Source: Acidimicrobiia bacterium
Lineage (GTDB): Bacteria; Actinomycetota; Acidimicrobiia; IMCC26256; PALSA-610
Assembly (NCBI GenBank): GCA_036271555.1
Contig: DATBAK010000054.1
Span: 1-38,260 of the forward strand
Length of the DNA stretch: 38,260 nt
Direction of reading: 5' to 3'
Shown here: positions 1 through 38,260 of the stretch, piece after piece
Numbering within the stretch: the first letter of the stretch is position 1
How the letters are laid out: each line of letters starts with the position of its first letter
Program-made: the position numbers and the translations under genes
Notes under the pieces: model-generated
Database searches by the model: none
The model's input: the letters and a program-made list of their open reading frames with translations, nothing else
What the model was told of the DNA's origin: nothing

Positions 1-108
1 GTGCTGCCGTTACACCACCCCCGACCCCGGGTGACGTTACCGCCGCGCGCGGGCCATCCTGCGCGGTTTGGCCGGGTCCGCCGGCGCCGAGTACGGTCAG
101 CCCTTGCT

Positions 109-210
109 ATGGGCTCCCTGATCAAGAAGCGCCGCAAGCGCATGCGCAAGAAGAAGCACAAGAAGCTTCTCAAGAAGACGCGCTGGCAGCGGCGTCAGCA
201 GGGCAAGTAG
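109..210 (+). CDS. 30S ribosomal protein bS22 (33 aa small basic protein)
   Basis: ATG at 109; peptide MGSLIKKRRKRMRKKKHKKLLKKTRWQRRQQGK matches the actinobacterial bS22 family (Lys/Arg-rich 33-mer). The ORF-track 1..210 ORF is an upstream read-through extension of this gene. Confidence 0.8.
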   Translation: MGSLIKKRRKRMRKKKHKKLLKKTRWQRRQQGK

Positions 211-221
211 TTCCAGCACGC

Positions 222-350
222 TCTGGTCGCGCTCGCGACGCTCGCTGCTCCGGACGCCTCAGTCGGCGAGCCGAGCAGGCCGCGCAGCGACCCGCTCGTT
301 CCGGCGGGCACGACACAGCTCTGAACGACCGCCCGACGCGGCGGTCGCTT
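222..350 (+). repeat. Dispersed intergenic repeat, type I copy (GGTCGCGCTCGC...CGCTCCGGACGCCTCAG core)
   Basis: ctggtcgcgctcgcgacgctcgctgctccggacgcctcag immediately after bS22 stop; same core recurs at ~9110, 10789, 12072, 19052(-), 21335. Confidence 0.6.
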
Positions 351-363
351 CGTTTTGTCCCCG

Positions 364-1236
364 TCAGGCGTCGAGGCGCTCGACGCCGCTCGACGCGGTG
401 GATCCGGCGACGGTGAGCCGCGCGATGCCGGATTCGGCGACCCGGGCCACCGCGGCCGCGGCGGCGGCGGCGTCCTGGAAGAGCGATGCGCACGCAGAGC
501 CACTCCCCGCGAGCACGGTGGGCGCGCCGGTCGCGACCTCGAGCGCCTCGCGGAACCCCCGCAGGCGGGGCTCGACGTCTTCCGCGGCGGGCTCGAGATC
601 GTTCACGAGGTCGCCGACCCCGTCGACGGTGACGACGCGCTCTGATCTCGGACCGCCGAGCGCGTCCCACGCCCGGAAGACACGGGGCGTTGCGAGCGCG
701 AACGGCGGTACCGCGACCACGACGTGTAGTGCCGGCACATCCGTGCGCTCGACGGTCTCGCCCCGACCCCGCATCGACGCGGCACCGCCGTGCACGCAGA
801 AGGGGACGTCGGATCCGAGGTCGGCGCCGAGCGTCGCGAGCTCGAAGGTCGACAGGTCGAGATCGAGGAGCCGGTCGAGCGCATGCAGCGCCGCCGCGGC
901 GTCGGCCGACCCGCCACCGAGGCCCGCCTCCGCGGGGATGTGCTTGTCCAACTCGATGCGAACGCCGTACGCGCGGTGCGCGTCTCGCGCGCGGTCGAGC
1001 ATCATCCGCGCCGCGCGCACGACGAGGTTGTCGCCGCCGGGTGTGACGCCCTGGGCCGCGGGTCCGGTGAGCACCAGCTCGACGCGGTCCCGCCGCTGCC
1101 CGGCCGTGACCGTGAGTTGATCGTGCGGCTCGGTCACCGACACGACGAGCGCGTCGAGCTCGTGGAATCCGTCGGCGCGGCGACTCAAGACGCGCAGCGA
1201 CAACGTGAGCTTGGAGTTGGCACGCCACCGTGTCAC
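364..1236 (-). CDS. ispE: 4-diphosphocytidyl-2-C-methyl-D-erythritol kinase (IspE)
   Basis: GHMP kinase motif PAEAGLGGGSADAAA; N-terminus KLTLSLRVLSRRADGFHELDAL typical of IspE; GTG start at 1236 overlaps ksgA stop (GTGA). ORF-track 455-aa version has a spurious N-terminal extension. Confidence 0.8.
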   Translation of the reverse strand: MTRWRANSKLTLSLRVLSRRADGFHELDALVVSVTEPHDQLTVTAGQRRDRVELVLTGPAAQGVTPGGDNLVVRAARMMLDRARDAHRAYGVRIELDKHIPAEAGLGGGSADAAAALHALDRLLDLDLSTFELATLGADLGSDVPFCVHGGAASMRGRGETVERTDVPALHVVVAVPPFALATPRVFRAWDALGGPRSERVVTVDGVGDLVNDLEPAAEDVEPRLRGFREALEVATGAPTVLAGSGSACASLFQDAAAAAAAVARVAESGIARLTVAGSTASSGVERLDA

Positions 1237-2075
1237 GCCGCAACCTCGCGTTCTGCGCGGGCGATCGCCGCCCATTCGTCGAGCCCGAGGGTTTCGGCAC
1301 GCGCGCTCGGATCGATGCCTGCGCCCTCGAGCAACGGAACCGTGCGATCGCCGAACGCGACCGCGAGCGCTCGCCGCAACATCTTGCGCCGCGTCGCGAA
1401 GCCTGCGCGCACGATCTCGAACATACGGCCGACGTCGGGTACGTCGACGGGTGCCGATGCGCGCCGTTCCAGGCGCACGAGGGCGGAATCGACCTTTGGT
1501 TTCGGTACGAACACGGTCGGCGGCACCGTACCCGCGACCTCCGCGTGTGCGTAATACGCGACCTTCACCGACACCGCGCCGTACGCCGCGCTTCCCGGTG
1601 TCGCCGCGAGCCGCTCCCCCACCTCGCGCTGCACCATCACGAAGAGCCGTTCGACCATCGGCGCGTCCTCGAGCACGCGCACGACGACCGGCGTCGCGAC
1701 GTTGTACGGAAGGTTCGACACCATCACCCAACGCGACGCGCTCGCGAGCAGCGCGTACCAGTCGATCGTCATCGCGTCGCCCTGCACGACGCGCGCGGCG
1801 CGTCCCGCGAGCACTTCGTCGAGCACCGGCACGAGGTGACGGTCGAGCTCGAGCGCGACGAGCTCGGGCGCGCCGGCGTCGAGGAGCGCGAGCGTCAGCG
1901 ATCCGAGACCGGGTCCGATCTCGACGACCGGCACGCGGGCGTCGACTCCCGCGAGGCGTGCGATGCGGCGCGCGGTGTTCGGATCGGCGAGGAAGTTCTG
2001 CCCGAGGGCGCGCCCCGGGCGCAGGTCGTGACGGTCGAGGAGCGCCTGGATCGACGCGGGCGTGAGCAGGTCCAC
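1233..2075 (-). CDS. rsmA: 16S rRNA (adenine1518/1519-N6)-dimethyltransferase RsmA/KsgA
   Basis: 280-aa ORF with LGQNFL, VVEIGPGLGSLT SAM motif and NLPYN catalytic motif; conserved ksgA-ispE adjacency. Confidence 0.9.
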   Translation of the reverse strand: MDLLTPASIQALLDRHDLRPGRALGQNFLADPNTARRIARLAGVDARVPVVEIGPGLGSLTLALLDAGAPELVALELDRHLVPVLDEVLAGRAARVVQGDAMTIDWYALLASASRWVMVSNLPYNVATPVVVRVLEDAPMVERLFVMVQREVGERLAATPGSAAYGAVSVKVAYYAHAEVAGTVPPTVFVPKPKVDSALVRLERRASAPVDVPDVGRMFEIVRAGFATRRKMLRRALAVAFGDRTVPLLEGAGIDPSARAETLGLDEWAAIARAEREVAA

Positions 2076-2123
2076 CCGCTCAGTCTGGCCGCCGGACGCG
2101 CGCGTACTCGGGTTGACCCGAAC

Positions 2124-2852
2124 CTACGGGTAGCCGCGCCACGGTTCGAGCGGCGGCCAATGGGTGCCACCGGGCGCCCGCCCGACCGCCCAGGCGAGCA
2201 ATTCCGCCGCCGTGTCCTCGACCGTGACGACCCCGCGCACGGGGTCCCCGGCGGACGGCACGACGAACGTGCTCCACCCGGCGTCGCGCGCGACGAGTCG
2301 CACGGCGGTTCCGGCCGGGAGCCGCCACGCCAGCGCGCCGACCTGCCGGCGCAGCTCGTGATCGACGTAGTCGGGATGCCAGATGCTCGCGTCGACGCCG
2401 TCGACGCCGAGGTCGGTTGCGTGCAGCGCAACCTCGCGCCAACGCAGGAACGGAAGGTCGACCGCGGGCCACGGCTCGCCCCACCGCAACGCGTCGCGCG
2501 CCCACGTCGCGTCGTCGACGCGCGCGAACGCCGCGGCCATCGCGTCGTCGGACGCGCGTAGATCGTCGATCAACACGCGCGCGTCTCGCGTCGAGCCGGC
2601 CTCGATGTCGCCCGAACGCTGCGCGGACCCGCCCGGGTACTGCTCCACCGGTTCGCCGCGCAGCACCGCTTCGATCATGCGCGTATGACTGTCGGCATTG
2701 CGCGCGAGATGGGTGAGCACGTGACCCACACTCCATCCCGGCAACAACGAAGGTCGTCGCGCGAGCGCGTCGTCGACACCGTGCGCGTCGAGCGCTCGTA
2801 CGAGTCGTTCGTGAGCCTCACGCGCACCGCGTGCCGCTCGCGCGCCGTCCAT
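2124..2852 (-). CDS. MDMPI/DinB-like (mycothiol-dependent maleylpyruvate isomerase N-terminal domain family) protein
   Basis: ATG at 2852 (codon 101 of ORF 2124..3152); GWSVGHVLTHLARNADS...EAVLRGEP motif typical of TIGR03083-type MDMPI N-domain; upstream part of the ORF is R-rich junk. Confidence 0.6.
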   Translation of the reverse strand: MDGARAARGAREAHERLVRALDAHGVDDALARRPSLLPGWSVGHVLTHLARNADSHTRMIEAVLRGEPVEQYPGGSAQRSGDIEAGSTRDARVLIDDLRASDDAMAAAFARVDDATWARDALRWGEPWPAVDLPFLRWREVALHATDLGVDGVDASIWHPDYVDHELRRQVGALAWRLPAGTAVRLVARDAGWSTFVVPSAGDPVRGVVTVEDTAAELLAWAVGRAPGGTHWPPLEPWRGYP

Positions 2853-2863
2853 GTGCCCGGAGG

Positions 2864-3859
2864 CTACGGCAGCCCCGCGCAGCGACCGTTCCAGTGGCGC
2901 GCGCCCTGCCACTTGTAGAGCGTGAGCGCGAAGTAGTCCTGCACCGCGGGCGGGGCCTCGTCGGGCAGCACGCCGACCCACTCCTCGTGGCCGACGTGGT
3001 CCGCGACCCCGTTCCACGTGACTTGGTCGAACTGGTACGCGCCGCGGTAGCGGCCGCCGTCGCCGATCGCGTGGTACCCGCCGGCGTCGATCGACTCGTA
3101 GCCCTTCGTGCAGATCAAGAACGGATTGTCGGCGATCGAGCCCTTGCCCCACGGCGGGATCGGGACGTGCCGCTCGTCGCGGTCGTCGGGCCGGTGCTCG
3201 GCGGTCAGCCGCGGACCGGCCGTGACCGGCGTGATCCCGCGGGCCCGGTCGTAGGCGGGCCGCGGGCCAGCCCCGGACGGCGGGGCGGCGGCCGCGGCAC
3301 GCACGACCGGCGCGGCCGTCCCGGACACGGCGGCCGGGGCCGCCGCCGAGGCGTGCCCCCCGGGCGCGAGCGCGGTGGCTGCGACCGCCACGAAGGCACT
3401 CGAGAGACCGACCGCGAGCGCGAGTTGGCGACGCCGATACGAGCGCCGCACCGCGCGGCGGTGCTCGACGTAGACGAGGCGGCGATCACCGAGCCGGCGC
3501 ACCACCGGATGCGCGCTCCCGCCGACTTCGACCGCGTAGGCCTCGACGGGGATGTCGAACGGAACGATCGGACGCGGCCGTCGACCCGGACGCGTGCCGT
3601 GGCGCGGCGGAGTCGCGGGATGCAGCGCGTGCGCGCGTCGCGCGGGCGGACGGATGTCGATGCCGTCGCTGCGGCGCGCGTGCACCGGCGCCCAGAGCGG
3701 ATGCAGCACGACCGGCGGCTCGTCGTGAAGCGGCGGCGCGCTCGCGTGCACGCGACTCGGACCGGCGGGGACGATCTCGATGAAGCGGGTGCGCCCGAGC
3801 GCCGCGCGCGTGCCGGGTGAGAGGTGACGACGTCGCGCGCTGCGAACGTCGCCGCGCAC
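2864..3859 (-). CDS. Membrane-anchored Rpf-like (resuscitation-promoting factor family) transglycosylase-domain protein
   Basis: C-terminus CTKGYESIDAGGYHAIGDGGRYRGAYQFDQVTWNGV...WQGARHWNGRCAG resembles Rpf domain (GGVQFDQGTWEANG...WGAWPVC); TM helix LALAVGLSSAFVAVAATALA; high GC3 extends upstream to ~3859 (GTG). Position downstream of tatD matches rpfB synteny. Start uncertain. Confidence 0.55.
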   Translation of the reverse strand: MRGDVRSARRRHLSPGTRAALGRTRFIEIVPAGPSRVHASAPPLHDEPPVVLHPLWAPVHARRSDGIDIRPPARRAHALHPATPPRHGTRPGRRPRPIVPFDIPVEAYAVEVGGSAHPVVRRLGDRRLVYVEHRRAVRRSYRRRQLALAVGLSSAFVAVAATALAPGGHASAAAPAAVSGTAAPVVRAAAAAPPSGAGPRPAYDRARGITPVTAGPRLTAEHRPDDRDERHVPIPPWGKGSIADNPFLICTKGYESIDAGGYHAIGDGGRYRGAYQFDQVTWNGVADHVGHEEWVGVLPDEAPPAVQDYFALTLYKWQGARHWNGRCAGLP

Positions 3860-4046
3860 CGCCGGCTTGACCGGCCGCAAACCCGTGACGGGTCGACGCG
3901 CAACGCTTCGAATGAGACGCCTCCCGGTTGGCTGGCACGACGCGCGACGCGACAGGGCCCTCGGCTCCGCCCGCGGCGTGCGCAAGCTAACGATTCCTGC
4001 CCCGGCCTTCCAATTGCGAACCGCGCAGCGAGCGCGCGCTCGGTGA

Positions 4047-4841
4047 TCAGGCCGACGGAGAGAGCGCGAACACCCTGGTCGCGTTGGCTCTCGTCGCGTC
4101 GGCGACGATCTCGACGGATTCGTCGCGAGCGGCCGCGAGCGCGGCTCCGACGACCGGGACCAGCGCGGGTTCGTTGCGCTTGCCGCGGTGCGGTACCGGC
4201 GCGAGGAACGGCGCGTCGGTCTCGACGAGCAGCGCGTCGCGCGGCACGACGGCCGCGGCTTCGCGCACGTCGCTCGCCGACGCAAACGACACGATGCCGC
4301 TGAACGACAACAGCGCGTCGATCGCGAGCGCGCGGCGCGCTTCGTCGACGCCGCCGGTGAAGCAGTGGAAGATCGTGCGCGCGGGCACACCGCTCTCGGC
4401 GAGCACGCGGAACGTGTCGTCCCACGCGTCACGCGTGTGGATCACCAGCGCGCGATCGAGCTCGTGCGCGAGCGCGATCTGCGCCGCGAACGCGCGCGCC
4501 TGCGCGTCGCGCGGTGAATGCTCGTAGTGCAGATCGAAACCGGCTTCGCCGATCGCGACGACGCGCGCGCTCGAACGCGCGAGCGCGACGAGGTCGTCCC
4601 ACTCTGCATCGAGTCGCGACGCGTCGTGCGGGTGCAGCCCGACGGTCGCGTAGACGTTCGGATGCCGCTCCGCGAGCTCGACCGCGGCGCGCGACGTCGC
4701 CAGGTCGGTGCCCACGCACACGAACGCGGCCACGCCCGCGTCGGCGGCACGCGCGAGGTCGCCTTCGGGGTCGGCGGGCGGGTGGTCGGGACGCTCGGGC
4801 TCCCACTGGAGATGGCAGTGGGAGTCGATCCAGGCGACCAT
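4047..4841 (-). CDS. tatD: TatD family metal-dependent DNase/hydrolase
   Basis: MVAWIDSHCHL N-terminus, GEAGFDLHYE, ETDAPFL motifs; ATG 4841..4839 overlaps metG stop (ATGA). Confidence 0.85.
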   Translation of the reverse strand: MVAWIDSHCHLQWEPERPDHPPADPEGDLARAADAGVAAFVCVGTDLATSRAAVELAERHPNVYATVGLHPHDASRLDAEWDDLVALARSSARVVAIGEAGFDLHYEHSPRDAQARAFAAQIALAHELDRALVIHTRDAWDDTFRVLAESGVPARTIFHCFTGGVDEARRALAIDALLSFSGIVSFASASDVREAAAVVPRDALLVETDAPFLAPVPHRGKRNEPALVPVVGAALAAARDESVEIVADATRANATRVFALSPSA

Positions 4842-6403
4842 CAGGCGTCGGCGCGCTCGATGCGGGGGAAGAGCGGCGCGCCGCGCTCGAGGGGGCTCCC
4901 CACCGGGAGAGAACCCCAGGTCGCGGCGCCTGGGAGCCGCTGATCCTCGGGCCGGCCGGCGAGCCCGAGCCGCCGCCAGAGCTCCGCTGCCGCGTGGGGG
5001 ATCGCCGGCGACGCGAGCAGCGCGACGAGTCGCAGGGCCTCGAGACACGCGCCGATCACCGCCGCGGTCGCCGCGGTATCGCCCGCCTTGTTCGTGGCCC
5101 ACGGTTGGCGGTCCTCGATGTACGCGTTGGTCGCGCCGATCAGATCCCACACCGCGCCGAACGCGGAGGAGAACGCGAGTCGCTCCATCGCGTCGCACTG
5201 CGCGGTGAACGCGGACTCCGCCGCGGCGCGCAGCACCGAGTCGTCGCGCGCGTCGGGCACGACACCGCCGCAGTAGTTCGTCGCCATCGTGAGCACGCGG
5301 TTCGCGAGGTTCCCGAAGTTGTTCGCGAGATCCGCGTTGTAGCGCGCGACCATCGCCTCGTACGAGAAGTCACCGTCGGGACCGAAGCGTTGGTCGGCGA
5401 GGAAGTGGTAGCGCACACCGTCGACGCCGAAGTCGCGCACGAGATCCGCGGGCGCGATCTGGTTCATGCTCGTCTTCGACATCTTCTCGCCGCCGACGAG
5501 CAGCCAGCCGTGCGCGAACACGCACTTCGGCAGTTCGAGCCCCGCGCTCATCAGCATCGCGGGCCAGTACACGGCGTGAAAGCGCAGGATGTCCTTGCCG
5601 ACGAGGTGGTAGTTCGCGGGCCAATAGCGATCGAAACGCTCCGGATCGGTGCCGTAGCCGATCGCGGTGCAGTAGTTGAAGAGCGCGTCGGCCCACACGT
5701 ACGCGACGTGCTTCTCGTCCCACGGCAACGGGACACCCCACGTGATCGACGTGCGGCTCATCGAGAAGTCGCGCAGCCCCGACTTGATGAACCCGAGCAC
5801 CTCGTTACGACGCGTGTCCGGCTGCACCGCCTCGGGATGCTCCTCGTAGTGAGCCAGGAGCCGCTCCTCGAAGCGAGAGAGCTTGAAGAAGTAGTTCTCC
5901 TCGGTGACCCGCTCGACGGGTCGGGCGTGGATCGGACAGAGCCCGTCGACGAGCTCGTCCTCGGTGTAATACGCCTCACAGGAGACGCAATAGAGGCCCT
6001 CGTAGACGCCGAGCTCGACGTCGCCGGCGTCGTACAGCGTCTGCAGGAACTGCTGGACGGCGACGCGATGACGGGGCTCGGTCGTGCGGATGAAGTCGTC
6101 GTATGCGATGTCGAGCAGGTCCCAGGCCTCGCGGAACTGCGCGCTCGTGCGGTCGACCATCTCCTGCGGTGAGATCCCGTTCGCCTCGGCCGCGCGCTGC
6201 AGCTTGAGCCCGTGCTCGTCGGTTCCGGTCAGGTAGACGACGTCGTCGCCCCACAGCCGGCGCCACCGCGTGAGCGCGTCGCCCGACACCGTCGTATACG
6301 CATGACCGATGTGCGGCGCGTCGTTCGGGTAGTAGATCGGAGTCGTGACGTAGAACGGCTCGGGCACGGAAGCACGCCTCGCTCGGCTGGACGGTTCGCC
6401 CAT
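4841..6403 (-). CDS. metG: Methionine--tRNA ligase (MetRS)
   Basis: PFYVTTPIYYPNDAPHIGHAYTTV (HIGH motif), KMSKT motif (GGEKMSKTSMN); start taken at ATG 6403 (MGEPSS...); ORF-track start 6481 also possible. Confidence 0.85.
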   Translation of the reverse strand: MGEPSSRARRASVPEPFYVTTPIYYPNDAPHIGHAYTTVSGDALTRWRRLWGDDVVYLTGTDEHGLKLQRAAEANGISPQEMVDRTSAQFREAWDLLDIAYDDFIRTTEPRHRVAVQQFLQTLYDAGDVELGVYEGLYCVSCEAYYTEDELVDGLCPIHARPVERVTEENYFFKLSRFEERLLAHYEEHPEAVQPDTRRNEVLGFIKSGLRDFSMSRTSITWGVPLPWDEKHVAYVWADALFNYCTAIGYGTDPERFDRYWPANYHLVGKDILRFHAVYWPAMLMSAGLELPKCVFAHGWLLVGGEKMSKTSMNQIAPADLVRDFGVDGVRYHFLADQRFGPDGDFSYEAMVARYNADLANNFGNLANRVLTMATNYCGGVVPDARDDSVLRAAAESAFTAQCDAMERLAFSSAFGAVWDLIGATNAYIEDRQPWATNKAGDTAATAAVIGACLEALRLVALLASPAIPHAAAELWRRLGLAGRPEDQRLPGAATWGSLPVGSPLERGAPLFPRIERADA

Positions 6404-6501
6404 TCTGACCGGTGGGGAGCCCGTTCCCGCGACGAAAACGCTACGCTCCCCGGCCAGTGGGGCGCCCGATCGAGGCGTCACCGGCCCTGTGGGGGGAGTA
6501 C

Positions 6502-6621
6502 ATGAACTCCAGTCAGGCGCAGATCGCGGTCGCGGTCGTTACGCGCCCAACGCTGAACGCTCTGAAGGATCGGAGTGGTCCGAACGCTTCGGATCCGGCG
6601 ACCGTGGTCGAAGCCGCATGA
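6502..6621 (+). CDS. Candidate 39-aa upstream ORF coupled to the AbrB-like gene
   Basis: GGGGGGAG immediately upstream, ATG 6502, MNSSQAQIAVAVVTRPTLNALKDRSGPNASDPATVVEAA, TGA 6619-6621 overlapping ATG 6618 (ATGA). Speculative. Confidence 0.2.
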   Translation: MNSSQAQIAVAVVTRPTLNALKDRSGPNASDPATVVEAA

Positions 6622-6923
6622 ACTCCATCGGCATGACCCGCCGCATCGACGCGCTCGGACGGATCGTGGTCCCGGCCGAGCTCCGCCGCATCCTCGAGAT
6701 CGGGGTCGGTGATCTGCTCGACATCCGTGTCGACGGCGGCCACCTCGTACTCGCCAAGGTCGAACGAACGTGCGTGTTCTGCAGCTCCTCCGACGGGCTC
6801 AGTCCCTATCGCGACAAGCTCGTGTGCGCGGCGTGCGTCGAGATGCTGACGGTCGGCGTCACCGCGAACGGTCAGGACTCGACGTTCACCACCACCGACG
6901 GGAGCTCGACCGCGAGCTCGTAG
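6618..6923 (+). CDS. AbrB/MazE/SpoVT-family DNA-binding protein with C-terminal CxxC...CxxC zinc-ribbon-like tail
   Basis: MNSIGMTRRIDALGRIVVPAELRRILEIGVGDLLDIRVDGGHLVLAKV aligns with AbrB N-domain (MKSTGIVRKVDELGRVVIPIELRR); followed by CVFC...CAAC; divergent from metG. Confidence 0.7.
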   Translation: MNSIGMTRRIDALGRIVVPAELRRILEIGVGDLLDIRVDGGHLVLAKVERTCVFCSSSDGLSPYRDKLVCAACVEMLTVGVTANGQDSTFTTTDGSSTASS

Positions 6924-7729
6924 GCCCGCCGGCGCGCGATGCCGAGCGCACCCGCGACGCTCGCGGCCGCATCCCGACGGCTCGCGCCCGCGGCGAGCGA
7001 GCGCGTCAGCGCGGAACGGATCTCCTCGTCGCCGACCGGCGCAGGTGGGCCCGCGGGCGCGACGAGCACCACGCACTCGCCGCGCAGGTCGCGCGCCGCG
7101 AACTGCTCCGCGAGCTCACCGAGCGTGCCGCGCTGCACCTCCTCGTGCAGCTTCGTGAGCTCGCGTGCGACGACCGCGCGGCGGTCCTCGCCGAGCGCGT
7201 CGCGCAGCTCGGCGAGCGTCGCCGCGACCCTCATCGGTGACTCCAGGAGGATTGTCGTCGCGTGTGCACGTCGGAGCGCGTCGATCCGCTCGGCGCGCGC
7301 CGCACCCTTGCGCGCGAGGAAGCCTTCGAAGACGAACGGCGTCGCCGGCAGGCCCGACACGACGAGCGCGGCGAGCACCGCGCTCGGACCCGGCACGACC
7401 TCGACCGGCAACTCCGCGTCGATGCACGCGCGCACGATTCGCTCGCCGGGATCCGACACTGCGGGCGTACCCGCGTCCGTCACGAGCACGACTCGACTAC
7501 CGGCGCGGATCAACTCGACGATGCGCGCGGATTCGCGCTGCTCGTTGTGCGCGTGCACCGAGCGCAGCCGATTCCCGGCCGGGATGTCGGTGAGGCTCAG
7601 CAGCTTTCGGGTCTGGCGGGTGTCCTCCGCGGCGATGACGTCGGCGCCGCGGAGCTCGTCGGCGGCGCGGGGCGAGAGGTCGCGCAGGTTGCCGATCGGG
7701 GTCGAGACCACGACGAGTGCTCCGGTCAC
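6872..7729 (-). CDS. rsmI: 16S rRNA (cytidine1402-2'-O)-methyltransferase RsmI
   Basis: GALVVVSTPIGNLRDLSPRA...DVIAAEDTRQTRKLL, tetrapyrrole-methylase fold motifs; GTG start at 7729 overlapping DUF192 stop (GTGA); 3' end overlaps the convergent AbrB-like gene by ~50 nt. Confidence 0.85.
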   Translation of the reverse strand: MTGALVVVSTPIGNLRDLSPRAADELRGADVIAAEDTRQTRKLLSLTDIPAGNRLRSVHAHNEQRESARIVELIRAGSRVVLVTDAGTPAVSDPGERIVRACIDAELPVEVVPGPSAVLAALVVSGLPATPFVFEGFLARKGAARAERIDALRRAHATTILLESPMRVAATLAELRDALGEDRRAVVARELTKLHEEVQRGTLGELAEQFAARDLRGECVVLVAPAGPPAPVGDEEIRSALTRSLAAGASRRDAAASVAGALGIARRRAYELAVELPSVVVNVES

Positions 7730-8055
7730 CCGCGAACCTCGATGATGTCGCCGACCTCGAGCTTCCAGCGATCGAACGCGCCGGCGGACGCCTCGATCGC
7801 GAAGTACGCGCGCGGCACCGGCCGCGACAGCCGCCACGGCGCGAGCGTCGTCATGTGCAGGACGAACCCGTCGCGATCGCAGAAGGCGACATCGAGGGGG
7901 AATCGCATCCCGAGCGAGTGCACCTGACGGCACGGTCGCAGCACGATCGCGCCGTCCTGCGCGTCGCGACCGAGCAGACCACGTCGCCGCTGCCGGCGGG
8001 TCACCGCCACCTCGGCCGCGGCCAGCACGTCGTCGCCGCGAACCAGCCAGGCCAT
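7726..8055 (-). CDS. DUF192 (COG1430) domain protein
   Basis: 109 aa; RRRGLLGR...HSLGMRFPLDVAFCDRDGFV...YFAIEASAG pattern of DUF192. Confidence 0.65.
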   Translation of the reverse strand: MAWLVRGDDVLAAAEVAVTRRQRRRGLLGRDAQDGAIVLRPCRQVHSLGMRFPLDVAFCDRDGFVLHMTTLAPWRLSRPVPRAYFAIEASAGAFDRWKLEVGDIIEVRG

Positions 8056-8059
8056 GACG

Positions 8060-9103
8060 TCAGACGTTGAAGCGGATCTCGAGCACGTCGCCGTCGCGCA
8101 CTTCGTACTCCTTGCCCTCGAGCCGGATCTTGTTGAGCTCCTTCGCCTTCGCCCAGGACCCGACGTCGAGCAACTCCTGCCAGTCGATCGCCTCGGCGCG
8201 GATGAAGCCGCGCTGGAGATCGGAGTGGATCACGCCCGCGCACTCGGGCGCGCGGGCGCCGGCGCGGAACGTCCACGCGCGCGTCTCGTCGGGACCGGTC
8301 GTGAGGAACGTGCGCCGGTTCAAGAGCTCGTACGCGCGGCGCGCGAGACGGGGCACGACGCTCTCGCCGATGCCGAACGTCTCGAGCATCTCGAAGCGCT
8401 CGTCGGGCTCGCACGCCGCGATCTCGGACTCGACTTCCACGCACGCGGCGAGCGCGTCGGTCCCGAAGGGCGCGGCGACGGCATCGCCGTCGGCGACCTG
8501 GTCCTCGGCGACGTTCACGACGACGAGATGCGGCTTGCTGGTCAGCAGGAAGCACGGCGCGAGCAACGTGCGCTCGTCCGCGCTCAGCTCCGATCGGTAG
8601 ATCGGGGTACCCGCTTCGAGCACCGTGTGCGCGTGCTCGAGCGCCGCGATCTCGGGCAGCAGCGATTTGTCGCCCTTCGCCGCGCGCCGCTGACGGTCGG
8701 TGCGGCCCTCGACCGTCGCGAGGTCGGCGATCACGAGCTCGAGCTCGAGTCCCGCGAGGTCGCCGGTCGGATCGGCGGGGCCGGCCACCGGGCTGTCGAA
8801 GGCGCGCAGCACGAACAGGATCGCGTCGCAGTTGCGGAGCGCGCCGAGGAAGCGGGTGCCGAGCCCTTCACCGGGCTTCGCGCCGGGCGGGAGCGCGATG
8901 TGCACGAGCTCGAAGCCCGCGTGCACGACCTTCTTCGACTGCGACATCGAGGTGAGCCGCTCGACGCGCTCGTCGGGCACCGGCGCGATCGCGACCGCCG
9001 ACTCGAAGACCCCTGGATCGGGGAGGCCCGTGAGGGCGCTGAAAAGGAGGTTCGAGCCCGCGTCGGAGAGACCGACGAGTCCGAGGTTCTCCATACGGAC
9101 CAT
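8060..9103 (-). CDS. ychF: YchF/Ola1-family ribosome-binding ATPase homolog with degenerate Walker A
   Basis: Full-length collinear similarity to E. coli YchF (ALTGLPDP.., LLTSKPHLVVVNVAED, TGPDETRAWT, IHSDLQRGFIRAE, C-terminal TGS-like EVRDGDVLEIRFNV) but P-loop reads GLVGLSDAGSNLLFSALTG instead of GxVGLPNVGKSTLFNALT. Confidence 0.8.
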   Translation of the reverse strand: MVRMENLGLVGLSDAGSNLLFSALTGLPDPGVFESAVAIAPVPDERVERLTSMSQSKKVVHAGFELVHIALPPGAKPGEGLGTRFLGALRNCDAILFVLRAFDSPVAGPADPTGDLAGLELELVIADLATVEGRTDRQRRAAKGDKSLLPEIAALEHAHTVLEAGTPIYRSELSADERTLLAPCFLLTSKPHLVVVNVAEDQVADGDAVAAPFGTDALAACVEVESEIAACEPDERFEMLETFGIGESVVPRLARRAYELLNRRTFLTTGPDETRAWTFRAGARAPECAGVIHSDLQRGFIRAEAIDWQELLDVGSWAKAKELNKIRLEGKEYEVRDGDVLEIRFNV

Positions 9104-9109
9104 TCTGTC

Positions 9110-9180
9110 TCGTCGCGCTCGCTGCGCTCGCCGCTCCGGACGCCGCAGCCCGCGATTCGGGCGGGCCGCACGGCGACCCG
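9110..9180 (+). repeat. Dispersed intergenic repeat, type I copy with GGGCGGGCCGCACGGCGACCCG tail module
   Basis: tcgtcgcgctcgctgcgctcgccgctccggacgcc...gggcgggccgcacggcgacccg between ychF start and bL37; tail module shared with copies at 20565-20595 and 22045-22075(-). Confidence 0.6.
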
Positions 9181-9241
9181 GCCGTCTGGTGCGAACGTGG
9201 TTCGCCGCCGGACGCGCCCTTCAGGTAGCGTGCCCGTTCTC

Positions 9242-9328
9242 ATGAGCAAGAAGAGCAAGCTCCGTCGACTGCGCGCCCGCCGGAACAAGGCGAACCACGG
9301 CAAGAAGCCGCGCGCCGGCCGCCGTTAA
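9242..9328 (+). CDS. 50S ribosomal protein bL37-like small basic protein (28 aa)
   Basis: ATG 9242, MSKKSKLRRLRARRNKANHGKKPRAGRR, TAA 9326-9328; KANHGKKP core matches mycobacterial bL37 (..KANHGKRPN..). Hidden at the tail of a long antisense ORF (8054..9328). Confidence 0.6.
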   Translation: MSKKSKLRRLRARRNKANHGKKPRAGRR

Positions 9329-9330
9329 TT

Positions 9331-9416
9331 CTGGTCGGGCTCGCAAGCTTCGCCCTCCCCGACGCCTCAATCCCCAGCCGAGGTCGCGCTGCTCGCTTCG
9401 CTCACGCGCTCAGGCG
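9331..9416 (+). repeat. Dispersed intergenic repeat, type II copy (GGTCGGGCTCGCAAGCTTCGCCCTCC...GACGCCTCA)
   Basis: tggtcgggctcgcaagcttcgccctccccgacgcctcaa...gctcgcttcgctcacgcgctcaggcg directly after bL37 stop; supplies stop and C-terminal codons of the convergent membrane protein gene. Confidence 0.65.
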
Positions 9417-9852
9417 CGAACACCGTGCCGTGAGGCAGCCGCGCCCGTTCGAGCCACAGGATCAGGAGCCCGAGGACCGAGGTCGACGCGAGGCTCGCGA
9501 GCAGCGCCACGCTCTGCGTGCCGTCGAACGGTCCGAGATGGCGCGCGTGGTACACGAAGTGCGGCACGCCGTACACGAGCCATCCCAGCGAGGCCGCGAC
9601 GATCGTCGAGCGCGCGAGCGACACGAGCGCGCAGAGGCTGACGACCGCGAGCGCGAGGTTCAGCGCGCCGACGTCGCGCACGAGATGCTCGTTGTACGGC
9701 CCGTCGACCGCGACCCATATCTGTCCGAGGCCCGGGAACTTGTCGTAGAACGAACGGGGCGCGAACGCGGCCCAGCCTCCGACGGTCACGCCCGAGATCG
9801 TCAGGATCGCGAGCAGCACGCGCTGCGCGGCGCCGACTCTGTCGTCACCCAC
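9367..9852 (-). CDS. Hypothetical integral membrane protein (about 4 TM helices)
   Basis: 161 aa, hydrophobic segments VLLAILTISGVTVGGWAAFA, ALNLALAVVSLCALVSLA, SLGWLVYGVPHFVY, VALLASLASTSVLGLLILWL; C-terminal 15 aa encoded inside repeat copy. Confidence 0.55.
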   Translation of the reverse strand: MGDDRVGAAQRVLLAILTISGVTVGGWAAFAPRSFYDKFPGLGQIWVAVDGPYNEHLVRDVGALNLALAVVSLCALVSLARSTIVAASLGWLVYGVPHFVYHARHLGPFDGTQSVALLASLASTSVLGLLILWLERARLPHGTVFAPERVSEASSATSAGD

Positions 9853-10777
9853 GGGAACCTCCTCGTCTCGCGGCGGCGACGGCCTTCCAGCCCTCGACCG
9901 CGCTCGGATGCTCGGGCGCCCAATCGGTCACGCCCGTGAACGCGGCATGGCTGACGCGCTGTGAGCGCATCATCGCCTCGGCCGCGGCGCCACCGAGCTT
10001 CAACATCCACGTCGGCAGGATGCGCAGCGTGCCGAGCCCGAACGCCGCGGCGAACGCGTCCGCGTACTCGCGACGCGTGAGCGGAACGTCGTCGACGACG
10101 TTGTAGACGCCCGCGGGTGCGCGCACCGACGCGGCGACCGCGCGTCCCGCGTCGTCGGTGCCGATCGACGAGAAGTAACCGTCGGGAGCGCCGAGCGCCG
10201 GCGCGAGCTTCCACTTCGCGAGCCCGAGCAGCTCGTCGGTGCTGCGCGCGTCGGCGCCGTAGAACGCACCGAACCGCAGCGCGATACCTGCGCCGCCTTC
10301 GGCCGTGAACCGCTCGACTTCGTGCTCGAGCGCGATCACCGGTCGCATCGCGGCGATCGACGCCTCGACCGGTGAGTGCTCGTCGAGCCACGACGACCCA
10401 CCGTCGCGATAGATGAAGCTGATCGACTCCGCGACGAAGCGGCCGACACCGTTCGCGAGCGCGGCGTCGACGAGCACCCGCGTGCCCGTCTCCCGCAGCT
10501 TGGTGTTCTCGGCCCACGTCGACGCGCGCCACCCGCGCGTGAACGGTGGGATGCGCGTTGCGAGGTGCATGACGGCGTCGATGCCGGCGATCGCGCGCTT
10601 CATGTCGTCGACGTCGTACAGGTTGCCGACGAACGGCTCGGCACCGACCGCCGCGACCACCGCGGCGCGCTCGTCGTTGCGAGCGAGCGCGCGCACCGTG
10701 TGTCCGGAGTCGAGCAGCTGCGCGACCGAGGCTCTTCCGAGCACGCCCGTCGCGCCGGTGACGAAGATCGTTCCCAT
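9845..10777 (-). CDS. NAD(P)-dependent epimerase/dehydratase-family (atypical SDR) oxidoreductase
   Basis: MGTIFVTGATGVLGRASVAQLLDSGHTVRALAR Rossmann N-terminus; 310 aa. Confidence 0.75.
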   Translation of the reverse strand: MGTIFVTGATGVLGRASVAQLLDSGHTVRALARNDERAAVVAAVGAEPFVGNLYDVDDMKRAIAGIDAVMHLATRIPPFTRGWRASTWAENTKLRETGTRVLVDAALANGVGRFVAESISFIYRDGGSSWLDEHSPVEASIAAMRPVIALEHEVERFTAEGGAGIALRFGAFYGADARSTDELLGLAKWKLAPALGAPDGYFSSIGTDDAGRAVAASVRAPAGVYNVVDDVPLTRREYADAFAAAFGLGTLRILPTWMLKLGGAAAEAMMRSQRVSHAAFTGVTDWAPEHPSAVEGWKAVAAARRGGSRG

Positions 10778-10788
10778 GATCAGGCCTT

Positions 10789-10874
10789 TCTGGTCGCGCT
10801 CGCTGCGCTCGCCGCTCGGTGACGCGAGATGGGCCGCCGGCGAGGCCGCCCTGCTCGCTTCGCTCGACGGCTCA
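10789..10874 (+). repeat. Dispersed intergenic repeat, type I copy
   Basis: ctggtcgcgctcgctgcgctcgccgctcggtgacgc...ctgctcgcttcgctcgacggctcagcc between Rrf2 stop and epimerase start. Confidence 0.6.
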
Positions 10875-11378
10875 GCCGCTCACGGCCGTTCCTTTCGTAG
10901 CCGCCTGCAGCCACTCGATGCCCTTGGTGAGCGACGTGGGCGGCGCTTCGGTGAGGACGCCGTGCAGGAGCTCGGCGATCGTCGTGCTGCGCAGCGAGTC
11001 CCGCCACGCCCCGTCGGCGCGGACCATCGCCCGGTGGATGCCGCACACCGTCGAGTACTCCGACGCGCCGACCGCGGAGGGGCCGCGCTTGCGGATCTCG
11101 GTGCAACGGAACGCGGGCTTGGTGCCCTCGAGCGCCTCGACGACGTCGAGCACGGTGAGCTCCGCGGCGGGACGGGCGAGCCGATAGCCGCCCCTCGGTC
11201 CCGGCACCGCGACGAAGACGCCGGCCCGGGTCAGGGTCTGGAGGTGCTTCGCGAGGTAGGGCGCGGGCACGCCATGGAACTCGGCGAGCCGGGCTCCGCT
11301 CAGGCACGCCCCCTCGGGCAGCGCGCCGAGCACGGTCGCGCAGTGGACCGCCCACTCGACGCCGTCCGACATCCGCAT
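10872..11378 (-). CDS. Rrf2-family transcriptional regulator
   Basis: MRMSDGVEWAVHCATVLGALPEG...LSGARLAEFHGVPAPYLAKHLQTLTRAGVFVAVPGPRGGYRLARP winged-HTH typical of Rrf2; start at ATG 11378 (ORF-track N-terminal extension is junk). Confidence 0.8.
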   Translation of the reverse strand: MRMSDGVEWAVHCATVLGALPEGACLSGARLAEFHGVPAPYLAKHLQTLTRAGVFVAVPGPRGGYRLARPAAELTVLDVVEALEGTKPAFRCTEIRKRGPSAVGASEYSTVCGIHRAMVRADGAWRDSLRSTTIAELLHGVLTEAPPTSLTKGIEWLQAATKGTAVSG

Positions 11379-11382
11379 GTTC

Positions 11383-11409
11383 CGGATATTACGTATCCGT
11401 GATATCCGA
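11383..11409. promoter_or_regulatory. AT-rich composite inverted repeat (CGGATAT-N13-ATATCCG with inner GGATA-TTACG-TATCC)
   Basis: Only AT-rich island in the region; lies 5-30 nt upstream of the Rrf2 start (contains TAATAT -10-like hexamer on the Rrf2 strand) and ~170 nt upstream of the TnpB-fragment start. Confidence 0.5.
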
Positions 11410-11581
11410 CGCCAATCCCGCTTGCCGACGTGCGTCCGCGTCCTCCACGATGCGCCCGTCAACGGCATCTTGCAGGACGTCGTCGTCACGCGGCCGCAGG
11501 CGCGAGCGGAGCGAGCGTCGAGGCTCGCCAGGGAGCGCGCGAGTCGGCGACCCGCAGGGGAGCCGGCGAAGGAGCGAGCGA

Positions 11582-12058
11582 ATGAGCACGGCCAACGAAG
11601 TCGACATCCTCCCGGACCCCGATCAGCACGAGCTGCTGGTCGCGACGCTCGAGCGCGTCAACCGGGTCAGCAACGCGGCGCGGGTCGCCGCGCTCGCGCG
11701 CCCGGGCGGCGCGTCGAAGGACGAGCTGCGCGACATCGTCAGCCAGGAGATCGAGAAGGCGAAGCTGCCGGCCGGGTTCCACTCGCCGATCGTCGATCGG
11801 GTGCAGGCCGCGCTCGACAAGCGGCTGAAGAAGTTCTCGACCTACCAGTCGCTGACGCTGCCCGCATCGGCGTTCAAGTGGTCGTCCGACGGCCGGGTCG
11901 CGCTGCCGACCGCGAAGGGCCGCCGCACGATCCGCGTGCGCGTCGACATGACGCGCGGCGGACTGCGGCCGCCGCTCGAGGGTCGCCCGACGTCGATCGT
12001 CTACAGCAACGGCCAGTTCGCCCTCTGGGCCGCCGACGTCGACCGCCGCGAAGACTGA
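11582..12058 (+). pseudogene. Truncated IS200/IS605-family TnpB (OrfB) N-terminal fragment (158 aa)
   Basis: AAGGAG RBS 7 nt upstream; VDILPDPDQHELLVATLERVNRVSNAARVAAL.../...ALDKRLKKF.../...RVALPTAKGRRTIRVRVD...PTSIVYSNGQFALWAADVD aligns with TnpB N-terminus (e.g. ISDra2 [50 protein letters not shown]..); ORF stops at the RuvC-I position (AADVD) and is followed directly by a repeat copy. Confidence 0.6.
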
Positions 12059-12071
12059 GCTCGGTGCTTTC

Positions 12072-12125
12072 CGGTCGCGCTCGCTTCGCTCGCCGCTCCT
12101 GACGCCTCAGCCTTCGGGTCGGACG
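12072..12125 (+). repeat. Dispersed intergenic repeat, type I copy
   Basis: ccggtcgcgctcgcttcgctcgccgctcctgacgcctcagcc between convergent TnpB-fragment and thioesterase genes. Confidence 0.6.
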
Positions 12126-12132
12126 GCGCGCG

Positions 12133-12921
12133 TCAGCGCATCGGTGAGGTGCGCACGATGAGCGATTGCAACGAGCGGCCGACCGGACCGGCGTCGTCGA
12201 AGATCAGCGCCTCGGCGAGACCGGTGCCCTGACCGTCGGCCCACGCGCGCGCGTCGAGGCCGACCCACTCGCCCACGAGCGCGCGGTGCATCGCGATCGT
12301 GAGATCGGCGTTGATCGCGTTCGCGACCATCACGTCGACGGGGTTCCCGATGCCGCTCGCGAAGTCGGCCGCGGCCGCGACGCGCTGCGCCGGGCTCGGC
12401 TCCTCCCCCGCGACGACCGGAACCTTCAGGCGGATCCACGCGCCACCCGGACCGGCACCGCCGAACTGGCCCGACACGATGCAGAGATCGTTCGCGTTCC
12501 AGAACCCGACGCCACGGAGCACCTGCGGATCGAGGTCGATGACCGTGCCGGTGTCGCGCGTCGCGAGCGGTTCGGTCGCGGGCGCGGCGACGACCGAGTG
12601 CTCGACCGTGCGCAACCGCAGGCCGACCGCGCGCGCGACCTCGACATCACCCGCGTGCAGTGTCGCCTCGACCCAGTGCACGAGCTTGCCGGGCCGCAGC
12701 GTGCGCGCCGCGACGGTGAGCGGTTGCAGCGGAACCGGTCGCAGCAGCTCGACGGTGAGGCGCGCGACGAACGGCGCCGGTCCCTCGTCGCACTGCTCGA
12801 CCGCGCGCGCGAGCAGCGCCGACGGTGGTCCGCCGTGCATCGCGTTCGGATCCCACGGGCCGCGCGTGAGCTCACTGGGCACGGCCGTCGGGCCGTCGAT
12901 GACGAAGAGCGCGTCGGACAT
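12133..12921 (-). CDS. Acyl-CoA thioesterase II-like / thioesterase-superfamily (4HBT_3) protein
   Basis: 262 aa; N-terminal GPWDPNAMHGGPPSALLARA hotdog-fold signature of TesB-like thioesterases. Confidence 0.6.
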   Translation of the reverse strand: MSDALFVIDGPTAVPSELTRGPWDPNAMHGGPPSALLARAVEQCDEGPAPFVARLTVELLRPVPLQPLTVAARTLRPGKLVHWVEATLHAGDVEVARAVGLRLRTVEHSVVAAPATEPLATRDTGTVIDLDPQVLRGVGFWNANDLCIVSGQFGGAGPGGAWIRLKVPVVAGEEPSPAQRVAAAADFASGIGNPVDVMVANAINADLTIAMHRALVGEWVGLDARAWADGQGTGLAEALIFDDAGPVGRSLQSLIVRTSPMR

Positions 12922-13008
12922 CGGCGCGGGATCGTAGACAGTTCCGACGACCGATCTGACCGCCCGTCACGTTGACGAGGTGCGTCGCGCTTCCGTAGCG
13001 TCCGCCGC

Positions 13009-13782
13009 GTGCCCAGAACGAGCCTGCTGGACGGCAAGGTCGCGCTGATCACGGGTGCGGGGTCGGGTCAGGGCCGCGCCGCCTCGGTGCTCTTCGCCGA
13101 GCACGGCGCGCGCATCGCCGTCATCGACATCGACGACGACGGCGCCCGCGAGACGGTGGGCCTCGTCGAGGCCGCGGGGAGCAACGCGTTCGCCTTCCAC
13201 GCCGACGTGTCGCGCCGCGCCGACTGCGACGCGATGGTCGCCGCGACGATCTCCCAGCTCGGGCGCCTCGACGTGCTCTACAACAACGCCGCGGTGCAGA
13301 TGTCGGGTCGGCTGGTCGACTGCACCGAAGAGGAGTGGGACCTCACGATCACGACGAACCTCACGGCGATCTTCTATGCGTGCCGCGCCGGTATCCCGCA
13401 CATGATCACCGGCGGATCGGGTTCGATCATCAACACCTCGTCGGTGCTCGGGTTGATCGGCAGCGAGGGCTACGCCGCGTACGGCGCCGCGAAGGCGGGA
13501 TTGGTCGCGCTCACGCGCCAGATCGCGGTCGACTTCGGTCCGGCCGTGCGCGCCAACGTGATCGCGCCGGGCTCGATCGACACGCCCCGCTTCCGCAAGG
13601 TCGCGGACGCGATGCCCGATCCCGAGGGCTTCCTCGCAGGCTTGCGCTCGATGATCCCCGTCGGCCGCCTCGGCGTCGCGGAGGACATCTCGAAGATCGC
13701 GCTGTTCCTCGCGAGCGACGAGTCGAGCTACACGTCGGGCGCGGTCATCCCGTGCGACGGCGGACTGGCGGCCTACCGATGA
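13009..13782 (+). CDS. SDR-family NAD(P)-dependent oxidoreductase
   Basis: GKVALITGAGSGQGRA glycine-rich motif, NNAA, S..Y...K catalytic pattern (YAAYGAAK). Confidence 0.85.
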   Translation: MPRTSLLDGKVALITGAGSGQGRAASVLFAEHGARIAVIDIDDDGARETVGLVEAAGSNAFAFHADVSRRADCDAMVAATISQLGRLDVLYNNAAVQMSGRLVDCTEEEWDLTITTNLTAIFYACRAGIPHMITGGSGSIINTSSVLGLIGSEGYAAYGAAKAGLVALTRQIAVDFGPAVRANVIAPGSIDTPRFRKVADAMPDPEGFLAGLRSMIPVGRLGVAEDISKIALFLASDESSYTSGAVIPCDGGLAAYR

Positions 13783-14543
13783 GCGAAGCGCGGGTGGCAG
13801 TGGTCACGGGTGGTGGCGCGGGGCTCGGCGCGGCGATCGCCGAGCGGCTCGCAAGCGAGCAGCACTGTGTGGTGGTCGCCGACATCGACCAAATCCGCGC
13901 GCTCGCGGTCGCGGAGCGCATCGGCGCGACCGGCGGCGACGCGGAAGCGAGGACGGTCGACGTTCGCAGCGAGGCTGAGGTCGCGGCGATGGTCGACGCC
14001 GTCGTCGAACGGCACGGCCGCCTCGACGTGCTCGTGTGCAGCGCGGCGATCGAGACCCGTTCGTCGGTCGTCGAGTGCACCGACGACGACTGGCAGCGCG
14101 TCCTCGACGTCAACCTCAAGGGCCCGTTCCTCTGCATGAAGCACGCGATCCCCGCAATGGTGCGCAACAGATCGGGGTCGGTGGTGCTGATGGGCTCGGT
14201 GCTCGGCAGCATCGGCGCGCCCGGCTACGCGGCGTACTGCGCGTCGAAGGGCGCGCTCGTGAACCTCGCCAAGCAGGCCGCGATCGAGCACGCGCCCGAC
14301 GGCGTGCGCGTGAACGTGGTCTCGCCGTCGGCGACCGACACCGGACTCTTCATGGAGGTCGCCGCGCAGGCGCCCGACCCCGACAAGATCATCAAGATGG
14401 TCGCGTCCAGCAATCCGATGCGGCGGCTCGGCACCGCGGCCGAGGTCTGCGACGCAGTGTCGTTCCTCGCGTCGGACCGCTCGACCTACACGAGCGGCAC
14501 CGTGCTCGCGCTCGACGGCGCGATGGCGGCGCGGCGGAGCTGA
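13779..14543 (+). CDS. SDR-family NAD(P)-dependent oxidoreductase (second, tandem)
   Basis: ATG 13779 overlapping previous stop (ATGA); VAVVTGGGAGLGAA, YAAYCASK. Confidence 0.85.
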   Translation: MSEARVAVVTGGGAGLGAAIAERLASEQHCVVVADIDQIRALAVAERIGATGGDAEARTVDVRSEAEVAAMVDAVVERHGRLDVLVCSAAIETRSSVVECTDDDWQRVLDVNLKGPFLCMKHAIPAMVRNRSGSVVLMGSVLGSIGAPGYAAYCASKGALVNLAKQAAIEHAPDGVRVNVVSPSATDTGLFMEVAAQAPDPDKIIKMVASSNPMRRLGTAAEVCDAVSFLASDRSTYTSGTVLALDGAMAARRS

Positions 14544-14544
14544 C

Positions 14545-15606
14545 GTGGCCGGGCGACCCGCGCGGGTCCTCGACGCCGACGCGCACGTCATCGAGCCGGG
14601 CGGCACCTTCGGGCCCGCGCACCGCAGCGACCTGAACCCGATGGACCTGCCGGCGACGACGCCGTTCGTCGCGTGCGGCGGCGCGGACCTCACCGACCAG
14701 TGGGACCACGGCTTCGACGCGCCGTCGTACCTGCGGGCGATGGATCAGCAGGGCATCGACGCGGTCGTGCTGTATCCGTCGGTCGGGTTGTTCGTGCCGT
14801 ACCAACCCGAGCTCGACGCGGCCGAGAACGACGACGCCTGCCGGCGCTACGACGACTGGGTCGCCTCGTACTGCGCGCACGAGCCGCGCCGGCTCGCGGC
14901 GTCGGGCATCGCGCCGCTCGCGGACCCGCCGCGCGCGGCCGCGGAGACGCGTCGCGCCGCGGAGCTCGGTCTCGTCGCGATGATGGCGCGCCCGAATCAT
15001 CTCTACGGCCGCAACCTCGGCGACCGCGCCTACGACCCGTTCTACGACGCGCTCGAGGAGACGGGGCTCGTGCTCGCGGTGCACGAAGGACTCGGTCTGC
15101 GCGGCGACACGATCGGCCGCACGCGTTTCGACGGCTTCGCGCTGCGGCATGCACTCTCGCACCCGCTCGAGCAGATGGCCGCGATGGCGAGCCTCGTGCT
15201 CGAAGGCGCGCTCGAACGGCACCCGAATCTGCGGGTCGCGTTCCTCGAATCCGGGACCGGCTGGGTGCCGTACTGGCTCGCACGCCTCGACGACCACCGC
15301 GAGTGGATGGCCGAGAGCGAGACGAAGGACCTCTCGCTGTCGGCGTCGGAGTACTTCGCGCGCCAGTGCGTCGTGTCGAGCGATCCCGAGGACGCACTCG
15401 CGTCGTCGAGCGTGCGCGCACTCGGCGCCGACCACGTGATCTGGGCCAGCGACTTCCCGCACCCCGACGCGGAGTTTCCCGGCGCGGTGAGCGAGTTCGT
15501 CGACGCGCGCGCGGCCGAGCTCAGCGCCGACGAGCTCGACGCGGTCCTCTGGGGTACGCCCGTCGAGTTCTACCGACTGGACGCGCGCTTCACGACCACG
15601 GCGTGA
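14545..15606 (+). CDS. Amidohydrolase-2 (ACMSD-like) family metal-dependent hydrolase
   Basis: 353 aa; ...VLAVHEG..., FLESGTGWVPYWLARLDDH, HVIWASDFPHPDAEFPG pattern of PF04909. Confidence 0.7.
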   Translation: MAGRPARVLDADAHVIEPGGTFGPAHRSDLNPMDLPATTPFVACGGADLTDQWDHGFDAPSYLRAMDQQGIDAVVLYPSVGLFVPYQPELDAAENDDACRRYDDWVASYCAHEPRRLAASGIAPLADPPRAAAETRRAAELGLVAMMARPNHLYGRNLGDRAYDPFYDALEETGLVLAVHEGLGLRGDTIGRTRFDGFALRHALSHPLEQMAAMASLVLEGALERHPNLRVAFLESGTGWVPYWLARLDDHREWMAESETKDLSLSASEYFARQCVVSSDPEDALASSSVRALGADHVIWASDFPHPDAEFPGAVSEFVDARAAELSADELDAVLWGTPVEFYRLDARFTTTA

Positions 15607-16468
15607 GCTTCGTGAGGTAACCGAGCATCGCGTCGGTGGTCTCCTGCGGCCGTTCCTGCTGCGTCCAGTGCCCGCAATCGTGGATGAGCACGCGCTCGAG
15701 GTTCGGCACGCGCTCCTCCATGCCGACCGACATCGCCGGGCTCAGCACGATGTCGTTCTCGGCGCTGATCATGAGGCACGGCACCTCGATCTTGCGGTCC
15801 GCGAGATCGGCCATGAGCGCCCAGTTGCGATCCATGTTCCGGTAGTACTCGATCGGCGGTGTGAACGCGCCGAGCGGACGGAACGCCTCCTTGTAGACCT
15901 CGAGCACTTCCGGTGTGAACGCGCCGGGGTTCCGGTTCATCTCGTTCAGGAAGATCATCTCGACGAAGTCGTCGGCGCCGCGACCCCACGAGAACACCCA
16001 CTCCGCGAGCCCCGGTTCCTGGAACTGGATGATGTAGATCGGCGTGTCGACGAAGATCTGCCGCATCAACTCGACCGGCGGGACCGGCGGGCGCGGGAGG
16101 TCGGGGGTGTTGACCCCGATCACGCCCGCGGTGAGCTCGGGGTACCGGCGCGCGAACTGCCACACGATGAGGCCGCCCCAGTCGTGGCCCGCGAGCACCG
16201 CGCGCTCGTGTCCGAGCGACCCGATGATCACCGCGAGACAGCCGTTCAGGAACTCGATGTCGTAGGCGACATCGGGCTTGTCGGAGCGGCCGTAGCCCGG
16301 CATGTCGGGCGCGACCACGTGGAAACCGGCCGCCGCGATCGCGTCGATCTGATGGCGCCACGAGAACGCGAGCTCCGGAAAGCCGTGGCAGAGCAGCACG
16401 AGCGGTCCCGTCCCCGCCTCGAGGCAGTAGAACCGGTGTCCCCCGGCAACCACGTAGCGTTCCCGCAC
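15590..16468 (-). CDS. Alpha/beta hydrolase (epoxide hydrolase/haloalkane dehalogenase-like)
   Basis: HRFYCLEAGTGPLVLLCHGFPELAFSWRHQ, nucleophile elbow GHDWGG, C-terminal HDCGHWTQQERP; start set at GTG 16468 because the divergent MBOAT gene begins at 16488. Confidence 0.75.
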   Translation of the reverse strand: MRERYVVAGGHRFYCLEAGTGPLVLLCHGFPELAFSWRHQIDAIAAAGFHVVAPDMPGYGRSDKPDVAYDIEFLNGCLAVIIGSLGHERAVLAGHDWGGLIVWQFARRYPELTAGVIGVNTPDLPRPPVPPVELMRQIFVDTPIYIIQFQEPGLAEWVFSWGRGADDFVEMIFLNEMNRNPGAFTPEVLEVYKEAFRPLGAFTPPIEYYRNMDRNWALMADLADRKIEVPCLMISAENDIVLSPAMSVGMEERVPNLERVLIHDCGHWTQQERPQETTDAMLGYLTKLTPWS

Positions 16469-16487
16469 CAAACGTACGCTACCGCCG

Positions 16488-17915
16488 GTGCTCTTCCCGA
16501 CGGTCACGTTCGCGATCTTCTTCTCGATCGCGCTGCCGGCGAGCTGGCTGCTCATGCCCCGCGGAACCCGGTGGCGGCTCTTCATCATCGCCGCGAGCTA
16601 CTTCTTCTACGGCTACTGGAATCCCAAGTTCGTGTTCCTCATCGTCGCGTCGACGGTCTGGAACCAGTTGTGGGGCACGGCGATCCACCGGCTGCGCGAC
16701 GAGCGCGCGCGCCGCATCGCGCTCACGATCGCGATCGTCGGCGATCTCGGTTTGCTCGGCTACTTCAAGTACGCGCAGTTCTTCGAGGTCTCCGCGCGCA
16801 ACGCGCTCGTCCACGCGGGCATCCACCTGAGCCCCGACGTCCTCCGGGTCACGCTTCCGATCGGCATCTCGTTCTTCACGTTCCAGGCGATGAGCTACGT
16901 CATCGACATCTACCGCCGGAACTTCGAGCCCGTCGGCTTCCTCGACTTCGCGGTCTACATCTCGTTCTTCCCGCACCTCATCGCGGGACCGATCGTGCGC
17001 GCGAGCGAGTTCCTCCCACAGCTGCGCGAGAAGAAGGACCCGCGCAAGGTCGACGCGGGCCGGGCGTTCTTCCTCATCATGTCGGGCCTCTTCAAGAAGG
17101 TGGTGCTGGCCAACTTCCTCGCGACAACGCTCGTCGACAAGGTCTTCACCCTGCCGGAGCTGCACAGCGGTCGCGAGATCCTCTTCGCGATCTACGGCTA
17201 CGCGGTGCAGATCTACTGCGACTTCAGTGGCTACACCGACATCGCGATCGGACTCGCGCTGCTGCTCGGATTCCGGTTCCCGCAGAACTTCAACGCGCCC
17301 TATTCGGCGGAGTCGCTGCAGGATTTCTGGCGCCGCTGGCACATGACGCTGTCACGCTGGTTGCGCGACTACCTCTACATCCCACTCGGCGGTAATCGCG
17401 ACGGCGAGTGGTCGACGTACCGCAACCTCATGCTCACGATGGTCATCGGCGGGTTGTGGCACGGCGCGGCGTGGACGTTCGTCGCGTGGGGCGCGATCCA
17501 TGGCGGCGCGCTCACCTTCGAGCACATGCGCGCGAACCGACGCACGCGCCTCGGCATCGACCCGCCACCCGACACGATGCGAAGACGCATCGTGCGGCGC
17601 ATCGTGACGTTCCACATCGTGTGCTTCGCCTGGGTCTTCTTCCGCGCCGACACGTTCCACACCGCAGGGGTGATCCTCACGCGCCTGTTCGTCGGGTGGA
17701 CGAGCCCCGCGCCGCTGCTCACCGGCGGTGTGCTCCTCGCGATCGCGGTCGGCATCGGGATGCAATACGTACCGAGCAACGCGATCGAGCGGGCGCAGGT
17801 GATGTTCTCGCGACTCTCGCCCGTGCAGATGGGCGTCGCGATCGCGTTCGGACTCCTCCTCATCGACGCGATGGGGCCGCAGGGCGTCGCGCCCTTCATC
17901 TACTTCGCCTTCTGA
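16488..17915 (+). CDS. MBOAT-family membrane O-acyltransferase (AlgI/DltB/PatA-like)
   Basis: 475 aa polytopic; FWRRWHMTLSRWLRDYLYIPLGGNR and WHGAAW..GAIHG conserved MBOAT His motifs. Confidence 0.85.
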   Translation: MLFPTVTFAIFFSIALPASWLLMPRGTRWRLFIIAASYFFYGYWNPKFVFLIVASTVWNQLWGTAIHRLRDERARRIALTIAIVGDLGLLGYFKYAQFFEVSARNALVHAGIHLSPDVLRVTLPIGISFFTFQAMSYVIDIYRRNFEPVGFLDFAVYISFFPHLIAGPIVRASEFLPQLREKKDPRKVDAGRAFFLIMSGLFKKVVLANFLATTLVDKVFTLPELHSGREILFAIYGYAVQIYCDFSGYTDIAIGLALLLGFRFPQNFNAPYSAESLQDFWRRWHMTLSRWLRDYLYIPLGGNRDGEWSTYRNLMLTMVIGGLWHGAAWTFVAWGAIHGGALTFEHMRANRRTRLGIDPPPDTMRRRIVRRIVTFHIVCFAWVFFRADTFHTAGVILTRLFVGWTSPAPLLTGGVLLAIAVGIGMQYVPSNAIERAQVMFSRLSPVQMGVAIAFGLLLIDAMGPQGVAPFIYFAF

Positions 17916-17918
17916 GCC

Positions 17919-19034
17919 ATGACGACGACGACCGATCCCGAACCGACGGAGCCGACAGAGCCGGCCGAGACGCCGAGCGACATCACACGCACGCGCCCGC
18001 CGACCGAGCGGCGCACCGCGCGCCGGCCCGTCCCCGCGGGCCACGCGATCCTCGCGATGCTCATCGCGTTCGCGGTCGGCACGCTCTTCAACGCGGACTC
18101 GATGCTGCAGACCGCGCAGACACAGCGACTCGGCACGTGGCGCCACCGCGTCGGCGTCGACATCATGAAGCCGGTCCACTCCGTCTCGTCGTTCCTGCGC
18201 CTCGATCGACCCCGCCGCGCGCTCGACAAGGAGCTCGGCAACGGCCCGCCGGCGATATCGAAGCAGGACGGCCGGCGCGCGTCCTCCGACCCGTTCGCGA
18301 CGTCGCCGACCACCACGACCGTCGCGCACGGCCCGACGACGACCGCGAACGCGCATCGGTACCAGGCGCTCACGGTGTCGCGCGCGCACCCCGCGACGAT
18401 CTTCGTCGCCGGCGACTCGCTGTCGTTCGAGTTCGGCACCTCGCTCTATCGGATCGCGGCGGGTGAGCACGTGTACAAGGCGGCGGGCAACGGGACCGTC
18501 GACTTCCGCGTGTCCTCGGGACTCACCCGTCCCGACTACTTCAACTGGCCCGCCGCGCTCGGGAACGACGTGCAGCGGTTCAACCCGCAGATCGTCGTGC
18601 TCATGCTCGGCAGCAACGACAACCAGACGATCGCCGCGCCGAACGGTCACACCTACGCGTTCGGCAGCGCCGGTTGGAAGACGGAGTACCACCGGCGGGT
18701 CGGCGCGGTCATGGATCAGCTGATCGCGGCCAACCGCTGGGTCGTCTACGTCGGCGTGCCGATCCTCGCGACGCGCGACGACCAGTGGCCGATCATCAAC
18801 GAGGTGATCGAGCAGGAAGCCGCCAAGCGGAGCCGGGCGGTCTACATCGACAGCTTCACGCTGTTCCAGGATCCGAACGGCAAGTACACGCAGTACCTGC
18901 CGAACTCGAAGGGCCAGCTCGTCGAGGTCCGCACCGCCGACGGCATCCACTTCCAGCGCGCGGGCGGCGACCTTCTCGCCCGGCGCACGCTGCAGGTCAT
19001 GGAGCGAACGATCGTCCACGTTTCGCGCAGGTAG
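17919..19034 (+). CDS. Membrane-anchored SGNH/GDSL-family hydrolase (PatB/AlgJ-like acyltransferase partner)
   Basis: ATG 4 nt after MBOAT stop; N-terminal disordered Thr/Pro/Glu tail then TM (AILAMLIAFAVGTLF); IFVAGDSLSFEFG (block I Ser), LGSNDN (block III), DGIHF (block V). Confidence 0.75.
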   Translation: MTTTTDPEPTEPTEPAETPSDITRTRPPTERRTARRPVPAGHAILAMLIAFAVGTLFNADSMLQTAQTQRLGTWRHRVGVDIMKPVHSVSSFLRLDRPRRALDKELGNGPPAISKQDGRRASSDPFATSPTTTTVAHGPTTTANAHRYQALTVSRAHPATIFVAGDSLSFEFGTSLYRIAAGEHVYKAAGNGTVDFRVSSGLTRPDYFNWPAALGNDVQRFNPQIVVLMLGSNDNQTIAAPNGHTYAFGSAGWKTEYHRRVGAVMDQLIAANRWVVYVGVPILATRDDQWPIINEVIEQEAAKRSRAVYIDSFTLFQDPNGKYTQYLPNSKGQLVEVRTADGIHFQRAGGDLLARRTLQVMERTIVHVSRR

Positions 19035-19051
19035 CGTGGATTCGTTCCCAC

Positions 19052-19142
19052 AGACCGGGCGGGTCGCTTCGCGGACCGCCTGAGCCGGGCGCCGAGGCGT
19101 CAGCCGAGGCCTCAGGAGCGGCGAGCGTCAGCGAGCGCGACC
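19052..19142 (-). repeat. Dispersed intergenic repeat, type I copy (reverse orientation)
   Basis: Reverse complement reads ggtcgcgctcgctgacgctcgccgctcctgaggcctc...gcgacccgcccgg; abuts WS/DGAT start codon. Confidence 0.55.
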
Positions 19143-20630
19143 ATGAGCAAATTTGCGGATCACATGAGCGATGCGGACGCGCTCATGTGGAACATCGAGA
19201 AGGACCCGGTGCTGCGGTCGACAATTGTCGCCGTAGGGCTGCTCGACCGCGCGCCCGACTTCGAGCGTCTGCGCCGCCGGCTCGCGCGGGCGAGCATCGC
19301 GATCCCGCGCCTGCGCCAGCGCGTGCTCTCACCGCCGCTGCGGTTGGGTCCGCCCCGCTGGGCGCACGAGCCCAACTTCGACCTCGACTTCCACCTCCGT
19401 CGCGTGCGCGCGGTGAAGCCCGGCGACCACCGCCAGCTGCTCGAGCTGGTCGCGCCGATCGCCCAGGCGAGCTTCGACCGCGCCCGCCCGCTGTGGGAGC
19501 TCACCATCGTCGAGGGCCTCGCCGGTCACCGGGCCGCGGCGGTCATGAAGGTGCACCACTCGGTGACCGACGGCGTCGGCGGCATCGACCTGCTGACCCA
19601 GGTCGTCGACCTCGAGCGCGACGCCGCGGAGCCCGCGCCCTTGCCCGAGCCCGACGCCGCGACATCGCTCGGCGCGCTCTCGTTGCTGCGCGATTCGCTG
19701 CAGCACAGCGCGCGCCGCGGTCTCGGCATCTCGCGACGCGTCCCGGCGATGCTCTCGCAGGCCGTCGTCGAGACGGCGCGCGACCCGCTGCGCGCCGCGG
19801 CCGGCGCGCTCGACACCGGCCGTTCGATCGGGCGCATGCTCGCACCCGCGACGGCACCGATGTCGGACGTGCTCGGCGAGCGCAGCCTCGGCCGCCGGCT
19901 CGACACGTTCGAGGTCCCTCTCGACGACCTGAAGCGCGCGGCCAAGGCGGTCGACGGCAGCGTGAACGACGCGTTCGTCGCCGCGGTCGTCGGCGGCCTC
20001 ACGCGCTACCACTCGCACCACGGGTCGGCGATCGGCGAGCTCCGCATGACGCTGCCGATCAACCTGCGCACCGCCGAGCACGACTCGGGCGGCAACCAGT
20101 TCGCGCCGGCGCGCTTCCCGGTGCCCGCGTCGATCGAGGATCCTGCGCAGCGCATGCGCGCGATCGGCGCACTCGTACGGGGCTGGCGCGCGGAGCCCGC
20201 GCTGCGCATGACCTCGACGCTCGCGGGCGTGCTGAACCGCCTGCCGACCGCAACCTCGACCGCGCTGTTCGGCAGCATGCTCAAGTGCGTCGACTTCGTG
20301 ACGTCGAACGTGCCCGGCGCGCCGATCCCGGTGTTCCTCGCGGGAGCCGAGGTCGACGGCTTCTACGCCTTCGCACCCCCGTCGGGCGCGGCGCTCAACG
20401 TCACGCTCGTCTCGCACTGTGATCGCTGCTGCATCGGGATCGTCACCGACACCGCCGCGGTCGCCGACCCCGACGTCCTCGTCGACTCGCTGCGCTCCGG
20501 GTTCGACGAGGTCTGTGCTCTTGGGTCGGGCTCGCACGCTTCGCCCTCCTCCACGCCTCCCTCGACGAGTCGGGCGGGCCGCACGGCGACCCGCCCGCCG
20601 TCGCAAGACCGTTCGACGCGTTCTGAATGA
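19143..20630 (+). CDS. Wax ester synthase/acyl-CoA:diacylglycerol acyltransferase (WS/DGAT)
   Basis: 495 aa; HHSVTDGVGG active-site motif; last ~35 aa (GSGSHASPSSTPPSTSRAGRTATRPPSQDRSTRSE) are encoded by a repeat copy. Confidence 0.8.
   Translation: MSKFADHMSDADALMWNIEKDPVLRSTIVAVGLLDRAPDFERLRRRLARASIAIPRLRQRVLSPPLRLGPPRWAHEPNFDLDFHLRRVRAVKPGDHRQLLELVAPIAQASFDRARPLWELTIVEGLAGHRAAAVMKVHHSVTDGVGGIDLLTQVVDLERDAAEPAPLPEPDAATSLGALSLLRDSLQHSARRGLGISRRVPAMLSQAVVETARDPLRAAAGALDTGRSIGRMLAPATAPMSDVLGERSLGRRLDTFEVPLDDLKRAAKAVDGSVNDAFVAAVVGGLTRYHSHHGSAIGELRMTLPINLRTAEHDSGGNQFAPARFPVPASIEDPAQRMRAIGALVRGWRAEPALRMTSTLAGVLNRLPTATSTALFGSMLKCVDFVTSNVPGAPIPVFLAGAEVDGFYAFAPPSGAALNVTLVSHCDRCCIGIVTDTAAVADPDVLVDSLRSGFDEVCALGSGSHASPSSTPPSTSRAGRTATRPPSQDRSTRSE
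20523..20605 (+). repeat. Dispersed intergenic repeat, type II copy
   Basis: gggtcgggctcgcacgcttcgccctcctccacgcctcc...gtcgggcgggccgcacggcgacccgcccgccg inside the 3' end of the WS/DGAT ORF. Confidence 0.65.
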
Positions 20631-21334
20631 GACAGAACGAGGCACCGGTCGGGCGGCGGGTCTTCCTCGGGCTGCTCGGTGTCGGTGTCGCGGGAGTGCT
20701 CGTCGGCGCGCGGGTCGACGACTGGCTCGAGCGCACGCTCGGACCGGTCGAGGCGAGGGATCCGACGGGCCTCCTCTCGCTCCTGCCGATCGGTCGGTTC
20801 CGCATCTACTCGGTCGCGGCGAGCCTGCCGTCGCGCTCGCACGCCGACTACCGCCTGAAGGTCGGCGGTCTCGTCGAGCGGCCGCGAACGCTCACGTACG
20901 CGGACCTGCGCACGCGGCCCGCGACCTCGCTCACACGCGACTTCCAATGCGTCACGGGCTGGCGCGTGCACAACGTCGCGTGGACCGGCGTGAAGCTGCG
21001 CGACCTGCTCGACGACGCGGGCGTGAAGGCGAACGCGACCGCGGTGCGGTTCACGTCGTTCGACGGCGTCTACAGCGAGAGCCTCACGCTCGAGCAGGCC
21101 CGCCGCGACGACGTGCTCGTCGCGTACCGGCTCGAAGGATCCGACCTCTCGCGACAGCACGGCGGCCCGGTGCGGCTCGCGGTCACGCCGATGTACGGCT
21201 ACAAGTCGCTGAAGTGGCTCGACACGATCGAGGTCACCGCCGACGTCGAACCCGGCTATTGGGAGCACCGCGGCTACGACGTGAACGGCTGGGTCGGCCA
21301 TTCCAACGGCCGTTCGGACGATCCGACCGCATGA
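20627..21334 (+). CDS. Tat-exported molybdopterin-dependent oxidoreductase (sulfite oxidase/MsrP-like Mo-domain, short form)
   Basis: ATGA overlap with upstream stop; twin-arginine signal RRVFLGLLGVGVAG; Oxidored_molyb motifs FQCVTGW (Mo-ligand Cys), HGGPVRLAVTPMYGYKSLKWL. Confidence 0.75.
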   Translation: MRQNEAPVGRRVFLGLLGVGVAGVLVGARVDDWLERTLGPVEARDPTGLLSLLPIGRFRIYSVAASLPSRSHADYRLKVGGLVERPRTLTYADLRTRPATSLTRDFQCVTGWRVHNVAWTGVKLRDLLDDAGVKANATAVRFTSFDGVYSESLTLEQARRDDVLVAYRLEGSDLSRQHGGPVRLAVTPMYGYKSLKWLDTIEVTADVEPGYWEHRGYDVNGWVGHSNGRSDDPTA

Positions 21335-21400
21335 TGGTCGCCGCTCCTGACGCCTCAGCCCCCACCTCGGACGGTCCGCGTCGCGACCCGTCCGCCCCTG
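21335..21400 (+). repeat. Dispersed intergenic repeat, truncated type I copy
   Basis: ggtcgccgctcctgacgcctcagcc (deletion derivative of the 12072 copy) directly after the Mo-enzyme stop. Confidence 0.5.
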
Positions 21401-21410
21401 CGGGAACGTG

Positions 21411-22067
21411 ATGCCATCCGCCGAGATCGAGCGCTTCGACCGCGTCGAGCGGCTCGTGCACTGGACGACCGCCGCGCTCGTCGGTGTCCTCATCGCGACC
21501 GGCGCGTGCCTGTATCTCGGCGAGCTCGAGGCGATCGTCGGTCGGCGCGAGCTCGTGCGCACGATCCACGTGGTCGCGGGACTGAGCCTTCCGGTCCCGC
21601 TGATCCTCGGCCTGATCACGCGCGCGGGGCGCGCGCTCCGGCGCGACCTCGGCCGCCTCAATCGTTGGAGCATCGACGACAAGCGCTGGTGGCGGCGCGA
21701 CGCGCGCGCGGGAGTCGAGCTCGGCAAGTTCAACCCAGGGCAGAAGCTGAACGCGACGTTCCTCGCCGCCGCGCTCGTGCTGATGATCATGAGCGGCTCG
21801 ATCATGCGCTTCTTCGCGCCGTTCCCCGACTCGTGGCGCACCGGCGCGACCTCGGTGCACGACTGGTTCGCGCTCGGTATCGGCATCTCGGTGATCGGGC
21901 ACATCATGTTCGCGACGCGCGACCCGATCGCGATGCGCGCGATGCGTTCGGGGCCGGTACCGGAGGTCTGGGCGCGCCAGCACCGCCCGCGCTGGCACGC
22001 CGAGGTGGTCGGCGTCGCGGACCTCGGGGACCGAGATGGCGATCAGCCCCGACGGGCGGGTCGCTGA
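21411..22067 (+). CDS. Cytochrome b561-family di-heme membrane cytochrome b (partner of Mo-oxidoreductase)
   Basis: RVERLVHWTTAALVGVLIATG, HVVAGLSLPV, HDWFALGIGISVIGHIMFA His ligands in 4 TM helices; ATG 21411 (GTG 21408 also possible). Confidence 0.7.
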   Translation: MPSAEIERFDRVERLVHWTTAALVGVLIATGACLYLGELEAIVGRRELVRTIHVVAGLSLPVPLILGLITRAGRALRRDLGRLNRWSIDDKRWWRRDARAGVELGKFNPGQKLNATFLAAALVLMIMSGSIMRFFAPFPDSWRTGATSVHDWFALGIGISVIGHIMFATRDPIAMRAMRSGPVPEVWARQHRPRWHAEVVGVADLGDRDGDQPRRAGR

Positions 22068-22130
22068 GCGGCCCACCCGACTCGTCGCGTGAGGCGCCGA
22101 GGAGGGCGAAGCTTGCGAGCCCGACCAGAA
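22045..22130 (-). repeat. Dispersed intergenic repeat, type II copy (reverse orientation)
   Basis: Reverse complement: ttctggtcgggctcgcaagcttcgccctcctcggcgcctcacgcgacgagtcgggtgggccgctcagcgacccgcccgtc; overlaps last codons of cytochrome b gene. Confidence 0.65.
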
Positions 22131-22150
22131 AGGATCGCTAGCCTCGACCC

Positions 22151-23281
22151 GTGACCGACACGAGCACCGAGACCGCGATCAGCCTGCCGCCGGAGTTGCG
22201 GCCGTCGGACGGGCGCTTCGGGTCGGGGCCGTCGAAGGTGCGCCAGGACGCGATGGTCGCGCTCGCCGACGCCGCGCCGCGCTACATGGGCACGAGCCAC
22301 CGGCGCCCCACCGTGCGCAACGTCGTCCGGCGCGTGCGCGACGGGATGTCCGCTCTGTTCGCGCTGCCCGACGGCTACGAGGTGTTGCTCGGCAACGGCG
22401 GCTCGACCCTGTTCTGGGACGCGGCCGCGTTCGGACTCGTCGAATGGCGCGCGCAGCACCTCGTGTGCGGCGAGTTCTCGTCGAAGTTCGCGGCAGTGAC
22501 GCGCGCCGCGCCGCACCTCGAAGCTCCCGATGTGATCGAGAGCGCGCCCGGCGCCGCGCCCACGGCGCGCGCGAACGCCGACGTCGACGCGTACTGCTTC
22601 CCGCACAACGAGACGTCGACCGGCGTGATGTTGCCGGTCGCCCGTCCGAGCGACGACGGGCTCGTTCTCGTCGACGCGACCTCGGGCGCGGGTGGCCTGC
22701 GCGTCGATCCGCGTGCGTTCGACGTCTACTACTTCGCGCCGCAGAAGTGCTTCGCAGGCGATGCCGGCATCTGGATCGCGCTGTGCTCGCCCGCCGCGAT
22801 CGAGCGGATCGAGCGCATCGCGTCGTCCGGCCGTTGGGTGCCGCCGAGCCTCGATCTCGGCATCGCGCTCGAGCAATCCCGGCTCGATCAGACGTACAAC
22901 ACCCCCGCGCTCGCGACGCTCTTCCTGCTCGCGGATCAGCTCGAGTGGATGCTCGCGCAGGGCGGCCTCGAATGGGCTGCCGGTCGCTGCGACCGCTCGG
23001 CGGCGACGATCTACGACTGGGCGGATGCCGGAGCGCTGACGACACCCTTCGTCACCGACCCTGCGCTCCGGAGCCGCGTGACGGCCACGATCGACTTCGA
23101 CGGCGTCGACGCCGCGCAGATCGCGTCGACGCTGCGCACGAACGGCATCATCGACGTCGAGCCCTACCGCAAGCTCGGCCGCAACCAGCTACGCGTCGGC
23201 CTCTTCCCCGCGATCGAGCCCGACGACGTCGCCGTGCTCACGCGCGCGATCGACTACATCGCCGAGCGCCTCGCGGGTTGA
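22151..23281 (+). CDS. serC: Phosphoserine aminotransferase (actinobacterial SerC type)
   Basis: 376 aa; GNGGSTLFWDAA, FAPQKCF, TYNTPALATLFLL motifs of class-V aminotransferase SerC. Confidence 0.85.
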   Translation: MTDTSTETAISLPPELRPSDGRFGSGPSKVRQDAMVALADAAPRYMGTSHRRPTVRNVVRRVRDGMSALFALPDGYEVLLGNGGSTLFWDAAAFGLVEWRAQHLVCGEFSSKFAAVTRAAPHLEAPDVIESAPGAAPTARANADVDAYCFPHNETSTGVMLPVARPSDDGLVLVDATSGAGGLRVDPRAFDVYYFAPQKCFAGDAGIWIALCSPAAIERIERIASSGRWVPPSLDLGIALEQSRLDQTYNTPALATLFLLADQLEWMLAQGGLEWAAGRCDRSAATIYDWADAGALTTPFVTDPALRSRVTATIDFDGVDAAQIASTLRTNGIIDVEPYRKLGRNQLRVGLFPAIEPDDVAVLTRAIDYIAERLAG

Positions 23282-23312
23282 CGCCCGCGGCCGCCGGGGC
23301 GAGGCTGCTCGG

Positions 23313-24746
23313 GTGAGCGGCGCGCTCCCCGACGGATTGGTCGCAGTGGTCAAACGCGACTGCCCTACCTGCACGCTCGTCGCTCCTGTTCTGCGCGACC
23401 TCGCGGCGCGCGGCGCACTGCGCGTCTACACGCAGGACGACCCGTCGTTCCCGCCCGGCATCGACGCGTGTGACGACACCGAGCTCGAGGTGTCGTTCGC
23501 GCTCGCGATCGACACCGTGCCGACGCTGCTGCGCGTCGAGCGGGGTGCGGTCACGAATCGCACCGAGGGCTGGTCGCGCGCGCGGTGGGAGGCACTCACC
23601 GGCTTCGCGGGCCTCGGCCCCGACCTCCCCGACCTCCGACCCGGTTGCGGCTCGCGCACGCACGACCCCGACGTCGCCGACGCGCATGCGATCGCGACGA
23701 TGGCGCCCCGGCTGCAGGCGCGTCCGGTCGAGCTCGGCGCCGCCGAGGACGACCAGGAAGCGATGTTCGCCCGGGGCTGGACCGACGGCCTTCCGGTCGT
23801 CCCGCCGACGGTCGCCCGCGTCGCGCGCATGCTCGCGGGCACGACGCGCGCGCCGGACGACATCGTCACGGTCGTGCCGCCCGACCTCGTCGAGTGCACG
23901 GTCGAGAAGGTCGCGATCAACGCGGTGCTCGCGGGCTGCCGACCCGAGTACCTGCCGGTGGTGCTGGCCGCGGTCGAGGCTGCGTGCACCGATCAGTTCA
24001 ACGCGCACGGGCTGCTCGCGACGACGTGGTTCTCGGGCCCGCTCGTGATCGTCAACGGTCCGATCGCGCGCGCGATCGGGATGAACTCCGGCGGCAACGC
24101 GCTCGGTCAGGGCAACCGCGCGAACGCGACGATCGGACGCGCGCTGCAACTCGTCGTCCGCAACGTCGGCGGTGGCCGTCCCGGCGAAGTCGACCGCGCG
24201 ACGCTCGGCAACCCCGGCAAGTACACGTTCTGCTTCGCCGAGGACGAGGCGGGTTCGCCGTGGGAGTCGCTCGCGGTCGAGCGCGGTATCGCGCGCGGAC
24301 GCTCGGCCGTCACGCTGTTCGCTGCGGAAGGCGTGCGCGGCGTCGTCGACCAGCTGTCGCGTGAGCCCGAGTCGCTCGCGCGCAGCTTCGCGGCCTGCCT
24401 GCGCACCGTCGCGCACCCGAAGCTCGCGATGGTGTGGGACGCGGTGCTCGTCGTCTCACCCGAGCACGCACGCGTCTTTCGCGAGGCAGGCTGGTCGAAG
24501 GCGCGTCTGCGGGAGGCCCTGAGCGCCGAGCTCCTGCTCGCGGGCGACGACATCGTCGCGGGCGCGCACGGCATCGCCGAGGGACTGCCGGCCGGCTTCG
24601 CGGGAACGTCGATCCCGAAGTTCCGCGATGGCGGGCTGCTCATCGTCCACGCCGGTGGCACCGCGGGCATGTTCTCGGCCATCATCGGCGGGTGGGCGAG
24701 CGGCGCGGTCGGGAGTGAGCCAGTGACCCGGGAGGTCGGTACGTGA
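23313..24746 (+). CDS. Thioredoxin-like (CPTC) N-domain fused to a large uncharacterized domain; candidate partner of UGSC protein
   Basis: 477 aa; N-terminal VAVVKRDCPTCTLVAPVL...IDTVPTLLRV thioredoxin-fold CxxC; remainder has normal composition but no motif I can name; GGGAGG RBS for downstream gene inside its 3' end; stop overlaps downstream GTG (GTGA). Confidence 0.55.
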   Translation: MSGALPDGLVAVVKRDCPTCTLVAPVLRDLAARGALRVYTQDDPSFPPGIDACDDTELEVSFALAIDTVPTLLRVERGAVTNRTEGWSRARWEALTGFAGLGPDLPDLRPGCGSRTHDPDVADAHAIATMAPRLQARPVELGAAEDDQEAMFARGWTDGLPVVPPTVARVARMLAGTTRAPDDIVTVVPPDLVECTVEKVAINAVLAGCRPEYLPVVLAAVEAACTDQFNAHGLLATTWFSGPLVIVNGPIARAIGMNSGGNALGQGNRANATIGRALQLVVRNVGGGRPGEVDRATLGNPGKYTFCFAEDEAGSPWESLAVERGIARGRSAVTLFAAEGVRGVVDQLSREPESLARSFAACLRTVAHPKLAMVWDAVLVVSPEHARVFREAGWSKARLREALSAELLLAGDDIVAGAHGIAEGLPAGFAGTSIPKFRDGGLLIVHAGGTAGMFSAIIGGWASGAVGSEPVTREVGT

Positions 24747-25279
24747 CCACGACGACCGTCGCGTCCGACGCCCGCGTGCTGCTCGATCCCACGTCGGAAC
24801 GGGCCCCGGCGGCGCGCGAGCGCGCGGCGCGGCCCGCGTCGATCGAGGGCGCGACCGTCGGCCTGCTCGACATCAGCAAGCCGCGCGGCAAGGTGTTCCT
24901 CGATCGCGTCGAGGAGCTGCTCGTCGCGCGCGGTCTGAAGGTCGAGCGCTACAGCAAGCCGACGTTCACGAAGCCTGCGCCCGCGGATCTACGGCACGAG
25001 ATCGCGACGAAGTGCGACCTCGTGATCGAAGCACTCGCCGACTGAGGATCGTGCACGTCGTGCAGTGTGCACGACACCGTGAACCTCGAGGCCGCCGGTG
25101 TGCCGATGGTGTTCGTCGCGTCGACCGAGTTCGTCGCGGCCGCCGACGCGCAGTCGCGCGCGCTCGGCGCCGACCCCGCGCGTGTCTTCGTCGCGCATCC
25201 GATCCAGGATCGAACCGACGACGAGCTGCGCGCGCTGGCCGACGCCGCGATCGACGACCTCGTCGCCGCGCTGCGCTGA
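24743..25279 (+). CDS. UGSC-motif selenoprotein candidate (178 aa with Sec at codon 101; in-frame TGA 25043-25045)
   Basis: ORF 24743..25045 ends ...VIEALAD-TGA and continues in the same frame as GSCTSCSVHDTVNLEAAG...DDLVAALR to TGA 25277; the 25067..25279 track ORF is this same frame; U-G-S-C followed by TSC; stable hairpin 11 nt after the TGA. Confidence 0.65.
25057..25075 (+). promoter_or_regulatory. SECIS-like stem-loop downstream of in-frame TGA
   Basis: GTCGTGCA-GTG-TGCACGAC, perfect 8-bp stem/3-nt loop starting 11 nt after TGA; local GTGCAC repeats allow alternative extended folds; resembles apical UGCA..UGCA stem of E. coli fdhF SECIS. Confidence 0.45.
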
Positions 25280-25299
25280 TCCGGGTGCCGGGGTAACGC

Positions 25300-26277
25300 T
25301 CACTTCGACGCGTCGGCGATCGAGAACGCGCCGACGTTCGTGAAGCTCAGGCTCGTCACTCCCGACGCGCAGTCGCCGGTGGTCGGCGTCGCGTGCAGAA
25401 CCACCTCGAGAGTCGCGCCGGCGTCGGCGCCACTCGTGATCACGCCATGGAGACTGAGCTCGTAGGGATCGTCGCGGTTGTTCGTCGACGCGAGGTGCGC
25501 GCGCTTCAAGATCGACACGAAGTGGTTCGACCAGTCGATCTCGAGCATCCCGAAGAACCGCTGTTGCTTGCCGGGTGGGCACGTCACCGACGACGCATCG
25601 AGCGCGCCGATCACCGTGGCGGCGGGCGCGGTGTCGGCGGCCTGACAACCCGACACCTGGAACGATTCGAAGTGCAGGTGCTGGGCCGCGGCGCCGGCAA
25701 CGAGCCCGGGGCTGACCGTCGCGGACGCGGCGACGTCGTCGCAGCTCGCGTACGGGCCGCCGATCGTCATCGCGTTCGTGTTGTGCATCGTGATCGCGCC
25801 GACTCCGGCGCTGCAGTCACCGGTCTTGGGCACGAGGTCGAGGCGCACGCGCAGTGTCGCCCCCGTCTGGCTGCCACCGGTGACGCGACCGTCGAGCCGC
25901 ACTTCGAACCGGTCGTCGGGATTGCCGGTCGACGCGACGCGGGCGGCCCGGAGGTACGAGGTCGCGCCGTTGTTCCAGTCGATCTGCAAGGAGCCGCGCA
26001 GCCGGTCGGTCGGCGCGAGCGGACACGAAGCGGACGGGCTCGTCAGCGTTCCCGTTGCGGTCGCGGCCGCGCCGCCGACGTGGTCGCACTTCGAGACGCG
26101 GAACGTGTGCAGGTGGAGCTCGACGGGGCCGGCCGTCGCCTGCCACTTCGGCGTGAGCTGCGCCGCGCCGACGACCGACTTGCAGCGGGTCGGCGGGTTC
26201 GCAACCGATCCCGCGGGCGCGGCCGCGAGCGCCAACGCCGCGGTCGCCAGCATCGCCACGAGCCCGGTCCTCGCCAC
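25300..26277 (-). CDS. Secreted protein with internal tandem duplication of a ~140-aa 4-Cys domain (unknown function)
   Basis: Signal peptide LVAMLATAALALAAAPAGSVA; two repeats each with VELHLHTF/QHLHFESF, LQIDWNNGATSYL/LEIDWSNHFVSIL, GATLRV/GATLEV and 4 Cys; start GTG 26277 preferred (ATG 26331 lies inside a repeat copy). Confidence 0.55.
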   Translation of the reverse strand: MARTGLVAMLATAALALAAAPAGSVANPPTRCKSVVGAAQLTPKWQATAGPVELHLHTFRVSKCDHVGGAAATATGTLTSPSASCPLAPTDRLRGSLQIDWNNGATSYLRAARVASTGNPDDRFEVRLDGRVTGGSQTGATLRVRLDLVPKTGDCSAGVGAITMHNTNAMTIGGPYASCDDVAASATVSPGLVAGAAAQHLHFESFQVSGCQAADTAPAATVIGALDASSVTCPPGKQQRFFGMLEIDWSNHFVSILKRAHLASTNNRDDPYELSLHGVITSGADAGATLEVVLHATPTTGDCASGVTSLSFTNVGAFSIADASK

Positions 26278-26292
26278 CCGCCCGGTGTTCGA

Positions 26293-26395
26293 TGGTCGGG
26301 CTCGCACGCTTCGCCCTCCTCGTCGCCTCAACCGTCGCGTCCTACGCGAGCGAGCGTAGGGACCACCACGCTAAGTGGCGTCGGAGCGTGAGGCC
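26293..26395 (+). repeat. Dispersed intergenic repeat, type II copy with internal hairpin CCTACGC-GAGCGA-GCGTAGG
   Basis: tggtcgggctcgcacgcttcgccctcctcgtcgcctcaa...; hairpin at 26341-26360. Confidence 0.65.
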
Positions 26396-26402
26396 AAACC
26401 GG

Positions 26403-27233
26403 TCAGGCGGCGGCGACGACTCCGGCGGCGGTGAGACGAGCCGCGCCCGGAAACGGCCAGAGCGGCCCGACGAGCAGCAGCGACTCGCGGGTCGCGCGCG
26501 CGACGAACGGTTCGAGCCACGCGTTCGCGGCCGCAACGTCGACGTGGCCGCCCGAGTGCGGCACGGTCGCGAGCTGGAGCGGGTTCAGCGCGAGGTGTCC
26601 GAGGAGCACCGCGTGCGCGCCGCCGGACTCGACATGGACGACCGCGTGTCCGGGCGAGTGTCCACCGGTGCGCTCGAAGCGAACGGCGTCTGTGAACGAG
26701 TGTTCGTCGTCGACACCGTCGACGACACCGTGAGCGATGAGCGCGCGCAACGCGTCGAGGCCGCCGACCGCGTCCTGTTCCTCCAACCACGCGAGCTCCG
26801 CGCGGGTCAGCACGACGCGCGCGTTCGGGAACAGCGGTCCCCACGCACCGTCGGGCTCGACCGCGGCGGCCATGCCGATCCCGTCGAGATGGGTGAGCAC
26901 GACGGCATCGACGCGCTCGGGCGCGAAGCCCGCGGCGCGCATCGCGGCGAGGAACGCGTCCTGGTGCGCGATCGCCTCGGGCCCGGTGCGGAGGAACGGA
27001 TCGGCCGCGCCGCAGGGATCGACGAGCAGCACGCGTCCCTCCGACTCGATGACCCACCCGACCTGGCCGACGAGCGCCCGACCGGCTTCGTCCACCCACG
27101 CCGGCCGGGCCCATGCGTGCGCATCGATCTGCGCGGGCGTCACGCTCACGACCGCGGGATCGAGCGCGATGTCGAAGTACGGGACGCGCGTGAGGTTTGC
27201 CGAGCCGATCTCGAACCGTGCGACGTCGTTCAC
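26403..27233 (-). CDS. MBL-fold metallo-hydrolase (non-canonical motif 2)
   Basis: 276 aa; VLLVDPCG, VVLTHLDGIG (HxHxDH position reads THLDGI), GGHSPGH, later His residues. Confidence 0.6.
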   Translation of the reverse strand: MNDVARFEIGSANLTRVPYFDIALDPAVVSVTPAQIDAHAWARPAWVDEAGRALVGQVGWVIESEGRVLLVDPCGAADPFLRTGPEAIAHQDAFLAAMRAAGFAPERVDAVVLTHLDGIGMAAAVEPDGAWGPLFPNARVVLTRAELAWLEEQDAVGGLDALRALIAHGVVDGVDDEHSFTDAVRFERTGGHSPGHAVVHVESGGAHAVLLGHLALNPLQLATVPHSGGHVDVAAANAWLEPFVARATRESLLLVGPLWPFPGAARLTAAGVVAAA

Positions 27234-27254
27234 GGCCGACCAGTGTGCCCGCGA

Positions 27255-27851
27255 TCAGGAGGCGGGGTCGGCGAGATATCCGCGCCCGACCGCGTCGGCG
27301 ACGAGATCGCGCGCGGTCGCCCACAACGCCGCCGATCCGGACGCGATCGACTCGTTGACCGCGAGCACTTGGTCCGCGGTGACGTCGTGCTCACGCCAGG
27401 TCGCGCCACCCGAAGCATGGTTCAGCATGAGCGGCTGCAACCGGTCGAGTGCGCGGGCGAAGCGAGCGTCGGCACTCTCGCCCACCTCGTACTCCAACCA
27501 GAGGTCTTGCAGCTCGCGTCCCTGCTCGCCCGGCAGCAGCCCGAACAGCCGCTGCGCGGCACGCGCCTCGGCTTCCTGCTTCGCGGCGCGCCCTTCGACG
27601 TCGTAGAGGAACGTGTCGCCGGCGTCGATCTCGACGAGGTCGTGCAGCACGAGCATCGCGAGCACGCGCAGCCGATCGACGGGCTCGTCGGCGTGCTCCA
27701 TGAGCACGAGCGCCATCAGCGCGAGATGCCACGAGTGCTCGGCGGAGTTCTCACGCCGCGACCCGTCGACGAGGTAGCTACGGCGCTCGACGTGCTTCAG
27801 CCGATCGGCTTCGAGCACGAAGCGCAGTTGCGAGATGAGGCGATCGTCCAT
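27255..27851 (-). CDS. HD-domain phosphohydrolase (YfbR-like 5'-deoxynucleotidase family)
   Basis: ATG 27851; RRENSAEHSWHLALMALVL...LHDLVEIDAGDTF HD motif; upstream part of 508-aa track ORF is junk. Confidence 0.75.
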   Translation of the reverse strand: MDDRLISQLRFVLEADRLKHVERRSYLVDGSRRENSAEHSWHLALMALVLMEHADEPVDRLRVLAMLVLHDLVEIDAGDTFLYDVEGRAAKQEAEARAAQRLFGLLPGEQGRELQDLWLEYEVGESADARFARALDRLQPLMLNHASGGATWREHDVTADQVLAVNESIASGSAALWATARDLVADAVGRGYLADPAS

Positions 27852-27923
27852 GGTCCGATTCTGTCCCGTCGGTCCGTGGGCGCGGAGGTGCGCGCCGCCG
27901 GGACGCGCGGTCAGACTGTCGCC

Positions 27924-28628
27924 ATGCTGCTGCTGCACGAGCTCCACACCGTCATCGGTCCGAAGGAAGACGAGTTCGAGGCCGCCTATCGCGACGGCTG
28001 GCTCCCCAAGCTCGCCGAGTCCGACGACGCCCGCCTCCTCTGGTTCCTGTTCCTCGCGCACGGAACCGGACGCGCGTACCAGATCACGACGATCACCGGA
28101 TTGCGCGACGGCGCCGCGTACGAACGACTCGCGCAGCGCGTGCAGACCGGCGACCTGCGTTCGTGGGCGGCCGACCTCGACCAGTGCCGGCACGAGGTGA
28201 AGGGCAAGCTCCTGATGTTCGCGGAGTGGTCGCCGATCCAGGAGTTCGACCTCACGACCGTGCCGACCGACGGGCGCGAGCACGACCAGACGCTCTACAT
28301 GGAAGACAGCGCGTGGCCGTACGAGGGCATGCTCGACGACTACCTCGAAGCCGCGCACTCGCACTACGCGCCGAGCCTCGAGCACCGCACCGAGCGGTCG
28401 CTCATCCAACTCGACGCGGTGTTCCAAGCCGCGCTCGGCGCGCCCCGTCGCCGTGAGGTGATCCTCTGGCAGAAGGTGCTGTGGCCCGAGCGGCTCCCGA
28501 TGCTCTTCACCAAGGATCTCCCGAAGGACATGAAGGCGAAGGGCACGTGGATGAACGACGCGCTCAAGGTGCGCGACGACTGGGAGAGCCGCCTCCTGCG
28601 GACCGCTACCTGGTCCCCGCTCGATTAG
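27924..28628 (+). CDS. Tandem NIPSNAP-like (dimeric alpha+beta barrel) domain protein
   Basis: ATG 27924; 234 aa of normal composition at the tail of a 778-aa track ORF; two halves each resembling NIPSNAP (LHELHTVIGPKEDEFEAAYRDGWLP...EWSPIQE and ...EGMLDDYLEAAHSHYAPSL...ATWSPLD). Confidence 0.55.
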   Translation: MLLLHELHTVIGPKEDEFEAAYRDGWLPKLAESDDARLLWFLFLAHGTGRAYQITTITGLRDGAAYERLAQRVQTGDLRSWAADLDQCRHEVKGKLLMFAEWSPIQEFDLTTVPTDGREHDQTLYMEDSAWPYEGMLDDYLEAAHSHYAPSLEHRTERSLIQLDAVFQAALGAPRRREVILWQKVLWPERLPMLFTKDLPKDMKAKGTWMNDALKVRDDWESRLLRTATWSPLD

Positions 28629-29500
28629 CCGGCGGATGAACCGGTGAGTGCGGGCGCGAGCTCGCGCCACACGGCCGACGGCAGGTCGTAATCGGCCTGC
28701 AACACCTGGATGCACACGTGGTTCGCGCCCGCGGCGCGCTGCGCGTCGACGCGCGTCTTGATCGCGTCGACGTCGCCCCACGCGACGATCGCGTCGACGA
28801 GCCGGTCGCTACCGGGCGCCGCGACGTCGTCCTCGGTGAAGCCGAGTCGCAACAGGTTGTTCGTGTAGTTCGGGAGGCCGAGGTAGATCGCGAGGTGCTG
28901 GCGCGCGATCGCGCGCGCCACGGCCGCGTCGGTCTCGAGCACGACCGCCTGCTCGGTGGCGACGAGCGCATGGGGACCGACCGCCTCGCGCGCGACCGCG
29001 CTGTGCTCGGGCGGCACGAGGTACGGGTGCACCCCGGTCGTGCGATCGCGCGCGAGCTTCAACATGCGCGGGCCGAGCGCCGCGAGCGCACGCGATTCCT
29101 TCGGCAACGACGGCGACGCGGCGTCGAGCCCGTCGAGGTACTCGACCATCACGGAGTACGGCTTCGTCCACTTCCCAGGCTCGGACTGATCGATGAGCGC
29201 GGCGTGGCTCACGCCGAGGCCGAAGAGCGCGCGCGCCTGCCACTCGGCCGACCATGATCCGCGCCGCGTCGCAATCTCGTCGGGCGTGTGCATCCACACG
29301 TTGAGGATGCCGGTCGCGACCGCGGCACGAGGCGCCGCGCCGAGCAGGTGCTCCATCGCTGCGAGCACGTCGCCACCGACGTCGGGGATCCAGAGCGCCG
29401 AGTACCCGAGCGCGTCGAGCTCCGCGGCCGCGTCCGCAATCGCGCCCTCGTCGCCGTAGCGAAGCTGGCCCGCCCACACGCCGGTTCCCGAGAGGTTCAC
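28625..29500 (-). CDS. LLM-class (luciferase-like) F420-dependent oxidoreductase
   Basis: 291 aa; TGVWAGQL...LGYSALWIPDVGGD N-terminus and overall LLM/F420 pattern. Confidence 0.65.
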   Translation of the reverse strand: MNLSGTGVWAGQLRYGDEGAIADAAAELDALGYSALWIPDVGGDVLAAMEHLLGAAPRAAVATGILNVWMHTPDEIATRRGSWSAEWQARALFGLGVSHAALIDQSEPGKWTKPYSVMVEYLDGLDAASPSLPKESRALAALGPRMLKLARDRTTGVHPYLVPPEHSAVAREAVGPHALVATEQAVVLETDAAVARAIARQHLAIYLGLPNYTNNLLRLGFTEDDVAAPGSDRLVDAIVAWGDVDAIKTRVDAQRAAGANHVCIQVLQADYDLPSAVWRELAPALTGSSAG

Positions 29501-29571
29501 CCGTCGACGTTACCCAGGCTGCCCTCGTACGCGCAGCCGCAGCTGGGGCGCCCATGCGAGCGACTCGCGAT

Positions 29572-30366
29572 CTACGGCTCGGGCTGGCACGTCGGGCACC
29601 AGTAGGTGACGCGCTCGTCGTCGCGACCACCACGACGGACGATGCGGGTGCGGCAGCGCGGGCAGAGCCGACCGGCCTTGCCGTAGACCGCGAGCCCGCC
29701 TTGGTACGTGACGCGTCGCTTCGTGCCGAGGTTCGCGCGCAGTTGGCGGTGCGCGGTCGCGTACATGCGCCGGCGGGTCGCGTCGGCGAGCGCGCCGATC
29801 GGCGTGAACGGCCATACCTTCTCGGCCCAGCAGACCTCCGACTTGTACACGTTGCCGATGCCCGCCGCGACCCGCTGGTCGAGCAGCACGAGCGCGAGCT
29901 CGGTCGCGGGATCGAGGCGCGCGACGCGCGCGAGCACGGCGTCGAGATCGGGCGCGTCGAGACAGAGGTCGGGACCGAGCGCGGCGATTGCGTTCGCCGC
30001 GTGGGTGACGTCGCGCGCGTTCTCCGTCCGCAGCTCGACGAGCGGTGCCGCGAAGCACACCGCGGTCGTGCCGCCCTCGACCTCGAGCACGACGCGCGCG
30101 GTGTGCGCGGGCCGCCGCCAGCGCTCACCCGGCGCGTACACCTGCCACGCGCCGGTCAGCTGCATGTGCGTGTGCAGCACGTGACCGTCGTCGAAGTGGA
30201 TCAGCAGGTGCTTGCCCTGCGCGACGACCTCGGTCACGGTCGCTCCGGGTTCGACGCCCCGCCGACCGCGCGGGTCGCGCCGGACCTCGACCTTCACGAC
30301 GCGCTTCCCCGCGAGTGCGCCGCGCAACTGCGCCGCGGCGCGATGGATCGTGTCGCCCTCAGGCAT
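29572..30366 (-). CDS. nei: Fpg/Nei-family DNA glycosylase (endonuclease VIII-like)
   Basis: MPEGDTI N-terminus (Pro2 and Glu3 catalytic residues), H2TH region, C-terminal CPRC...CPTC zinc finger. Confidence 0.8.
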   Translation of the reverse strand: MPEGDTIHRAAAQLRGALAGKRVVKVEVRRDPRGRRGVEPGATVTEVVAQGKHLLIHFDDGHVLHTHMQLTGAWQVYAPGERWRRPAHTARVVLEVEGGTTAVCFAAPLVELRTENARDVTHAANAIAALGPDLCLDAPDLDAVLARVARLDPATELALVLLDQRVAAGIGNVYKSEVCWAEKVWPFTPIGALADATRRRMYATAHRQLRANLGTKRRVTYQGGLAVYGKAGRLCPRCRTRIVRRGGRDDERVTYWCPTCQPEP

Positions 30367-30377
30367 TCAGCGCCACA

Positions 30378-30463
30378 GCGCGCGAGCGAAGCGAGCGGCG
30401 TCCCCTCGGCTGCTCCCATCCCGCGTCATGGAGGACGAGCTTGCAAGCCCGACCATCAGTTGA
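30378..30463 (-). repeat. Dispersed intergenic repeat, type II copy (reverse orientation)
   Basis: Reverse complement: gatggtcgggcttgcaagctcgtcctccatgacgcgggatgggagcagccgaggggacgccgctcgcttcgctcgcgcg; between nei start and FadD stop. Confidence 0.6.
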
Positions 30464-31991
30464 CGAGCCGTTCGCGGCCTTCCCAGTACGGCGCGCGCAG
30501 CTTGAACTTTTGGAGCTTGCCGGTCGCGGTGCGCGCGAGCTCCGTGCGGAACTCGATCGCCGTGGGGCACTTGTAGTGCGCGAGTCGCTCGCGGCAGTGC
30601 TCGATGATCTCGACCTCGGTGACCGTCGCGTCGGGCGCGACGACCACCAAGGCGATCACCGTCTCGCCCCACTTCTCGTGCGGCACGCCGAGCACGCACA
30701 CCTCGGCGACCGCGGGGTGCGAGAAGATGCAGTCCTCGACCTCGATCGACGACACGTTCTCGCCGCCCGAGATGATCACGTCCTTCTTGCGGTCGGAGAT
30801 CGAGAGGTAGCCGTCGTCGTCGAGGCTGCCGCCGTCGCCGGTGTGGAACCAGCCGGCGCGCAACGCGTCGGCCGACGCCTCGGGCTGCTCCCAATAGCCC
30901 CGCATGACGACGTTGCTCGCAGCCAGCACCTCACCCTCGTCGTCGACGCTCAGCCGCGTGCCCAACGTCGGCGCGCCGGCGCGCCCGAGACGCGCGGCGC
31001 GCTCGTTCGGCGCGAGCGCGTCGTACTCCGCGCGCCCGCGGTTCATCGTGAGCAACGGTGCGGTCTCGGTGAGTCCGTAGATCTGGATGAACTCCCACCC
31101 GAGCTCGGTCTCCACCCGCTCGATCGTGCGCGTCGGCGGCGGCGCGCCGGCGACGATGATGCGCGTCCGGCCGCGACCCGGGGTCTCGCCGTCCCACGTC
31201 GACGCGGCGTCGAGGATCGCGGCGACGACCGCGGGCGCGCCGTTCAACAGCGTGACGCCCTCGCGGTCGATGCGCCGGAGGATCTCCGCGCCGTCGACCT
31301 TGCGGATCACGATGTGGCGCCCGCCCATGCCCGTCACCGCGTACGGCATGCCCCAGCCGTTGCAGTGGAACATCGGGAGCGTGTGGAGGTACACATCCCG
31401 GTCGTTGACGCCGGCCTGCCAGCCGAAGATCGTCGCGTTGAGCCAGAGCGTGCGGTGCGGCAGCTCGACGCCCTTCGGCCGCGCGGTCGTCCCGCTCGTG
31501 TAGTTGATCGTCGCGGTCGCATCCTCGTCGGCGTCCCACGGCTCGGGGTCGCAGTCGTCGCGGTAGAGATCCCGATCGGACTGCGCGCCGAGCACCATGC
31601 GCTGCTTCGCGGTGACGCCGCGCAGCGTGTCGTCGAGCTCGGGGTCGACGAGCAGGATCTCCGCGCCCGAGTGCTCGATGATGTAGCCGATCTCGTCGGC
31701 GTTGAGACGGAAGTTGATCGGCACGAGGATGCGACCCCAACCGCTCACGCCCCAGAACGCGGTCATGAGCCGCGCGGAGTTGTGCGAGACGATCGCGACA
31801 CGCGCGCCGCGGTCGAGTCCCATGGCGTCGAGCGCCGCGGCCTGGGCGCGGGCGCGGCGGGCCATCTCCGCGTACGTGATGCTCCCCCACGACTCCGCGG
31901 GCTGGTCGGGCTCGTCGACGAGCGCCACGCGCGCGCCGTAGACCTGCTCGGCGCGATCGAGGAAGTCGTTGACGGTGAGCGGTACGCGCAC
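30456..31991 (-). CDS. AMP-dependent synthetase/ligase (fatty-acyl-CoA synthetase, FadD-like)
   Basis: 511 aa; INYTSGTTARPKGV AMP-binding motif, YGLTET, GWFHTGDGG, C-terminal TATGKLQK. Confidence 0.85.
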   Translation of the reverse strand: MRVPLTVNDFLDRAEQVYGARVALVDEPDQPAESWGSITYAEMARRARAQAAALDAMGLDRGARVAIVSHNSARLMTAFWGVSGWGRILVPINFRLNADEIGYIIEHSGAEILLVDPELDDTLRGVTAKQRMVLGAQSDRDLYRDDCDPEPWDADEDATATINYTSGTTARPKGVELPHRTLWLNATIFGWQAGVNDRDVYLHTLPMFHCNGWGMPYAVTGMGGRHIVIRKVDGAEILRRIDREGVTLLNGAPAVVAAILDAASTWDGETPGRGRTRIIVAGAPPPTRTIERVETELGWEFIQIYGLTETAPLLTMNRGRAEYDALAPNERAARLGRAGAPTLGTRLSVDDEGEVLAASNVVMRGYWEQPEASADALRAGWFHTGDGGSLDDDGYLSISDRKKDVIISGGENVSSIEVEDCIFSHPAVAEVCVLGVPHEKWGETVIALVVVAPDATVTEVEIIEHCRERLAHYKCPTAIEFRTELARTATGKLQKFKLRAPYWEGRERLVN

Positions 31992-32006
31992 GAAAGCCTC
32001 CTGCTC

Positions 32007-33143
32007 TCAGCTCACGTTGGCCGCACACGTCGCGGCGCGGCTCGCGAGACCCGACGTGCGGCGCCACTCGCGCAGCGCGTTGCGGTCCAGACCGTTGGTC
32101 AGGTACACGAACGAGAGACCGGTCCCGGGATCGGCCCACGCGATCTGGCCGCCCGCGCCGTTGTGACCGAACGCCGACGCCGACACCGTGTGCCCCATGC
32201 CACGCGCCGCGCTCTGACCGTCGTCGCCCGCGACCACGAGCCCGAGCGTGCGGTTCGCGGCGACGCCGAGCTCGTTCGGGAAGCGATTGAGCACCTCACT
32301 CGTGCCACTGCGCAGCACGTCGTGGTCCCACAGCCCACCCGAGTCGTGCAGCAGTGCTTGGTAGAAGCGCGCGAGGTCGGCCGCACTCGAGACCGCGCCG
32401 CCGCCGGGCACGCCGAGCTCGAGGTTCGCGGGCTCGTTGAAGCCGAGCAGGACCTCCTCGGTCACCTCGGTGACGGGAAGCTCGCGTGCGCCGATCGCGG
32501 CCTGGAGCTCGTCGGGCGGCGCAGGCTCGCCGCAACCCACGATGGTCGCGATGGCGCTCGGCTCGCCGCGCACGCCGAGCTCGAGTCGTCGCAATCCGAG
32601 CGCTTCGAGGATCCGGACGCGTACGAACTCGCGGTAATCGACACCCGCGATCCGCTCGATCAGCTCCGCGAGCACCCAGTGCGCGGCGGTCGGGTGGTAC
32701 TCGAACGCCGTGCCGGGCTCGAAGGTCAGGCGCCACTTCGCGAAGCGCGCGAGCCTCGCCTCGCGCGTGTACCAGTCGGGCGGACCGAGCGGCGCGTGCG
32801 GGAAGCCGCTCGTGTGCGTGAGCAGTTGCTCGACGGTGACGACGTCCTTCCCGAACGTGGCGAACTCCGGGACGATGTCGGCGACGCGCGCCGAGGTCTG
32901 CAACCGGTCGTCGCCGATCAGCAGCCAGACCGCGCTCGCGACGATCGCCTTCGTGCACGAGAAGATCACGTAGCGCGAGTCGGAGGTCGCGTCGCCGAGC
33001 GTCTCCTCGAGCACGATCTCGCCGTTGAAGCCGAGGGCGAGCTGGCACGACGGCAACAACCCCGAATCGATCTCACGATGCGCCCGGTCGACCAGCGCAT
33101 GCATCGCCTGCTCGTCGAGCGTCCGCACCGGACTCGTGCTCAT
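32007..33143 (-). CDS. Beta-lactamase-related serine hydrolase (class C/EstB-like esterase family)
   Basis: 378 aa; SxxK motif IFSCTKAIVASAVWLL, overall PF00144 pattern. Confidence 0.75.
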   Translation of the reverse strand: MSTSPVRTLDEQAMHALVDRAHREIDSGLLPSCQLALGFNGEIVLEETLGDATSDSRYVIFSCTKAIVASAVWLLIGDDRLQTSARVADIVPEFATFGKDVVTVEQLLTHTSGFPHAPLGPPDWYTREARLARFAKWRLTFEPGTAFEYHPTAAHWVLAELIERIAGVDYREFVRVRILEALGLRRLELGVRGEPSAIATIVGCGEPAPPDELQAAIGARELPVTEVTEEVLLGFNEPANLELGVPGGGAVSSAADLARFYQALLHDSGGLWDHDVLRSGTSEVLNRFPNELGVAANRTLGLVVAGDDGQSAARGMGHTVSASAFGHNGAGGQIAWADPGTGLSFVYLTNGLDRNALREWRRTSGLASRAATCAANVS

Positions 33144-33247
33144 CGGCGACCTCCAGGAACGCGGAGGCTAGCGCCGGTCGGGGTCGTTGATCCTCGGCCG
33201 CGGCCGCCTTACCCTCGAAGGGAGCGGAGCGACCGGGGGACGTTGCC

Positions 33248-33841
33248 GTGGAGCGCGGATCGAGGCTTGCAATGTCGGCGGCCGGCACGGGCGCGCGGAT
33301 CTGCCTCGCGGGCGCGCTCGGCGCGGCCGTGCTCGTCGGCACACTGCTGCTCGCGGCCGCGCCCGCGGGCGCGTCGCTCACGGGCGCGTGCCAGGCATCG
33401 GGCACCCTCGTGAGCGCGGGCACGCCGACGCGGACGTACGACCCGAAGACCGTCGACAAGGCCACGATCCCGCGCACGGGCGACGTGCGCTGGCGGGTGG
33501 CGGTCGGCGCGTCCGGGGACCGCGCCGCGAACGGCGAGGTGGGGATCAAGTTCCCGCCGCCGATCGGCGTCGTCACGCTGGGCGAGTGGGGCAAGAACGG
33601 GAAGAAGGTCGGACGCTCCGCCAACTCGGGCATGTACCACTACGACCTGCCGTCGCTCCTTGCGGGCATCAAGGTGCCGGTGAGCGGTGAGCACCACGAG
33701 GCCGGCATCGACTGCGCGGGACAGGTCGTCGTGCAGATCAAGGGCCGCAGCCCGCTGGTGTGGGTGTCGCTCGCGCTCACGCTCGTCACCGTGCTGAACC
33801 TCGCGCTCGTGATGCGGGCGAAGCCGAGGTATCTCAAGTGA
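33248..33841 (+). CDS. Hypothetical exported protein with N-terminal signal peptide and C-terminal TM anchor
   Basis: 197 aa; ICLAGALGAAVLVGTLLLAAAPAGASL signal; C-terminal LVWVSLALTLVTVLNLALV; start GTG 33248 or ATG 33272. Confidence 0.45.
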   Translation: MERGSRLAMSAAGTGARICLAGALGAAVLVGTLLLAAAPAGASLTGACQASGTLVSAGTPTRTYDPKTVDKATIPRTGDVRWRVAVGASGDRAANGEVGIKFPPPIGVVTLGEWGKNGKKVGRSANSGMYHYDLPSLLAGIKVPVSGEHHEAGIDCAGQVVVQIKGRSPLVWVSLALTLVTVLNLALVMRAKPRYLK

Positions 33842-34032
33842 AGGCGCGCGGCCGGCCGATCCTGGGCGCGGTGAACGGGCTCTTCCTCGGCCTGTTCGTC
33901 TCGCTCGACCTGCTGTTCTTCGGCGTGATCCGCCTCGACAGCGTCGTGATCACGATCGTCGTGGTCGCGGGCATCGTCTCCGGCTTCGCGCTCGGCTGGT
34001 GGGGCCCACTCGCCCGCCGAGATCGCAACTGA
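33838..34032 (+). CDS. Small two-TM membrane protein (64 aa), translationally coupled to upstream gene
   Basis: GTG 33838 overlapping upstream stop (GTGA); ILGAVNGLFLGLFVSLDLLFFGVIRL and VVITIVVVAGIVSGFALGWW helices. Confidence 0.4.
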   Translation: MKARGRPILGAVNGLFLGLFVSLDLLFFGVIRLDSVVITIVVVAGIVSGFALGWWGPLARRDRN

Positions 34033-34050
34033 GCGTTCCCGCGGGTTCCC

Positions 34051-34094
34051 GTGGTACTGCGTTACGTCGCTATATGGCGACAACGCAGTACCAC
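34051..34094. terminator. Long near-perfect palindrome: bidirectional intrinsic-terminator-like hairpin between convergent genes
   Basis: GTGGTACTGCGTT-AC-GTCGC-TATATG-GCGAC-AACGCAGTACCAC (13-bp + 5-bp stems, AT-rich loop) between stop 34032 (+) and stop 34105 (-). Confidence 0.6.
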
Positions 34095-34104
34095 TGAGCC
34101 CGCG

Positions 34105-36246
34105 CTACCGCTGGCGGCGCGGTGAGTTCGGTCGCGGCTCGGCGGACGGCGGCGGGGTCACGACCGGCGGGTCGATCGCCGCCGGCGGCTTCGTGTCGAC
34201 CGGCGGTGCGGGCGCCTCGACCGCGGCGACCTCGGCACCGTCGCCCGTGCCCGGCGCTTCGCCGTCGCTCGGTCCCGACGAGCCGAACCCGTTGCCGCTG
34301 CCGTTCCCACTGTTGCGCAACGTGCGCATCAACGTCGCCGCGAGCCCGTCGAGCGAACCGCCACCGCCGGTCACGAGCACCTCGGGGACGATCGTGATGT
34401 GGCCGTCGGCGACCGCGTTGGCGACGGCGACGAGCGCGGTCGCGGTCTCGCCGACCGCGGCCTTCTGCGCCTTGAAGCCCTCGGCGCGCGCGAGACCGAG
34501 CGCCTCGGTCGCCTTCGCCTGCGCGATACCGATCGCTTCGACCTTCGTCGCCTCCGCGCGTCCGGTCAGCTCGACGTACGCGGCTTCACCTTGCGCCTGC
34601 GCCTCGCGTGACGCGGCCTCGTTCCTGCGGATGTCGATCGAGACCTGCGACTGTGCGAGCTGCGCCTGCATGTCGGCGGTGCCCTTCGCCTTCTCCATCT
34701 CGACGCGAGCGGTCTGCGCGCGTTCCTCCTCCGCGAAGGTCGCCTTCTCCTGGTTCGCGATCTCGCGCTGGGTCAGCACGGTCACGAGCTCGGGCGGGAA
34801 CACGACGTCCTGGATGTAGACGCCCTTCGTCTCGACGTCGTACAAACCGAGGTATTGCGTCACCGCGGTGAGCGCGGCCTGCTGCACCTGCATGCGGGTC
34901 TCGATGAAGCGCACGGCCTCGAGGTCCTGCAGCGTGTTGCGGAAGTGGTTGCCGACGGCCGACTGCAACACCTCGTTCACGAGGTTCAGCATCGTGCCGA
35001 CCATCGAGATGACCTTCGGTGCCTTCGTGTCGGGCACGTGGATCTGCACCTGCAGCTCGATGCGGAACACGAAGCCCTCACGACTCTTGCCCTCGATCGG
35101 CGAGAGGTTCGCGTCGAGGCTGTGCGCCTGCGACACCGTGTCCGACCAGTTGAGCGTGAGGATCGACGTCGGAACGATCTCGGCCGCGTAGCAACGCGGG
35201 TTGATCGGGTACTTGCCGGTGCGCAGCGGCTCCTGCCAAATGCCGCGGTGACCGGGGAGCACGATCGATCCGAACTTGAACTCGGTGCCCGACGTGTCGT
35301 TCGTCGGCAGACCGACGTACGCCTTGACGACCGCGACCTCGCCCTGGTTCACGACGAGCATCGGTACGAGCTCGACCTGCACGAGGAACGGATTGAGCAG
35401 GTACGCGCCGTAGAGCAGCGGGTCGTGCTGCAGACCGATGCGCCCGCCGGCCTCGAGGAACGATTGGAAGTCCTGGTAGTTGTTGTGCAGGTTGTTCTTG
35501 CTGCCGAGCAGCATCTCGATGACTTCTTGGTCGCTGATCGCGGCCTCGCCGTGCTCCATCTGCAAGACGTCCTGGTAGCCGCCGAGCCGGCTCGCGATGT
35601 CGCCCGACTGCAGCGGCGGGCCGTCGAGCGCGGTGACGACACCGATCATGTCCTGCGGCCCGACCGGGGCGATCACGACCACTTGCAGCTGTTGCGCGGT
35701 GAGGCCGAACGCGTCGCACGTGAGCACGCCGCCCGCGGCGCGCGCGCGATGCACGAGCTCGGGCGACACCGTGAGCCCGTAGACCTGGCTCGACGTGATG
35801 ACGATGAAGCCGACCGGGTGGATCGGCACGAGCGTGCCCGGCGGGAGCACCGGCCGCTGCACGCCCTTCTGCCCGCCGCCCTGCACGAACGTCTCGAGGT
35901 TCGAGAAGTTCTCGAACTGCGGTTGGTACACACCGCTCTTCGCGCCGATCGGCAGCGGCGCGCCGACCTGGGCGATCACCACCGCGATCTGGCCCGCCGG
36001 GACCTGCACCCACGGGAACTTCTTCACGCTGTAGACCGGCCAGAACTTGAAGCGCAGGCCCGGCATCAGCAGCTCGGCCTGGTAGCCCGCCTCGCCCCGG
36101 AAGGCGATCGGGCTGTCGTCCTTGAGCTTGCGAACCGCCACCCGCTTCGAGACCAGCCCCACCTCCGTCGGCCCGATCTGGTTGATCGACTGGTACAGAA
36201 CGATCAGGACGATGACCCCGACGACGACCCCGATGACGATTCCCAC
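34105..36246 (-). CDS. Flotillin-like SPFH/Band-7 family protein (YqiK-like), long form
   Basis: 713 aa; N-terminal TM IGVVVGVIVLIVLY, SPFH domain, long Ala/Glu/Gln-rich coiled-coil region and Pro-rich C-terminal tail. Confidence 0.75.
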   Translation of the reverse strand: MGIVIGVVVGVIVLIVLYQSINQIGPTEVGLVSKRVAVRKLKDDSPIAFRGEAGYQAELLMPGLRFKFWPVYSVKKFPWVQVPAGQIAVVIAQVGAPLPIGAKSGVYQPQFENFSNLETFVQGGGQKGVQRPVLPPGTLVPIHPVGFIVITSSQVYGLTVSPELVHRARAAGGVLTCDAFGLTAQQLQVVVIAPVGPQDMIGVVTALDGPPLQSGDIASRLGGYQDVLQMEHGEAAISDQEVIEMLLGSKNNLHNNYQDFQSFLEAGGRIGLQHDPLLYGAYLLNPFLVQVELVPMLVVNQGEVAVVKAYVGLPTNDTSGTEFKFGSIVLPGHRGIWQEPLRTGKYPINPRCYAAEIVPTSILTLNWSDTVSQAHSLDANLSPIEGKSREGFVFRIELQVQIHVPDTKAPKVISMVGTMLNLVNEVLQSAVGNHFRNTLQDLEAVRFIETRMQVQQAALTAVTQYLGLYDVETKGVYIQDVVFPPELVTVLTQREIANQEKATFAEEERAQTARVEMEKAKGTADMQAQLAQSQVSIDIRRNEAASREAQAQGEAAYVELTGRAEATKVEAIGIAQAKATEALGLARAEGFKAQKAAVGETATALVAVANAVADGHITIVPEVLVTGGGGSLDGLAATLMRTLRNSGNGSGNGFGSSGPSDGEAPGTGDGAEVAAVEAPAPPVDTKPPAAIDPPVVTPPPSAEPRPNSPRRQR

Positions 36247-36345
36247 GCTGCACGCTCCTGTCGGTCCCTCTTGTCGGAGCCTACGTCCGGAACGCCCGGA
36301 AAATGCCCGTTCTGGTCGGTTCCGCCGGCTCCCGGCCTGCGCGCC

Positions 36346-36705
36346 TCAGGGCGTGAACGACGTACGCAGGAAGATGGCGACCCGGGCGATGCGGCCGTCG
36401 GGAGCGAGGTCGAAGACGAGCGCCTCCGGCGTCTCGCGGCGCGTGCCGTTCATCGTCACGGTCTCGCTGAGCTCGGCGACCACGAGCGCGTCACCCGCGG
36501 CGACGACGCGATCGACGCGCATCACGTAGCCGTCGAGCGCCTCGATCGTCGCGCGCAGGAACGGCACGTACGCATCGACGCCGTCGTAGTCGTCGCCGTA
36601 CGGGCCGAGCCGCTCGACGTCGGGAGTGAGGCACTCGGCGAGCGCGTCCCACTCCCCGCGCGCCATCGCGTCGAGGTAGCGGCGTACGGTCGTCACTCCG
36701 TCCAT
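36346..36705 (-). CDS. SnoaL-like/NTF2-fold family protein
   Basis: ATG 36705 (MDGVTTVRRYLDAMARGEWDALAECLTPDV...), ~119 aa; earlier ATG 36744 would overlap divergent gene. Confidence 0.55.
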   Translation of the reverse strand: MDGVTTVRRYLDAMARGEWDALAECLTPDVERLGPYGDDYDGVDAYVPFLRATIEALDGYVMRVDRVVAAGDALVVAELSETVTMNGTRRETPEALVFDLAPDGRIARVAIFLRTSFTP

Positions 36706-36727
36706 GCGCCCATGCTGCACCGAAACG

Positions 36728-38260
36728 ATGCGAGCGGGCGACAATGACCGCGTGGACCGGCGCGAGTTCCTCGCGAAGCTGGGACGGGTCGCGGTCGCGT
36801 CGGCGGCGGTGCCGTTGCTCGACGCGTGTCACGGCAGCAGTCGCGCGTCGAGCCCGTCGTCGCGCGCGACGACGACCATCGGCCGTACGACGACGACCGT
36901 TCCGCCCGACCTCGACGACCTCGCGCGCAGTCTGCACGGGACGCTCGTGCGTCCGAGCGATCCGAGCTACGCGGTCGCGGCGCGGCTCGCGAACCCCGCG
37001 TTCGACACGCTGCACCCCGCCGCGGTCGCGCGCTGCACGAGCGCGCAGGATGTCGGCGCGTGCGTCGACTGGGCGCGCGCGACCGGCTCACCGATCACCG
37101 CGCGCGGCGGCGGCCACAGCTACGGCGGCTACTCGTCGGGTTCGGGGCTCGTCGTCGATCTCGGCGCGATGCGCGCGATCGCGTACGACTCCGGCTCGAA
37201 GCGCGCGACCGTCGGCGCGGGCGCGCAGTTGATCGACGTCGACCTCGCGCTCGCGGGTCAGGGCGTCGCGATCCCCGCGGGCTCGTGCCCGACGGTCGGC
37301 ATCGCGGGCCTCGCACTCGGCGGCGGGATGGGGTTGACGGGTCGCGCGTTCGGGCTCACGTGCGACAACGTCGTCGGGCTCGATGTCGTGCTCGCCGACG
37401 GCCGCCGACTGCACTGCGACGCGACGCACGAACCCGGCCTCTTTTGGGCGCTGCGCGGCGGAGGCGGCGGCAACTTCGCGATCGTCACCGCCTTCACGTT
37501 CCGCACGCACGCGGTGAGCGACGTCACGATCTACAAGCTCACGTGGTCGTGGTCGCTCGCGGGCAAGACGCTCGCGGCGTGGATGGACTGGGTGCCGAGC
37601 CTGCCCGACGAGCTGTTCAGCGCGTGCTTGCTGAGCGGCGCGCCCGGCACGGGTCCGAGCATCTCGGTGTCGGGACTCTTGGTCGGACCCGAATCGATGC
37701 TCGACCCGCTGCTCGCACCGCTCGTCGCCGCGATCGGCGCGCCGGCGACGCGCTTCGAGCGCGCGCACACCTACGGCGACGAGGCGATGATCGCCGCGGG
37801 CTGTCAGGGACTCACCCAGGACGCGTGTCATTTCGCGGGCTCGTGGCCGGGCGGAACGCTGGCGCGCTCCGCGTTCATCGCGAAATCGGACTACTTCACG
37901 AAGCCGATGGACACGAGCGCGATCGCCGCGTTGACGAGCGCGATCGGGCGCCGCACGACCGACTCACGCCTCCAAGGCGGTGCCGCGCACTTCGACGCGT
38001 ACGGCGGCGCGATCAACCGCGTGGCTCCGGAGGCGACCGCGTTCGTCCACCGCAACGTGCTGTGCTCCGCGCAGTACAGCGGCACCTTCGACCCGAACGC
38101 GCCGGCGGACGATCTCGCGGCGAATCGCGCGTGGCTCGACGGGCTGTGGAATGCGTTGCGACCCGCGGCGTCCGGCGCCGCGTATCAGAACTACATCGAC
38201 CCGACGCTCACCGACTGGCAGCAGGCGTACTACGGCGCGAACTACGACCGGCTCGTCGAG
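36728..38260 (+). CDS. Tat-exported FAD-linked oxidase, BBE/PCMH-type (3' partial, runs off window)
   Basis: Frame not in ORF track (no stop in window): ATG 36728, MRAGDNDRVDRREFLAKLGRVAVASAAVPLLDAC (twin-Arg signal, possible lipobox), then ARGGGHSYGGYS (covalent-FAD His) and CPTVGIAGLALGGGMG (second covalent Cys), ALRGGGGGNFAIVT; 511 codons to window end. Confidence 0.7.
   Translation, partial: MRAGDNDRVDRREFLAKLGRVAVASAAVPLLDACHGSSRASSPSSRATTTIGRTTTTVPPDLDDLARSLHGTLVRPSDPSYAVAARLANPAFDTLHPAAVARCTSAQDVGACVDWARATGSPITARGGGHSYGGYSSGSGLVVDLGAMRAIAYDSGSKRATVGAGAQLIDVDLALAGQGVAIPAGSCPTVGIAGLALGGGMGLTGRAFGLTCDNVVGLDVVLADGRRLHCDATHEPGLFWALRGGGGGNFAIVTAFTFRTHAVSDVTIYKLTWSWSLAGKTLAAWMDWVPSLPDELFSACLLSGAPGTGPSISVSGLLVGPESMLDPLLAPLVAAIGAPATRFERAHTYGDEAMIAAGCQGLTQDACHFAGSWPGGTLARSAFIAKSDYFTKPMDTSAIAALTSAIGRRTTDSRLQGGAAHFDAYGGAINRVAPEATAFVHRNVLCSAQYSGTFDPNAPADDLAANRAWLDGLWNALRPAASGAAYQNYIDPTLTDWQQAYYGANYDRLVE

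Follow-up and report, generated by a model that had tools for sequence, protein, structure and literature searches.

Probable MIRU-like family of short modular repeats at gene boundaries in an Acidimicrobiia genome

Results

Eleven copies of one repeat family

The window, i.e. the whole stretch of 38,260 nt that we analysed, is one entire contig, with about 37 genes, from an Acidimicrobiia MAG. It carries 11 units of ~55-105 nt, roughly one copy per 3.5 kb, placed at the ends and junctions of these genes (Table 1). A nhmmer profile of the first ~45-50 nt of the unit retrieved exactly 11 copies in the window, with E values from 8.3e-12 to 3.8e-4, after which the scores drop to noise (next match at E = 0.13). 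The type I core had three matches at three or fewer mismatches and the type II core four exact matches, against none in 100 dinucleotide shuffles in either case, and a repeat finder independently recovered the repeat families (D1, D2, D6 and I1-I4). As proposed in the first-pass annotation, these sequences form a dispersed repeat family and do not result from chance GC-rich similarity. All 11 copies that it had listed are present within a few nucleotides, with the exception of the end of the first one. This copy had been extended to position 350 and actually ends near 312, while 326-357 is a separate canonical intrinsic terminator (hairpin and T-tract). The family is not restricted to these local copies, since other genomes also carry its conserved part. 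We found no match to the repeat family in the literature, and the Rfam covariance models gave no match at gathering thresholds, nor did any element match one at E ≤ 1.

Table 1. Position, strand, modules and gene context of the 11 repeat copies in the window.
Copy	Type	Coordinates	Strand	Modules	Gene context
E1	type I + tail B	222..312	+	head 225-251, linker 252-262, hairpin B 272-298	starts 11 nt past bS22 stop (208-210), between convergent genes
E2	type I + tail B	9108..9197	+	head 9111-9137 (CGTCG at start), hairpin B 9158-9184	divergent gap between ychF-like start (9103, -) and bL37-like gene (9241-9328, +)
E3	type II + tail C	9329..9416	+	head 9333-9358, degenerate second head 9380-9414	directly after bL37-like stop (TAA-TTCT-GGTCG)
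E4	type I + tail C	10786..10875	+	head 10792-10818	antisense, occupies whole Rrf2(-)/epimerase(-) gap
E5	short type I	12069..12126	+	head 12073-12099 and linker, without full tail	starts 14 nt past stop of gene 11399-12058, convergent with thioesterase gene (stop 12133)
E6	type I + tail B	19043..19142	-	head 19115-19142, hairpin B 19056-19082	antisense between DUF459 (stop 19034) and WS/DGAT; head directly adjoins WS/DGAT ATG (19143)
E7	type II + tail B	20523..20626	+	head 20524-20549, hairpin B 20571-20597	entirely within 495-aa WS/DGAT ORF (public gene caller)
E8	type I + tail B	21335..21408	+	internally deleted head 21336-21347, hairpin 21368-21394	occupies msrP/msrQ gap
E9	type II + tail B	22045..22133	-	head 22101-22126, hairpin B 22053-22079	antisense, in 3' end of msrQ-like gene
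E10	type II head, third tail type	26290..26395	+	head 26294-26319, hairpin 26341-26360, then additional small hairpin	antisense between lactamase_B(-) and gene 25300-26331(-)
E11	diverged type II + tail C	30367..30461	-	head 30430-30454, tail C 30373-30399	sense between AMP-ligase(-) and Fpg-like gene(-)

An invariant head and exchangeable tails

The unit consists, in this order, of a pyrimidine tract, a head of 26-28 nt (type I or II), a linker and an exchangeable tail. The latter can be a GC hairpin (tail B), a second degenerate head (tail C) or another hairpin. The head is non-palindromic and contains two direct CGCTCGC-like half-sites about one helical turn apart. Beyond this conserved end the opposite strand shows a stretch of purines that varies in length between A and AGAAGAG, and the other end of the unit varies by truncation and module swapping. 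The sub-modules described in the first-pass annotation as shared between copies are real. One of them, GCTCGCTTCGCTC, corresponds to the core of the head and is not a separate module: at 12079-12091 it falls within the head of E5, and hence tail C can be recognized as a second, degenerate head. The arrangement of head and degenerate head is found in E3, E4 and E11, whereas the linker of E6 includes a partial duplication. The copy at 21335 (E8) had been regarded as a deletion derivative, and its ortholog in the related genome L126 (see below) carries a full-length type I head, as expected.

The hairpin of tail B covaries. In the 11 sequences, which include two orthologous pairs, 93% of the cells are paired, versus 35-46% when the partner is slid, and two pairs have changed on both sides. 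In an alignment of 33 copies of a sister family, five pairs of the hairpin have changed on both sides and still pair. The head does not vary among these 33 copies and thus provides no signal of pairing, and predicted folds place it in no consistent stem. The element as a whole folds no better than shuffled sequences (z from -1.2 to +0.8).

An invariant, non-palindromic head with two direct half-sites could also be the non-mobile binding site of a nucleoid-associated or regulatory protein, having arisen or been copied locally by recombination. The conservation of the head across genera exceeds that of coding DNA (~96-100% for the head versus 75% nucleotide identity in L034), and head-only tandem arrays occur (in L010, L021, L039 and L095), as one would expect of such sites. 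Yet, operators are not expected after stop codons or within operon junctions, nor at one copy per 3.5 kb near unrelated housekeeping genes. Furthermore, the entire units of ~100 nt are copied, including their tails and not the site alone, and their distribution among close relatives is patchy. We regard this explanation as very unlikely.

Copies occur at all types of gene junctions

In the window, three copies lie between convergent genes, one lies in a divergent gap, and three sense and four antisense copies lie within co-directional pairs. When all loci are considered (n = 64), there are 24 sense, 17 antisense, 17 convergent and 6 divergent copies. The upstream same-strand stop codon ends 1-19 nt before the head in 34 out of 36 cases, 11 of which are exactly 7 nt before it, and opposite-strand ATGs are found 0-14 nt from the head. 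Part of this closeness to stop codons would be expected anyway of an element that takes up the entire gap in a compact genome.

We then must consider that the unit is a signal of the host for gene ends, i.e. a portable transcription terminator or 3'-end stabiliser, a role also suggested in the first-pass annotation. The A-poor, YC-rich head, located shortly downstream of the stop codon, would be a rut-like site for the loading of Rho and the GC hairpin would provide pausing or 3' protection. It has been reported that RUT sites are YC-rich, that Rho dependency scores are highest in Actinobacteria, and that 3' ends in Streptomyces are marked by U-less stem-loops (PMC13613805). The short distances between stops and heads, the covarying hairpins and a certain enrichment in convergent junctions (17/64) are consistent with this explanation, and in 7 of the 11 copies the C-minus-G and YC contents of the sense-strand head region exceed the 92nd percentile. 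It would also account for the translation of the sense copies in operons (see below), which would escape polarity because they are translated. However, the remaining four copies are not rut-like, antisense copies are nearly as frequent as sense ones (17 versus 24; 4 versus 3 in the window), and there are copies in divergent gaps. No element matches a hairpin-plus-T-tract scan and no element hairpin has a T tract: the intrinsic terminators between positions 1 and 20000 were found only at 326-347, after E1, and at three sites outside the elements, one of which (9085-9101) ends just before E2. The canonical terminator of the gene preceding E1 comes after the repeat, and the junctions of relatives manage without any element. 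As copies occupy every type of junction in both orientations, they are not simply 3'-end elements, and we find a general gene-end function unlikely, even if sense copies after terminal genes may conceivably have a terminator-like role.

Repeats contribute to coding sequences

To describe the copies as almost exclusively intergenic is too strong, since E7 lies wholly within an ORF and both E9 and E3 supply gene ends. Three proteins therefore have C-terminal tails encoded by an element. E7 codes for the last 39 aa of WS/DGAT, and the ATGA at the end of the ORF still overlaps the ATG of msrP (20627). From E9 the msrQ-like gene has its ~14-16 C-terminal codons and a new stop (22065-22067) within the hairpin, and its ancestral stop is still discernible at ~22139. 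The opposite strand of the 3' part of E3 encodes the ~16 C-terminal aa and the stop of the gene at 9367-9852(-).

The sense copies within operons of the window are predicted to be translated, one as the read-through of E7 and two as mini-ORFs. That of E8 has 26 codons (MMVAAPDASAPTSDGPRRDPSAPAGT*; from the ATG at 21331 to the TGA at 21409-21411) and overlaps both the stop of msrP (ATGA) and the GTG/ATG of msrQ. The one of E11 has 29 codons (MVGLASSSSMTRDGSSRGDAARFARALWR*; from the ATG at 30456-30454 to the TGA at 30369-30367). Its ATG has one base in common with the TGA of the AMP-ligase gene (TGATG) and its TGA directly precedes the ATG of the Fpg-like gene (30366). Across all genomes, bridging ORFs were found in 8 of the 24 sense co-directional copies (to which one can add two read-throughs) and in 2 of the 17 antisense ones, which is a trend and not a rule. 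Antisense copies offer an SD-like AGAAAGG tract. In E4, for example, this tract is the reverse complement of the pyrimidine tract and precedes the ATG of the epimerase gene (10777) by 7 nt.

Could the similarity result from coding constraint on a conserved small protein or protein tail? The mini-ORFs (MMVAAPDAS... in E8, MVGLASSSS... in E11 and MVALAPLAAPDAS... in L126) and the three protein ends would point in this direction. However, the tail of WS/DGAT uses a frame of E7 that differs from the one of the mini-ORFs, antisense copies are either unread or read from the opposite strand, convergent copies lie beyond stop codons, and what is conserved is the nucleotide sequence, without any pattern at third positions. 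The mixture of frames and strands effectively refutes a conserved tail read in a single frame, and leaves this explanation with a negligible probability.

Filled and empty junctions in related genomes

Syntenic relatives with 78-80% identity in MsrP have no heads in ~88 kb, compared with 11 in the 38 kb of the window. In L123, L127 and L128, E7 is absent and WS/DGAT and msrP overlap by 4 nt, while msrP and msrQ are spaced by -4, +16 and +4 nt, respectively. The junction between msrQ and the aminotransferase gene is of 10 nt in L127 and L128, and in L128 the Rrf2 and epimerase genes overlap by 4 nt. In the window, each of these four junctions is occupied by an element. The closer genome L126 (89% identity) has two copies in common with the window. 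One of them is E7, which is there located after the gene's own TGA. The msrP/msrQ copies of the two genomes differ by a net 12 nt and the frame is therefore kept. A public gene caller predicts a bridging ORF of 30 aa in an L126 copy. The reciprocal case was also found, with an element in L034 at a site that is empty in the window. The absence of the copies from short junctions of syntenic relatives, together with the two in common with L126, indicates that they are insertions. Copy number is the same in three near-identical population samples (99.7-100% identical), with no length difference over 5 kb. In other MAGs of Acidimicrobiia and Actinomycetota the head is nearly unchanged, and is associated with different tails.

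Discussion

We consider it probable that these repeats are lineage-expanded, non-autonomous short elements of Acidimicrobiia, each inserted at a gene boundary. Their mobility is inferred from presence and absence alone, because we found neither a mobilising gene, nor inverted repeats, nor a consistent duplication. In the alignments, the 5' pyrimidine tract and head have no inverted counterpart at the 3' end. The copies are flanked by no convincing or consistent target-site duplication; TGA/CTGA-like strings flank several sense copies, and the sister family shows CTRR at both ends, but these are identical in only ~3 of 15 copies by eye, which is near chance. There is no transposase or other mobilising gene among the genes of the contig, nor did we see a RAYT gene there. 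A parent IS was not found either, as no pair of heads brackets 0.5-3.5 kb in the 120 loci (~0.9 Mb) of our genome scan.

The head is constrained in sequence, not in structure, and is conserved across genera, which suggests that it may be the recognition site of a putative trans-acting protein responsible for the spread or multiplication of the unit, with the hairpin as a possible single-strand structural module. Copies would survive only where the flanking genes remain expressed, and insertions at boundaries would be tolerated because the neighbouring genes stay translatable. Sense copies in operons would be translated as a read-through tail or as a mini-ORF bridging stop and start codons, and this translation may preserve the coupling between termination and reinitiation, which has also been proposed for MIRUs (mycobacterial interspersed repetitive units). 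In antisense copies, the head end would provide the gene downstream with an SD-like AGAAAGG tract, and copies after terminal genes would merely fill the 3' spacer. A bolder proposal, which we find quite unlikely, is that the 27-nt head is the handle of a conserved machinery of Acidimicrobiia and Actinomycetota that inserts specifically at stop and start codons. A unit with one conserved and one variable end would also fit copy-out primed from the head rather than classical cut-and-paste.

The spread of MIRU-type repeats has been unexplained since their description, and MIRUs are limited to a few closely related genomes. The family described here provides a wider comparative handle, since one head is found with differing tails in several uncultured lineages of Acidimicrobiia and Actinomycetota. 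Sister genomes at ~80% protein identity lack the repeat, and therefore profiling of gene content could indicate the mobilising protein. Filled and empty junctions are clean enough for reporter tests of translational coupling via the repeat. The repeats also affect the annotation of MAGs, through longer ORFs (39 aa in WS/DGAT), replaced C-termini and spurious or real mini-ORFs, and at such a density they will also affect assembly and binning.

The family resembles several known systems. Like REP/BIME elements, which are mobilised by RAYT transposases, it is short, abundant and mostly extragenic, has a GC-rich hairpin and occurs in both orientations. In contrast to them, its conserved part is a non-palindromic 27-mer and not the hairpin, whose sequence varies and covaries and is not a conserved recognition element, and there is no GTAG-type tetranucleotide. 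An invariant head with direct rather than inverted half-sites speaks against the earlier description of the family as REP-like. REP/BIME elements can serve as targets for insertion of the IS110 family. In Gordonia, one head-like array adjoins the end of an IS110-family transposase. Like MITEs such as Correia elements and like Rickettsia palindromic elements (RPE), the copies are non-autonomous insertions able to alter gene ends, and, as for RPE, some are tolerated in ORFs, where they add residues (the tails of WS/DGAT by E7 and of MsrQ by E9). Yet, the lack of terminal inverted repeats, of consistent target duplications and of a parent IS sets the family apart from these elements and from MITEs in the strict sense, and, unlike those of MITE and RPE, its insertions occur only at the very ends of genes. 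BOX elements of Streptococcus pneumoniae are modular (boxA-boxB-boxC), intergenic and without coding capacity for a transposase. The repeats of Acidimicrobiia are similar in these respects, with modules recombined differently between copies, but are unrelated to BOX in sequence, and we know of no reports of BOX mini-ORFs bridging stop and start codons.

The closest resemblance is to MIRUs, which are reported to be located inside operons and to have the same translational direction as the genes on either side (Supply et al., 1997). MIRUs vary between strains in their number of tandem copies. Our comparison with them is by description and not by sequence. MIRUs are units of 40-100 bp scattered over many intergenic loci (PMC2734929). 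In relatives lacking the repeat the junctions are of a few bp, the MIRU ORF is coupled to the flanking genes through overlapping stop and start codons (-4 spacing), and there is a tendency towards tandem copies (PMC12548453, PMC2734929). Here too, units of ~55-105 nt occupy gene junctions in an actinobacterial genome, relatives without the repeat have junctions of a few nt, and stop/start coupling is found in E7 (ATGA), E8 (ATGA ... GTGA), E11 (TGATG ... TGA then ATG) and both L126 copies. The family differs from MIRUs in that only 3 of the 11 window copies are sense within operons, the others being antisense, convergent or divergent, in its host class (Acidimicrobiia and not Mycobacterium), and in its asymmetric unit with an invariant cross-genus head and exchangeable tails. 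On these grounds, the copies are best described as a new MIRU-like family of dispersed repeats.

A modular family of dispersed repeats

All 11 copies listed in the first-pass annotation were found in the window, which has a G+C content of 71%. The type I core gave three matches at up to three mismatches and the type II core four exact matches; neither was found in any of 100 dinucleotide-preserving shuffles. The same families were recovered independently by a repeat finder run on the window. A profile built on the initial 50 nt of each copy retrieved exactly 11 sites in the window (E between 8.3e-12 and 3.8e-4), and the next-best match was noise (E = 0.13). Together, the shuffles and the profile search rule out chance similarity between GC-rich sequences. 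Copy counts for the source genome, an uncultured Acidimicrobiia bacterium, cover the one whole contig that forms the window, where the density is one copy per 3.5 kb. The first copy had been placed at 222-350. Most of this stretch stands as an element (E1), and its end belongs to a separate canonical intrinsic terminator, with hairpin and T-tract, located before the stop of a convergent ispE-like gene.

Coordinates of the features discussed. E1 to E11 are the repeat copies, numbered 5' to 3' along the window; handles starting with L are loci of other genomes or metagenomes.
Feature	Location	Position	Strand	Sequence or remark
E1	window	222-312	+	
E4	window	10786-10875	+	
E5	window	12069-12126	+	almost tail-less
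E7	window	20523-20626	+	type II head, tail B
E8	window	21335-21408	+	
E9	window	22045-22133	-	type II head, tail B
E10	window	26290-26395	+	third kind of hairpin
E11	window	30367-30461	-	
Intrinsic terminator downstream of E1	window	326-357	+	stem CGACCGCC/GGCGGTCG, then CTTCGTTTTG
bS22-like small basic ORF	window	109-210	+	MGSLIKKRRKRMRKKKHKKLLKKTRWQRRQQGK
bL37-like small basic peptide, 28 aa	window	9241-9328	+	MSKKSKLRRLRARRNKANHGKKPRAGRR
YchF-like ORF	window	8060-9103	-	N-terminus MVRMENLGLVGLSDAGSNLLFSALTG
343-aa ORF, no Pfam match	window	25300-26331	-	
Fpg/Nei-like glycosylase gene	window	29572-30366	-	
Rfam match to Cis52 sRNA	window	17129-17265	-	inside MBOAT gene
String of the SDR/thioesterase gap	window	~12965-12975		CGTCAACGT
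String of the SDR/thioesterase gap	L034	~7750-7760		CGTCAACGT
Head-only tandem array	L095	5580-5730		
Head-only tandem array	L010	3776-3870		
Head-only tandem array	L021	30-125		
Head-only tandem array	L039	6838-6961		
Truncated IS110-like ORF	L114	6624-6200	-	head-like units GGTCGGGCTCGCAAGCTCGCTCCTCAGGGAGCAGG
Verrucomicrobiota string	L028	~6770-6800		cagcGGTCGGGCTCGCGGTAGCTCGCCCCTCCA
Verrucomicrobiota string	L041	~6178-6204		cagcGGTCGGGCTCGCGGTAGCTCGCCCCTCCA

We derived the anatomy of the unit from an alignment of the window copies and a comparison with copies from other sources. The unit is asymmetric and modular, with four parts: a pyrimidine tract (e.g. CTTTCT, sometimes shortened to a single T), a head of 26-28 nt, a linker ending in (G)ACGCCTCA(G), and a tail. 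The head is either of type I, GGTCGCGCTCGC-TG/TT/GA-CGCTCGCCGCTCC, or of type II, GGTCGGGCTCGCA(A/C)GCTTCGCCCTCC. Six copies have tail B, a GC hairpin (CGGGCGGGCCGC-loop-GCGACCCGCCCG). Three have tail C, a second, degenerate head whose hallmark, GCTCGCTTCGCTC, is the same string as the core of the E5 head and of heads in sister genomes. We dropped the idea that the two types differ by a compensatory change (GCG..CGC versus GGG..CCC), because their 3' difference aligns better as a one-base deletion and the head holds no pairing signal.

Whole units fold no better than shuffled sequences (z from -1.2 to +0.8), an unsurprising and uninformative result at 72% G+C. The tail-B hairpin covaries: 93% of the cells are paired, versus 35-46% after sliding the partner, and changes on both sides are seen at two positions (G-C, A-U, C-G). 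These measures were reached by only 12-16 of 500 shuffles, in a small sample of 11 copies that includes two orthologous pairs. A second small 3' hairpin (CGTTCC..GGAACG) was rejected, with only 55% of cells paired. In a sister family of 33 copies from other MAGs, the head is invariant and five hairpin pairs are kept by compensatory changes, such as a switch from CG to GC in 10 copies. Hence, the head is under sequence constraint and the hairpin under structural constraint.

Placement at gene boundaries

For the 110 heads among the matches listed for all loci, the best coding frame was determined in the preceding 300 nt. Outside the window, gene boundaries rely on simple frame calling by GC3; frames called locally and public gene calls were used as well. 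Among these matches, 36 heads have an upstream gene on the same strand, and in 34 of them the stop of this gene ends 1-19 nt before the head. In eleven, the spacing is exactly 7 nt, as C-T(A/G)(A/G)-CTCTTCT-GGTCGC, with all three stop codons represented. Upstream genes on the opposite strand often have their ATG 0-14 nt from the head, again among the matches listed. Such packing is to some extent expected in a compact genome, where the unit occupies the entire gap. In the window, the bS22-like and the bL37-like ORFs each have an element at most 11 nt downstream. As for other window genes, the YchF-like ORF has a Pfam match to the C-terminal YchF domain alone and lacks a recognisable P-loop at its N-terminus; it may be a degenerate paralogue, or its start may be mis-set. 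An exact-protein look-up of the DUF459 protein gave no match.

The orientation of the copies is unrestricted. Three window copies are convergent, one is divergent, and the co-directional ones comprise three in sense and four in antisense. Among the matches listed, 64 copies have both flanks called: 24 sense, 17 antisense, 17 convergent and 6 divergent. The nearly equal frequency of sense and antisense copies and the existence of copies in divergent gaps argue against the main rival as the primary explanation, namely that the units are host terminators or 3'-end cassettes with a rut-like head, as does the canonical terminator that follows E1. This rival finds some support in the composition of the heads, 7 of 11 of which exceed the 92nd percentile of C-minus-G and YC content. 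The rival also agrees with the predominance of Rho-dependent termination in Actinobacteria (PMC13613805).

Sense copies inside operons are probably translated, judging from the frames that cross them. E8 contains a 26-codon ORF whose ATG (21331) overlaps the msrP TGA and whose TGA (21409-21411) overlaps the msrQ GTG/ATG. In E11, a 29-codon ORF starts with an ATG sharing a base with the AMP-ligase TGA and ends with a TGA directly before the ATG of the Fpg-like gene. E7 is read through as the C-terminal tail of WS/DGAT, and in the relative L126 a public gene caller reports a 30-aa bridging ORF. Elements encode the C-terminal residues of three proteins: WS/DGAT, the MsrQ-like protein and the product of gene 9367-9852. 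Bridging by sense copies is a tendency (5 of 5 in the window's lineage) and not a universal rule: among the matches listed for all genomes, bridging ORFs occur in 8 of 24 sense co-directional copies, plus two read-throughs, versus 2 of 17 antisense copies. Overlapping starts and stops of this kind would couple the translation of the flanking genes. A terminator function would also neatly explain the translation of sense copies in operons. In antisense copies, the pyrimidine tract reads AGAAAGG on the coding strand of the flanking genes, upstream of the start codon that follows (7 nt in the case of the epimerase gene). AGAAAGG is complementary to the usual 16S 3' tail, CCUUUCU.

Orthologous junctions in relatives

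Three sets of loci from relatives (L123/L124, L127 and L128) encode MsrP proteins 78-80% identical to that of the window and are syntenic with its ~10.8-31 kb region. No head was found in their ~88 kb, and four junctions can be compared directly. Between WS/DGAT and msrP, the relatives have an ATGA overlap and a WS/DGAT of 456-464 aa; in the window this protein has 495 aa, the last 39 residues come from E7, and the ORF still ends in an ATGA overlapping msrP. The msrP/msrQ distance is -4 (L123), +16 (L127) and +4 (L128) nt, versus a 73-nt gap filled by E8. Rrf2 and epimerase genes overlap by 4 nt in L128 and are separated in the window by a 94-nt gap filled by E4. Finally, msrQ and the aminotransferase gene are 10 nt apart in L127/L128; in the window the ancestral stop is recognisable, and E9 lies upstream of it, in the msrQ 3' end, supplying a new stop. 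From these sequence comparisons, the copies appear to be insertions. That relatives lack the element at the same junctions also weighs against host terminators.

Two of the four junctions also carry orthologous copies in L126, a closer relative (89% identity, 72% G+C). There, WS/DGAT ends in a TGA of its own, 14 nt before the head, and the type I head of the msrP|msrQ copy is of full length. E8, described in the first-pass annotation as a deletion derivative, differs from the latter copy by a net 12 nt, which preserves the reading frame. The opposite situation is seen in the divergent SDR/thioesterase gap, which holds a sister-family unit in the relative L034 and an unrelated ~50-nt spacer in the window. 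A short string, CGTCAACGT, a candidate operator or promoter element, is conserved in this otherwise unrelated gap.

Junctions of 10 nt or less represent ~4% of the intergenic target (L128 gene calls), yet they hold four of the seven comparable insertions. By our own estimate, this would be unlikely for random insertion into non-coding DNA, an argument that is much weaker if gene ends count as tolerant target. Copy number is unchanged in three near-identical population samples. The window differs from metagenome contigs L121/L122 (99.7-99.9% identical) by 14 single bases, five of which fall in elements (20543, 20552 and 20555 in E7; 22090 and 22131 in E9), which make up 7% of the compared sequence. 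The three in E7 cluster within 13 nt. This could result from relaxed constraint or from gene conversion between copies.

E7 and E9 are inverted relative to each other and flank msrP-msrQ with 115-nt arms, 77% complementary and 1449 nt apart. A composite transposon that brought in msrP-msrQ is excluded because relatives have the pair without elements. Two other genes, those of the 343-aa ORF and the Fpg/Nei-like glycosylase, are absent from the otherwise syntenic L123, and each adjoins an element on its upstream side (E10 and E11, respectively). The elements may sit at breakpoints of rearrangements or gene gains. The fpg gene of M. tuberculosis likewise has a MIRU-VNTR array immediately upstream (PMC2734929). 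We considered integron attC-like cassettes because these two lineage-specific genes adjoin elements, and rejected them since orientations differ and there are no conserved R/L boxes.

Distribution in other genomes

Searching 185,579 species genomes for a degenerate pattern of the head retrieved at least 120 loci. Among the matches listed, unrelated phyla have single matches, which fit chance because they are in ordinary coding-looking sequence. Many contigs each come from a handful of Acidimicrobiia/Actinomycetota MAGs (JBOGFJ01, JBPCMN01, JBQTGU01, DATBEZ01, CAWAJR01, CAVXFZ01, JAODBJ01, JAMXLJ01). In these multi-contig MAGs the head is nearly letter-identical to the window's type I, and the remainder of the unit is different and genome-specific. 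L034 is a fairly close relative, sharing 2.5 kb at 75% nucleotide identity with the window; its head is near-identical, and the head is therefore better conserved than coding DNA. The same head shows minisatellite-like behaviour in other MAGs, with tandem arrays of 3-4 heads (33-36-nt period; table) or of whole units (94-99 nt; L076 and L093). A lineage-specific metagenome scan gave 117 matches. Its pattern was too permissive and most were chance matches inside coding sequence; ~15 are genuine units built like those of the window, among them a tandem pair and type II heads carrying tail B or tail C. Separately, two different Verrucomicrobiota MAGs share a string, cagcGGTCGGGCTCGCGGTAGCTCGCCCCTCCA, with the GCTCGC-N-GCTCGC design seen in the head and no Rfam match.

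The elements have no Rfam match, at gathering thresholds or at E<=1, which rules out a known RNA family. The lone window match at E<=1, to Cis52 (27 bits versus a gathering score of 56, E = 0.18), is most likely due to chance. We looked for tRNA- or tmRNA-derived sequence and found none, and annotated plasmids and phages gave only chance matches (E>=0.06). No prior description was found in the searchable literature, by sequence or by topic.

Mobilisation and comparison with known repeats

The best-supported reading is that of a non-autonomous dispersed repeat, in which the head would be the recognition site of a putative trans-acting factor and copies would survive only where their position or configuration leaves the flanking genes expressed. 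There is no transposase in the 38,260 nt of the window, and a search for an autonomous partner outside it, among the matches listed, found no pair of heads bracketing a gene-sized segment. Flanks inspected by eye are not consistently duplicated, which gave no support to target-site duplication or to targeting of Shine-Dalgarno (SD) sequences. In L114 (Gordonia lacunae BS2 scaffold18.1), an ORF is cut by the contig end, and its C-terminal 87 aa align with the final 63 positions of NCBIfam NF033542, 'IS110 family RNA-guided transposase' (E = 2e-6). A tandem array of head-like units (GGTCGGGCTCGCAAGCTCGCTCCTCAGGGAGCAGG) with a 35-nt period begins about 35 nt past the stop of this ORF, the first unit being truncated. 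The arrangement suggests insertion of an IS110-family element into a head-like repeat. Gordonia is the sole case, with no other IS110-like sequence in the 1.6 Mb of loci examined.

The initial description of the repeats as REP/MITE-like does not hold: the conserved part of the unit is not a palindrome, as a REP would require, and we found neither the terminal inverted repeats of a MITE nor, among the matches listed, a parent IS. The elements have no T tract and are not intrinsic terminators either. We file the family, newly described here, under short dispersed intergenic repeats, a class whose mobilisation is not established. It resembles BOX elements in its modularity and RPEs in its donation of residues to proteins. 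The closest parallel in behaviour is with MIRUs, whose general features have been described (PMC2734929). MIRUs are described as mobile units that insert at start codons and contain an ORF coupled at -4 nt, which leaves expression little disturbed (PMC12548453); the sense copies of the present family appear to work alike. Two traits are less usual: a non-palindromic head that is conserved across genera and combined with exchangeable tails, and a very tight placement at stop and start codons.

Follow-up and report, generated by a model that had tools for sequence, protein, structure and literature searches.

Can a YchF-family protein lose the residues that hold and split its nucleotide and still be kept by selection, and what would such a protein do? 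The question is raised by a gene in a 38,260-nucleotide stretch of DNA from an Acidimicrobiia bacterium (contig DATBAK010000054.1), the whole of which is referred to here as the window. The preliminary description had presented the gene as a full-length YchF/Ola1 homolog in which GKST of the P-loop is replaced by GSNL, and had read it as either a pseudo-ATPase that retains ribosome binding or a diverged paralog.

The reading frame at 8060..9103 on the minus strand is present in the ORF list, where the start at 9103 adds MVR to the N terminus. The identical database protein (P0001, HEX4492187.1) begins with MENLG, as do the database orthologs, and the ATG at 9094 is therefore the likely start, giving a CDS at 8060..9094 (minus strand) of 344 amino acids plus the stop codon. 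Its GC3 of 0.94 is usual for real genes in this window of 71% GC. An upstream alternative start that could supply a P-loop was rejected because a stop codon lies upstream of 9103, and an antisense ORF at 8054..9328 (plus strand) was rejected as a real gene, since homology and the GC3 pattern both point to the minus strand.

Searches of the PDB with phmmer matched the protein to 2dby (4.5e-67), 1jal (1.2e-61), 8kie (1.7e-60) and OLA1 (~1e-40), with alignments spanning residues 7–347, end to end, which bears out the full-length similarity described at the outset. The AF2 model was confident (pLDDT 92.7, pTM 0.89) and was matched by Foldseek to nine solved YchF/OLA1 entries at TM 0.79–0.87, with 0.84–0.87 for 2dby and the ribosome-bound 8kie_y. 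The model, these matches and PF06071 together indicate the three-domain YchF fold (G, inserted helical and C-terminal TGS-like domains), and the G-domain fold is kept, as the AF2 model and the Foldseek matches extend over it. At the level of profiles, a Pfam search gave no MMR_HSR1 G-domain match, and the protein scored 257.9 bits against NCBIfam TIGR00092, under the equivalog cutoff of 279.2. Relatives with the same degeneration scored 243–267 bits, and the canonical sisters P0081, P0109 and P0122 scored 328–364; these sisters keep their Obg G-domain cross-hits, all of which are absent for the window's protein.

The motifs of the nucleotide site were compared column by column in an alignment of 26 degenerate and 46 canonical YchF sequences. 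The G1/Walker A loop, GLSDAGSNL (9047..9073, minus strand, residues 8–16), reads GLVGLSDAGSNLLFSALTG, against GIVGLPNVGKSTLFNALT in YchF, and the alignment gives K to S, S to N and T to L, as had been claimed; the glycines of GxxxxG are retained, and an Asp stands in place of the P-loop Asn. The Walker A Lys was found in 46/46 canonical and 0/26 degenerate sequences. Because residues 1–53 of the protein contain no Lys at all, no shift of the alignment can bring another Lys into the P-loop, a possibility that the preliminary description had left standing and that was rejected here. Helix alpha1, LFSALTG (9026..9046, minus strand), follows and is invariant across the clade in columns L17, F18, A20, L21 and T22; it is the counterpart of the region around N20 of E. 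coli YchF, where YchF(N20pBpa) cross-links to IF3 (PMC8138138).

Motif decay was confirmed to extend beyond GKST to switch I, G3 and the His114 loop, so that four of five nucleotide motifs are destroyed. The switch I/G2 remnant LPDPGVFES (8999..9025, minus strand) carries a 6-residue deletion relative to canonical PHPFSTTE, which removes the conserved Thr (deleted in 26/26 degenerate sequences; Thr in 41 of the 46 canonical ones) together with the position equivalent to Cys35. In the G3/Walker B/switch II remnant HIAL-PPGAKPGEGLG (8858..8902, minus strand; alignments and AF2), DIAG has become HIAL: the Asp is a His, the Gly of DxxG is gone and one residue is deleted, while the downstream GEGLG is retained. 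This remnant is also the lowest-confidence stretch of the AF2 model (pLDDT 68, residues 71–80), and other degenerate subtypes have YIPG or FIPG here. The loop that in E. coli YchF bears the catalytic residue His114 (PMC11814078, PMC10144078), FENDDIVHVxGxxDP, is replaced by the shortened, His-free FDSPVAGPADP (8768..8800, minus strand). The G4 motif NVAED (8501..8515, minus strand; NVAE is residues 194–197) is retained and, like the C-terminal TGS-like domain, is confirmed as first described. An NxxE-type G4 goes with ATP preference. Across the degenerate clade G4 is relaxed, with Asn in 19/26 and Glu in 18/26 sequences versus 46/46 and 44/46 among canonical ones, and with variants such as NTGEK, GIDET and HVSED.

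The degenerate P-loop is conserved in orthologs. Among the 120 best database homologs, 114 lack the P-loop Lys, five are canonical and one is a fragment, and the 114 have intact reading frames of 334–355 aa with the same losses. Against an ortholog of 88% identity, dN/dS was 0.12 overall and 0.08 over the first 100 residues; it was 0.08–0.11 for the N-terminal G part and 0.067 for the TGS-like domain. Degenerate pairs (0.23–0.30) and a canonical pair (0.29) of comparable divergence gave similar values, which serve for the comparison between the two forms only, the closest pair (0.12) alone being taken at face value, because at GC3 of ~94% pS plateaus near 0.45 and omega is inflated at depth. 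Purifying selection on the degenerate form is thus shown to be as strong as on its canonical relatives. The sequencing or assembly error that the preliminary description had allowed for is ruled out by the recurrence of the Lys-less form and by this selection.

Neighbour-joining recovered the degenerate clade as monophyletic with 99% bootstrap on the full alignment and with 54% when the N-terminal third, which holds the shared losses, was removed. A single loss event in this Acidimicrobiia clade is favoured, partly because the 6-residue switch I deletion is shared. Within the clade, no variation is seen in G8 and G13 of GxxxxG, in helix alpha1 or in the GEGLG segment. The replacement residues go by subtype, with Asn15 and Arg16 in AG[SA]NR and with His in place of the Lys in SGHG. 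Most degenerate relatives have either this His or an Arg two positions past the site of the Lys, and the Arg16 equivalent is Leu in the window's protein and several relatives.

The gene lies in a conserved locus. A DUF192 gene (7726..8055, minus strand; PF02643, 3.8e-15) starts 4 nt beyond the ychF stop, and this spacing makes co-transcription of the two probable; DUF192 follows ychF in most Acidimicrobiia loci. The start of rsmI (6872..7729, minus strand; 16S rRNA 2'-O-methyltransferase family, PF00590 at 3.9e-34 with RsmI_C, order as in L001–L005) overlaps the stop of DUF192; its position at 7729 was set by analogy with L005. The tight spacing suggests that ychF, DUF192 and rsmI are translationally coupled. 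Farther downstream, metG (4841..6481, minus strand; methionyl-tRNA synthetase, PF09334, 2e-106) provides a syntenic anchor. The order ychF-DUF192-rsmI-(mazE-like)-metG-tatD-rpf-ksgA-ispE-glmU is identical around canonical P0081 and degenerate P0009 and P0002, and ychF-DUF192-rsmI occurs in most of 38 Acidimicrobiia loci, including all of the degenerate ones, in keeping with the rsmI-DUF192 neighbourhood noted earlier. Since the same ychF-DUF192-rsmI-metG locus holds canonical ychF in other Acidimicrobiia, the gene is a positional ortholog of ychF. Of the two initial interpretations, the pseudo-ATPase is well supported in silico by the clade-wide motif losses and purifying selection, and the diverged paralog is disfavoured by the ancestral locus.

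On the other side of ychF, and divergent from it, lies a 28-aa basic ORF, MSKKSKLRRLRARRNKANHGKKPRAGRR (9242..9328, plus strand), a candidate bL37-like ribosomal protein. It is conserved upstream of ychF in 22 Acidimicrobiia loci and scores 18.4 bits (E 0.0018) against the NCBIfam bL37 model, under the cutoff of 30.

Other accounts of the gene have to be weighed against this reading. The loss of catalytic motifs resembles early pseudogenisation, and an odd P-loop could come from sequencing or assembly, but a decaying gene or an artefact is effectively refuted by 114 independent homologs with intact frames and the same losses, by the dN/dS and GC3 values, by the tight spacing with DUF192 and rsmI and by the confident AF2 model. 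It is also distinctly unlikely that the gene is a subfunctionalised copy with a scaffold role, the ATPase function resting with a canonical ychF at another place in the genome. The window spans just 38 kb, and other phyla have YchF-like proteins with Arg for Lys or without the Lys that may be paralogs; here, however, the degenerate form stands at the ancestral locus of ychF and not at a new one, and the window holds no second ychF. In the search of genome contigs, no assembly occurs twice among the 80 best matches listed, including the 2.96-Mb contig BPGH01000001.1 with its degenerate copy. The closest canonical relatives lie in other assemblies at the same syntenic locus, which marks them as orthologs from other lineages.

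A further account would keep a ligand in the pocket: the protein may bind ATP, GTP or the alarmone ppGpp non-canonically, either as a hydrolysis-dead ligand sensor (a class ii/iii pseudoGTPase) or as a slow enzyme with substitute residues. Because the GxxxxG glycines, helix alpha1, NVAE and the Arg/His replacements are kept, some non-canonical ligand binding is possible, and the invariance of GEGLG, the conservation of each subtype's own replacement residues and the strong purifying selection on the N-terminal part point the same way. Binding of ppGpp is known for AtYchF1 (PMC9748339). Against this account, the P-loop Lys has gone together with the Ser/Thr that coordinates Mg, the Thr of switch I and the Asp of Walker B, and an acidic Asp has come to sit in the loop; the candidate substitute Arg16 is missing from the window's protein and several relatives, and G4 is relaxed across the clade. 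That the replacements differ by subtype also argues against one conserved new binding chemistry, and we consider this account unlikely.

We therefore return to the pseudo-ATPase reading and ask what the protein could do without its nucleotide. The inserted helical (coiled-coil) domain (8525..8779, minus strand, ~residues 106–190; AF2 helices 109–139 and 143–160) was placed by alignment to YchF structures, and its basic tip, DRQRRAAKGDKS (8663..8698, minus strand), is the counterpart of E. coli K149/K152/K156, which contact 23S rRNA H62 (PMC11814078). R137, K140 and K143 match these contacts, and the tip positions are conserved as R/K in 22–26 of the 26 degenerate sequences. The C-terminal YchF_C/TGS-like domain (8063..8311, minus strand; PF06071, 3e-32) is the most conserved, with 80% identity to the canonical sister P0081 versus 54–68% for the other domains. 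From these features, the protein is predicted to keep its association with the ribosome through the helical domain.

At a probability of about 0.6, our best reading is that this YchF ortholog of an uncultured Acidimicrobiia lineage has a G domain turned pseudo-NTPase and works as a nucleotide-independent ribosome-binding factor. With its motifs lost, the protein would no longer bind Mg-ATP or Mg-GTP and so would have no hydrolysis cycle, as in a class-i-type pseudoGTPase. It would dock on the large subunit through the basic tip, at the 23S H62/uL14/bL19 site where E. coli YchF is seen to bind, and could make further ribosome or factor contacts through the TGS-like domain and helix alpha1. It might then act as a constitutive, concentration-controlled modulator of translation (by anti-association or ribosome-state sensing) and not as an ATP-timed switch, with release by intrinsically weak affinity or by changes in expression in place of ATP hydrolysis. 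In favour of this reading, the apo and ATP conformations of YchF are reported to be alike (PMC3583859). The decay of YchF in Acidimicrobiia looks stepwise: His114, absent from all Acidimicrobiia YchF, would have gone first, DIAA for DIAG, already present in the canonical sister group, would have come next, and G1 to G3 would have been lost altogether in the window's clade.

Some observations on E. coli YchF count against this reading. ATPase-deficient YchF neither complements cold sensitivity nor confers ROS sensitivity (PMC8779481), so that ATP hydrolysis matters for these known phenotypes. Ribosome binding of E. coli YchF also varies with nucleotide state (PMC3583859), and an empty G domain might therefore bind poorly. 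Almost all residues that hold or split ATP are lost here, yet the gene is strongly conserved, and for this reason whatever selection maintains on degenerate YchF probably does not need ATP. ATP-binding-independent roles of OsYchF1 were reportedly described by Cheung et al. in 2016.

Few NTPases are conserved, as YchF/OLA1 is, in every domain of life. Recent reviews (PMC8779481) still regard both its core function and the reason why it hydrolyses ATP as unknown, and a large natural clade that is under strong selection without a nucleotide site would give a direct experimental handle. Comparison of a degenerate YchF with its ~66%-identical canonical sister would reveal which activities depend on ATP, including ribosome binding, subunit anti-association, interplay with IF3 and stress phenotypes. 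Somewhat short of an even chance, in our estimate, is the broader proposition that a nucleotide-free pseudo-ATPase is the sole YchF ortholog of whole Actinomycetota lineages, namely the window's Acidimicrobiia clade and an independent second class-level clade. If so, the conserved function of YchF in these lineages would be a nucleotide-independent interaction with the ribosome or its factors, the ATPase cycle would be a dispensable regulatory layer, and with these natural variants the roles of YchF/OLA1 that depend on ATP could be told cleanly from those that do not. In the literature searched, which lay mostly outside subscription journals, we found no description of a Lys-less YchF. The degenerate proteins fall under the TIGR00092 equivalog cutoff, which explains why the NCBI product name of the window's protein is "DUF933 domain-containing protein". 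TIGR00092 also figures in marker sets for bacterial phylogenomics and for estimating completeness, and where it serves as a marker it would be counted as missing in degenerate lineages.

Among known systems, the closest family is YchF/OLA1 itself, Obg-family TRAFAC P-loop NTPases that include E. coli YchF, H. influenzae HI0393 (1jal), T. thermophilus 2dby and human OLA1, to which the protein is 36–43% identical over its full length. It shares with them the three-domain architecture, a G4 of the NxxE type and a basic tip on the helical domain, and it lies at the locus of canonical ychF in related bacteria. Unlike them, it has lost the Lys and Ser/Thr of Walker A, the Thr of switch I, the Asp/DxxG of Walker B and the loop with His114; it also differs in its sub-cutoff NCBIfam score and missing Pfam G-domain match, and in the predicted loss of ATP binding and hydrolysis. 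The canonical Acidimicrobiia sister group (P0081/P0082/P0102/P0109/P0116, L007) is ~66–68% identical overall and 80% identical in the TGS domain; it has the identical locus and likewise lacks the His114 loop and a 9-residue segment after G4, whereas it keeps GLPNSGKS(S/T), PHPFSTTE and VDIAAL and passes TIGR00092 with 328–335 bits.

In keeping the G fold while losing G1, G2 and G3, the protein resembles the class i pseudoGTPases, such as the AAGAB psGD, the p190RhoGAP pseudoGTPase domains and degenerate septins. These too have lost G motifs and are presumed to serve as scaffolds or in interactions (PMC12490416, PMC5593906, PMC10731463). The known cases are mostly eukaryotic domains or paralogs, whereas the present one would add to that catalogue a bacterial member, degenerate across a lineage, that appears to be the sole ortholog of a universally conserved, translation-associated NTPase and not a paralog. 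A parallel in bacteria is a second Lys-less YchF clade (P0160, P0320–P0437) from MAGs of other Actinomycetota, which shares PF06071 as the only match, the "DUF933 domain-containing protein" name, the missing Walker A Lys, a shortened switch I and a low TIGR00092 score (246 bits). It differs in a P-loop of GLPGAG[SVTA][ST]T that keeps the Ser/Thr, in a G3 of VETSG and in its gene neighbourhood; in the tree it groups with other canonical sequences (P0137, P0138), and it arose independently.

The ychF-like ORF (8060..9103, minus strand; 347 aa) has a GC3 of 0.94 in a window of 71% GC, a value that marks genuine genes in this genome. Its true start is probably the ATG at 9094 (a 344-aa product), because the identical database protein P0001 (HEX4492187.1, 'MAG TPA: DUF933 domain-containing protein [Acidimicrobiia bacterium]') and nearly all homologs begin with MENLG. 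Solved YchF/OLA1 structures align over the full length of the protein (2dby, 4.5e-67; 1jal, 1.2e-61; ribosome-bound E. coli YchF 8kie, 1.7e-60), and OLA1 scored about 1e-40. A confident AlphaFold2 model (87 homologs; pLDDT 92.7, pTM 0.89) matched YchF structures with TM 0.79-0.87, the next family, Rbg1, reaching only 0.52. The sole Pfam match was the C-terminal YchF_C/TGS-like domain (3e-32), and the MMR_HSR1 G domain was not matched. Against TIGR00092, the NCBIfam YchF model, the protein scored 257.9 bits, below the cutoff of 279.2; YchF proteins with Lys-less P-loops from the same clade (hereafter degenerate) scored 243-267 bits, and their canonical sisters, which carry GKS(T), passed with 328-364 bits. 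Cross-hits to Obg G-domain models were obtained from the canonical sisters and were absent from the degenerate forms.

The P-loop reads GLSDAGSNL, where YchF has GLPNVGKST. In switch I, six residues are deleted, among them the conserved Thr and the position equivalent to Cys35; Walker B/G3 is changed from DIAG to HIAL with an additional 1-residue deletion; and the loop that in E. coli YchF bears the catalytic His114 is shorter and contains no His. Since residues 1-53 contain no Lys, no re-alignment can rescue the P-loop. G4 (NVAE), both GxxxxG glycines, helix alpha1 (LFSALTG) and the GEGLG segment are kept. The preliminary description, which had reported full-length YchF/Ola1 homology, replacement of GKST, and a retained G4 and TGS-like domain, was thus correct on each point and understated the extent of motif loss.

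The loss is conserved across the clade. A search of 5.8 billion proteins gave Lys-less P-loops in 114 of the best 120 homologs, the other six being 5 canonical sequences and 1 fragment; all named sources are Acidimicrobiia or Actinomycetota MAGs. The degenerate P-loops fall into internally conserved subtypes: AG[SA]N(R/L) with HI/HL-ALPPGAKPGEGLG, to which the window protein belongs, SGH[GA] with YIPGVAPGGKxGEGLG, and ADSGHG with AYLPGLS. Compared with the 88%-identical ortholog at locus L005, the gene as a whole has a dN/dS of 0.12; the TGS domain gave 0.07, and the degenerate N-terminal part 0.08-0.11. For more divergent sequences, dN/dS was similar in degenerate pairs (0.23-0.30) and a canonical pair (0.29), a rough comparison because synonymous sites are close to saturation at that depth. 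A sequencing or assembly error, which orthologs with a canonical GKST would have indicated, and a pseudogene were both rejected on the basis of the 114 Lys-less homologs and the dN/dS against L005.

The window gene is an ortholog of ychF and not an obvious paralog, the alternative previously raised. The canonical relative P0081 (352 aa; P-loop GLPNSGKSSLFNALTG, switch I PHPFSTME, or PHPFSTTE in its relatives, G3 VDIAAL) is 66% identical to the window protein by tblastn and 67-68% identical in protein alignments. Its gene order, ...4HBT-ABC-UPF0014-ychF-DUF192-rsmI-(mazE-like, opposite strand)-metG-tatD-rpf-ksgA-ispE-glmU, recurs at the degenerate P0009 and P0002 loci and likewise in the window, where the series runs ksgA (1233-2075), metG (4841-6481), mazE-like, rsmI, DUF192 (7726-8055) and ychF, with 4 nt between the ychF stop and the DUF192 start. 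The rsmI-DUF192 neighborhood noted earlier is widespread: ychF-DUF192-rsmI was found in most of 38 Acidimicrobiia loci (Microthrixaceae, Ilumatobacteraceae, Iamiaceae, Acidimicrobiaceae) and at every degenerate locus among them. A second, canonical ychF may still lie elsewhere in the genome, but the 38,260-nt window contains none, and each assembly is represented only once in the best 80 genome loci listed, one of which is a degenerate copy on a 2.96-Mb contig.

Other features of the locus were also recorded. The MazE/AbrB-type gene (SpoVT-AbrB fold; 6489-6923, plus strand) lies between rsmI and metG on the opposite strand and overlaps the 3' end of the rsmI ORF, a position common to loci L001, L002, L003 and L005; no adjoining toxin partner was evident. 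Upstream of ychF, the ABC_tran/UPF0014 pair of L001 and L002 is replaced at 9367-12058 by a 161-aa membrane protein without a family match, an NAD-dependent epimerase/NmrA-like gene, an Rrf2 regulator, and a 219-aa ORF (11399-12058, plus strand) without a Pfam or NCBIfam match. In L005, the closest relative, the region upstream of ychF also holds the first three genes of this set (Rrf2, epimerase and a 150-aa protein). A divergent, highly basic 28-aa ORF (MSKKSKLRRLRARRNKANHGKKPRAGRR; 9242-9328, plus strand) lies 147 nt upstream of the ychF-like start, and near-identical ORFs (MSKKTKKRKLRARRNKANHGKRPNAGRG-like) precede ychF in 22 fetched Acidimicrobiia loci, both canonical and degenerate. Its predicted product resembles the actinobacterial ribosomal protein bL37, with a score of 18.4 bits (E 0.0018) on NCBIfam NF047428 that falls short of the cutoff of 30, and the ORF seems to be missed by gene callers at most loci. 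Its 28 codons coincide with the last 28 of a 424-aa antisense ORF (8054-9328, plus strand) that covers the whole ychF-like gene; this ORF, of the high-GC shadow type, was rejected as coding for lack of backing from GC3 or homology.

Neighbor-joining trees placed the degenerate clade as sister of the canonical P0081/L007 group, the joint clade having 92% bootstrap support in the full alignment and 73% when the C-terminal part alone was used. The degenerate set was monophyletic with 99% support in the full alignment, and with only 54% once the N-terminal third was left out. Neither the His114 loop nor a 9-residue segment following G4 is present in any Acidimicrobiia YchF, including canonical ones (L007, L011-L039, L046; P0081 group), and G3 in the sister group is DIAA rather than DIAG, the DxxG glycine being gone. 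These features of canonical proteins suggest that the ATPase chemistry was altered before the P-loop was lost. Decay looks stepwise, with class-wide absence of the His114 loop, then DIAG to DIAA in the sister group, and then loss of G1 to G3 in the window's clade. G4 is also relaxing in the degenerate clade (Asn in 19/26 versus 46/46 canonical sequences; Glu in 18/26 versus 44/46), as would be predicted if selection for nucleotide binding has ceased.

The retained features point to the ribosome. In a 2025 cryo-EM study, E. coli YchF(H114A) bound the 50S subunit 'mainly through the helical domain', whose tip residues K149, K152, K156 and K159 touch 23S H62 and whose helices touch uL14 and bL19 (PMC11814078). 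The equivalent tip in the window protein is DRQRRAAKGDKS; at three of the four positions, R/K is found in 22-26 of the 26 degenerate sequences, and the fourth is variable in canonical sequences as well. Conservation is highest in the TGS-like domain (80% identity with the canonical sister), and helix alpha1, in which N20 of E. coli YchF cross-links to IF3 (PMC8138138), is invariant. Becker et al. found the apo and ATP conformations of YchF alike and the ADP form different (PMC3583859), so an empty G domain could mimic the binding-competent state.

From the fold, the locus, the motif losses, the selection on the gene and its conservation across the clade, all of which were observed, we conclude that the window protein is probably a pseudo-ATPase ortholog of YchF, which would neither bind nor hydrolyze nucleotide and would go on acting as a nucleotide-independent ribosome-associated factor. 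The cryo-EM authors considered the ATPase probably necessary for release and not for subunit dissociation (PMC11814078). Two observations in E. coli count against so simple a story: ATPase-deficient YchF does not complement the cold sensitivity and ROS phenotypes (PMC8779481), and ribosome binding is nucleotide-modulated (PMC11814078, PMC3583859). Degenerate YchF might instead have a non-canonical ligand site, as the P-loop glycines are conserved and subtypes have their own Arg or His, although at the position of the Arg found in most relatives the window protein has Leu.

Comparable losses occur elsewhere in the family. When 1.84 billion cluster representatives were scanned with HMMER, 123 of the best 150 matches were canonical, the remainder being fragments, window-clade members, and other Lys-less or K->R forms. 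A second large Lys-less clade (P0160, P0320-P0437; locus L086 7001-8017), seeded by one of these remaining matches and drawn from other 'Actinomycetota bacterium' MAGs, has the P-loop GLPGAG[SVTA][ST]T and G3 VETSG, with GK[ST] in 0/118 sequences listed. It scores 246 bits on TIGR00092, is named 'DUF933 domain-containing protein' by NCBI, and follows a biotin carboxylase gene in a neighborhood different from that of the window clade. Its Lys loss is independent, because the clade branches with different canonical relatives in the neighbor-joining tree. Lys->Arg P-loops (GSGRRT, the form in the P0219 cluster from Vicinamibacteria, or GSGRTT), or GKR for GKS, were also seen in YchF-family proteins of Acidobacteriota and other MAGs (P0219 cluster, P0239, P0259, P0228). 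No description of a Lys-less YchF was found in full-text literature searches, whose coverage excludes most subscription journals. Degenerate YchF proteins would surprise specialists, as YchF is regarded as a universally conserved ATPase, and could be useful as natural separation-of-function variants; pseudoGTPases are a recognized category in the literature, and those described are mostly eukaryotic.

Follow-up and report, generated by a model that had tools for sequence, protein, structure and literature searches.

The DNA analysed here, called the window throughout, is a stretch of 38,260 nucleotides, and the locus under study consists of two overlapping genes on its forward strand. The upstream gene, up477, encodes a protein that begins with a thioredoxin-fold domain. 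The downstream gene is very probably read through an in-frame TGA as selenocysteine (Sec) and yields a protein of the UGSC family. The features are as follows.

23313..24746, + strand: up477, 477 aa, an N-terminal thioredoxin-fold domain followed by an unannotated C-terminal domain
Residues ~1-135 of up477, + strand: thioredoxin-fold domain, with an active-site-like C17-P-T-C20 at nt 23361-23372
24730..24735, + strand: GGGAGG, Shine-Dalgarno-like, 7 nt before the GTG start, as read from the sequence
24743..25279, + strand: coding sequence of the probable UGSC-family selenoprotein, 178 codons with Sec101 among them, followed by the stop
25043..25045, + strand: probable Sec codon, an in-frame UGA at residue 101; the homologous codon is TGA in 80/80 loci
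25043..25063, + strand: U-G-S-C-T-S-C motif (UxxCxxC), a putative selenol/thiol redox centre
25057..25075, + strand: SECIS hairpin 5'-GUCGUGCA-GUG-UGCACGAC-3', 8 bp with a 3-nt GUG loop, starting 11 nt after the UGA
25277..25279, + strand: true stop, TGA; both HMM alignments run to residues 177-178

The initial annotation had described a frame running from GTG 24743 to ...KCDLVIEALAD and the TGA at 25043-45, an in-frame GSC-TSC directly after it, and 77 further open codons up to the TGA at 25277-79, and each of these readings was exact when checked against the sequence. The codons that follow the TGA are GGA TCG TGC ACG TCG TGC, and a separate ORF at 25067..25279 is present in the ORF list, as had also been noted. 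The start codon GTG (24743-45) overlaps the stop codon TGA of up477 (24744-46) to form GTGA; this overlap and the GGGAGG, from which coupling to the upstream gene had been proposed, can both be read in the sequence. The GC content of the genome is 71%, and the downstream open frame is not significant when it is considered alone. However, the two halves of the gene have a similar GC3 coding signature (0.88 and 0.90), each half matches the UGSC model, and the TGA is conserved in 80/80 loci; therefore, the frame is more than a chance opening. Three other same-frame pairs split by a stop in the window (17916/19035, 32007/30456 and 36346/34105) join unrelated families, and they were discarded as Sec candidates.

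The identity of the family, which had been proposed from the motif, is established by two curated models that both span the TGA. The read-through product scores 160.1 bits against NF041046, 'UGSC family (seleno)protein' (cutoff 125), over profile positions 2-147 of 147, and 158.7 bits against Pfam PF24696 (cutoff 25). Taken separately, the N-terminal 100 aa match the UGSC model at E = 2.4e-16 over profile positions 2-68, and the C-terminal 77 aa match it at E = 3.4e-22 over positions 70-147. The U-G-S-C motif falls at the conserved position, as TGA-GGA-TCG-TGC in the present gene, in 80/80 loci, and as CGSC in the Cys forms. A sequence-profile search of the PDB with the UGSC protein returned no match.

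For comparison, we used the 80 closest loci of other species, mostly Acidimicrobiia, with 65-80% identity. All 80 have a TGA at the homologous codon, flanked by the conserved sequences ...EALAD and GSCTSCSVHD..., and the protein is conserved on both sides of it. The two halves never occur in relatives as two unrelated genes, an arrangement that the initial annotation had named as evidence against its own reading; instead, they form a single frame that carries either the TGA or a Cys codon. The alignment to Cys-containing homologs that had been suggested also bore out the reading, since natural full-length homologs with Cys at the Sec position were found (P0121, P0123, P0143, P0149 and P0163). 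Cys forms account for approximately 37 of the 150 best representatives, and both TGT and TGC at this position were verified in DNA. The database entries of the family are mostly stubs of 94-100 aa that end with ...ALAD at the TGA. We are highly confident that positions 24743-25279 are one gene encoding a 178-residue UGSC-family selenoprotein.

A SECIS-type element had been anticipated 3' of the UGA, and an 8-bp hairpin under RNA-level constraint does lie there. The hairpin occurs in 81/81 sequences, with 99.2% of the cells paired compared with at most 61% for slid controls. One pair (alignment columns 24-36) is variable and covaries (GC 66, AU 8, GU 4, mismatch 0), although it is the only one of the eight pairs that varies, and the eight sequences with A-U probably go back to a small number of independent changes. 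Synonymous entropy is close to zero across codons +4 to +10, with AGT in 81/81, and the codon entropy is ~0 bits for ACG, TGC, AGT, GTG and GAC compared with 1.3-1.9 bits at residues of similar conservation in other parts of the gene. Synonymous sites are thus frozen in the hairpin only, and distant Cys-form loci use other codons and have lost the hairpin. The conservation of the hairpin is partly attributable to the protein because the same nucleotides encode very conserved residues. The hairpin with its GUG loop is under RNA-level selection. Its free energy is no better than that of shuffled sequences in this GC-rich context (MFE -24.2 kcal/mol, shuffle mean -22.5, z = -0.58), and Rfam has nothing for it at gathering thresholds. 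A relaxed Rfam scan produced chance matches only, such as h2cR, which reaches 23 bits where the gathering score is 70 and lies on the opposite strand. An extended lower stem (UGAGG/CCUCG, UCGUG/CCGUGA) seen in the fold of the window was rejected, for the RNAalifold consensus is without it and its register shifts between loci; we therefore limit the SECIS to the upper hairpin.

The minimal element of the E. coli gene fdhF is reportedly a 17-nt upper stem-loop located 11 nt from the UGA, and a G and a U in its loop are said to touch SelB. The present hairpin resembles the fdhF SECIS in being a stem-loop within the coding sequence, in starting 11 nt after the UGA, and in having both G and U in its apical loop. 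It differs in that its sequence is unrelated, its loop has 3 nt rather than 4-6, a bulged U is absent from its upper stem, and it is not represented by any Rfam model.

It could be argued that the TGA at 25043 is a normal stop codon that ends a 100-aa protein, and that the sequence downstream is a small gene starting from GTG 25067 or a non-coding frame driven by GC content. Gene callers have annotated most database entries in this manner, TGA is the usual stop codon within the window, and long spurious ORFs are common at such a GC content. However, the downstream 77 aa fit the C-terminal half of the UGSC model contiguously with the N-terminal half, the frame and the junction are identical in 80/80 loci, and both the Cys forms and the fusions that occur in nature are single polypeptide chains. 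Moreover, GTG 25067 is a Val codon in the hairpin loop without an RBS of its own, and the freezing of synonymous sites in the hairpin alone also speaks against an ordinary stop. The initial annotation had considered such a stop unlikely, and in view of the two half-wise matches, the shared GC3 signature and the invariant TGA, we consider it very improbable. Sec insertion is generally inefficient; hence, some truncated product is probably made too.

Within the 38-kb window, which is all of the source genome that was covered, there are no sel genes and no tRNA-Sec; therefore, we infer Sec decoding in the source genome from its relatives. In seven of the 80 relatives' loci, tRNA-SeC, selA and selB lie directly beside the UGSC module. 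The selA and selB genes immediately upstream in these relatives score 392-396 bits (cutoff 268) and 289-320 bits (cutoff 242), respectively. For Actinomarinales, an acidimicrobial order, Sec machinery has been described as well (bioRxiv 10.64898/2026.04.03.716425).

These data also bear on the possibility that the UGA is recoded but not as Sec, either by near-cognate read-through with Trp, Cys or Arg or under a reassigned code. Some database translations do have W, R or G at this position, and the window, as the data for the source genome, is without Sec machinery. However, the relatives have selA, selB and tRNA(UCA)-Sec adjoining the module, the position and loop of the structure 3' of the UGA are those expected of a SelB-binding element, and the W calls are best explained by table 4 translation in metagenome pipelines. 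TGA serves as the stop of most genes in the window and is therefore not a reassigned codon, and we see very little likelihood in a recoding of this type. In Sec decoding, which we prefer, SelB-GTP-Sec-tRNA(Sec) would bind the hairpin on the translating mRNA and bring Sec to the UGA, as is established in bacterial Sec biology, and the ribosome would then read on to the real stop at 25277-79.

A pseudogene or sequencing error, in which a Cys-form gene (TGC/TGT) suffered a nonsense change, would require one substitution, and the close relative L081 (encoding P0121) has TGT in an otherwise Sec-type context, but the TGA in eighty independent assemblies of different species, the full coding signature and protein conservation of the downstream half, and the intact SECIS hairpin make this explanation scarcely credible. 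Because L081 still carries the hairpin, its TGT is, if anything, the derived or erroneous state.

The gene is an ordinary member of an already catalogued family and not a new kind of gene; the family has been known since 2007-2008. It corresponds to the 'UGSC-containing protein' of Zhang & Gladyshev (NAR 2007, PMC1976440; PLoS Genet 2008, PMC2398784), of which GOS contained 255 Sec forms versus 21 Cys forms (PMC2398784), and it is listed in reviews as a bioinformatic prediction only (PMC9312934, PMC13188914). The present case agrees with the family in its full-length match above the cutoffs, in the U-G-S-C at the expected profile position, in the excess of Sec forms over Cys forms, and in its source in an aquatic/environmental actinobacterial lineage. 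An association with the 'Unknown_1' domain, in the form of fusions, was also already noted for the family. Two points differ: here the probable Unknown_1 domain is found on an upstream protein of its own, which is translationally coupled and has a thioredoxin domain as well, and the predicted fold is flavodoxin-like, compared with the 'likely Trx-like fold' stated in 2008. We find no essential difference in the present gene.

The fold was predicted with an AF2 structure model built for the natural Cys homolog P0121, which is 72% identical to the protein of the window, and not for the latter itself. The model (pLDDT 90.4) has five alternating beta-alpha units in a flavodoxin/Rossmann-like arrangement, and the motif links strand E87-93 to the start of helix H98-111. 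The PDB neighbours found by Foldseek are flavodoxins, CheY-like domains and RecJ DHH domains, and none of them has a thioredoxin fold. The model thus predicts a flavodoxin-like rather than a thioredoxin-like fold for the UGSC protein. The initial annotation had compared the motif to a redox-active CxxC with Sec in place of the first Cys; a UxxCxxC like that of GrdB is indeed present, but the predicted fold does not favour a thioredoxin-type CxxC protein. The Trx-like, Prx-like, SelW-like and DsbA-like selenoproteins share with UGSC a redox-type UxxC that spans the end of a beta-strand and the N-terminal end of a helix, and they are likewise abundant in aquatic metagenomes. In contrast to the Trx-fold selenoproteins, the UGSC protein is predicted to be flavodoxin/Rossmann-like, and it is the partner protein up477 that has the thioredoxin fold.

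Apart from the UGSC models, those of selenoprotein B alone recur on UGSC proteins: GrdB, GrdF and GrdH give weak recurrent matches at the Sec region (E = 4e-4 to 8e-2). GrdB carries the UxxCxxC motif (PMC13188914). Membership in the GrdB/PrdB family was rejected because the scores are below the cutoffs (TIGR01917, 16 bits against 602; TIGR01918, 11.9 bits against 65) and the likeness is local, at the UxxCxxC motif only. Furthermore, Pfam GRDB (PF07355) had no match up to E = 10 in 15 UGSC members. The features shared with GrdB, GrdF, GrdH and PrdB are therefore the UxxCxxC (UxxC) Sec motif, with weak local similarity centred on Sec, and a small Sec subunit that acts alongside a larger partner, with a reductant of the thioredoxin type, an organization that for UGSC is proposed. 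The UGSC protein has 178 aa compared with ~240-436 aa for those proteins, and its partner has no similarity to the pyruvoyl proproteins GrdE and PrdA. The hosts also differ, being aerobic Acidimicrobiia rather than the amino-acid-fermenting anaerobes of the Grd and Prd systems, and there is no grdA, grdC or prdC near the UGSC gene.

The N-terminal domain of up477 has a thioredoxin fold with a CxxC at the active-site position and belongs to the thioredoxin family. For its C-terminal domain (~340 aa), no family model and no detectable relative were found in Pfam, NCBIfam or PDB; the domain has at least 8000 homologs and probably corresponds to 'Unknown_1' of Zhang & Gladyshev (2008). A conserved cysteine of up477, Cys209, lies in an AGCRPEY motif. 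The up477 gene is adjacent to the UGSC gene in 80/80 loci, compared with at most 12/80 for any other neighbour, and the two genes have an NTGA overlap in 77 of the 80 relatives. In several lineages, the unannotated domain is joined to Cys-form UGSC domains in Rosetta-stone fusions; P0348 and P0382 are examples of natural fusion proteins. An apparent up477-UGSC fusion of 651 aa, P0243, was discarded because it reads as a frameshifted, arginine-rich mistranslation. The invariable adjacency, the usual 4-nt overlap and the fusions argue for an obligate two-component system and not a stand-alone redoxin.

By analogy with GrdB and PrdB, the selenoprotein B subunits of glycine and D-proline reductases, we propose a tentative functional model, to which we assign somewhat less than an even chance. 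Sec101 and Cys104 would form a selenol/thiol redox pair. In the structure model, the U/CGSC motif passes from the loop that directly follows a beta-strand to the N-terminal end of the next helix, within a flavodoxin-like alpha/beta fold. The UGSC protein would be the small catalytic subunit in a complex with the translationally coupled up477 product. The unannotated domain of up477 may supply the substrate site, which is a conjecture because this domain has no detectable relative, and the thioredoxin domain (CPTC) would re-reduce the selenenylsulfide.

A different view is that the UGSC protein is a free-standing thiol/selenol oxidoreductase, an antioxidant of the Trx/Prx type, and no dedicated GrdB/PrdB-like subunit acting with up477. 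Zhang & Gladyshev grouped UGSC with the Trx-fold redox selenoproteins (PMC2398784), UxxC is a generic redox motif, defence against oxidative stress is plausible in aerobic aquatic bacteria, and the similarity to GrdB is below every cutoff. However, the predicted flavodoxin-like fold has no thioredoxin neighbour, up477 adjoins the gene in every locus, in most of them with the 4-nt overlap, and occurs in fusions with UGSC in several lineages, and selenoprotein B models alone recur outside the family. We therefore regard a free-standing enzyme as unlikely, while granting it a real share of the probability.

Extending the two-component model, the Trx-'Unknown_1' protein and the UGSC protein could together be an uncharacterised two-component selenoenzyme, a distant analogue in an aerobic lineage of the B components of glycine and proline reductase, with built-in thioredoxin recycling, and a principal client that keeps selA-selB-selC in Acidimicrobiia. 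We consider this joint reading rather doubtful. If it were true, the unannotated domain of up477, as the catalytic domain, would define a new enzyme family.

For annotation, recognition of the Sec codon extends the 100-aa stub of the gene callers to a protein of 178 aa and flags the genome as one that uses selenocysteine. The UGSC family is among the most abundant selenoprotein families of aquatic metagenomes, and it is functionally uncharacterised after almost 20 years. The present analysis adds several handles for experiments: an obligate coupled partner with a thioredoxin domain, Rosetta-stone fusions to the unannotated domain of that partner, a flavodoxin-like predicted fold, a GrdB-like UxxCxxC, and the adjacency of selA-selB-selC in some genomes. 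These handles leave the classification unaffected, and the gene remains an unexceptional member of a family already described. As a minor observation, selA-selB-selC and the UGSC module sometimes form one neighbourhood in Acidimicrobiia.

The window locus is a textbook member of the UGSC selenoprotein family, and the interpretation of its in-frame TGA as selenocysteine (Sec) is right. The 178-residue product, with U replaced by C, scored 160.1 bits against NCBIfam NF041046, 'UGSC family (seleno)protein' (curated cutoff 125), over profile positions 2-147 of 147 and across the TGA position, which confirms the assignment made from the motif in the initial annotation; Pfam PF24696 (UGSC) gave 158.7 bits. 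Because this selenoprotein family already has curated models, the locus is already known as a discovery. A UGSC-containing protein appeared in a 2007 selenoprotein listing (PMC1976440), and reviews of 2022 and 2026 still treat UGSC as predicted by bioinformatics and of unknown function (PMC9312934, PMC13188914). Beyond this catalogue entry, our analysis adds a comparatively validated SECIS for this clade, an obligate partner with thioredoxin and presumed Unknown_1 domains, the adjacency of selA-selB-selC in some genomes, and a predicted fold that is not that of thioredoxin. Together, these four additions make the old question of UGSC function more approachable. The reading frame is defined by the following features:

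24730-24735, + strand, GGGAGG, read from the sequence
24743-24745, + strand, GTG start, overlapping the TGA stop (24744-24746) of the upstream 477-codon ORF
25043-25045, + strand, in-frame TGA, preceded by ...KCDLVIEALAD
25277-25279, + strand, final TGA stop, after 77 open codons

The initial description of 24743-25279, including the ribosome-binding site, the GTGA overlap, the TGA, the GSC-TSC motif and the 77-codon frame, was exact in all coordinates. The codons after the TGA are GGA TCG TGC ACG TCG TGC (G-S-C-T-S-C). The window has a GC content of 71% and long spurious ORFs in all six frames; therefore, an open frame past the TGA is no proof when considered alone. We consider the frame to be real because each half matches its own part of the UGSC model, the 100 residues before the TGA the N-terminal half (profile 2-68, E = 2.4e-16) and the 77 residues past it, searched alone, the C-terminal half (profile 70-147, E = 3.4e-22), and because a coding bias towards high GC3 is common to both sides (0.88 and 0.90). 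A convergent ORF of 343 codons (25300-26331, - strand), whose coding signature is likewise good (GC3 0.89), begins 21 nt past the selenoprotein stop; it has no Pfam or NCBIfam family match, and none of the 80 relative loci described below carries a homolog.

Relatives were obtained by scanning one genome per species, and the best 80 of the more than 400 returned were compared; these are 65-80% identical and almost all from metagenome-assembled genomes of Acidimicrobiia. The 38,260-nt window contains no tRNA and no sel gene, and its other genes serve housekeeping or lipid metabolism (including ksgA, metG, ychF, serC and WS/DGAT). In 7 of the 80 loci, ARAGORN identified a tRNA-SeC (anticodon TCA) just upstream of the gene that precedes UGSC (hereafter, the partner), divergent on the opposite strand and about 50-150 nt from the partner start. 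This tRNA is preceded by two genes, selA, at 392-396 bits against a cutoff of 268, and selB, at 289-320 bits against a cutoff of 242. The loci with selA-selB-tRNA-SeC beside the module are as follows:

L017, 1384-4487
L060, 1260-4474
L077, 576-3758
also L027, L031, L037 and L050

In Ilumatobacteraceae-like genomes, the Sec machinery and the UGSC module thus share one neighbourhood, and complete Sec machinery is independently reported in a 2026 preprint for Actinomarinales, an acidimicrobial order (bioRxiv 10.64898/2026.04.03.716425). Read-through without Sec, or a reassigned code, is unlikely because TGA terminates most window genes and because tRNA-Sec, selA and selB adjoin the module in relatives. 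Just upstream of serC and the module, the window also encodes a small molybdopterin oxidoreductase (PF00174) and, after it, a membrane protein resembling cytochrome b561/FdnI (20627-22067, + strand); the former is weakly similar to MsrP, SorA and SoxC, and the two resemble an MsrPQ pair, which accompanies the module in only 8 of the 80 relatives.

The tblastn match crosses the TGA position in each of the best 80 relatives, and TGA occupies the homologous codon in all 80, flanked by ...EALAD and GSC(T/A/V)(S/T)CSVHD.... An ordinary stop at 25043-25045 that separates two products is in practice excluded by this conservation, by the contiguous HMM match across the TGA and by the Cys forms, which are single chains. 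The same conservation excludes a pseudogene or sequencing error. Database relatives are mostly stubs of 94-100 residues with ...ALAD as their last residues, since gene callers take the TGA for a stop. Full-length entries have Cys at the Sec position, apart from a few with W, R or G (P0122, P0124, P0125, P0133, P0135, P0151 and P0340), which most plausibly result from table-4 translation or single-base variants; the W entries are probably the product of a TGA=Trp translation table, and a change of one base (CGA/AGA, GGA) would account for R and G. An exhaustive profile search yielded 2474 clusters at 50% identity. The third Cys is kept in Sec forms (UGSCxxC) and replaced by Trp or another residue in many Cys forms, including all fusions (CGSCxxW; representatives P0241-P0390), so this residue of UxxCxxC may be specific to the Sec subfamily.

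A hairpin follows the Sec codon:

25057-25075, + strand, 5'-GUCGUGCA-GUG-UGCACGAC-3', 11 nt past the UGA

Its folding energy is unremarkable in a GC-rich context (z = -0.58), and no Rfam model covers it. Over an alignment of 81 sequences, 99.2% of helix cells are paired, compared with at most 61% with slid partners. Six pairs are invariant, T22-A38 is unpaired in only five sequences that carry a Ser-to-Thr change, and one pair covaries without mismatches (G-C in 66, A-U in 8, G-U in 4). Moreover, codon choice is frozen from +4 to +10 (ACG 76/76, TGC 81/81, AGT 81/81, GTG 80/80, GAC 81/81), with AGT rarely used for Ser at this GC3; the sole variation, TCG/TCA at +5 and CAC/CAT at +9, falls on both sides of the covarying pair. 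Residues of equal conservation in other parts of the gene have codon entropies of 1.3-1.9 bits. In distant natural Cys-form genes (L082, L083/L084), the hairpin codons become ACT, TCT/TCC, GCC/GCG, ATT/ATC and GAT, and the hairpin does not form. Pairing, frozen synonymous sites and this Cys-form control support the hairpin, by comparison of sequences, as the SECIS of this clade. The 11-nt spacing and the loop G and U agree with the minimal E. coli fdhF SECIS. An extended lower stem in the window's own fold was dropped because its register is not conserved among loci. One Cys-form locus, L081 (947-1486), has TGT in place of TGA with a perfect hairpin and every frozen codon intact; this retention suggests that Sec changed to Cys very recently or that the single metagenome contig contains a read error. 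A relaxed Rfam scan returned a sub-threshold h2cR sRNA match opposite the Sec codon and hairpin (24966-25087, - strand, 23.4 bits where the gathering score is 70, E = 0.013), which we judged to be chance in palindromic GC-rich sequence.

The partner is directly upstream of UGSC in 80/80 loci, and every other window neighbour is conserved in 12 or fewer. The start and stop overlap (ATGA, GTGA or TTGA) in 77 of the 80, mostly 90-100 codons before the Sec codon, and the GTGA overlap with a thioredoxin-like protein noted initially has its equivalent in these relatives; Cys-form loci have the same arrangement. The 477-residue partner (23313-24746, + strand) has no Pfam or NCBIfam match, and its homologs, at least 8000, are named just 'hypothetical' or 'thioredoxin family protein'. 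Its C-terminal domain is as follows:

23655-24743, + strand, residues about 115-477 (~340 residues), with motifs GWxDGLPxVPPT, AINAVMAGCRPEY, NATIGRALRL and GxPGKF

At least 8000 database proteins are homologous to this domain, which has no relative in Pfam, NCBIfam or the PDB by structure or sequence and is presumably the domain of the 'UGSC/Unknown_1 fusion' reported in 2008 (PMC2398784). Residues about 115-406 share 42-47% identity with the C-terminal part of six proteins from other lineages (P0327, P0348, P0375, P0382, P0384 and P0386) that begin with a Cys-form UGSC domain; such fusions are Rosetta-stone evidence of physical partnership. The sole non-thioredoxin Foldseek matches of the partner model were Leishmania class I fumarate hydratase (5l2r, 6unz; probability about 0.5, TM about 0.22, more than 320 aligned columns), a likeness too weak to interpret.

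The predicted model of P0121, the closest natural Cys homolog (72% identical, encoded by L081), has five alternating strand-helix units (pLDDT 90.4, pTM 0.84). The PDB structures nearest to it are flavodoxins, CheY-like receiver domains and comparable alpha/beta folds of three layers (TM about 0.45-0.5), with no thioredoxin and no close solved relative among them, and the predicted fold contradicts the thioredoxin-like suggestion of 2008 (PMC2398784). Here, the residue equivalent to Sec, Cys95, comes after strand 87-93, and Cys98 starts helix 98-111. A strand-end nucleophile with a Cys at the helix start is the usual geometry of a nucleophile and its resolving cysteine. The only other recurrent family models in UGSC members were the selenoprotein B subunits GrdB, GrdF and GrdH (best E = 4.4e-4), always in the Sec region. 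Because all these matches fall far short of the family cutoffs and Pfam GRDB gives no hit, we liken UGSC to GrdB/PrdB in how it works and do not assign it to the selenoprotein B family; GrdB is described with UxxCxxC, and PrdB is its UxxC homolog (PMC13188914). That UGSC is a stand-alone antioxidant redoxin is a plausible but less likely reading, as it poorly fits an obligate partner and fusions. We tentatively propose that UGSC acts with its partner: Sec101 and Cys104 would cycle between selenol/thiol and selenenylsulfide on a substrate that would sit in the unannotated domain of the partner, and the partner thioredoxin domain would re-reduce the selenenylsulfide.

Follow-up and report, generated by a model that had tools for sequence, protein, structure and literature searches.

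A thioredoxin-fused protein of 477 amino acids and a selenoprotein of the UGSC family are encoded side by side in an Acidimicrobiia bacterium, and comparison across genomes places the two in a near-obligate gene pair. The pairing, together with the thioredoxin fusion, points to a selenium enzyme, as yet uncharacterised, that is driven by thioredoxin. We found the pair in a 38,260-nucleotide stretch of DNA, referred to here as the window, for which a preliminary description had suggested a two-gene redox module. A conserved module of this type is borne out by neighbourhood analysis across genomes, which revealed co-occurrence in both directions, fusion of the two genes and links to the thioredoxin system. 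The UGSC-containing family has been known from 2005–2008 as a selenoprotein family of unknown function (Zhang & Gladyshev metagenome surveys), and the 2008 GOS paper mentions a "UGSC/Unknown_1 fusion" that probably corresponds to the fusion of UGSC to the large domain described below. The further suggestion that the module was previously undescribed thus fails for UGSC itself and stands for its partner: our literature search turned up no account of either the partner family or the module.

Architecture of the two genes

The 477-residue protein is encoded on the plus strand at 23313–24746, from a GTG start codon, and its open reading frame contains every peptide quoted in the preliminary description (VKRDCPTCTLVAPVL, TVPTLLRV, GWTDGLPVVPPT, LGQGNRANATIGRALQLVVRNVGGGRPG and a Gly-rich C-terminus). 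It is a real, conserved gene; a homologue search yielded at least 8000 matches, the closest among the matches listed having E=4e-294, and 6031 matches were obtained when all 50%-identity representatives were searched. Its translation, its homologues and an AF2 model (pLDDT 87.4, pTM 0.85) divide the protein into a thioredoxin-fold domain, a Cys-containing linker and a large unannotated domain. RefSeq names partners of this type "hypothetical protein" or "thioredoxin family protein".

The N-terminal domain (aa ~7–96; 23331–23600, plus strand) has the beta-alpha-beta-alpha-beta-beta-alpha order of the thioredoxin fold. In sequence and AF2 model, the CPTC active-site motif (Cys17 and Cys20, residues 17–20; 23361–23372, plus strand) immediately precedes helix 18–22, and the cis-Pro loop TVPTLL (xVPT type) occupies residues 68–73, ahead of strand 3. 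Curated thioredoxin-family models do not capture this N-terminus, which matches nothing in Pfam at E≤0.1; the sole NCBIfam match of the protein is to a TrbB-type thioredoxin (E=0.015, 15 bits against a 132-bit cut-off), and more distant homologues match Redoxin, AhpC-TSA and ResA models. Nor does any PDB sequence match the 477-residue protein. Across related loci the motif reads CPTC in 85, CETC in 13, CATC in 8, another CxTC in 5 and CPTS in 1, with both cysteines kept in 111 of 112. The N-terminal thioredoxin fold with a CxxC pair originally proposed is confirmed, and its motif is conserved. Within the linker, Cys112 of the motif PGCGS (23646–23648, plus strand) is a cysteine in 115/115 aligned thioredoxin-fused homologues and is visible in profile A1.

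The large C-terminal domain (aa ~146–477; 23748–24743, plus strand) carries the motifs GWTDGLPVVPPT, NAVLAGC, VNGP, RANATIGRA and PEH. Its remoteness from any described family, noted at the outset for the ~330–380 residues that follow the thioredoxin domain, was upheld by profile searches and structure prediction. Neither the 477-residue protein nor profiles A1, A2 and A6 gave a Pfam, NCBIfam or PDB sequence match to the domain, in the large domain and 60 of its relatives the region is matched by no model in either Pfam or NCBIfam, and comparison of aa ~146–477 with PDB structures returned no structural neighbour. The domain also lacks any motif recognisable as binding a cofactor or nucleotide. 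It is nonetheless present in more than 6000 clusters at 50% identity and is duplicated in proteins of ~715 aa. About 20 polar or Gly/Pro positions in its 330 aa are near-invariant. Conserved across 150 representatives are two cysteines (95% and 91%) along with D158, R269, N271, R276, E310 and H385, a set consistent with an active site. The first cysteine, Cys209, lies in an AGC motif just ahead of helix 211–224 (23937–23939, plus strand) and is a candidate catalytic or redox residue, being Cys in 131/138 of the 50%-identity representatives and at 126/128 loci. The second, Cys307 of the KYTFCFAE motif (24231–24233, plus strand), is kept in 121/133 representatives and 133/137 loci.

The partner gene overlaps the end of the first by 4 nt (GTGA). 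The TGA stop of the 477-residue gene (24744–24746) overlaps the GTG start of the next reading frame (24743–24745), and a GGGAGG ribosome-binding site (24730–24735, plus strand) lies within the 3' end of the upstream gene, 7 nt from that GTG. An overlap of 4 nt is shared by 88 of ~130 loci and supports the coupling of the two genes that the preliminary description had proposed, here taken as translational. The downstream gene (24743–25279, plus strand; 178 codons including Sec101) ends at the stop 25277–25279 after read-through of an in-frame TGA at 25043–25045. Joined across this codon with U replaced by C, its product scores 158.7 bits against Pfam PF24696 (cut-off 25; profile positions 2–170 of 172) and 160.1 bits against NF041046 (cut-off 125), and both models also match each half; by these scores it is a clear member of the UGSC family. 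The in-frame UGA (plus strand) is the predicted selenocysteine of D-U-G-S-C-T-S-C-S-V-H-D, and the aligned position is TGA in 84/86 loci and Cys in 1. The GOS survey counted 255 Sec against 21 Cys forms of UGSC. On these counts the family strongly prefers Sec to Cys.

Downstream of the UGA, a SECIS-like hairpin can be drawn at 25046–25087 (plus strand), with a core stem of 25059–25063 and 25069–25073 and an apical loop, AGUGU; the hairpin starts 16 nt after the UGA. Its energy of -21.5 kcal/mol is not significant relative to shuffled sequences (z = -0.18). The core pairs are kept in 157–158 of 158 unique homologous sequences, a figure confounded by conservation of the coding sequence: covariation is nearly uninformative here, since conserved residues, S-C-S-V-H-D, are encoded by the two arms. 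Rfam at gathering thresholds gave no match in the window, and hence no annotated SECIS element or riboswitch, and a tRNA search of the window found none, tRNA-Sec included.

The UGSC protein models as a flavodoxin-like alpha/beta domain of 5x(beta-alpha) units and not as a simple CxxC-type carrier with a thioredoxin fold. A UGSC profile found no significant match among PDB sequences. Matches to the family in databases are mostly fragments of ~100 aa that stop at the UGA; public gene calls mostly truncate or split UGSC proteins and UGSC fusion proteins at the Sec codon. Sec forms occur in the cultured hosts Geodermatophilus obscurus DSM 43162 and Pseudonocardia bannensis DSM 45300, and Cys forms, suited to expression in E. 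coli, are carried on Arthrobacter, Roseovarius and Natrinema plasmids.

Pairing, fusion and interchangeable redox modules

Pairing of 477-residue-type genes with UGSC is close to obligate. Starting from the large protein, UGSC lies directly downstream on the same strand in 86/87 loci; starting from UGSC, the large gene ends at the UGSC start in 57/60 testable metagenome loci. Exceptions are L048, L119 and L145. Both 80-locus samples consist of the best-scoring matches and are for that reason biased towards the same subfamily; the count from the large protein takes in standalone-domain homologues of ~40% identity from other phyla. Hosts are mostly aerobic Actinomycetota, Pseudomonadota and Chloroflexota, and include haloarchaea.

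In other lineages the two proteins are one. Among 30 representatives with an N-terminal extension unmatched by the thioredoxin domain of the window, 18 have UGSC fused to the large domain. Variovorax encodes a full-length Cys-type fusion of 545 aa, with a TrxR-like flavoprotein two genes upstream, and Vibrio a fusion of 561 aa whose UGSC domain is degenerate and lacks the CGSC motif. In many such fusions the called gene stops short at the Sec codon. Compared with the UGSC family as published, the family seen here is almost always paired with, or fused to, the large domain.

These data bear on whether the two genes are mere neighbours with no functional tie, the TGA being a true stop between two small reading frames. 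Gene callers do annotate two small frames in most assemblies, and the SECIS-like hairpin is energetically unexceptional for its GC content. On the other side stand the bidirectional co-occurrence, the fusions and the conserved 4-nt overlap; moreover, a single HMM match continues across the TGA, Cys homologues exist as single chains, and the TGA keeps to one alignment column in 84 loci. Taken together, the comparative sequence data refute this reading, which we regard as having next to no chance of being correct.

The module that precedes the large domain varies. Besides thioredoxin-like domains, AhpC/Redoxin/ResA-like domains occupy this position, P0174 has a ferredoxin:thioredoxin reductase beta domain, and P0266 bears a genuine TrxB (TIGR01292, E=3.6e-99). 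Where thioredoxin is not fused, thioredoxin-system genes can adjoin the pair, in the order trxB-trxA-large-UGSC on the Arthrobacter plasmid and large-UGSC-trxB in Roseovarius. At the standalone loci L003–L007 and L175–L177, no thioredoxin or thioredoxin reductase gene was found within 6 kb. Known thioredoxin fusions (PilB of Neisseria, with its Trx-MsrA-MsrB domains, AhpF-AhpC and NTRC) are similarly built, a CxxC donor domain being fused or adjacent to the enzyme that it reduces, and in other lineages of the UGSC system TrxB, AhpC-like or FTR-like domains take the place of the donor. Two features distinguish the present system. The large domain, in the place of the acceptor, falls outside the known thioredoxin-dependent families (Msr, Prx, ArsC, PAPS reductase and RNR) and has no structural neighbour in the PDB, and the protein, unlike known thioredoxin fusions, also needs a separate selenoprotein partner.

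Wider gene neighbourhood

Directly upstream of the 477-residue gene lies serC (22151–23281; TIGR01366, E=7e-159), and the preliminary description had connected the module to it through serine, the precursor of Sec-tRNA. The arrangement occurs in the window and at L001, and at 4 of 80 genome loci overall; serC is absent from the other 76, from L002–L007 and from every standalone-type locus examined. Where synteny is shared it is confined to close Acidimicrobiia relatives, which also have WS/DGAT and MsrPQ-like genes in common. In bacteria, Sec is made directly from Ser-tRNA(Sec), a route not known to need a dedicated serC or phosphoserine transaminase. Of the Sec-specific genes, selA and selB do recur; they directly follow the pair in ~10/80 genomes and form the largest neighbour clusters (8/80 loci each, 10 loci by tblastn), ahead of an SDR (7/80). 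We therefore rejected a module tied to serC; the neighbourhood counts largely refute the link, and a functional tie to serine or Sec-tRNA precursor supply is now very improbable.

Around the thioredoxin-fused branch, the 80 genome loci contain no conserved third gene and give no clue to the substrate. Neighbours of the standalone branch, among which CaiB/BaiF CoA-transferase, acyl-CoA synthetase, enoyl-CoA hydratase and TRAP/TTT transporter genes recur, suggest a carboxylic acid or an acyl-CoA.

A proposed selenocysteine-dependent reductase

On balance, we favour the view that the 477-residue protein and UGSC make up, as its two subunits, a single cytoplasmic reductase based on thiol and selenol chemistry. 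We infer that they form a physical complex, and the direction of electron flow, the cysteines that take part and the substrate are inferred in the same way. Electrons would pass from NADPH through thioredoxin reductase to Cys17 and Cys20 of the fused thioredoxin domain, and the invariant linker residue Cys112 might relay them to a redox centre. This centre would combine Sec101-x-x-Cys104(-x-x-Cys107) of UGSC with the Cys209/Cys307 pocket of the large domain, and a small substrate would be reduced there. The large domain would thus act as the substrate-binding or catalytic partner, with the selenol supplied by UGSC. A logic like that of protein B of the glycine, sarcosine, betaine and proline reductases is proposed by analogy, UGSC being weakly similar to the Sec region of protein B.

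Much of the same evidence could be read with UGSC alone as the enzyme, for instance a Sec peroxidase or small-molecule reductase, and the 477-residue protein as no more than a recycling reductase or docking scaffold dedicated to it, in the way that AhpF serves AhpC; the large domain would then bind UGSC instead of substrate. Pairing and fusions fit this equally well, UGSC carries the sole Sec and the full UxxCxxC..HD motif, and it is the large-domain protein, not UGSC, that bears the fused thioredoxin and the interchangeable reductase modules. Nevertheless, a 330-aa domain with ~20 near-invariant positions, two cysteines and conserved Arg, Asp, Glu and His residues, present in over 6000 clusters and itself duplicated in the ~715-aa proteins, looks more catalytic than adaptor-like, and known thioredoxin-dependent recyclers need no such domain. 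We consider this reading unlikely. Still less probable is a role in handling metals, metalloids or iron-sulfur clusters, in which U-G-S-C-x-x-C-x-x-H-D would not be a catalytic redox couple but would provide ligands that bind, traffic or detoxify such species or help to assemble a cofactor, and the thioredoxin domain would keep these ligands reduced; the NifU-like C-terminal extension found on some UGSC proteins could point that way.

The two-subunit reductase that we favour resembles the GrdB/GrdE and PrdB/PrdA systems in having a UxxC selenoprotein, with the motif probably at a beta-strand-to-helix turn, and a larger partner subunit. Sec is strongly preferred to Cys in these selenoproteins and in UGSC alike. 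In the known reductases electrons come from the thioredoxin system, and trxB-trxA sit in grd operons, an arrangement comparable to that on the Arthrobacter plasmid. Sequence likeness between GrdB/PrdB and UGSC is weak and centred on the Sec residue. TIGR01917 aligns UGSC residues 87–142 with GrdB profile positions 333–387 at E=0.0042, with 16 bits against a curated cut-off of 602, and hhalign of UGSC with a GOS PrdB/GrdB profile gave a weak match (P=4.7e-4, probability 32%, 107 columns) in which the Sec columns align, compared with P=0.17 and 0.45 for negative controls. The two families may thus share a Sec-bearing beta-alpha unit, in the order hydrophobic strand, U-x-x-C, helix and LExxGI(P/S)TV strand. 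The Pfam GRDB model (PF07355) has no UGSC match at E≤10, and models of GrdE/PrdA-type (pyruvoyl proprotein) partners do not resemble the large domain. UGSC is also far smaller than GrdB/PrdB, the system lacks equivalents of GrdA, GrdC and GrdD, and its mostly aerobic hosts, with haloarchaea among them, contrast with Stickland fermenters. UGSC may, then, be a minimal relative of selenoprotein B of glycine/proline reductase.

Extending this comparison, we tentatively raise the possibility that the large domain and UGSC constitute a new class of thioredoxin-driven, Sec-dependent reductase, related in evolution to the Stickland glycine/proline reductases and with a partner fold not seen before. 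Such an enzyme would act in aerobic bacteria of soils, fresh waters and the sea, and in some haloarchaea, and its substrate would be one for which no need of selenium is yet known. If true, this would explain both the rank of UGSC as one of the most abundant selenoproteins in the environment and the position of selA-selB directly behind it in some genomes. The widespread large domain, with neither a Pfam or NCBIfam model nor a structural neighbour, exposes a large gap in domain databases. With a near-obligate partner, or fusion partner, that is wired to the thioredoxin system, the orphan selenoprotein UGSC becomes the subject of a defined, testable hypothesis of a two-subunit enzyme.

The two genes and their surroundings

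The gene for the 477-aa protein occupies 23313..24746 on the forward strand, and all peptides quoted for it in the preliminary description are present in the translated ORF. Its TGA stop (24744-24746) forms a 4-nt junction with the GTG start (24743-24745) of a UGSC selenoprotein gene, which continues in frame on the same strand to 25279; a GGGAGG lies 7 nt 5' of this start, and so the GTGA overlap and the ribosome-binding site inside the upstream gene are as first described. Translation of the UGSC ORF reads through an in-frame TGA (...EALAD-TGA-GSCTSCSVHD...), and the halves on both sides of it match PF24696 and NF041046. When joined with U replaced by C, they pass both cut-offs (158.7 bits versus 25 for PF24696 and 160.1 bits versus 125 for NF041046). 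The window is chromosomal, with 71% GC; the genome most similar to it is an Acidimicrobiia MAG (85% identity). Searching the window returned no tRNA, no Rfam match, and neither selA nor selB.

On the upstream side, the 477-aa gene adjoins serC (TIGR01366, E=7e-159). A link of the module to serC and serine, put forward initially, is effectively excluded, with serC upstream in only 4 of 80 genome loci. Two genes upstream of the module lie an MsrP/YedY-like molybdopterin oxidoreductase (PF00174, 20627-21334, +) and a cytochrome b561/MsrQ-like membrane protein (PF01292, 21408-22067, +). The homologous locus L001 has the same order (WS/DGAT, MsrP-like, cytochrome b, serC, module), and this arrangement is therefore local synteny among close relatives. 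Further upstream, an MBOAT-family O-acyltransferase followed by a DUF459/GDSL-like protein (16488-19034, +), a pair resembling polysaccharide O-acetylation genes, precedes a WS/DGAT wax-ester synthase (19143-20630). Directly 3' of the module, a convergent 343-aa ORF (25300-26331, -) has a signal-peptide-like N-terminus, what looks like two internal copies of a ~165-aa repeat, and no Pfam match. Beyond it, within ORF 26292-28628, is a ~235-aa protein (MLLLHELHTVIGPKEDEFEAAYRDGWLPKL...RTATWSPLD; ~27900-28628, +) with relatives at three further Acidimicrobiia loci, each encoded by the first gene 3' of UGSC (the cluster with L082_p1+).

The partner family and its pairing with UGSC

The bulk of the 477-aa protein had been said to fit no nameable family, and searches of Pfam and NCBIfam indeed placed the protein in no family, nor did the PDB hold a sequence relative. 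An AF2 model built with 48 homologues as input is confident (pLDDT 87.4, pTM 0.85). Homologues, recorded as "hypothetical protein" or "thioredoxin family protein," form at least 8000 clusters at 90% identity and 6031 representatives at 50% identity with E<=1e-3. Their large C-terminal domain (~330 aa) occurs alone (~345 aa), duplicated (~715 aa), behind N-terminal Trx, AhpC, Redoxin, or ResA-like domains, behind a ferredoxin:thioredoxin-reductase beta-chain domain (representative P0174), ahead of a genuine C-terminal thioredoxin reductase (P0266; TIGR01292, E=3.6e-99), or with UGSC at its N-terminus.

The preliminary description asked whether UGSC genes and this family are consistently paired, and at the loci examined they nearly always are. 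Loci were collected from the large protein by exact protein look-up (7), from genomes of different species (80), and from further standalone-type examples lacking a fused Trx domain (3). A UGSC ORF lies immediately 3' on the same strand in 86 of the first 87. At the Sec column, 84 of these have TGA and one has Cys; a contig end cuts the last one. The three standalone-type loci are likewise paired. Searching metagenomes in reverse with the UGSC C-terminal motif yielded 60 loci with enough upstream sequence, and the large gene ends at the UGSC start in 57. The unpaired cases, three metagenome loci and L048, appear real after an HMM check. The 4-nt overlap recurs in 88 of ~130 loci, and chance adjacency of two unrelated ORFs is effectively excluded. 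Both 80-locus samples comprise best-scoring matches and therefore lean to the window's own subfamily; standalone, fused, and archaeal examples carry the association well beyond it. On a Natrinema plasmid the order is inverted, with UGSC before the large gene.

In other lineages, UGSC is fused N-terminally to the large domain. PF24696 was found in 18 of 30 representatives whose N-terminal extension is unmatched by the window's Trx domain, and many of these entries begin immediately past the Sec residue, a sign that gene callers cut them at the UGA. Variovorax boronicumulans has an annotated, intact Cys-type fusion of 545 aa. A 561-aa fusion in Vibrio europaeus has a degenerate UGSC domain without the CGSC motif; on plasmid locus L172 (2959-4668 and 5281-6966), it lacks Cys at the Sec position, neighbors aconitase X, DUF126, and enolase, and may be a non-redox offshoot. 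In public gene calls, splitting or truncation at the Sec UGA is systematic for both UGSC and its fusions (P0217, P0220, P0231, P0239, P0260, and similar representatives), affecting most database UGSC matches, and in some calls the UGA is translated as Trp (ADWGSC), Arg (ADRGSC), or Gly (ADGGSC); the domain architectures that databases show for this family are consequently misleading.

Genes near the pair

Clustering the neighbors of the 80 genome loci revealed no conserved third gene. Trx-system genes can adjoin the pair where Trx is not fused: a plasmid of Arthrobacter sp. ERGS1:01 carries trxB-trxA-large-UGSC, with trxA and the large gene overlapping, and Roseovarius has large-UGSC-trxB. In Variovorax, a TrxR-like flavoprotein lies two genes 5' of the fusion. 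The most recurrent neighbors, the Sec-synthesis gene selA and the Sec-decoding gene selB, directly follow UGSC in ~10 of the 80 loci (L020, L029, L033, L034, L040, L045, L046, L058, L064, and L069; selB only in L038), in hosts including Marinobacter, Halopseudomonas, Oxalobacteraceae, and Rhodoferax, which suggests that UGSC is one of the main clients served by the Sec machinery of these genomes. Recurrent near standalone-type pairs are CaiB/BaiF-type CoA-transferases, acyl-CoA synthetases, enoyl-CoA hydratase, acyl-CoA dehydrogenases, and TRAP/TTT/MFS transporters, hinting that the standalone branch may act on a carboxylate or an acyl-CoA.

A candidate thioredoxin-driven reductase

The best-supported reading is that the module would be a thioredoxin-driven two-subunit reductase, in keeping with the two-gene redox module proposed at the outset. 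This reading draws on the strong preference for Sec, on the modules joined to the large domain (Trx, TrxB, FTR-beta, or AhpC-like), on the fact that this domain is almost always partnered with or fused to a UxxC selenoprotein, and on its two conserved Cys and accompanying charged residues. Counted across 150 representatives, with denominators varying by column, the large domain conserves D158 (118/119), P161 (119/119), Cys209 (131/138), R269 (137/144), N271 (141/143), R276 (142/143), Cys307 (121/133), E310 (130/133), and H385 (100/109). A main rival instead makes UGSC alone the enzyme and the large protein only its recycling partner. Within the branch that has the fused Trx domain, 111 of 112 sequences carry CxTC as the Trx motif, and linker Cys112 (PGCGS) is present in 115/115. 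Distant Trx-fused members of the homologue alignment (P0188, P0190, P0202, P0137, P0186) replace CxxC with monothiol CPTS or CPTT and still keep the linker Cys of the PGC motif, which may thus be a resolving or relay thiol.

The UGSC motif, D-U-G-S-C-x-x-C-[SC]-x-H-D, hardly varies. Few close relatives have a true Cys form; such forms are present in haloarchaea and in cultured isolates, where plasmids carry them. The second main rival casts the U/C/H/D motif as a metal or Fe-S cluster binder, prompted by NifU-like C-terminal extensions (PF01106, at or just above threshold) on some UGSC proteins (L007, 7425-7919; L168, 6063-6878), which could indicate Fe-S or metal chemistry. Similarity to selenoprotein B of glycine and proline reductases (GrdB/PrdB) is weak but specific, a lead rather than family membership: UGSC residues 87-142 align with positions 333-387 of the GrdB profile TIGR01917 (NCBIfam; E=0.0042, far below cut-off), and a PrdB/GrdB-like profile built from sequences in the GOS supplement can be aligned to that of UGSC across 107 columns, with the two Sec columns falling together (hhalign P=4.7e-4, probability 32%, against P=0.17 and 0.45 in two comparisons with unrelated controls). 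Glycine and proline reductase operons carry trxB and trxA, and protein B follows the same logic as the proposed two-subunit reductase. In such a reductase, reducing equivalents would flow from TrxR into the Trx domain and onward, possibly by way of Cys112, to a selenosulfide/disulfide centre that UGSC and the large domain would share and that would reduce a substrate.

The suggestion of a previously undescribed system holds in part. UGSC is already a known family, though its function is not, and a "UGSC/Unknown_1" fusion mentioned in 2008 is probably this same fusion; for the partner family, without a model in Pfam or NCBIfam, and for the module, we found no description in the literature. We file the module with Trx-linked Sec oxidoreductase systems; we see a substantial, though less than even, chance that it represents a new class of enzyme with a novel fold at its base.

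Follow-up and report, generated by a model that had tools for sequence, protein, structure and literature searches.

The closest described system is the SECIS of Escherichia coli fdhF (RF01988, SECIS_2), which follows the Sec UGA immediately and within the coding region, as does the element described here. The minimal E. coli SECIS is an upper stem-loop of 17 nt (nt 15-31) that begins 11 nt from the UGA, with a bulged U17 and with G23 and U24 in its loop (PMC8659212), and the fdhF SECIS sequence is 100% identical under fdhF in 5,419 of 5,426 E. coli genomes. The more general bacterial SECIS (bSECIS) model of bSECISearch allows a loop of 3-9 nt, an upper stem of 4-16 bp and a minimum free energy (MFE) of ≤ -7.5 kcal/mol, with 16-37 nt between UGA and loop and with a G among the first two loop nucleotides, in most cases ahead of a G or U (summarised in PMC13188914). 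The UGSC-containing family ranks among the major selenoprotein families of aquatic samples, and the GOS study counted 255 Sec and 21 Cys members; the same study found strong SECIS elements in the detected selenoprotein genes in general and gives nothing specific on SECIS elements of the UGSC family (PMC2398784), which current reviews list under NF041046 (PMC13188914). A SECIS in such a gene is expected, the family having been known since the Sargasso Sea and GOS analyses. Here we analyse a stretch of 38,260 nt (the window) from an actinobacterium of the Acidimicrobiia type, in which a 19-nt hairpin at 25057-25075 very probably forms the functional core of a bacterial SECIS within a UGSC selenoprotein coding sequence (Table 1).

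Table 1 Positions of the UGSC gene, its upstream partner and the SECIS features in the window
Feature	Position	Strand	Description
Conserved partner gene	23313..24746	+	477 aa; N-terminal thioredoxin fold with CPTC, and a large uncharacterised domain
UGSC family selenoprotein gene	24743..25279	+	GTG start; 178 codons; terminal stop TGA 25277-25279
In-frame UGA, predicted to be read as Sec	25043..25045	+	Codon 101; frame of GTG 24743
Predicted extended helix, window sequence only	25043..25088	+	UGAGG/CCUCG and UCGUG/CCGUGA enclose the apical hairpin
Spacer from UGA to hairpin base	25046..25056	+	Exactly 11 nt; Gly-Ser-Cys codons plus bases 1-2 of the Thr codon
5' arm GUCGUGCA of SECIS apical hairpin	25057..25064	+	nt 15-22, counted from U of UGA; folding
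Apical loop G23-U24-G25, presumed SelB contact	25065..25067	+	GUG
3' arm UGCACGAC of SECIS apical hairpin	25068..25075	+	nt 26-33; folding

The UGSC gene and its in-frame UGA

With scores above the curated cutoffs of two family models, 24743-25279 is predicted to encode a UGSC family (seleno)protein. After substitution of C for U, its product scores 160.1 bits (cutoff 125) over residues 36-178 with NCBIfam NF041046, 'UGSC family (seleno)protein', and 158.7 bits (cutoff 25; E = 2e-46) with Pfam PF24696. Sec (U) is residue 101 of the read-through translation, in the motif U-G-S-C-T-S-C and the local peptide AD-U-GSCTSCSVHD. The read-through product aligns colinearly with full-length Cys homologues, which carry TGC or TGT at the codon homologous to the UGA (26 distinct sequences). 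Database entries for the family are mostly fragments of 97-100 aa, and about 100 of the 120 best matches listed end at the UGA. A sequence search of PDB with the UGSC protein returned no match; a Cys homologue that stood in for it in structure prediction has a predicted flavodoxin-like alpha/beta sandwich with weak structural matches, in contrast to the thioredoxin-like fold that was guessed for the family in 2008 (PMC2398784).

The stop of the partner gene and the start of UGSC share 4 nt (GTGA), which makes the pair look like one operon. A tblastn search places the partner immediately 5' of UGSC in 84 of 87 Sec-form loci and 25 of 26 Cys-form loci. The partner protein matched no Pfam or NCBIfam family and nothing in PDB by sequence search, and its N-terminal ~100 residues are predicted to be a thioredoxin domain (AF2 model and Foldseek; ~90-110 columns aligned to thioredoxins of ~105 residues).

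Folding of the hairpin downstream of UGA

A preliminary description of this DNA had proposed a perfect 8-bp stem with a 3-nt loop, 11 nt 3' of the UGA, and had likened its spacing to that of fdhF and its apical UGCA/UGCA stem and G/U-containing loop to the fdhF apical element. The sequence and coordinates of this hairpin, GUCGUGCA-GUG-UGCACGAC (19 nt), are confirmed here; 11 nt is the spacing of the E. coli minimal SECIS (PMC8659212), and in both elements nt 23 and 24 are the G and U of the loop. RNA folding also recovers the hairpin, which is present in the MFE and centroid folds of both 25040-25110 and 25043-25090, seven of its pairs having probabilities of 0.98-0.997 and the closing A-U one of 0.65. 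Every structural property lies within the ranges of the bSECIS model: the loop of 3 nt starts with GU, the stem has 8 bp, the loop is separated from the UGA by 19 nt (25046-25064), and the MFE is -10.9 kcal/mol when the 19-nt hairpin is folded by itself and -20.5 kcal/mol for 48 nt. The context agrees as well, with the hairpin directly 3' of an in-frame UGA in a coding sequence that has Cys homologues.

The alternative pairings that the preliminary description had considered in this run of palindromic units do exist, and the extended pairings with a bulged U that it had also considered are without comparative support. One competing hairpin (25049-25056 with 25067-25074) is of similar stability (-11.9 versus -12.4 kcal/mol). 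It reaches an ensemble probability of 0.3% in a 51-nt context, is not conserved and rests on non-conserved codon choices, and, with the UGA in the A site, its 5' arm would presumably lie within the ribosome.

Hairpins of this kind are common in the window, which has a G+C content of 71%: 37 perfect 8-bp hairpins with loops of 3-9 nt occur on the + strand, or about 1 per kb, compared with 28.9 ± 6.3 in dinucleotide shuffles. Folding z-scores of the hairpin region are -0.85 (71 nt) and -2.25 (48 nt). Because the authentic E. coli fdhF SECIS itself has a folding z-score of only -0.67, single-sequence thermodynamics cannot decide the matter, and within the single sequence the hairpin could well be due to chance. 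Once 88 TGA-form orthologues are compared with 26 Cys-form homologues, the hairpin goes far beyond chance.

Conservation of the hairpin in UGA-containing orthologues

The comparison draws on a genome scan with one genome per species (80 loci, nearly all from Acidimicrobiia-type MAGs), a metagenome scan seeded with Cys-type homologues (8 more TGA forms and a set of TGC/TGT forms) and a contig look-up that supplied one Cys form close to the window. After removal of duplicates, the set comprises 88 TGA forms, window included, and 26 Cys forms. TGA stands at the homologous codon in 80/80 genome loci and in the 8 metagenome loci.

The hairpin is kept in all 88 distinct TGA-containing orthologues, and the 19-mer is identical in 64 of these orthologues, whose proteins are only ~50-95% identical; pairing over the hairpin arms is kept in 97.9% of cells (83 distinct rows). 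In the MFE fold, the hairpin with its loop at nt 23-25 is found in 80 of 88 Sec forms, compared with 9 of 26 Cys forms, and the mean free energy of the core hairpin is -10.3 kcal/mol in Sec forms versus -3.0 kcal/mol in Cys forms (Mann-Whitney p = 1e-15). These results bear out two expectations of the preliminary description, namely that the hairpin would be conserved across orthologues despite synonymous variation and that its apical loop would lie near 20-25 nt from the UGA.

Codon usage differs in the same way. Codons +4 to +10 of the TGA forms, which encode T S C S V H D, have relative codon entropies of 0-0.16 (ACG 78/82, TCG 76/80, TGC 88/88, AGT 88/88, GTG 78/78, GAC 87/88), except for His (0.54), which is the covarying partner described below; most other conserved codons of the gene have relative entropies of roughly 0.3-1.0, and the seven codons have 0.62-0.96 in the 26 Cys forms. 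Synonymous sites vary freely on both sides of the hairpin in TGA forms, in the conserved codons 3' of it and in the spacer (Gly GGC/GGG/GGA/GGT, Ser AGC/TCG/AGT/TCC, Cys TGC/TGT), the length of which is fixed at 11 nt because the region is coding and ungapped. The Ser codon AGU that supplies A22-G23-U24 is invariant in the 88 TGA forms and present in 1 of 26 Cys forms. Loop position 25 is G in 78, C in 6 and U in 4 TGA forms, and replacement of Val by Leu (CUG/UUG) changes only this position. In two loci (L120 and L122), a UCG codon opens the closing pair to give a 5-nt loop, AGUUC, in which G23-U24 are still present.

Conservation of the hairpin is tied strictly to the UGA, with two one-off exceptions (L129 and L130) that still show fossil sequence. 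The hairpin is under purifying selection at the nucleotide level, and this selection depends on the presence of the UGA. The RNA requirement also appears to shape the protein: Sec forms carry AGU-Ser and Val or Leu where Cys forms carry UCN-Ser and Thr, as would be expected if only AGU can serve for Ser +7 and only NUG codons for residue +8. UGA and Cys forms thus make up a natural control, in which a coding-region RNA signal freezes synonymous sites and may even bias amino-acid choice.

The hairpin pairs third codon positions with third codon positions, so that changes in one arm can be read against the other. Pair 25060-25072 joins the third positions of Ser +5 and His +9. It occurs as G-C (77 sequences), G-U (6) or A-U (5), is unbroken throughout and never takes the form A.C (Fisher p = 1.2e-5; because the sequences are related, the Fisher and shuffle tests treat them as more independent than they are). 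By comparison with nearest neighbours, the A-U state has at least three origins (the L041/L047/L072 clade, L018 and L077), while L050, which is 94-96% identical to that clade, and L051, the neighbour of L077, have G-C; G-U arose in five lineages. Among the eight pairs, one covaries, four are invariant and three depart only by unpaired cells. The invariant pairs are silent on covariation, and their invariance at freely degenerate sites is itself the signal.

Extent and role of the conserved structure

The functional unit might be larger than the apical hairpin, namely a helix of ~46 nt (25043-25088) with the UGA in its lower stem, like the full 40-nt fdhF SECIS. The window MFE structure (48 nt, ViennaRNA) has 10 such extra enclosing pairs, most orthologue MFE structures have 7-11, and in E. 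coli an unpaired lower region lowers read-through by ~25% (PMC8659212). However, the RNAalifold consensus keeps only the apical 6 bp and contains no lower stem, and flanking synonymous sites are free to vary. When the core is kept constant, the natural flanks give slightly less stable folds than shuffled ones (-18.2 versus -19.5 kcal/mol; Wilcoxon p = 4e-4), which argues that the lower pairing is a chance yield of GC-rich flanks. From these comparisons the extended helix is probably not a selected feature, and we regard the larger unit as unlikely.

The apical hairpin could also be conserved for a purpose other than Sec insertion, as a DNA-level protein or restriction site or as a hairpin that regulates the mRNA or its stability. 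The local sequence has two copies of GTGCAC, a perfect palindrome at the DNA level, and the comparative data speak for conservation of structure, not of function. Such a role is nevertheless very unlikely in view of the strict tie to the UGA, with fossil sequence still present in the two exceptions, and of a position and loop composition that match the SECIS model exactly. Exact copies of the core motif TGCAGTNTGCA occur nowhere else in the window. G-U pairs, moreover, form only in sense-strand RNA, and their toleration at 25060-25072 places the structure there rather than in DNA or the antisense strand.

The suggestion that the hairpin has no RNA function and is a by-product of a self-complementary conserved peptide, S-C-S-V-H-D (UCN UGY AGY GUN CAY GAY), combined with GC-rich codon bias, is extremely unlikely. 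First and second codon positions of this peptide are necessarily self-complementary, the motif xGSCTSCSxHD is conserved in Cys forms too, and the central pair is still in the MFE fold of 9 of 26 Cys forms. Yet the full range of synonymous codons is found in Cys forms, whose peptide is nearly the same, and the hairpin is lost there, whereas TGA forms freeze these codons. Nor does codon bias favour AGT, which encodes Ser +2 in only 17 of 88 TGA forms but is fixed at Ser +7, and the third-position pair changes are compensated, with no A.C. A bacterial SECIS with the apical hairpin as its core is the reading that we retain.

Selenocysteine machinery near UGSC operons

No tRNA gene was found anywhere in the 38-kb window, tblastn with the SelB of a relative found no SelB homologue in it, and no sel family was found among the 22 window proteins scanned against Pfam, which came from ORFs beyond position ~12,900. 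In five TGA-form loci (L015, L035, L051, L055 and L077), a SelB gene and a tRNA-Sec lie directly upstream of the UGSC operon. The tRNA-Sec genes score 61-66 bits with RF01852 (gathering score 47) and have anticodon tca by ARAGORN, and the SelB proteins have a winged-helix domain (PF09107, 56.6 bits) and a beta-barrel (PF25461). The presence of selB and tRNA-Sec in these five related loci suggests that close relatives decode UGA as Sec. As annotated from these matches, the predicted machinery is physically linked to the partner-UGSC gene pair in one clade.

That the TGA is instead a true stop, leaving tandem small genes (100 aa, and ~70 aa from the GTG at 25067) with the hairpin as a terminator, attenuator or translational coupling element, accords with gene callers that split the gene at the TGA, with the 97-100-aa database entries and with the GTG in the loop, but can practically be dismissed, as the alignment to full-length Cys homologues runs colinearly through the site, which curated family models also cover, the frame and the peptide GSCTSC are conserved in 88 sequences right after the TGA and before GTG 25067, no run of U follows the stem, and selB and selC adjoin the operon in relatives. 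In line with read-through, 24743-25279 should be annotated as one 178-residue selenoprotein and not as two fragments.

Proposed mechanism

The hairpin structure, its fixed position relative to the UGA, UGA-dependent selection with a covarying pair, and selB and selC in relatives are all observed; from these, and by analogy with the E. coli and Moorella paradigm, we infer SelB binding, a role for G23 and U24, and actual Sec insertion. When a ribosome reaches the UGA at 25043-25045, its mRNA channel would cover the first 12-15 downstream nucleotides, which would leave a hairpin that begins at nt 15 right at the entrance of the channel. SelB loaded with GTP and Sec-tRNA(Sec) would then use its C-terminal winged-helix domain to bind loop nucleotides G23-U24 and the adjoining UGCA/UGCA stem. 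The ternary complex would thereby be tethered beside the A site, where it could outcompete RF2 so that UGA is decoded as Sec, after which translation would melt the hairpin and run on to the true stop.

Relation to known SECIS elements and selenoproteins

Within the UGSC family (NF041046, PF24696; GOS, PMC2398784), the window gene is a full-scoring member with U in its UGSC motif. Outside the family, a weak local match links its Sec motif to GrdB, selenoprotein B of glycine reductase (TIGR01917; E = 0.004, residues 87-142 against profile positions 333-387). The two proteins share the UxxCxxC spacing. At 16 bits the match is far under the cutoff of 602 and it extends over ~55 residues only; the gene partners are different, and homology between GrdB and UGSC is not established by this comparison. 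Neither UGSC nor its partner protein has a Gly_reductase or GRDB Pfam match at E ≤ 10. A PrdA/PrdB- or GrdE/GrdB-like identity for the gene pair was considered and dropped, the weak GrdB match being its sole support.

Rfam SECIS families gave no match at the gathering threshold in the whole window. RF01988 (SECIS_2) and RF01989 (SECIS_3) gave none at E ≤ 10 over 24990-25140, where only chance miRNA and snoRNA matches appeared; the fdhF positive control scores 87.1 bits on SECIS_2 and 35.8 bits on SECIS_3. Comparison with bacterial SECIS covariance models, which the preliminary description had put forward as a check, therefore went against it: both models detect fdhF and not the window element. 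The element is outside the SECIS_2 and SECIS_3 sequence families, yet it would appear to work like them. A covariance model built from the 88 TGA-form sequences (R1) has a second match in the window (20132-20183, 20.4 bits), which is a chance match with CGA in place of TGA, out of frame in a WS/DGAT gene; applied to other loci, R1 mainly re-finds homologous coding sequence and adds little.

The likeness to fdhF is closest in the apical part. In both elements the upper hairpin starts 11 nt past the UGA and the loop G and U fall at nt 23 and 24 (25065 and 25066 in the window). Both have an apical UGCA/UGCA stem, and they share the 3' arm U26-G27-C28-A29-C30 in sequence as well as register (UUGCA-GGUC-UGCAC in fdhF, GUGCA-GUG-UGCAC in the window); a further likeness is that the lower stem appears dispensable. 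The differences lie in the stem, the loop and the host. The window stem is a perfect 8 bp in which nt 17 is a C paired with G31, so that the hairpin, like the consensus of the 88 TGA forms, lacks the bulged U17 on which E. coli SelB depends. The loop has 3 nt (GUG, or GUC/GUU in relatives) rather than 4 nt (GGUC), the hairpin spans 19 nt (nt 15-33) rather than 17 nt, and the window element comes from an Acidimicrobiia-like actinobacterium. Compared with the bSECIS model, the UGSC hairpin is far more constrained in sequence than the model demands.

On balance we lean towards regarding the UGSC SECIS as a distinct, family-specific bSECIS class, nearly invariant in sequence and absent from Rfam, whose stem is perfect, lacks the bulged U and carries a 3-nt GUN loop. 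If this is correct, the shared register of G23 and U24 would imply a SelB-ribosome geometry conserved across Proteobacteria and Acidimicrobiia, and a covariance model of the class could serve to re-annotate many metagenomic UGSC genes that are split at the UGA. With its G and U at nt 23-24, the conserved 19-mer could likewise be used as a marker for UGSC selenoproteins and SelB specificity in uncultured Acidimicrobiia. The locus cleanly exemplifies a known mechanism and changes nothing in the understanding of Sec decoding; what it adds to the described systems is modest in scope, namely a near-invariant 19-mer, the E. coli G23/U24 register without the bulged U, an element absent from Rfam and an apparent effect of the RNA on the protein.

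Codon usage and SECIS-like sequences

Ser at codon +7, counted from the in-frame UGA of the selenoprotein gene UGSC (window 24743-25279), is encoded by AGU in all TGA forms, and the next residue (+8) is encoded by NUG (Val/Leu) or, rarely, by UCG. Cys forms, which carry TGC or TGT at the Sec codon, use UCN or AGC for Ser +7 and ACN (Thr) at +8. Judged from these sequences, the protein at codons +7 and +8 (window positions 25064-25069) appears to be shaped by an RNA requirement.

The SECIS core sequence is also retained in two related loci with another codon at the Sec position: UGA is replaced by TGT (Cys) in L129 (1229-1285), whose core is identical over ACGTCGTGCAGTGTGCACGAC, and by GGA (Gly) in L130 (774-833). 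Both may be relics of SECIS elements in homologues that recently lost Sec; alternatively, the replacements may be sequencing errors of one base. Database entries for three homologous proteins (P0002, P0005 and P0004) have W or R in place of Sec, and W at this position could be an artefact of gene calling under a different genetic code.

A competing hairpin (see table) is the minimum-free-energy structure if folding is restricted to 25043-80, and likewise in four orthologues that share the TCG-TGC codons (L003, L017, L038 and L069). The SECIS covariance model, built from the 88 distinct TGA-form sequences, gave a second, weak match in the window; this candidate was judged a chance match and rejected, as it has CGA in place of TGA and is out of frame.

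Features near UGSC and SECIS-related hits in the window
Feature	Position	Strand	Details
Second covariance-model match	20132-20183	+	20.4 bits; within WS/DGAT gene
Class-V aminotransferase-like ORF	22142-23281	+	PF00266, 49.5 bits; just 5' of partner gene
Partner gene	23313-24746	+	477 aa; stop overlaps UGSC start by 4 nt (GTGA)
Competing hairpin	25049-25074		UCGUGCAC (25049-56) paired with GUGCACGA (25067-74); -11.9 kcal/mol
Convergent ORF 3' of UGSC	25300-26370	-	343-356 aa

Genomic context of UGSC

Among the Sec-form loci, 84 of 87 have the partner gene directly 5' of UGSC, as do 25 of the 26 Cys-form loci. Homologues of the partner protein number at least 8,000; the best 120 listed share 72-93% identity with it, and none of these 120 carries a Pfam domain. 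The partner protein itself is without a match in NCBIfam. In an AF2 model, its N-terminal part is a thioredoxin fold with CPTC, and comparison of the model with the PDB gave no counterpart for residues ~200-477. A GOS survey described an 'Unknown_1' domain fused to UGSC (PMC2398784), and we infer that the partner protein may be this domain. A plausible putative role for it is that of reductant for the UGSC selenenylsulfide.

Immediately 5' of the partner-UGSC operon, locus L015 (15-1489) encodes the C-terminal part of selB and a divergently oriented tRNA-Sec gene, as do the corresponding regions of L035, L051, L055 and L077. Sec machinery is thus physically linked to the UGSC selenoprotein gene in these loci, which represent one clade of relatives. 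Both selB and the tRNA-Sec gene are absent from the window.

The class-V aminotransferase family (PF00266) takes in cysteine desulfurases and selenocysteine lyases, but of the 87 related loci just 8 keep the window's ORF of this type next to the partner gene. The convergent ORF 3' of UGSC has no match in Pfam and no counterpart among the related loci. Its N-terminus is hydrophobic and signal-peptide-like in appearance, and by eye it has an apparent pair of internal repeats of ~150 aa each.

Predicted fold of the UGSC protein

The AF2 model of a Cys homologue (P0001; pLDDT 88, pTM 0.83) is an alpha/beta sandwich with five strands, which differs from the thioredoxin-like fold suggested in 2008. 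In the Foldseek comparison, flavodoxin and lumazine-synthase-like folds resemble it only weakly (TM 0.4-0.5). Around the UxxCxxC motif, the UGSC protein of the window has a weak local match to GrdB (TIGR01917, E = 0.004).
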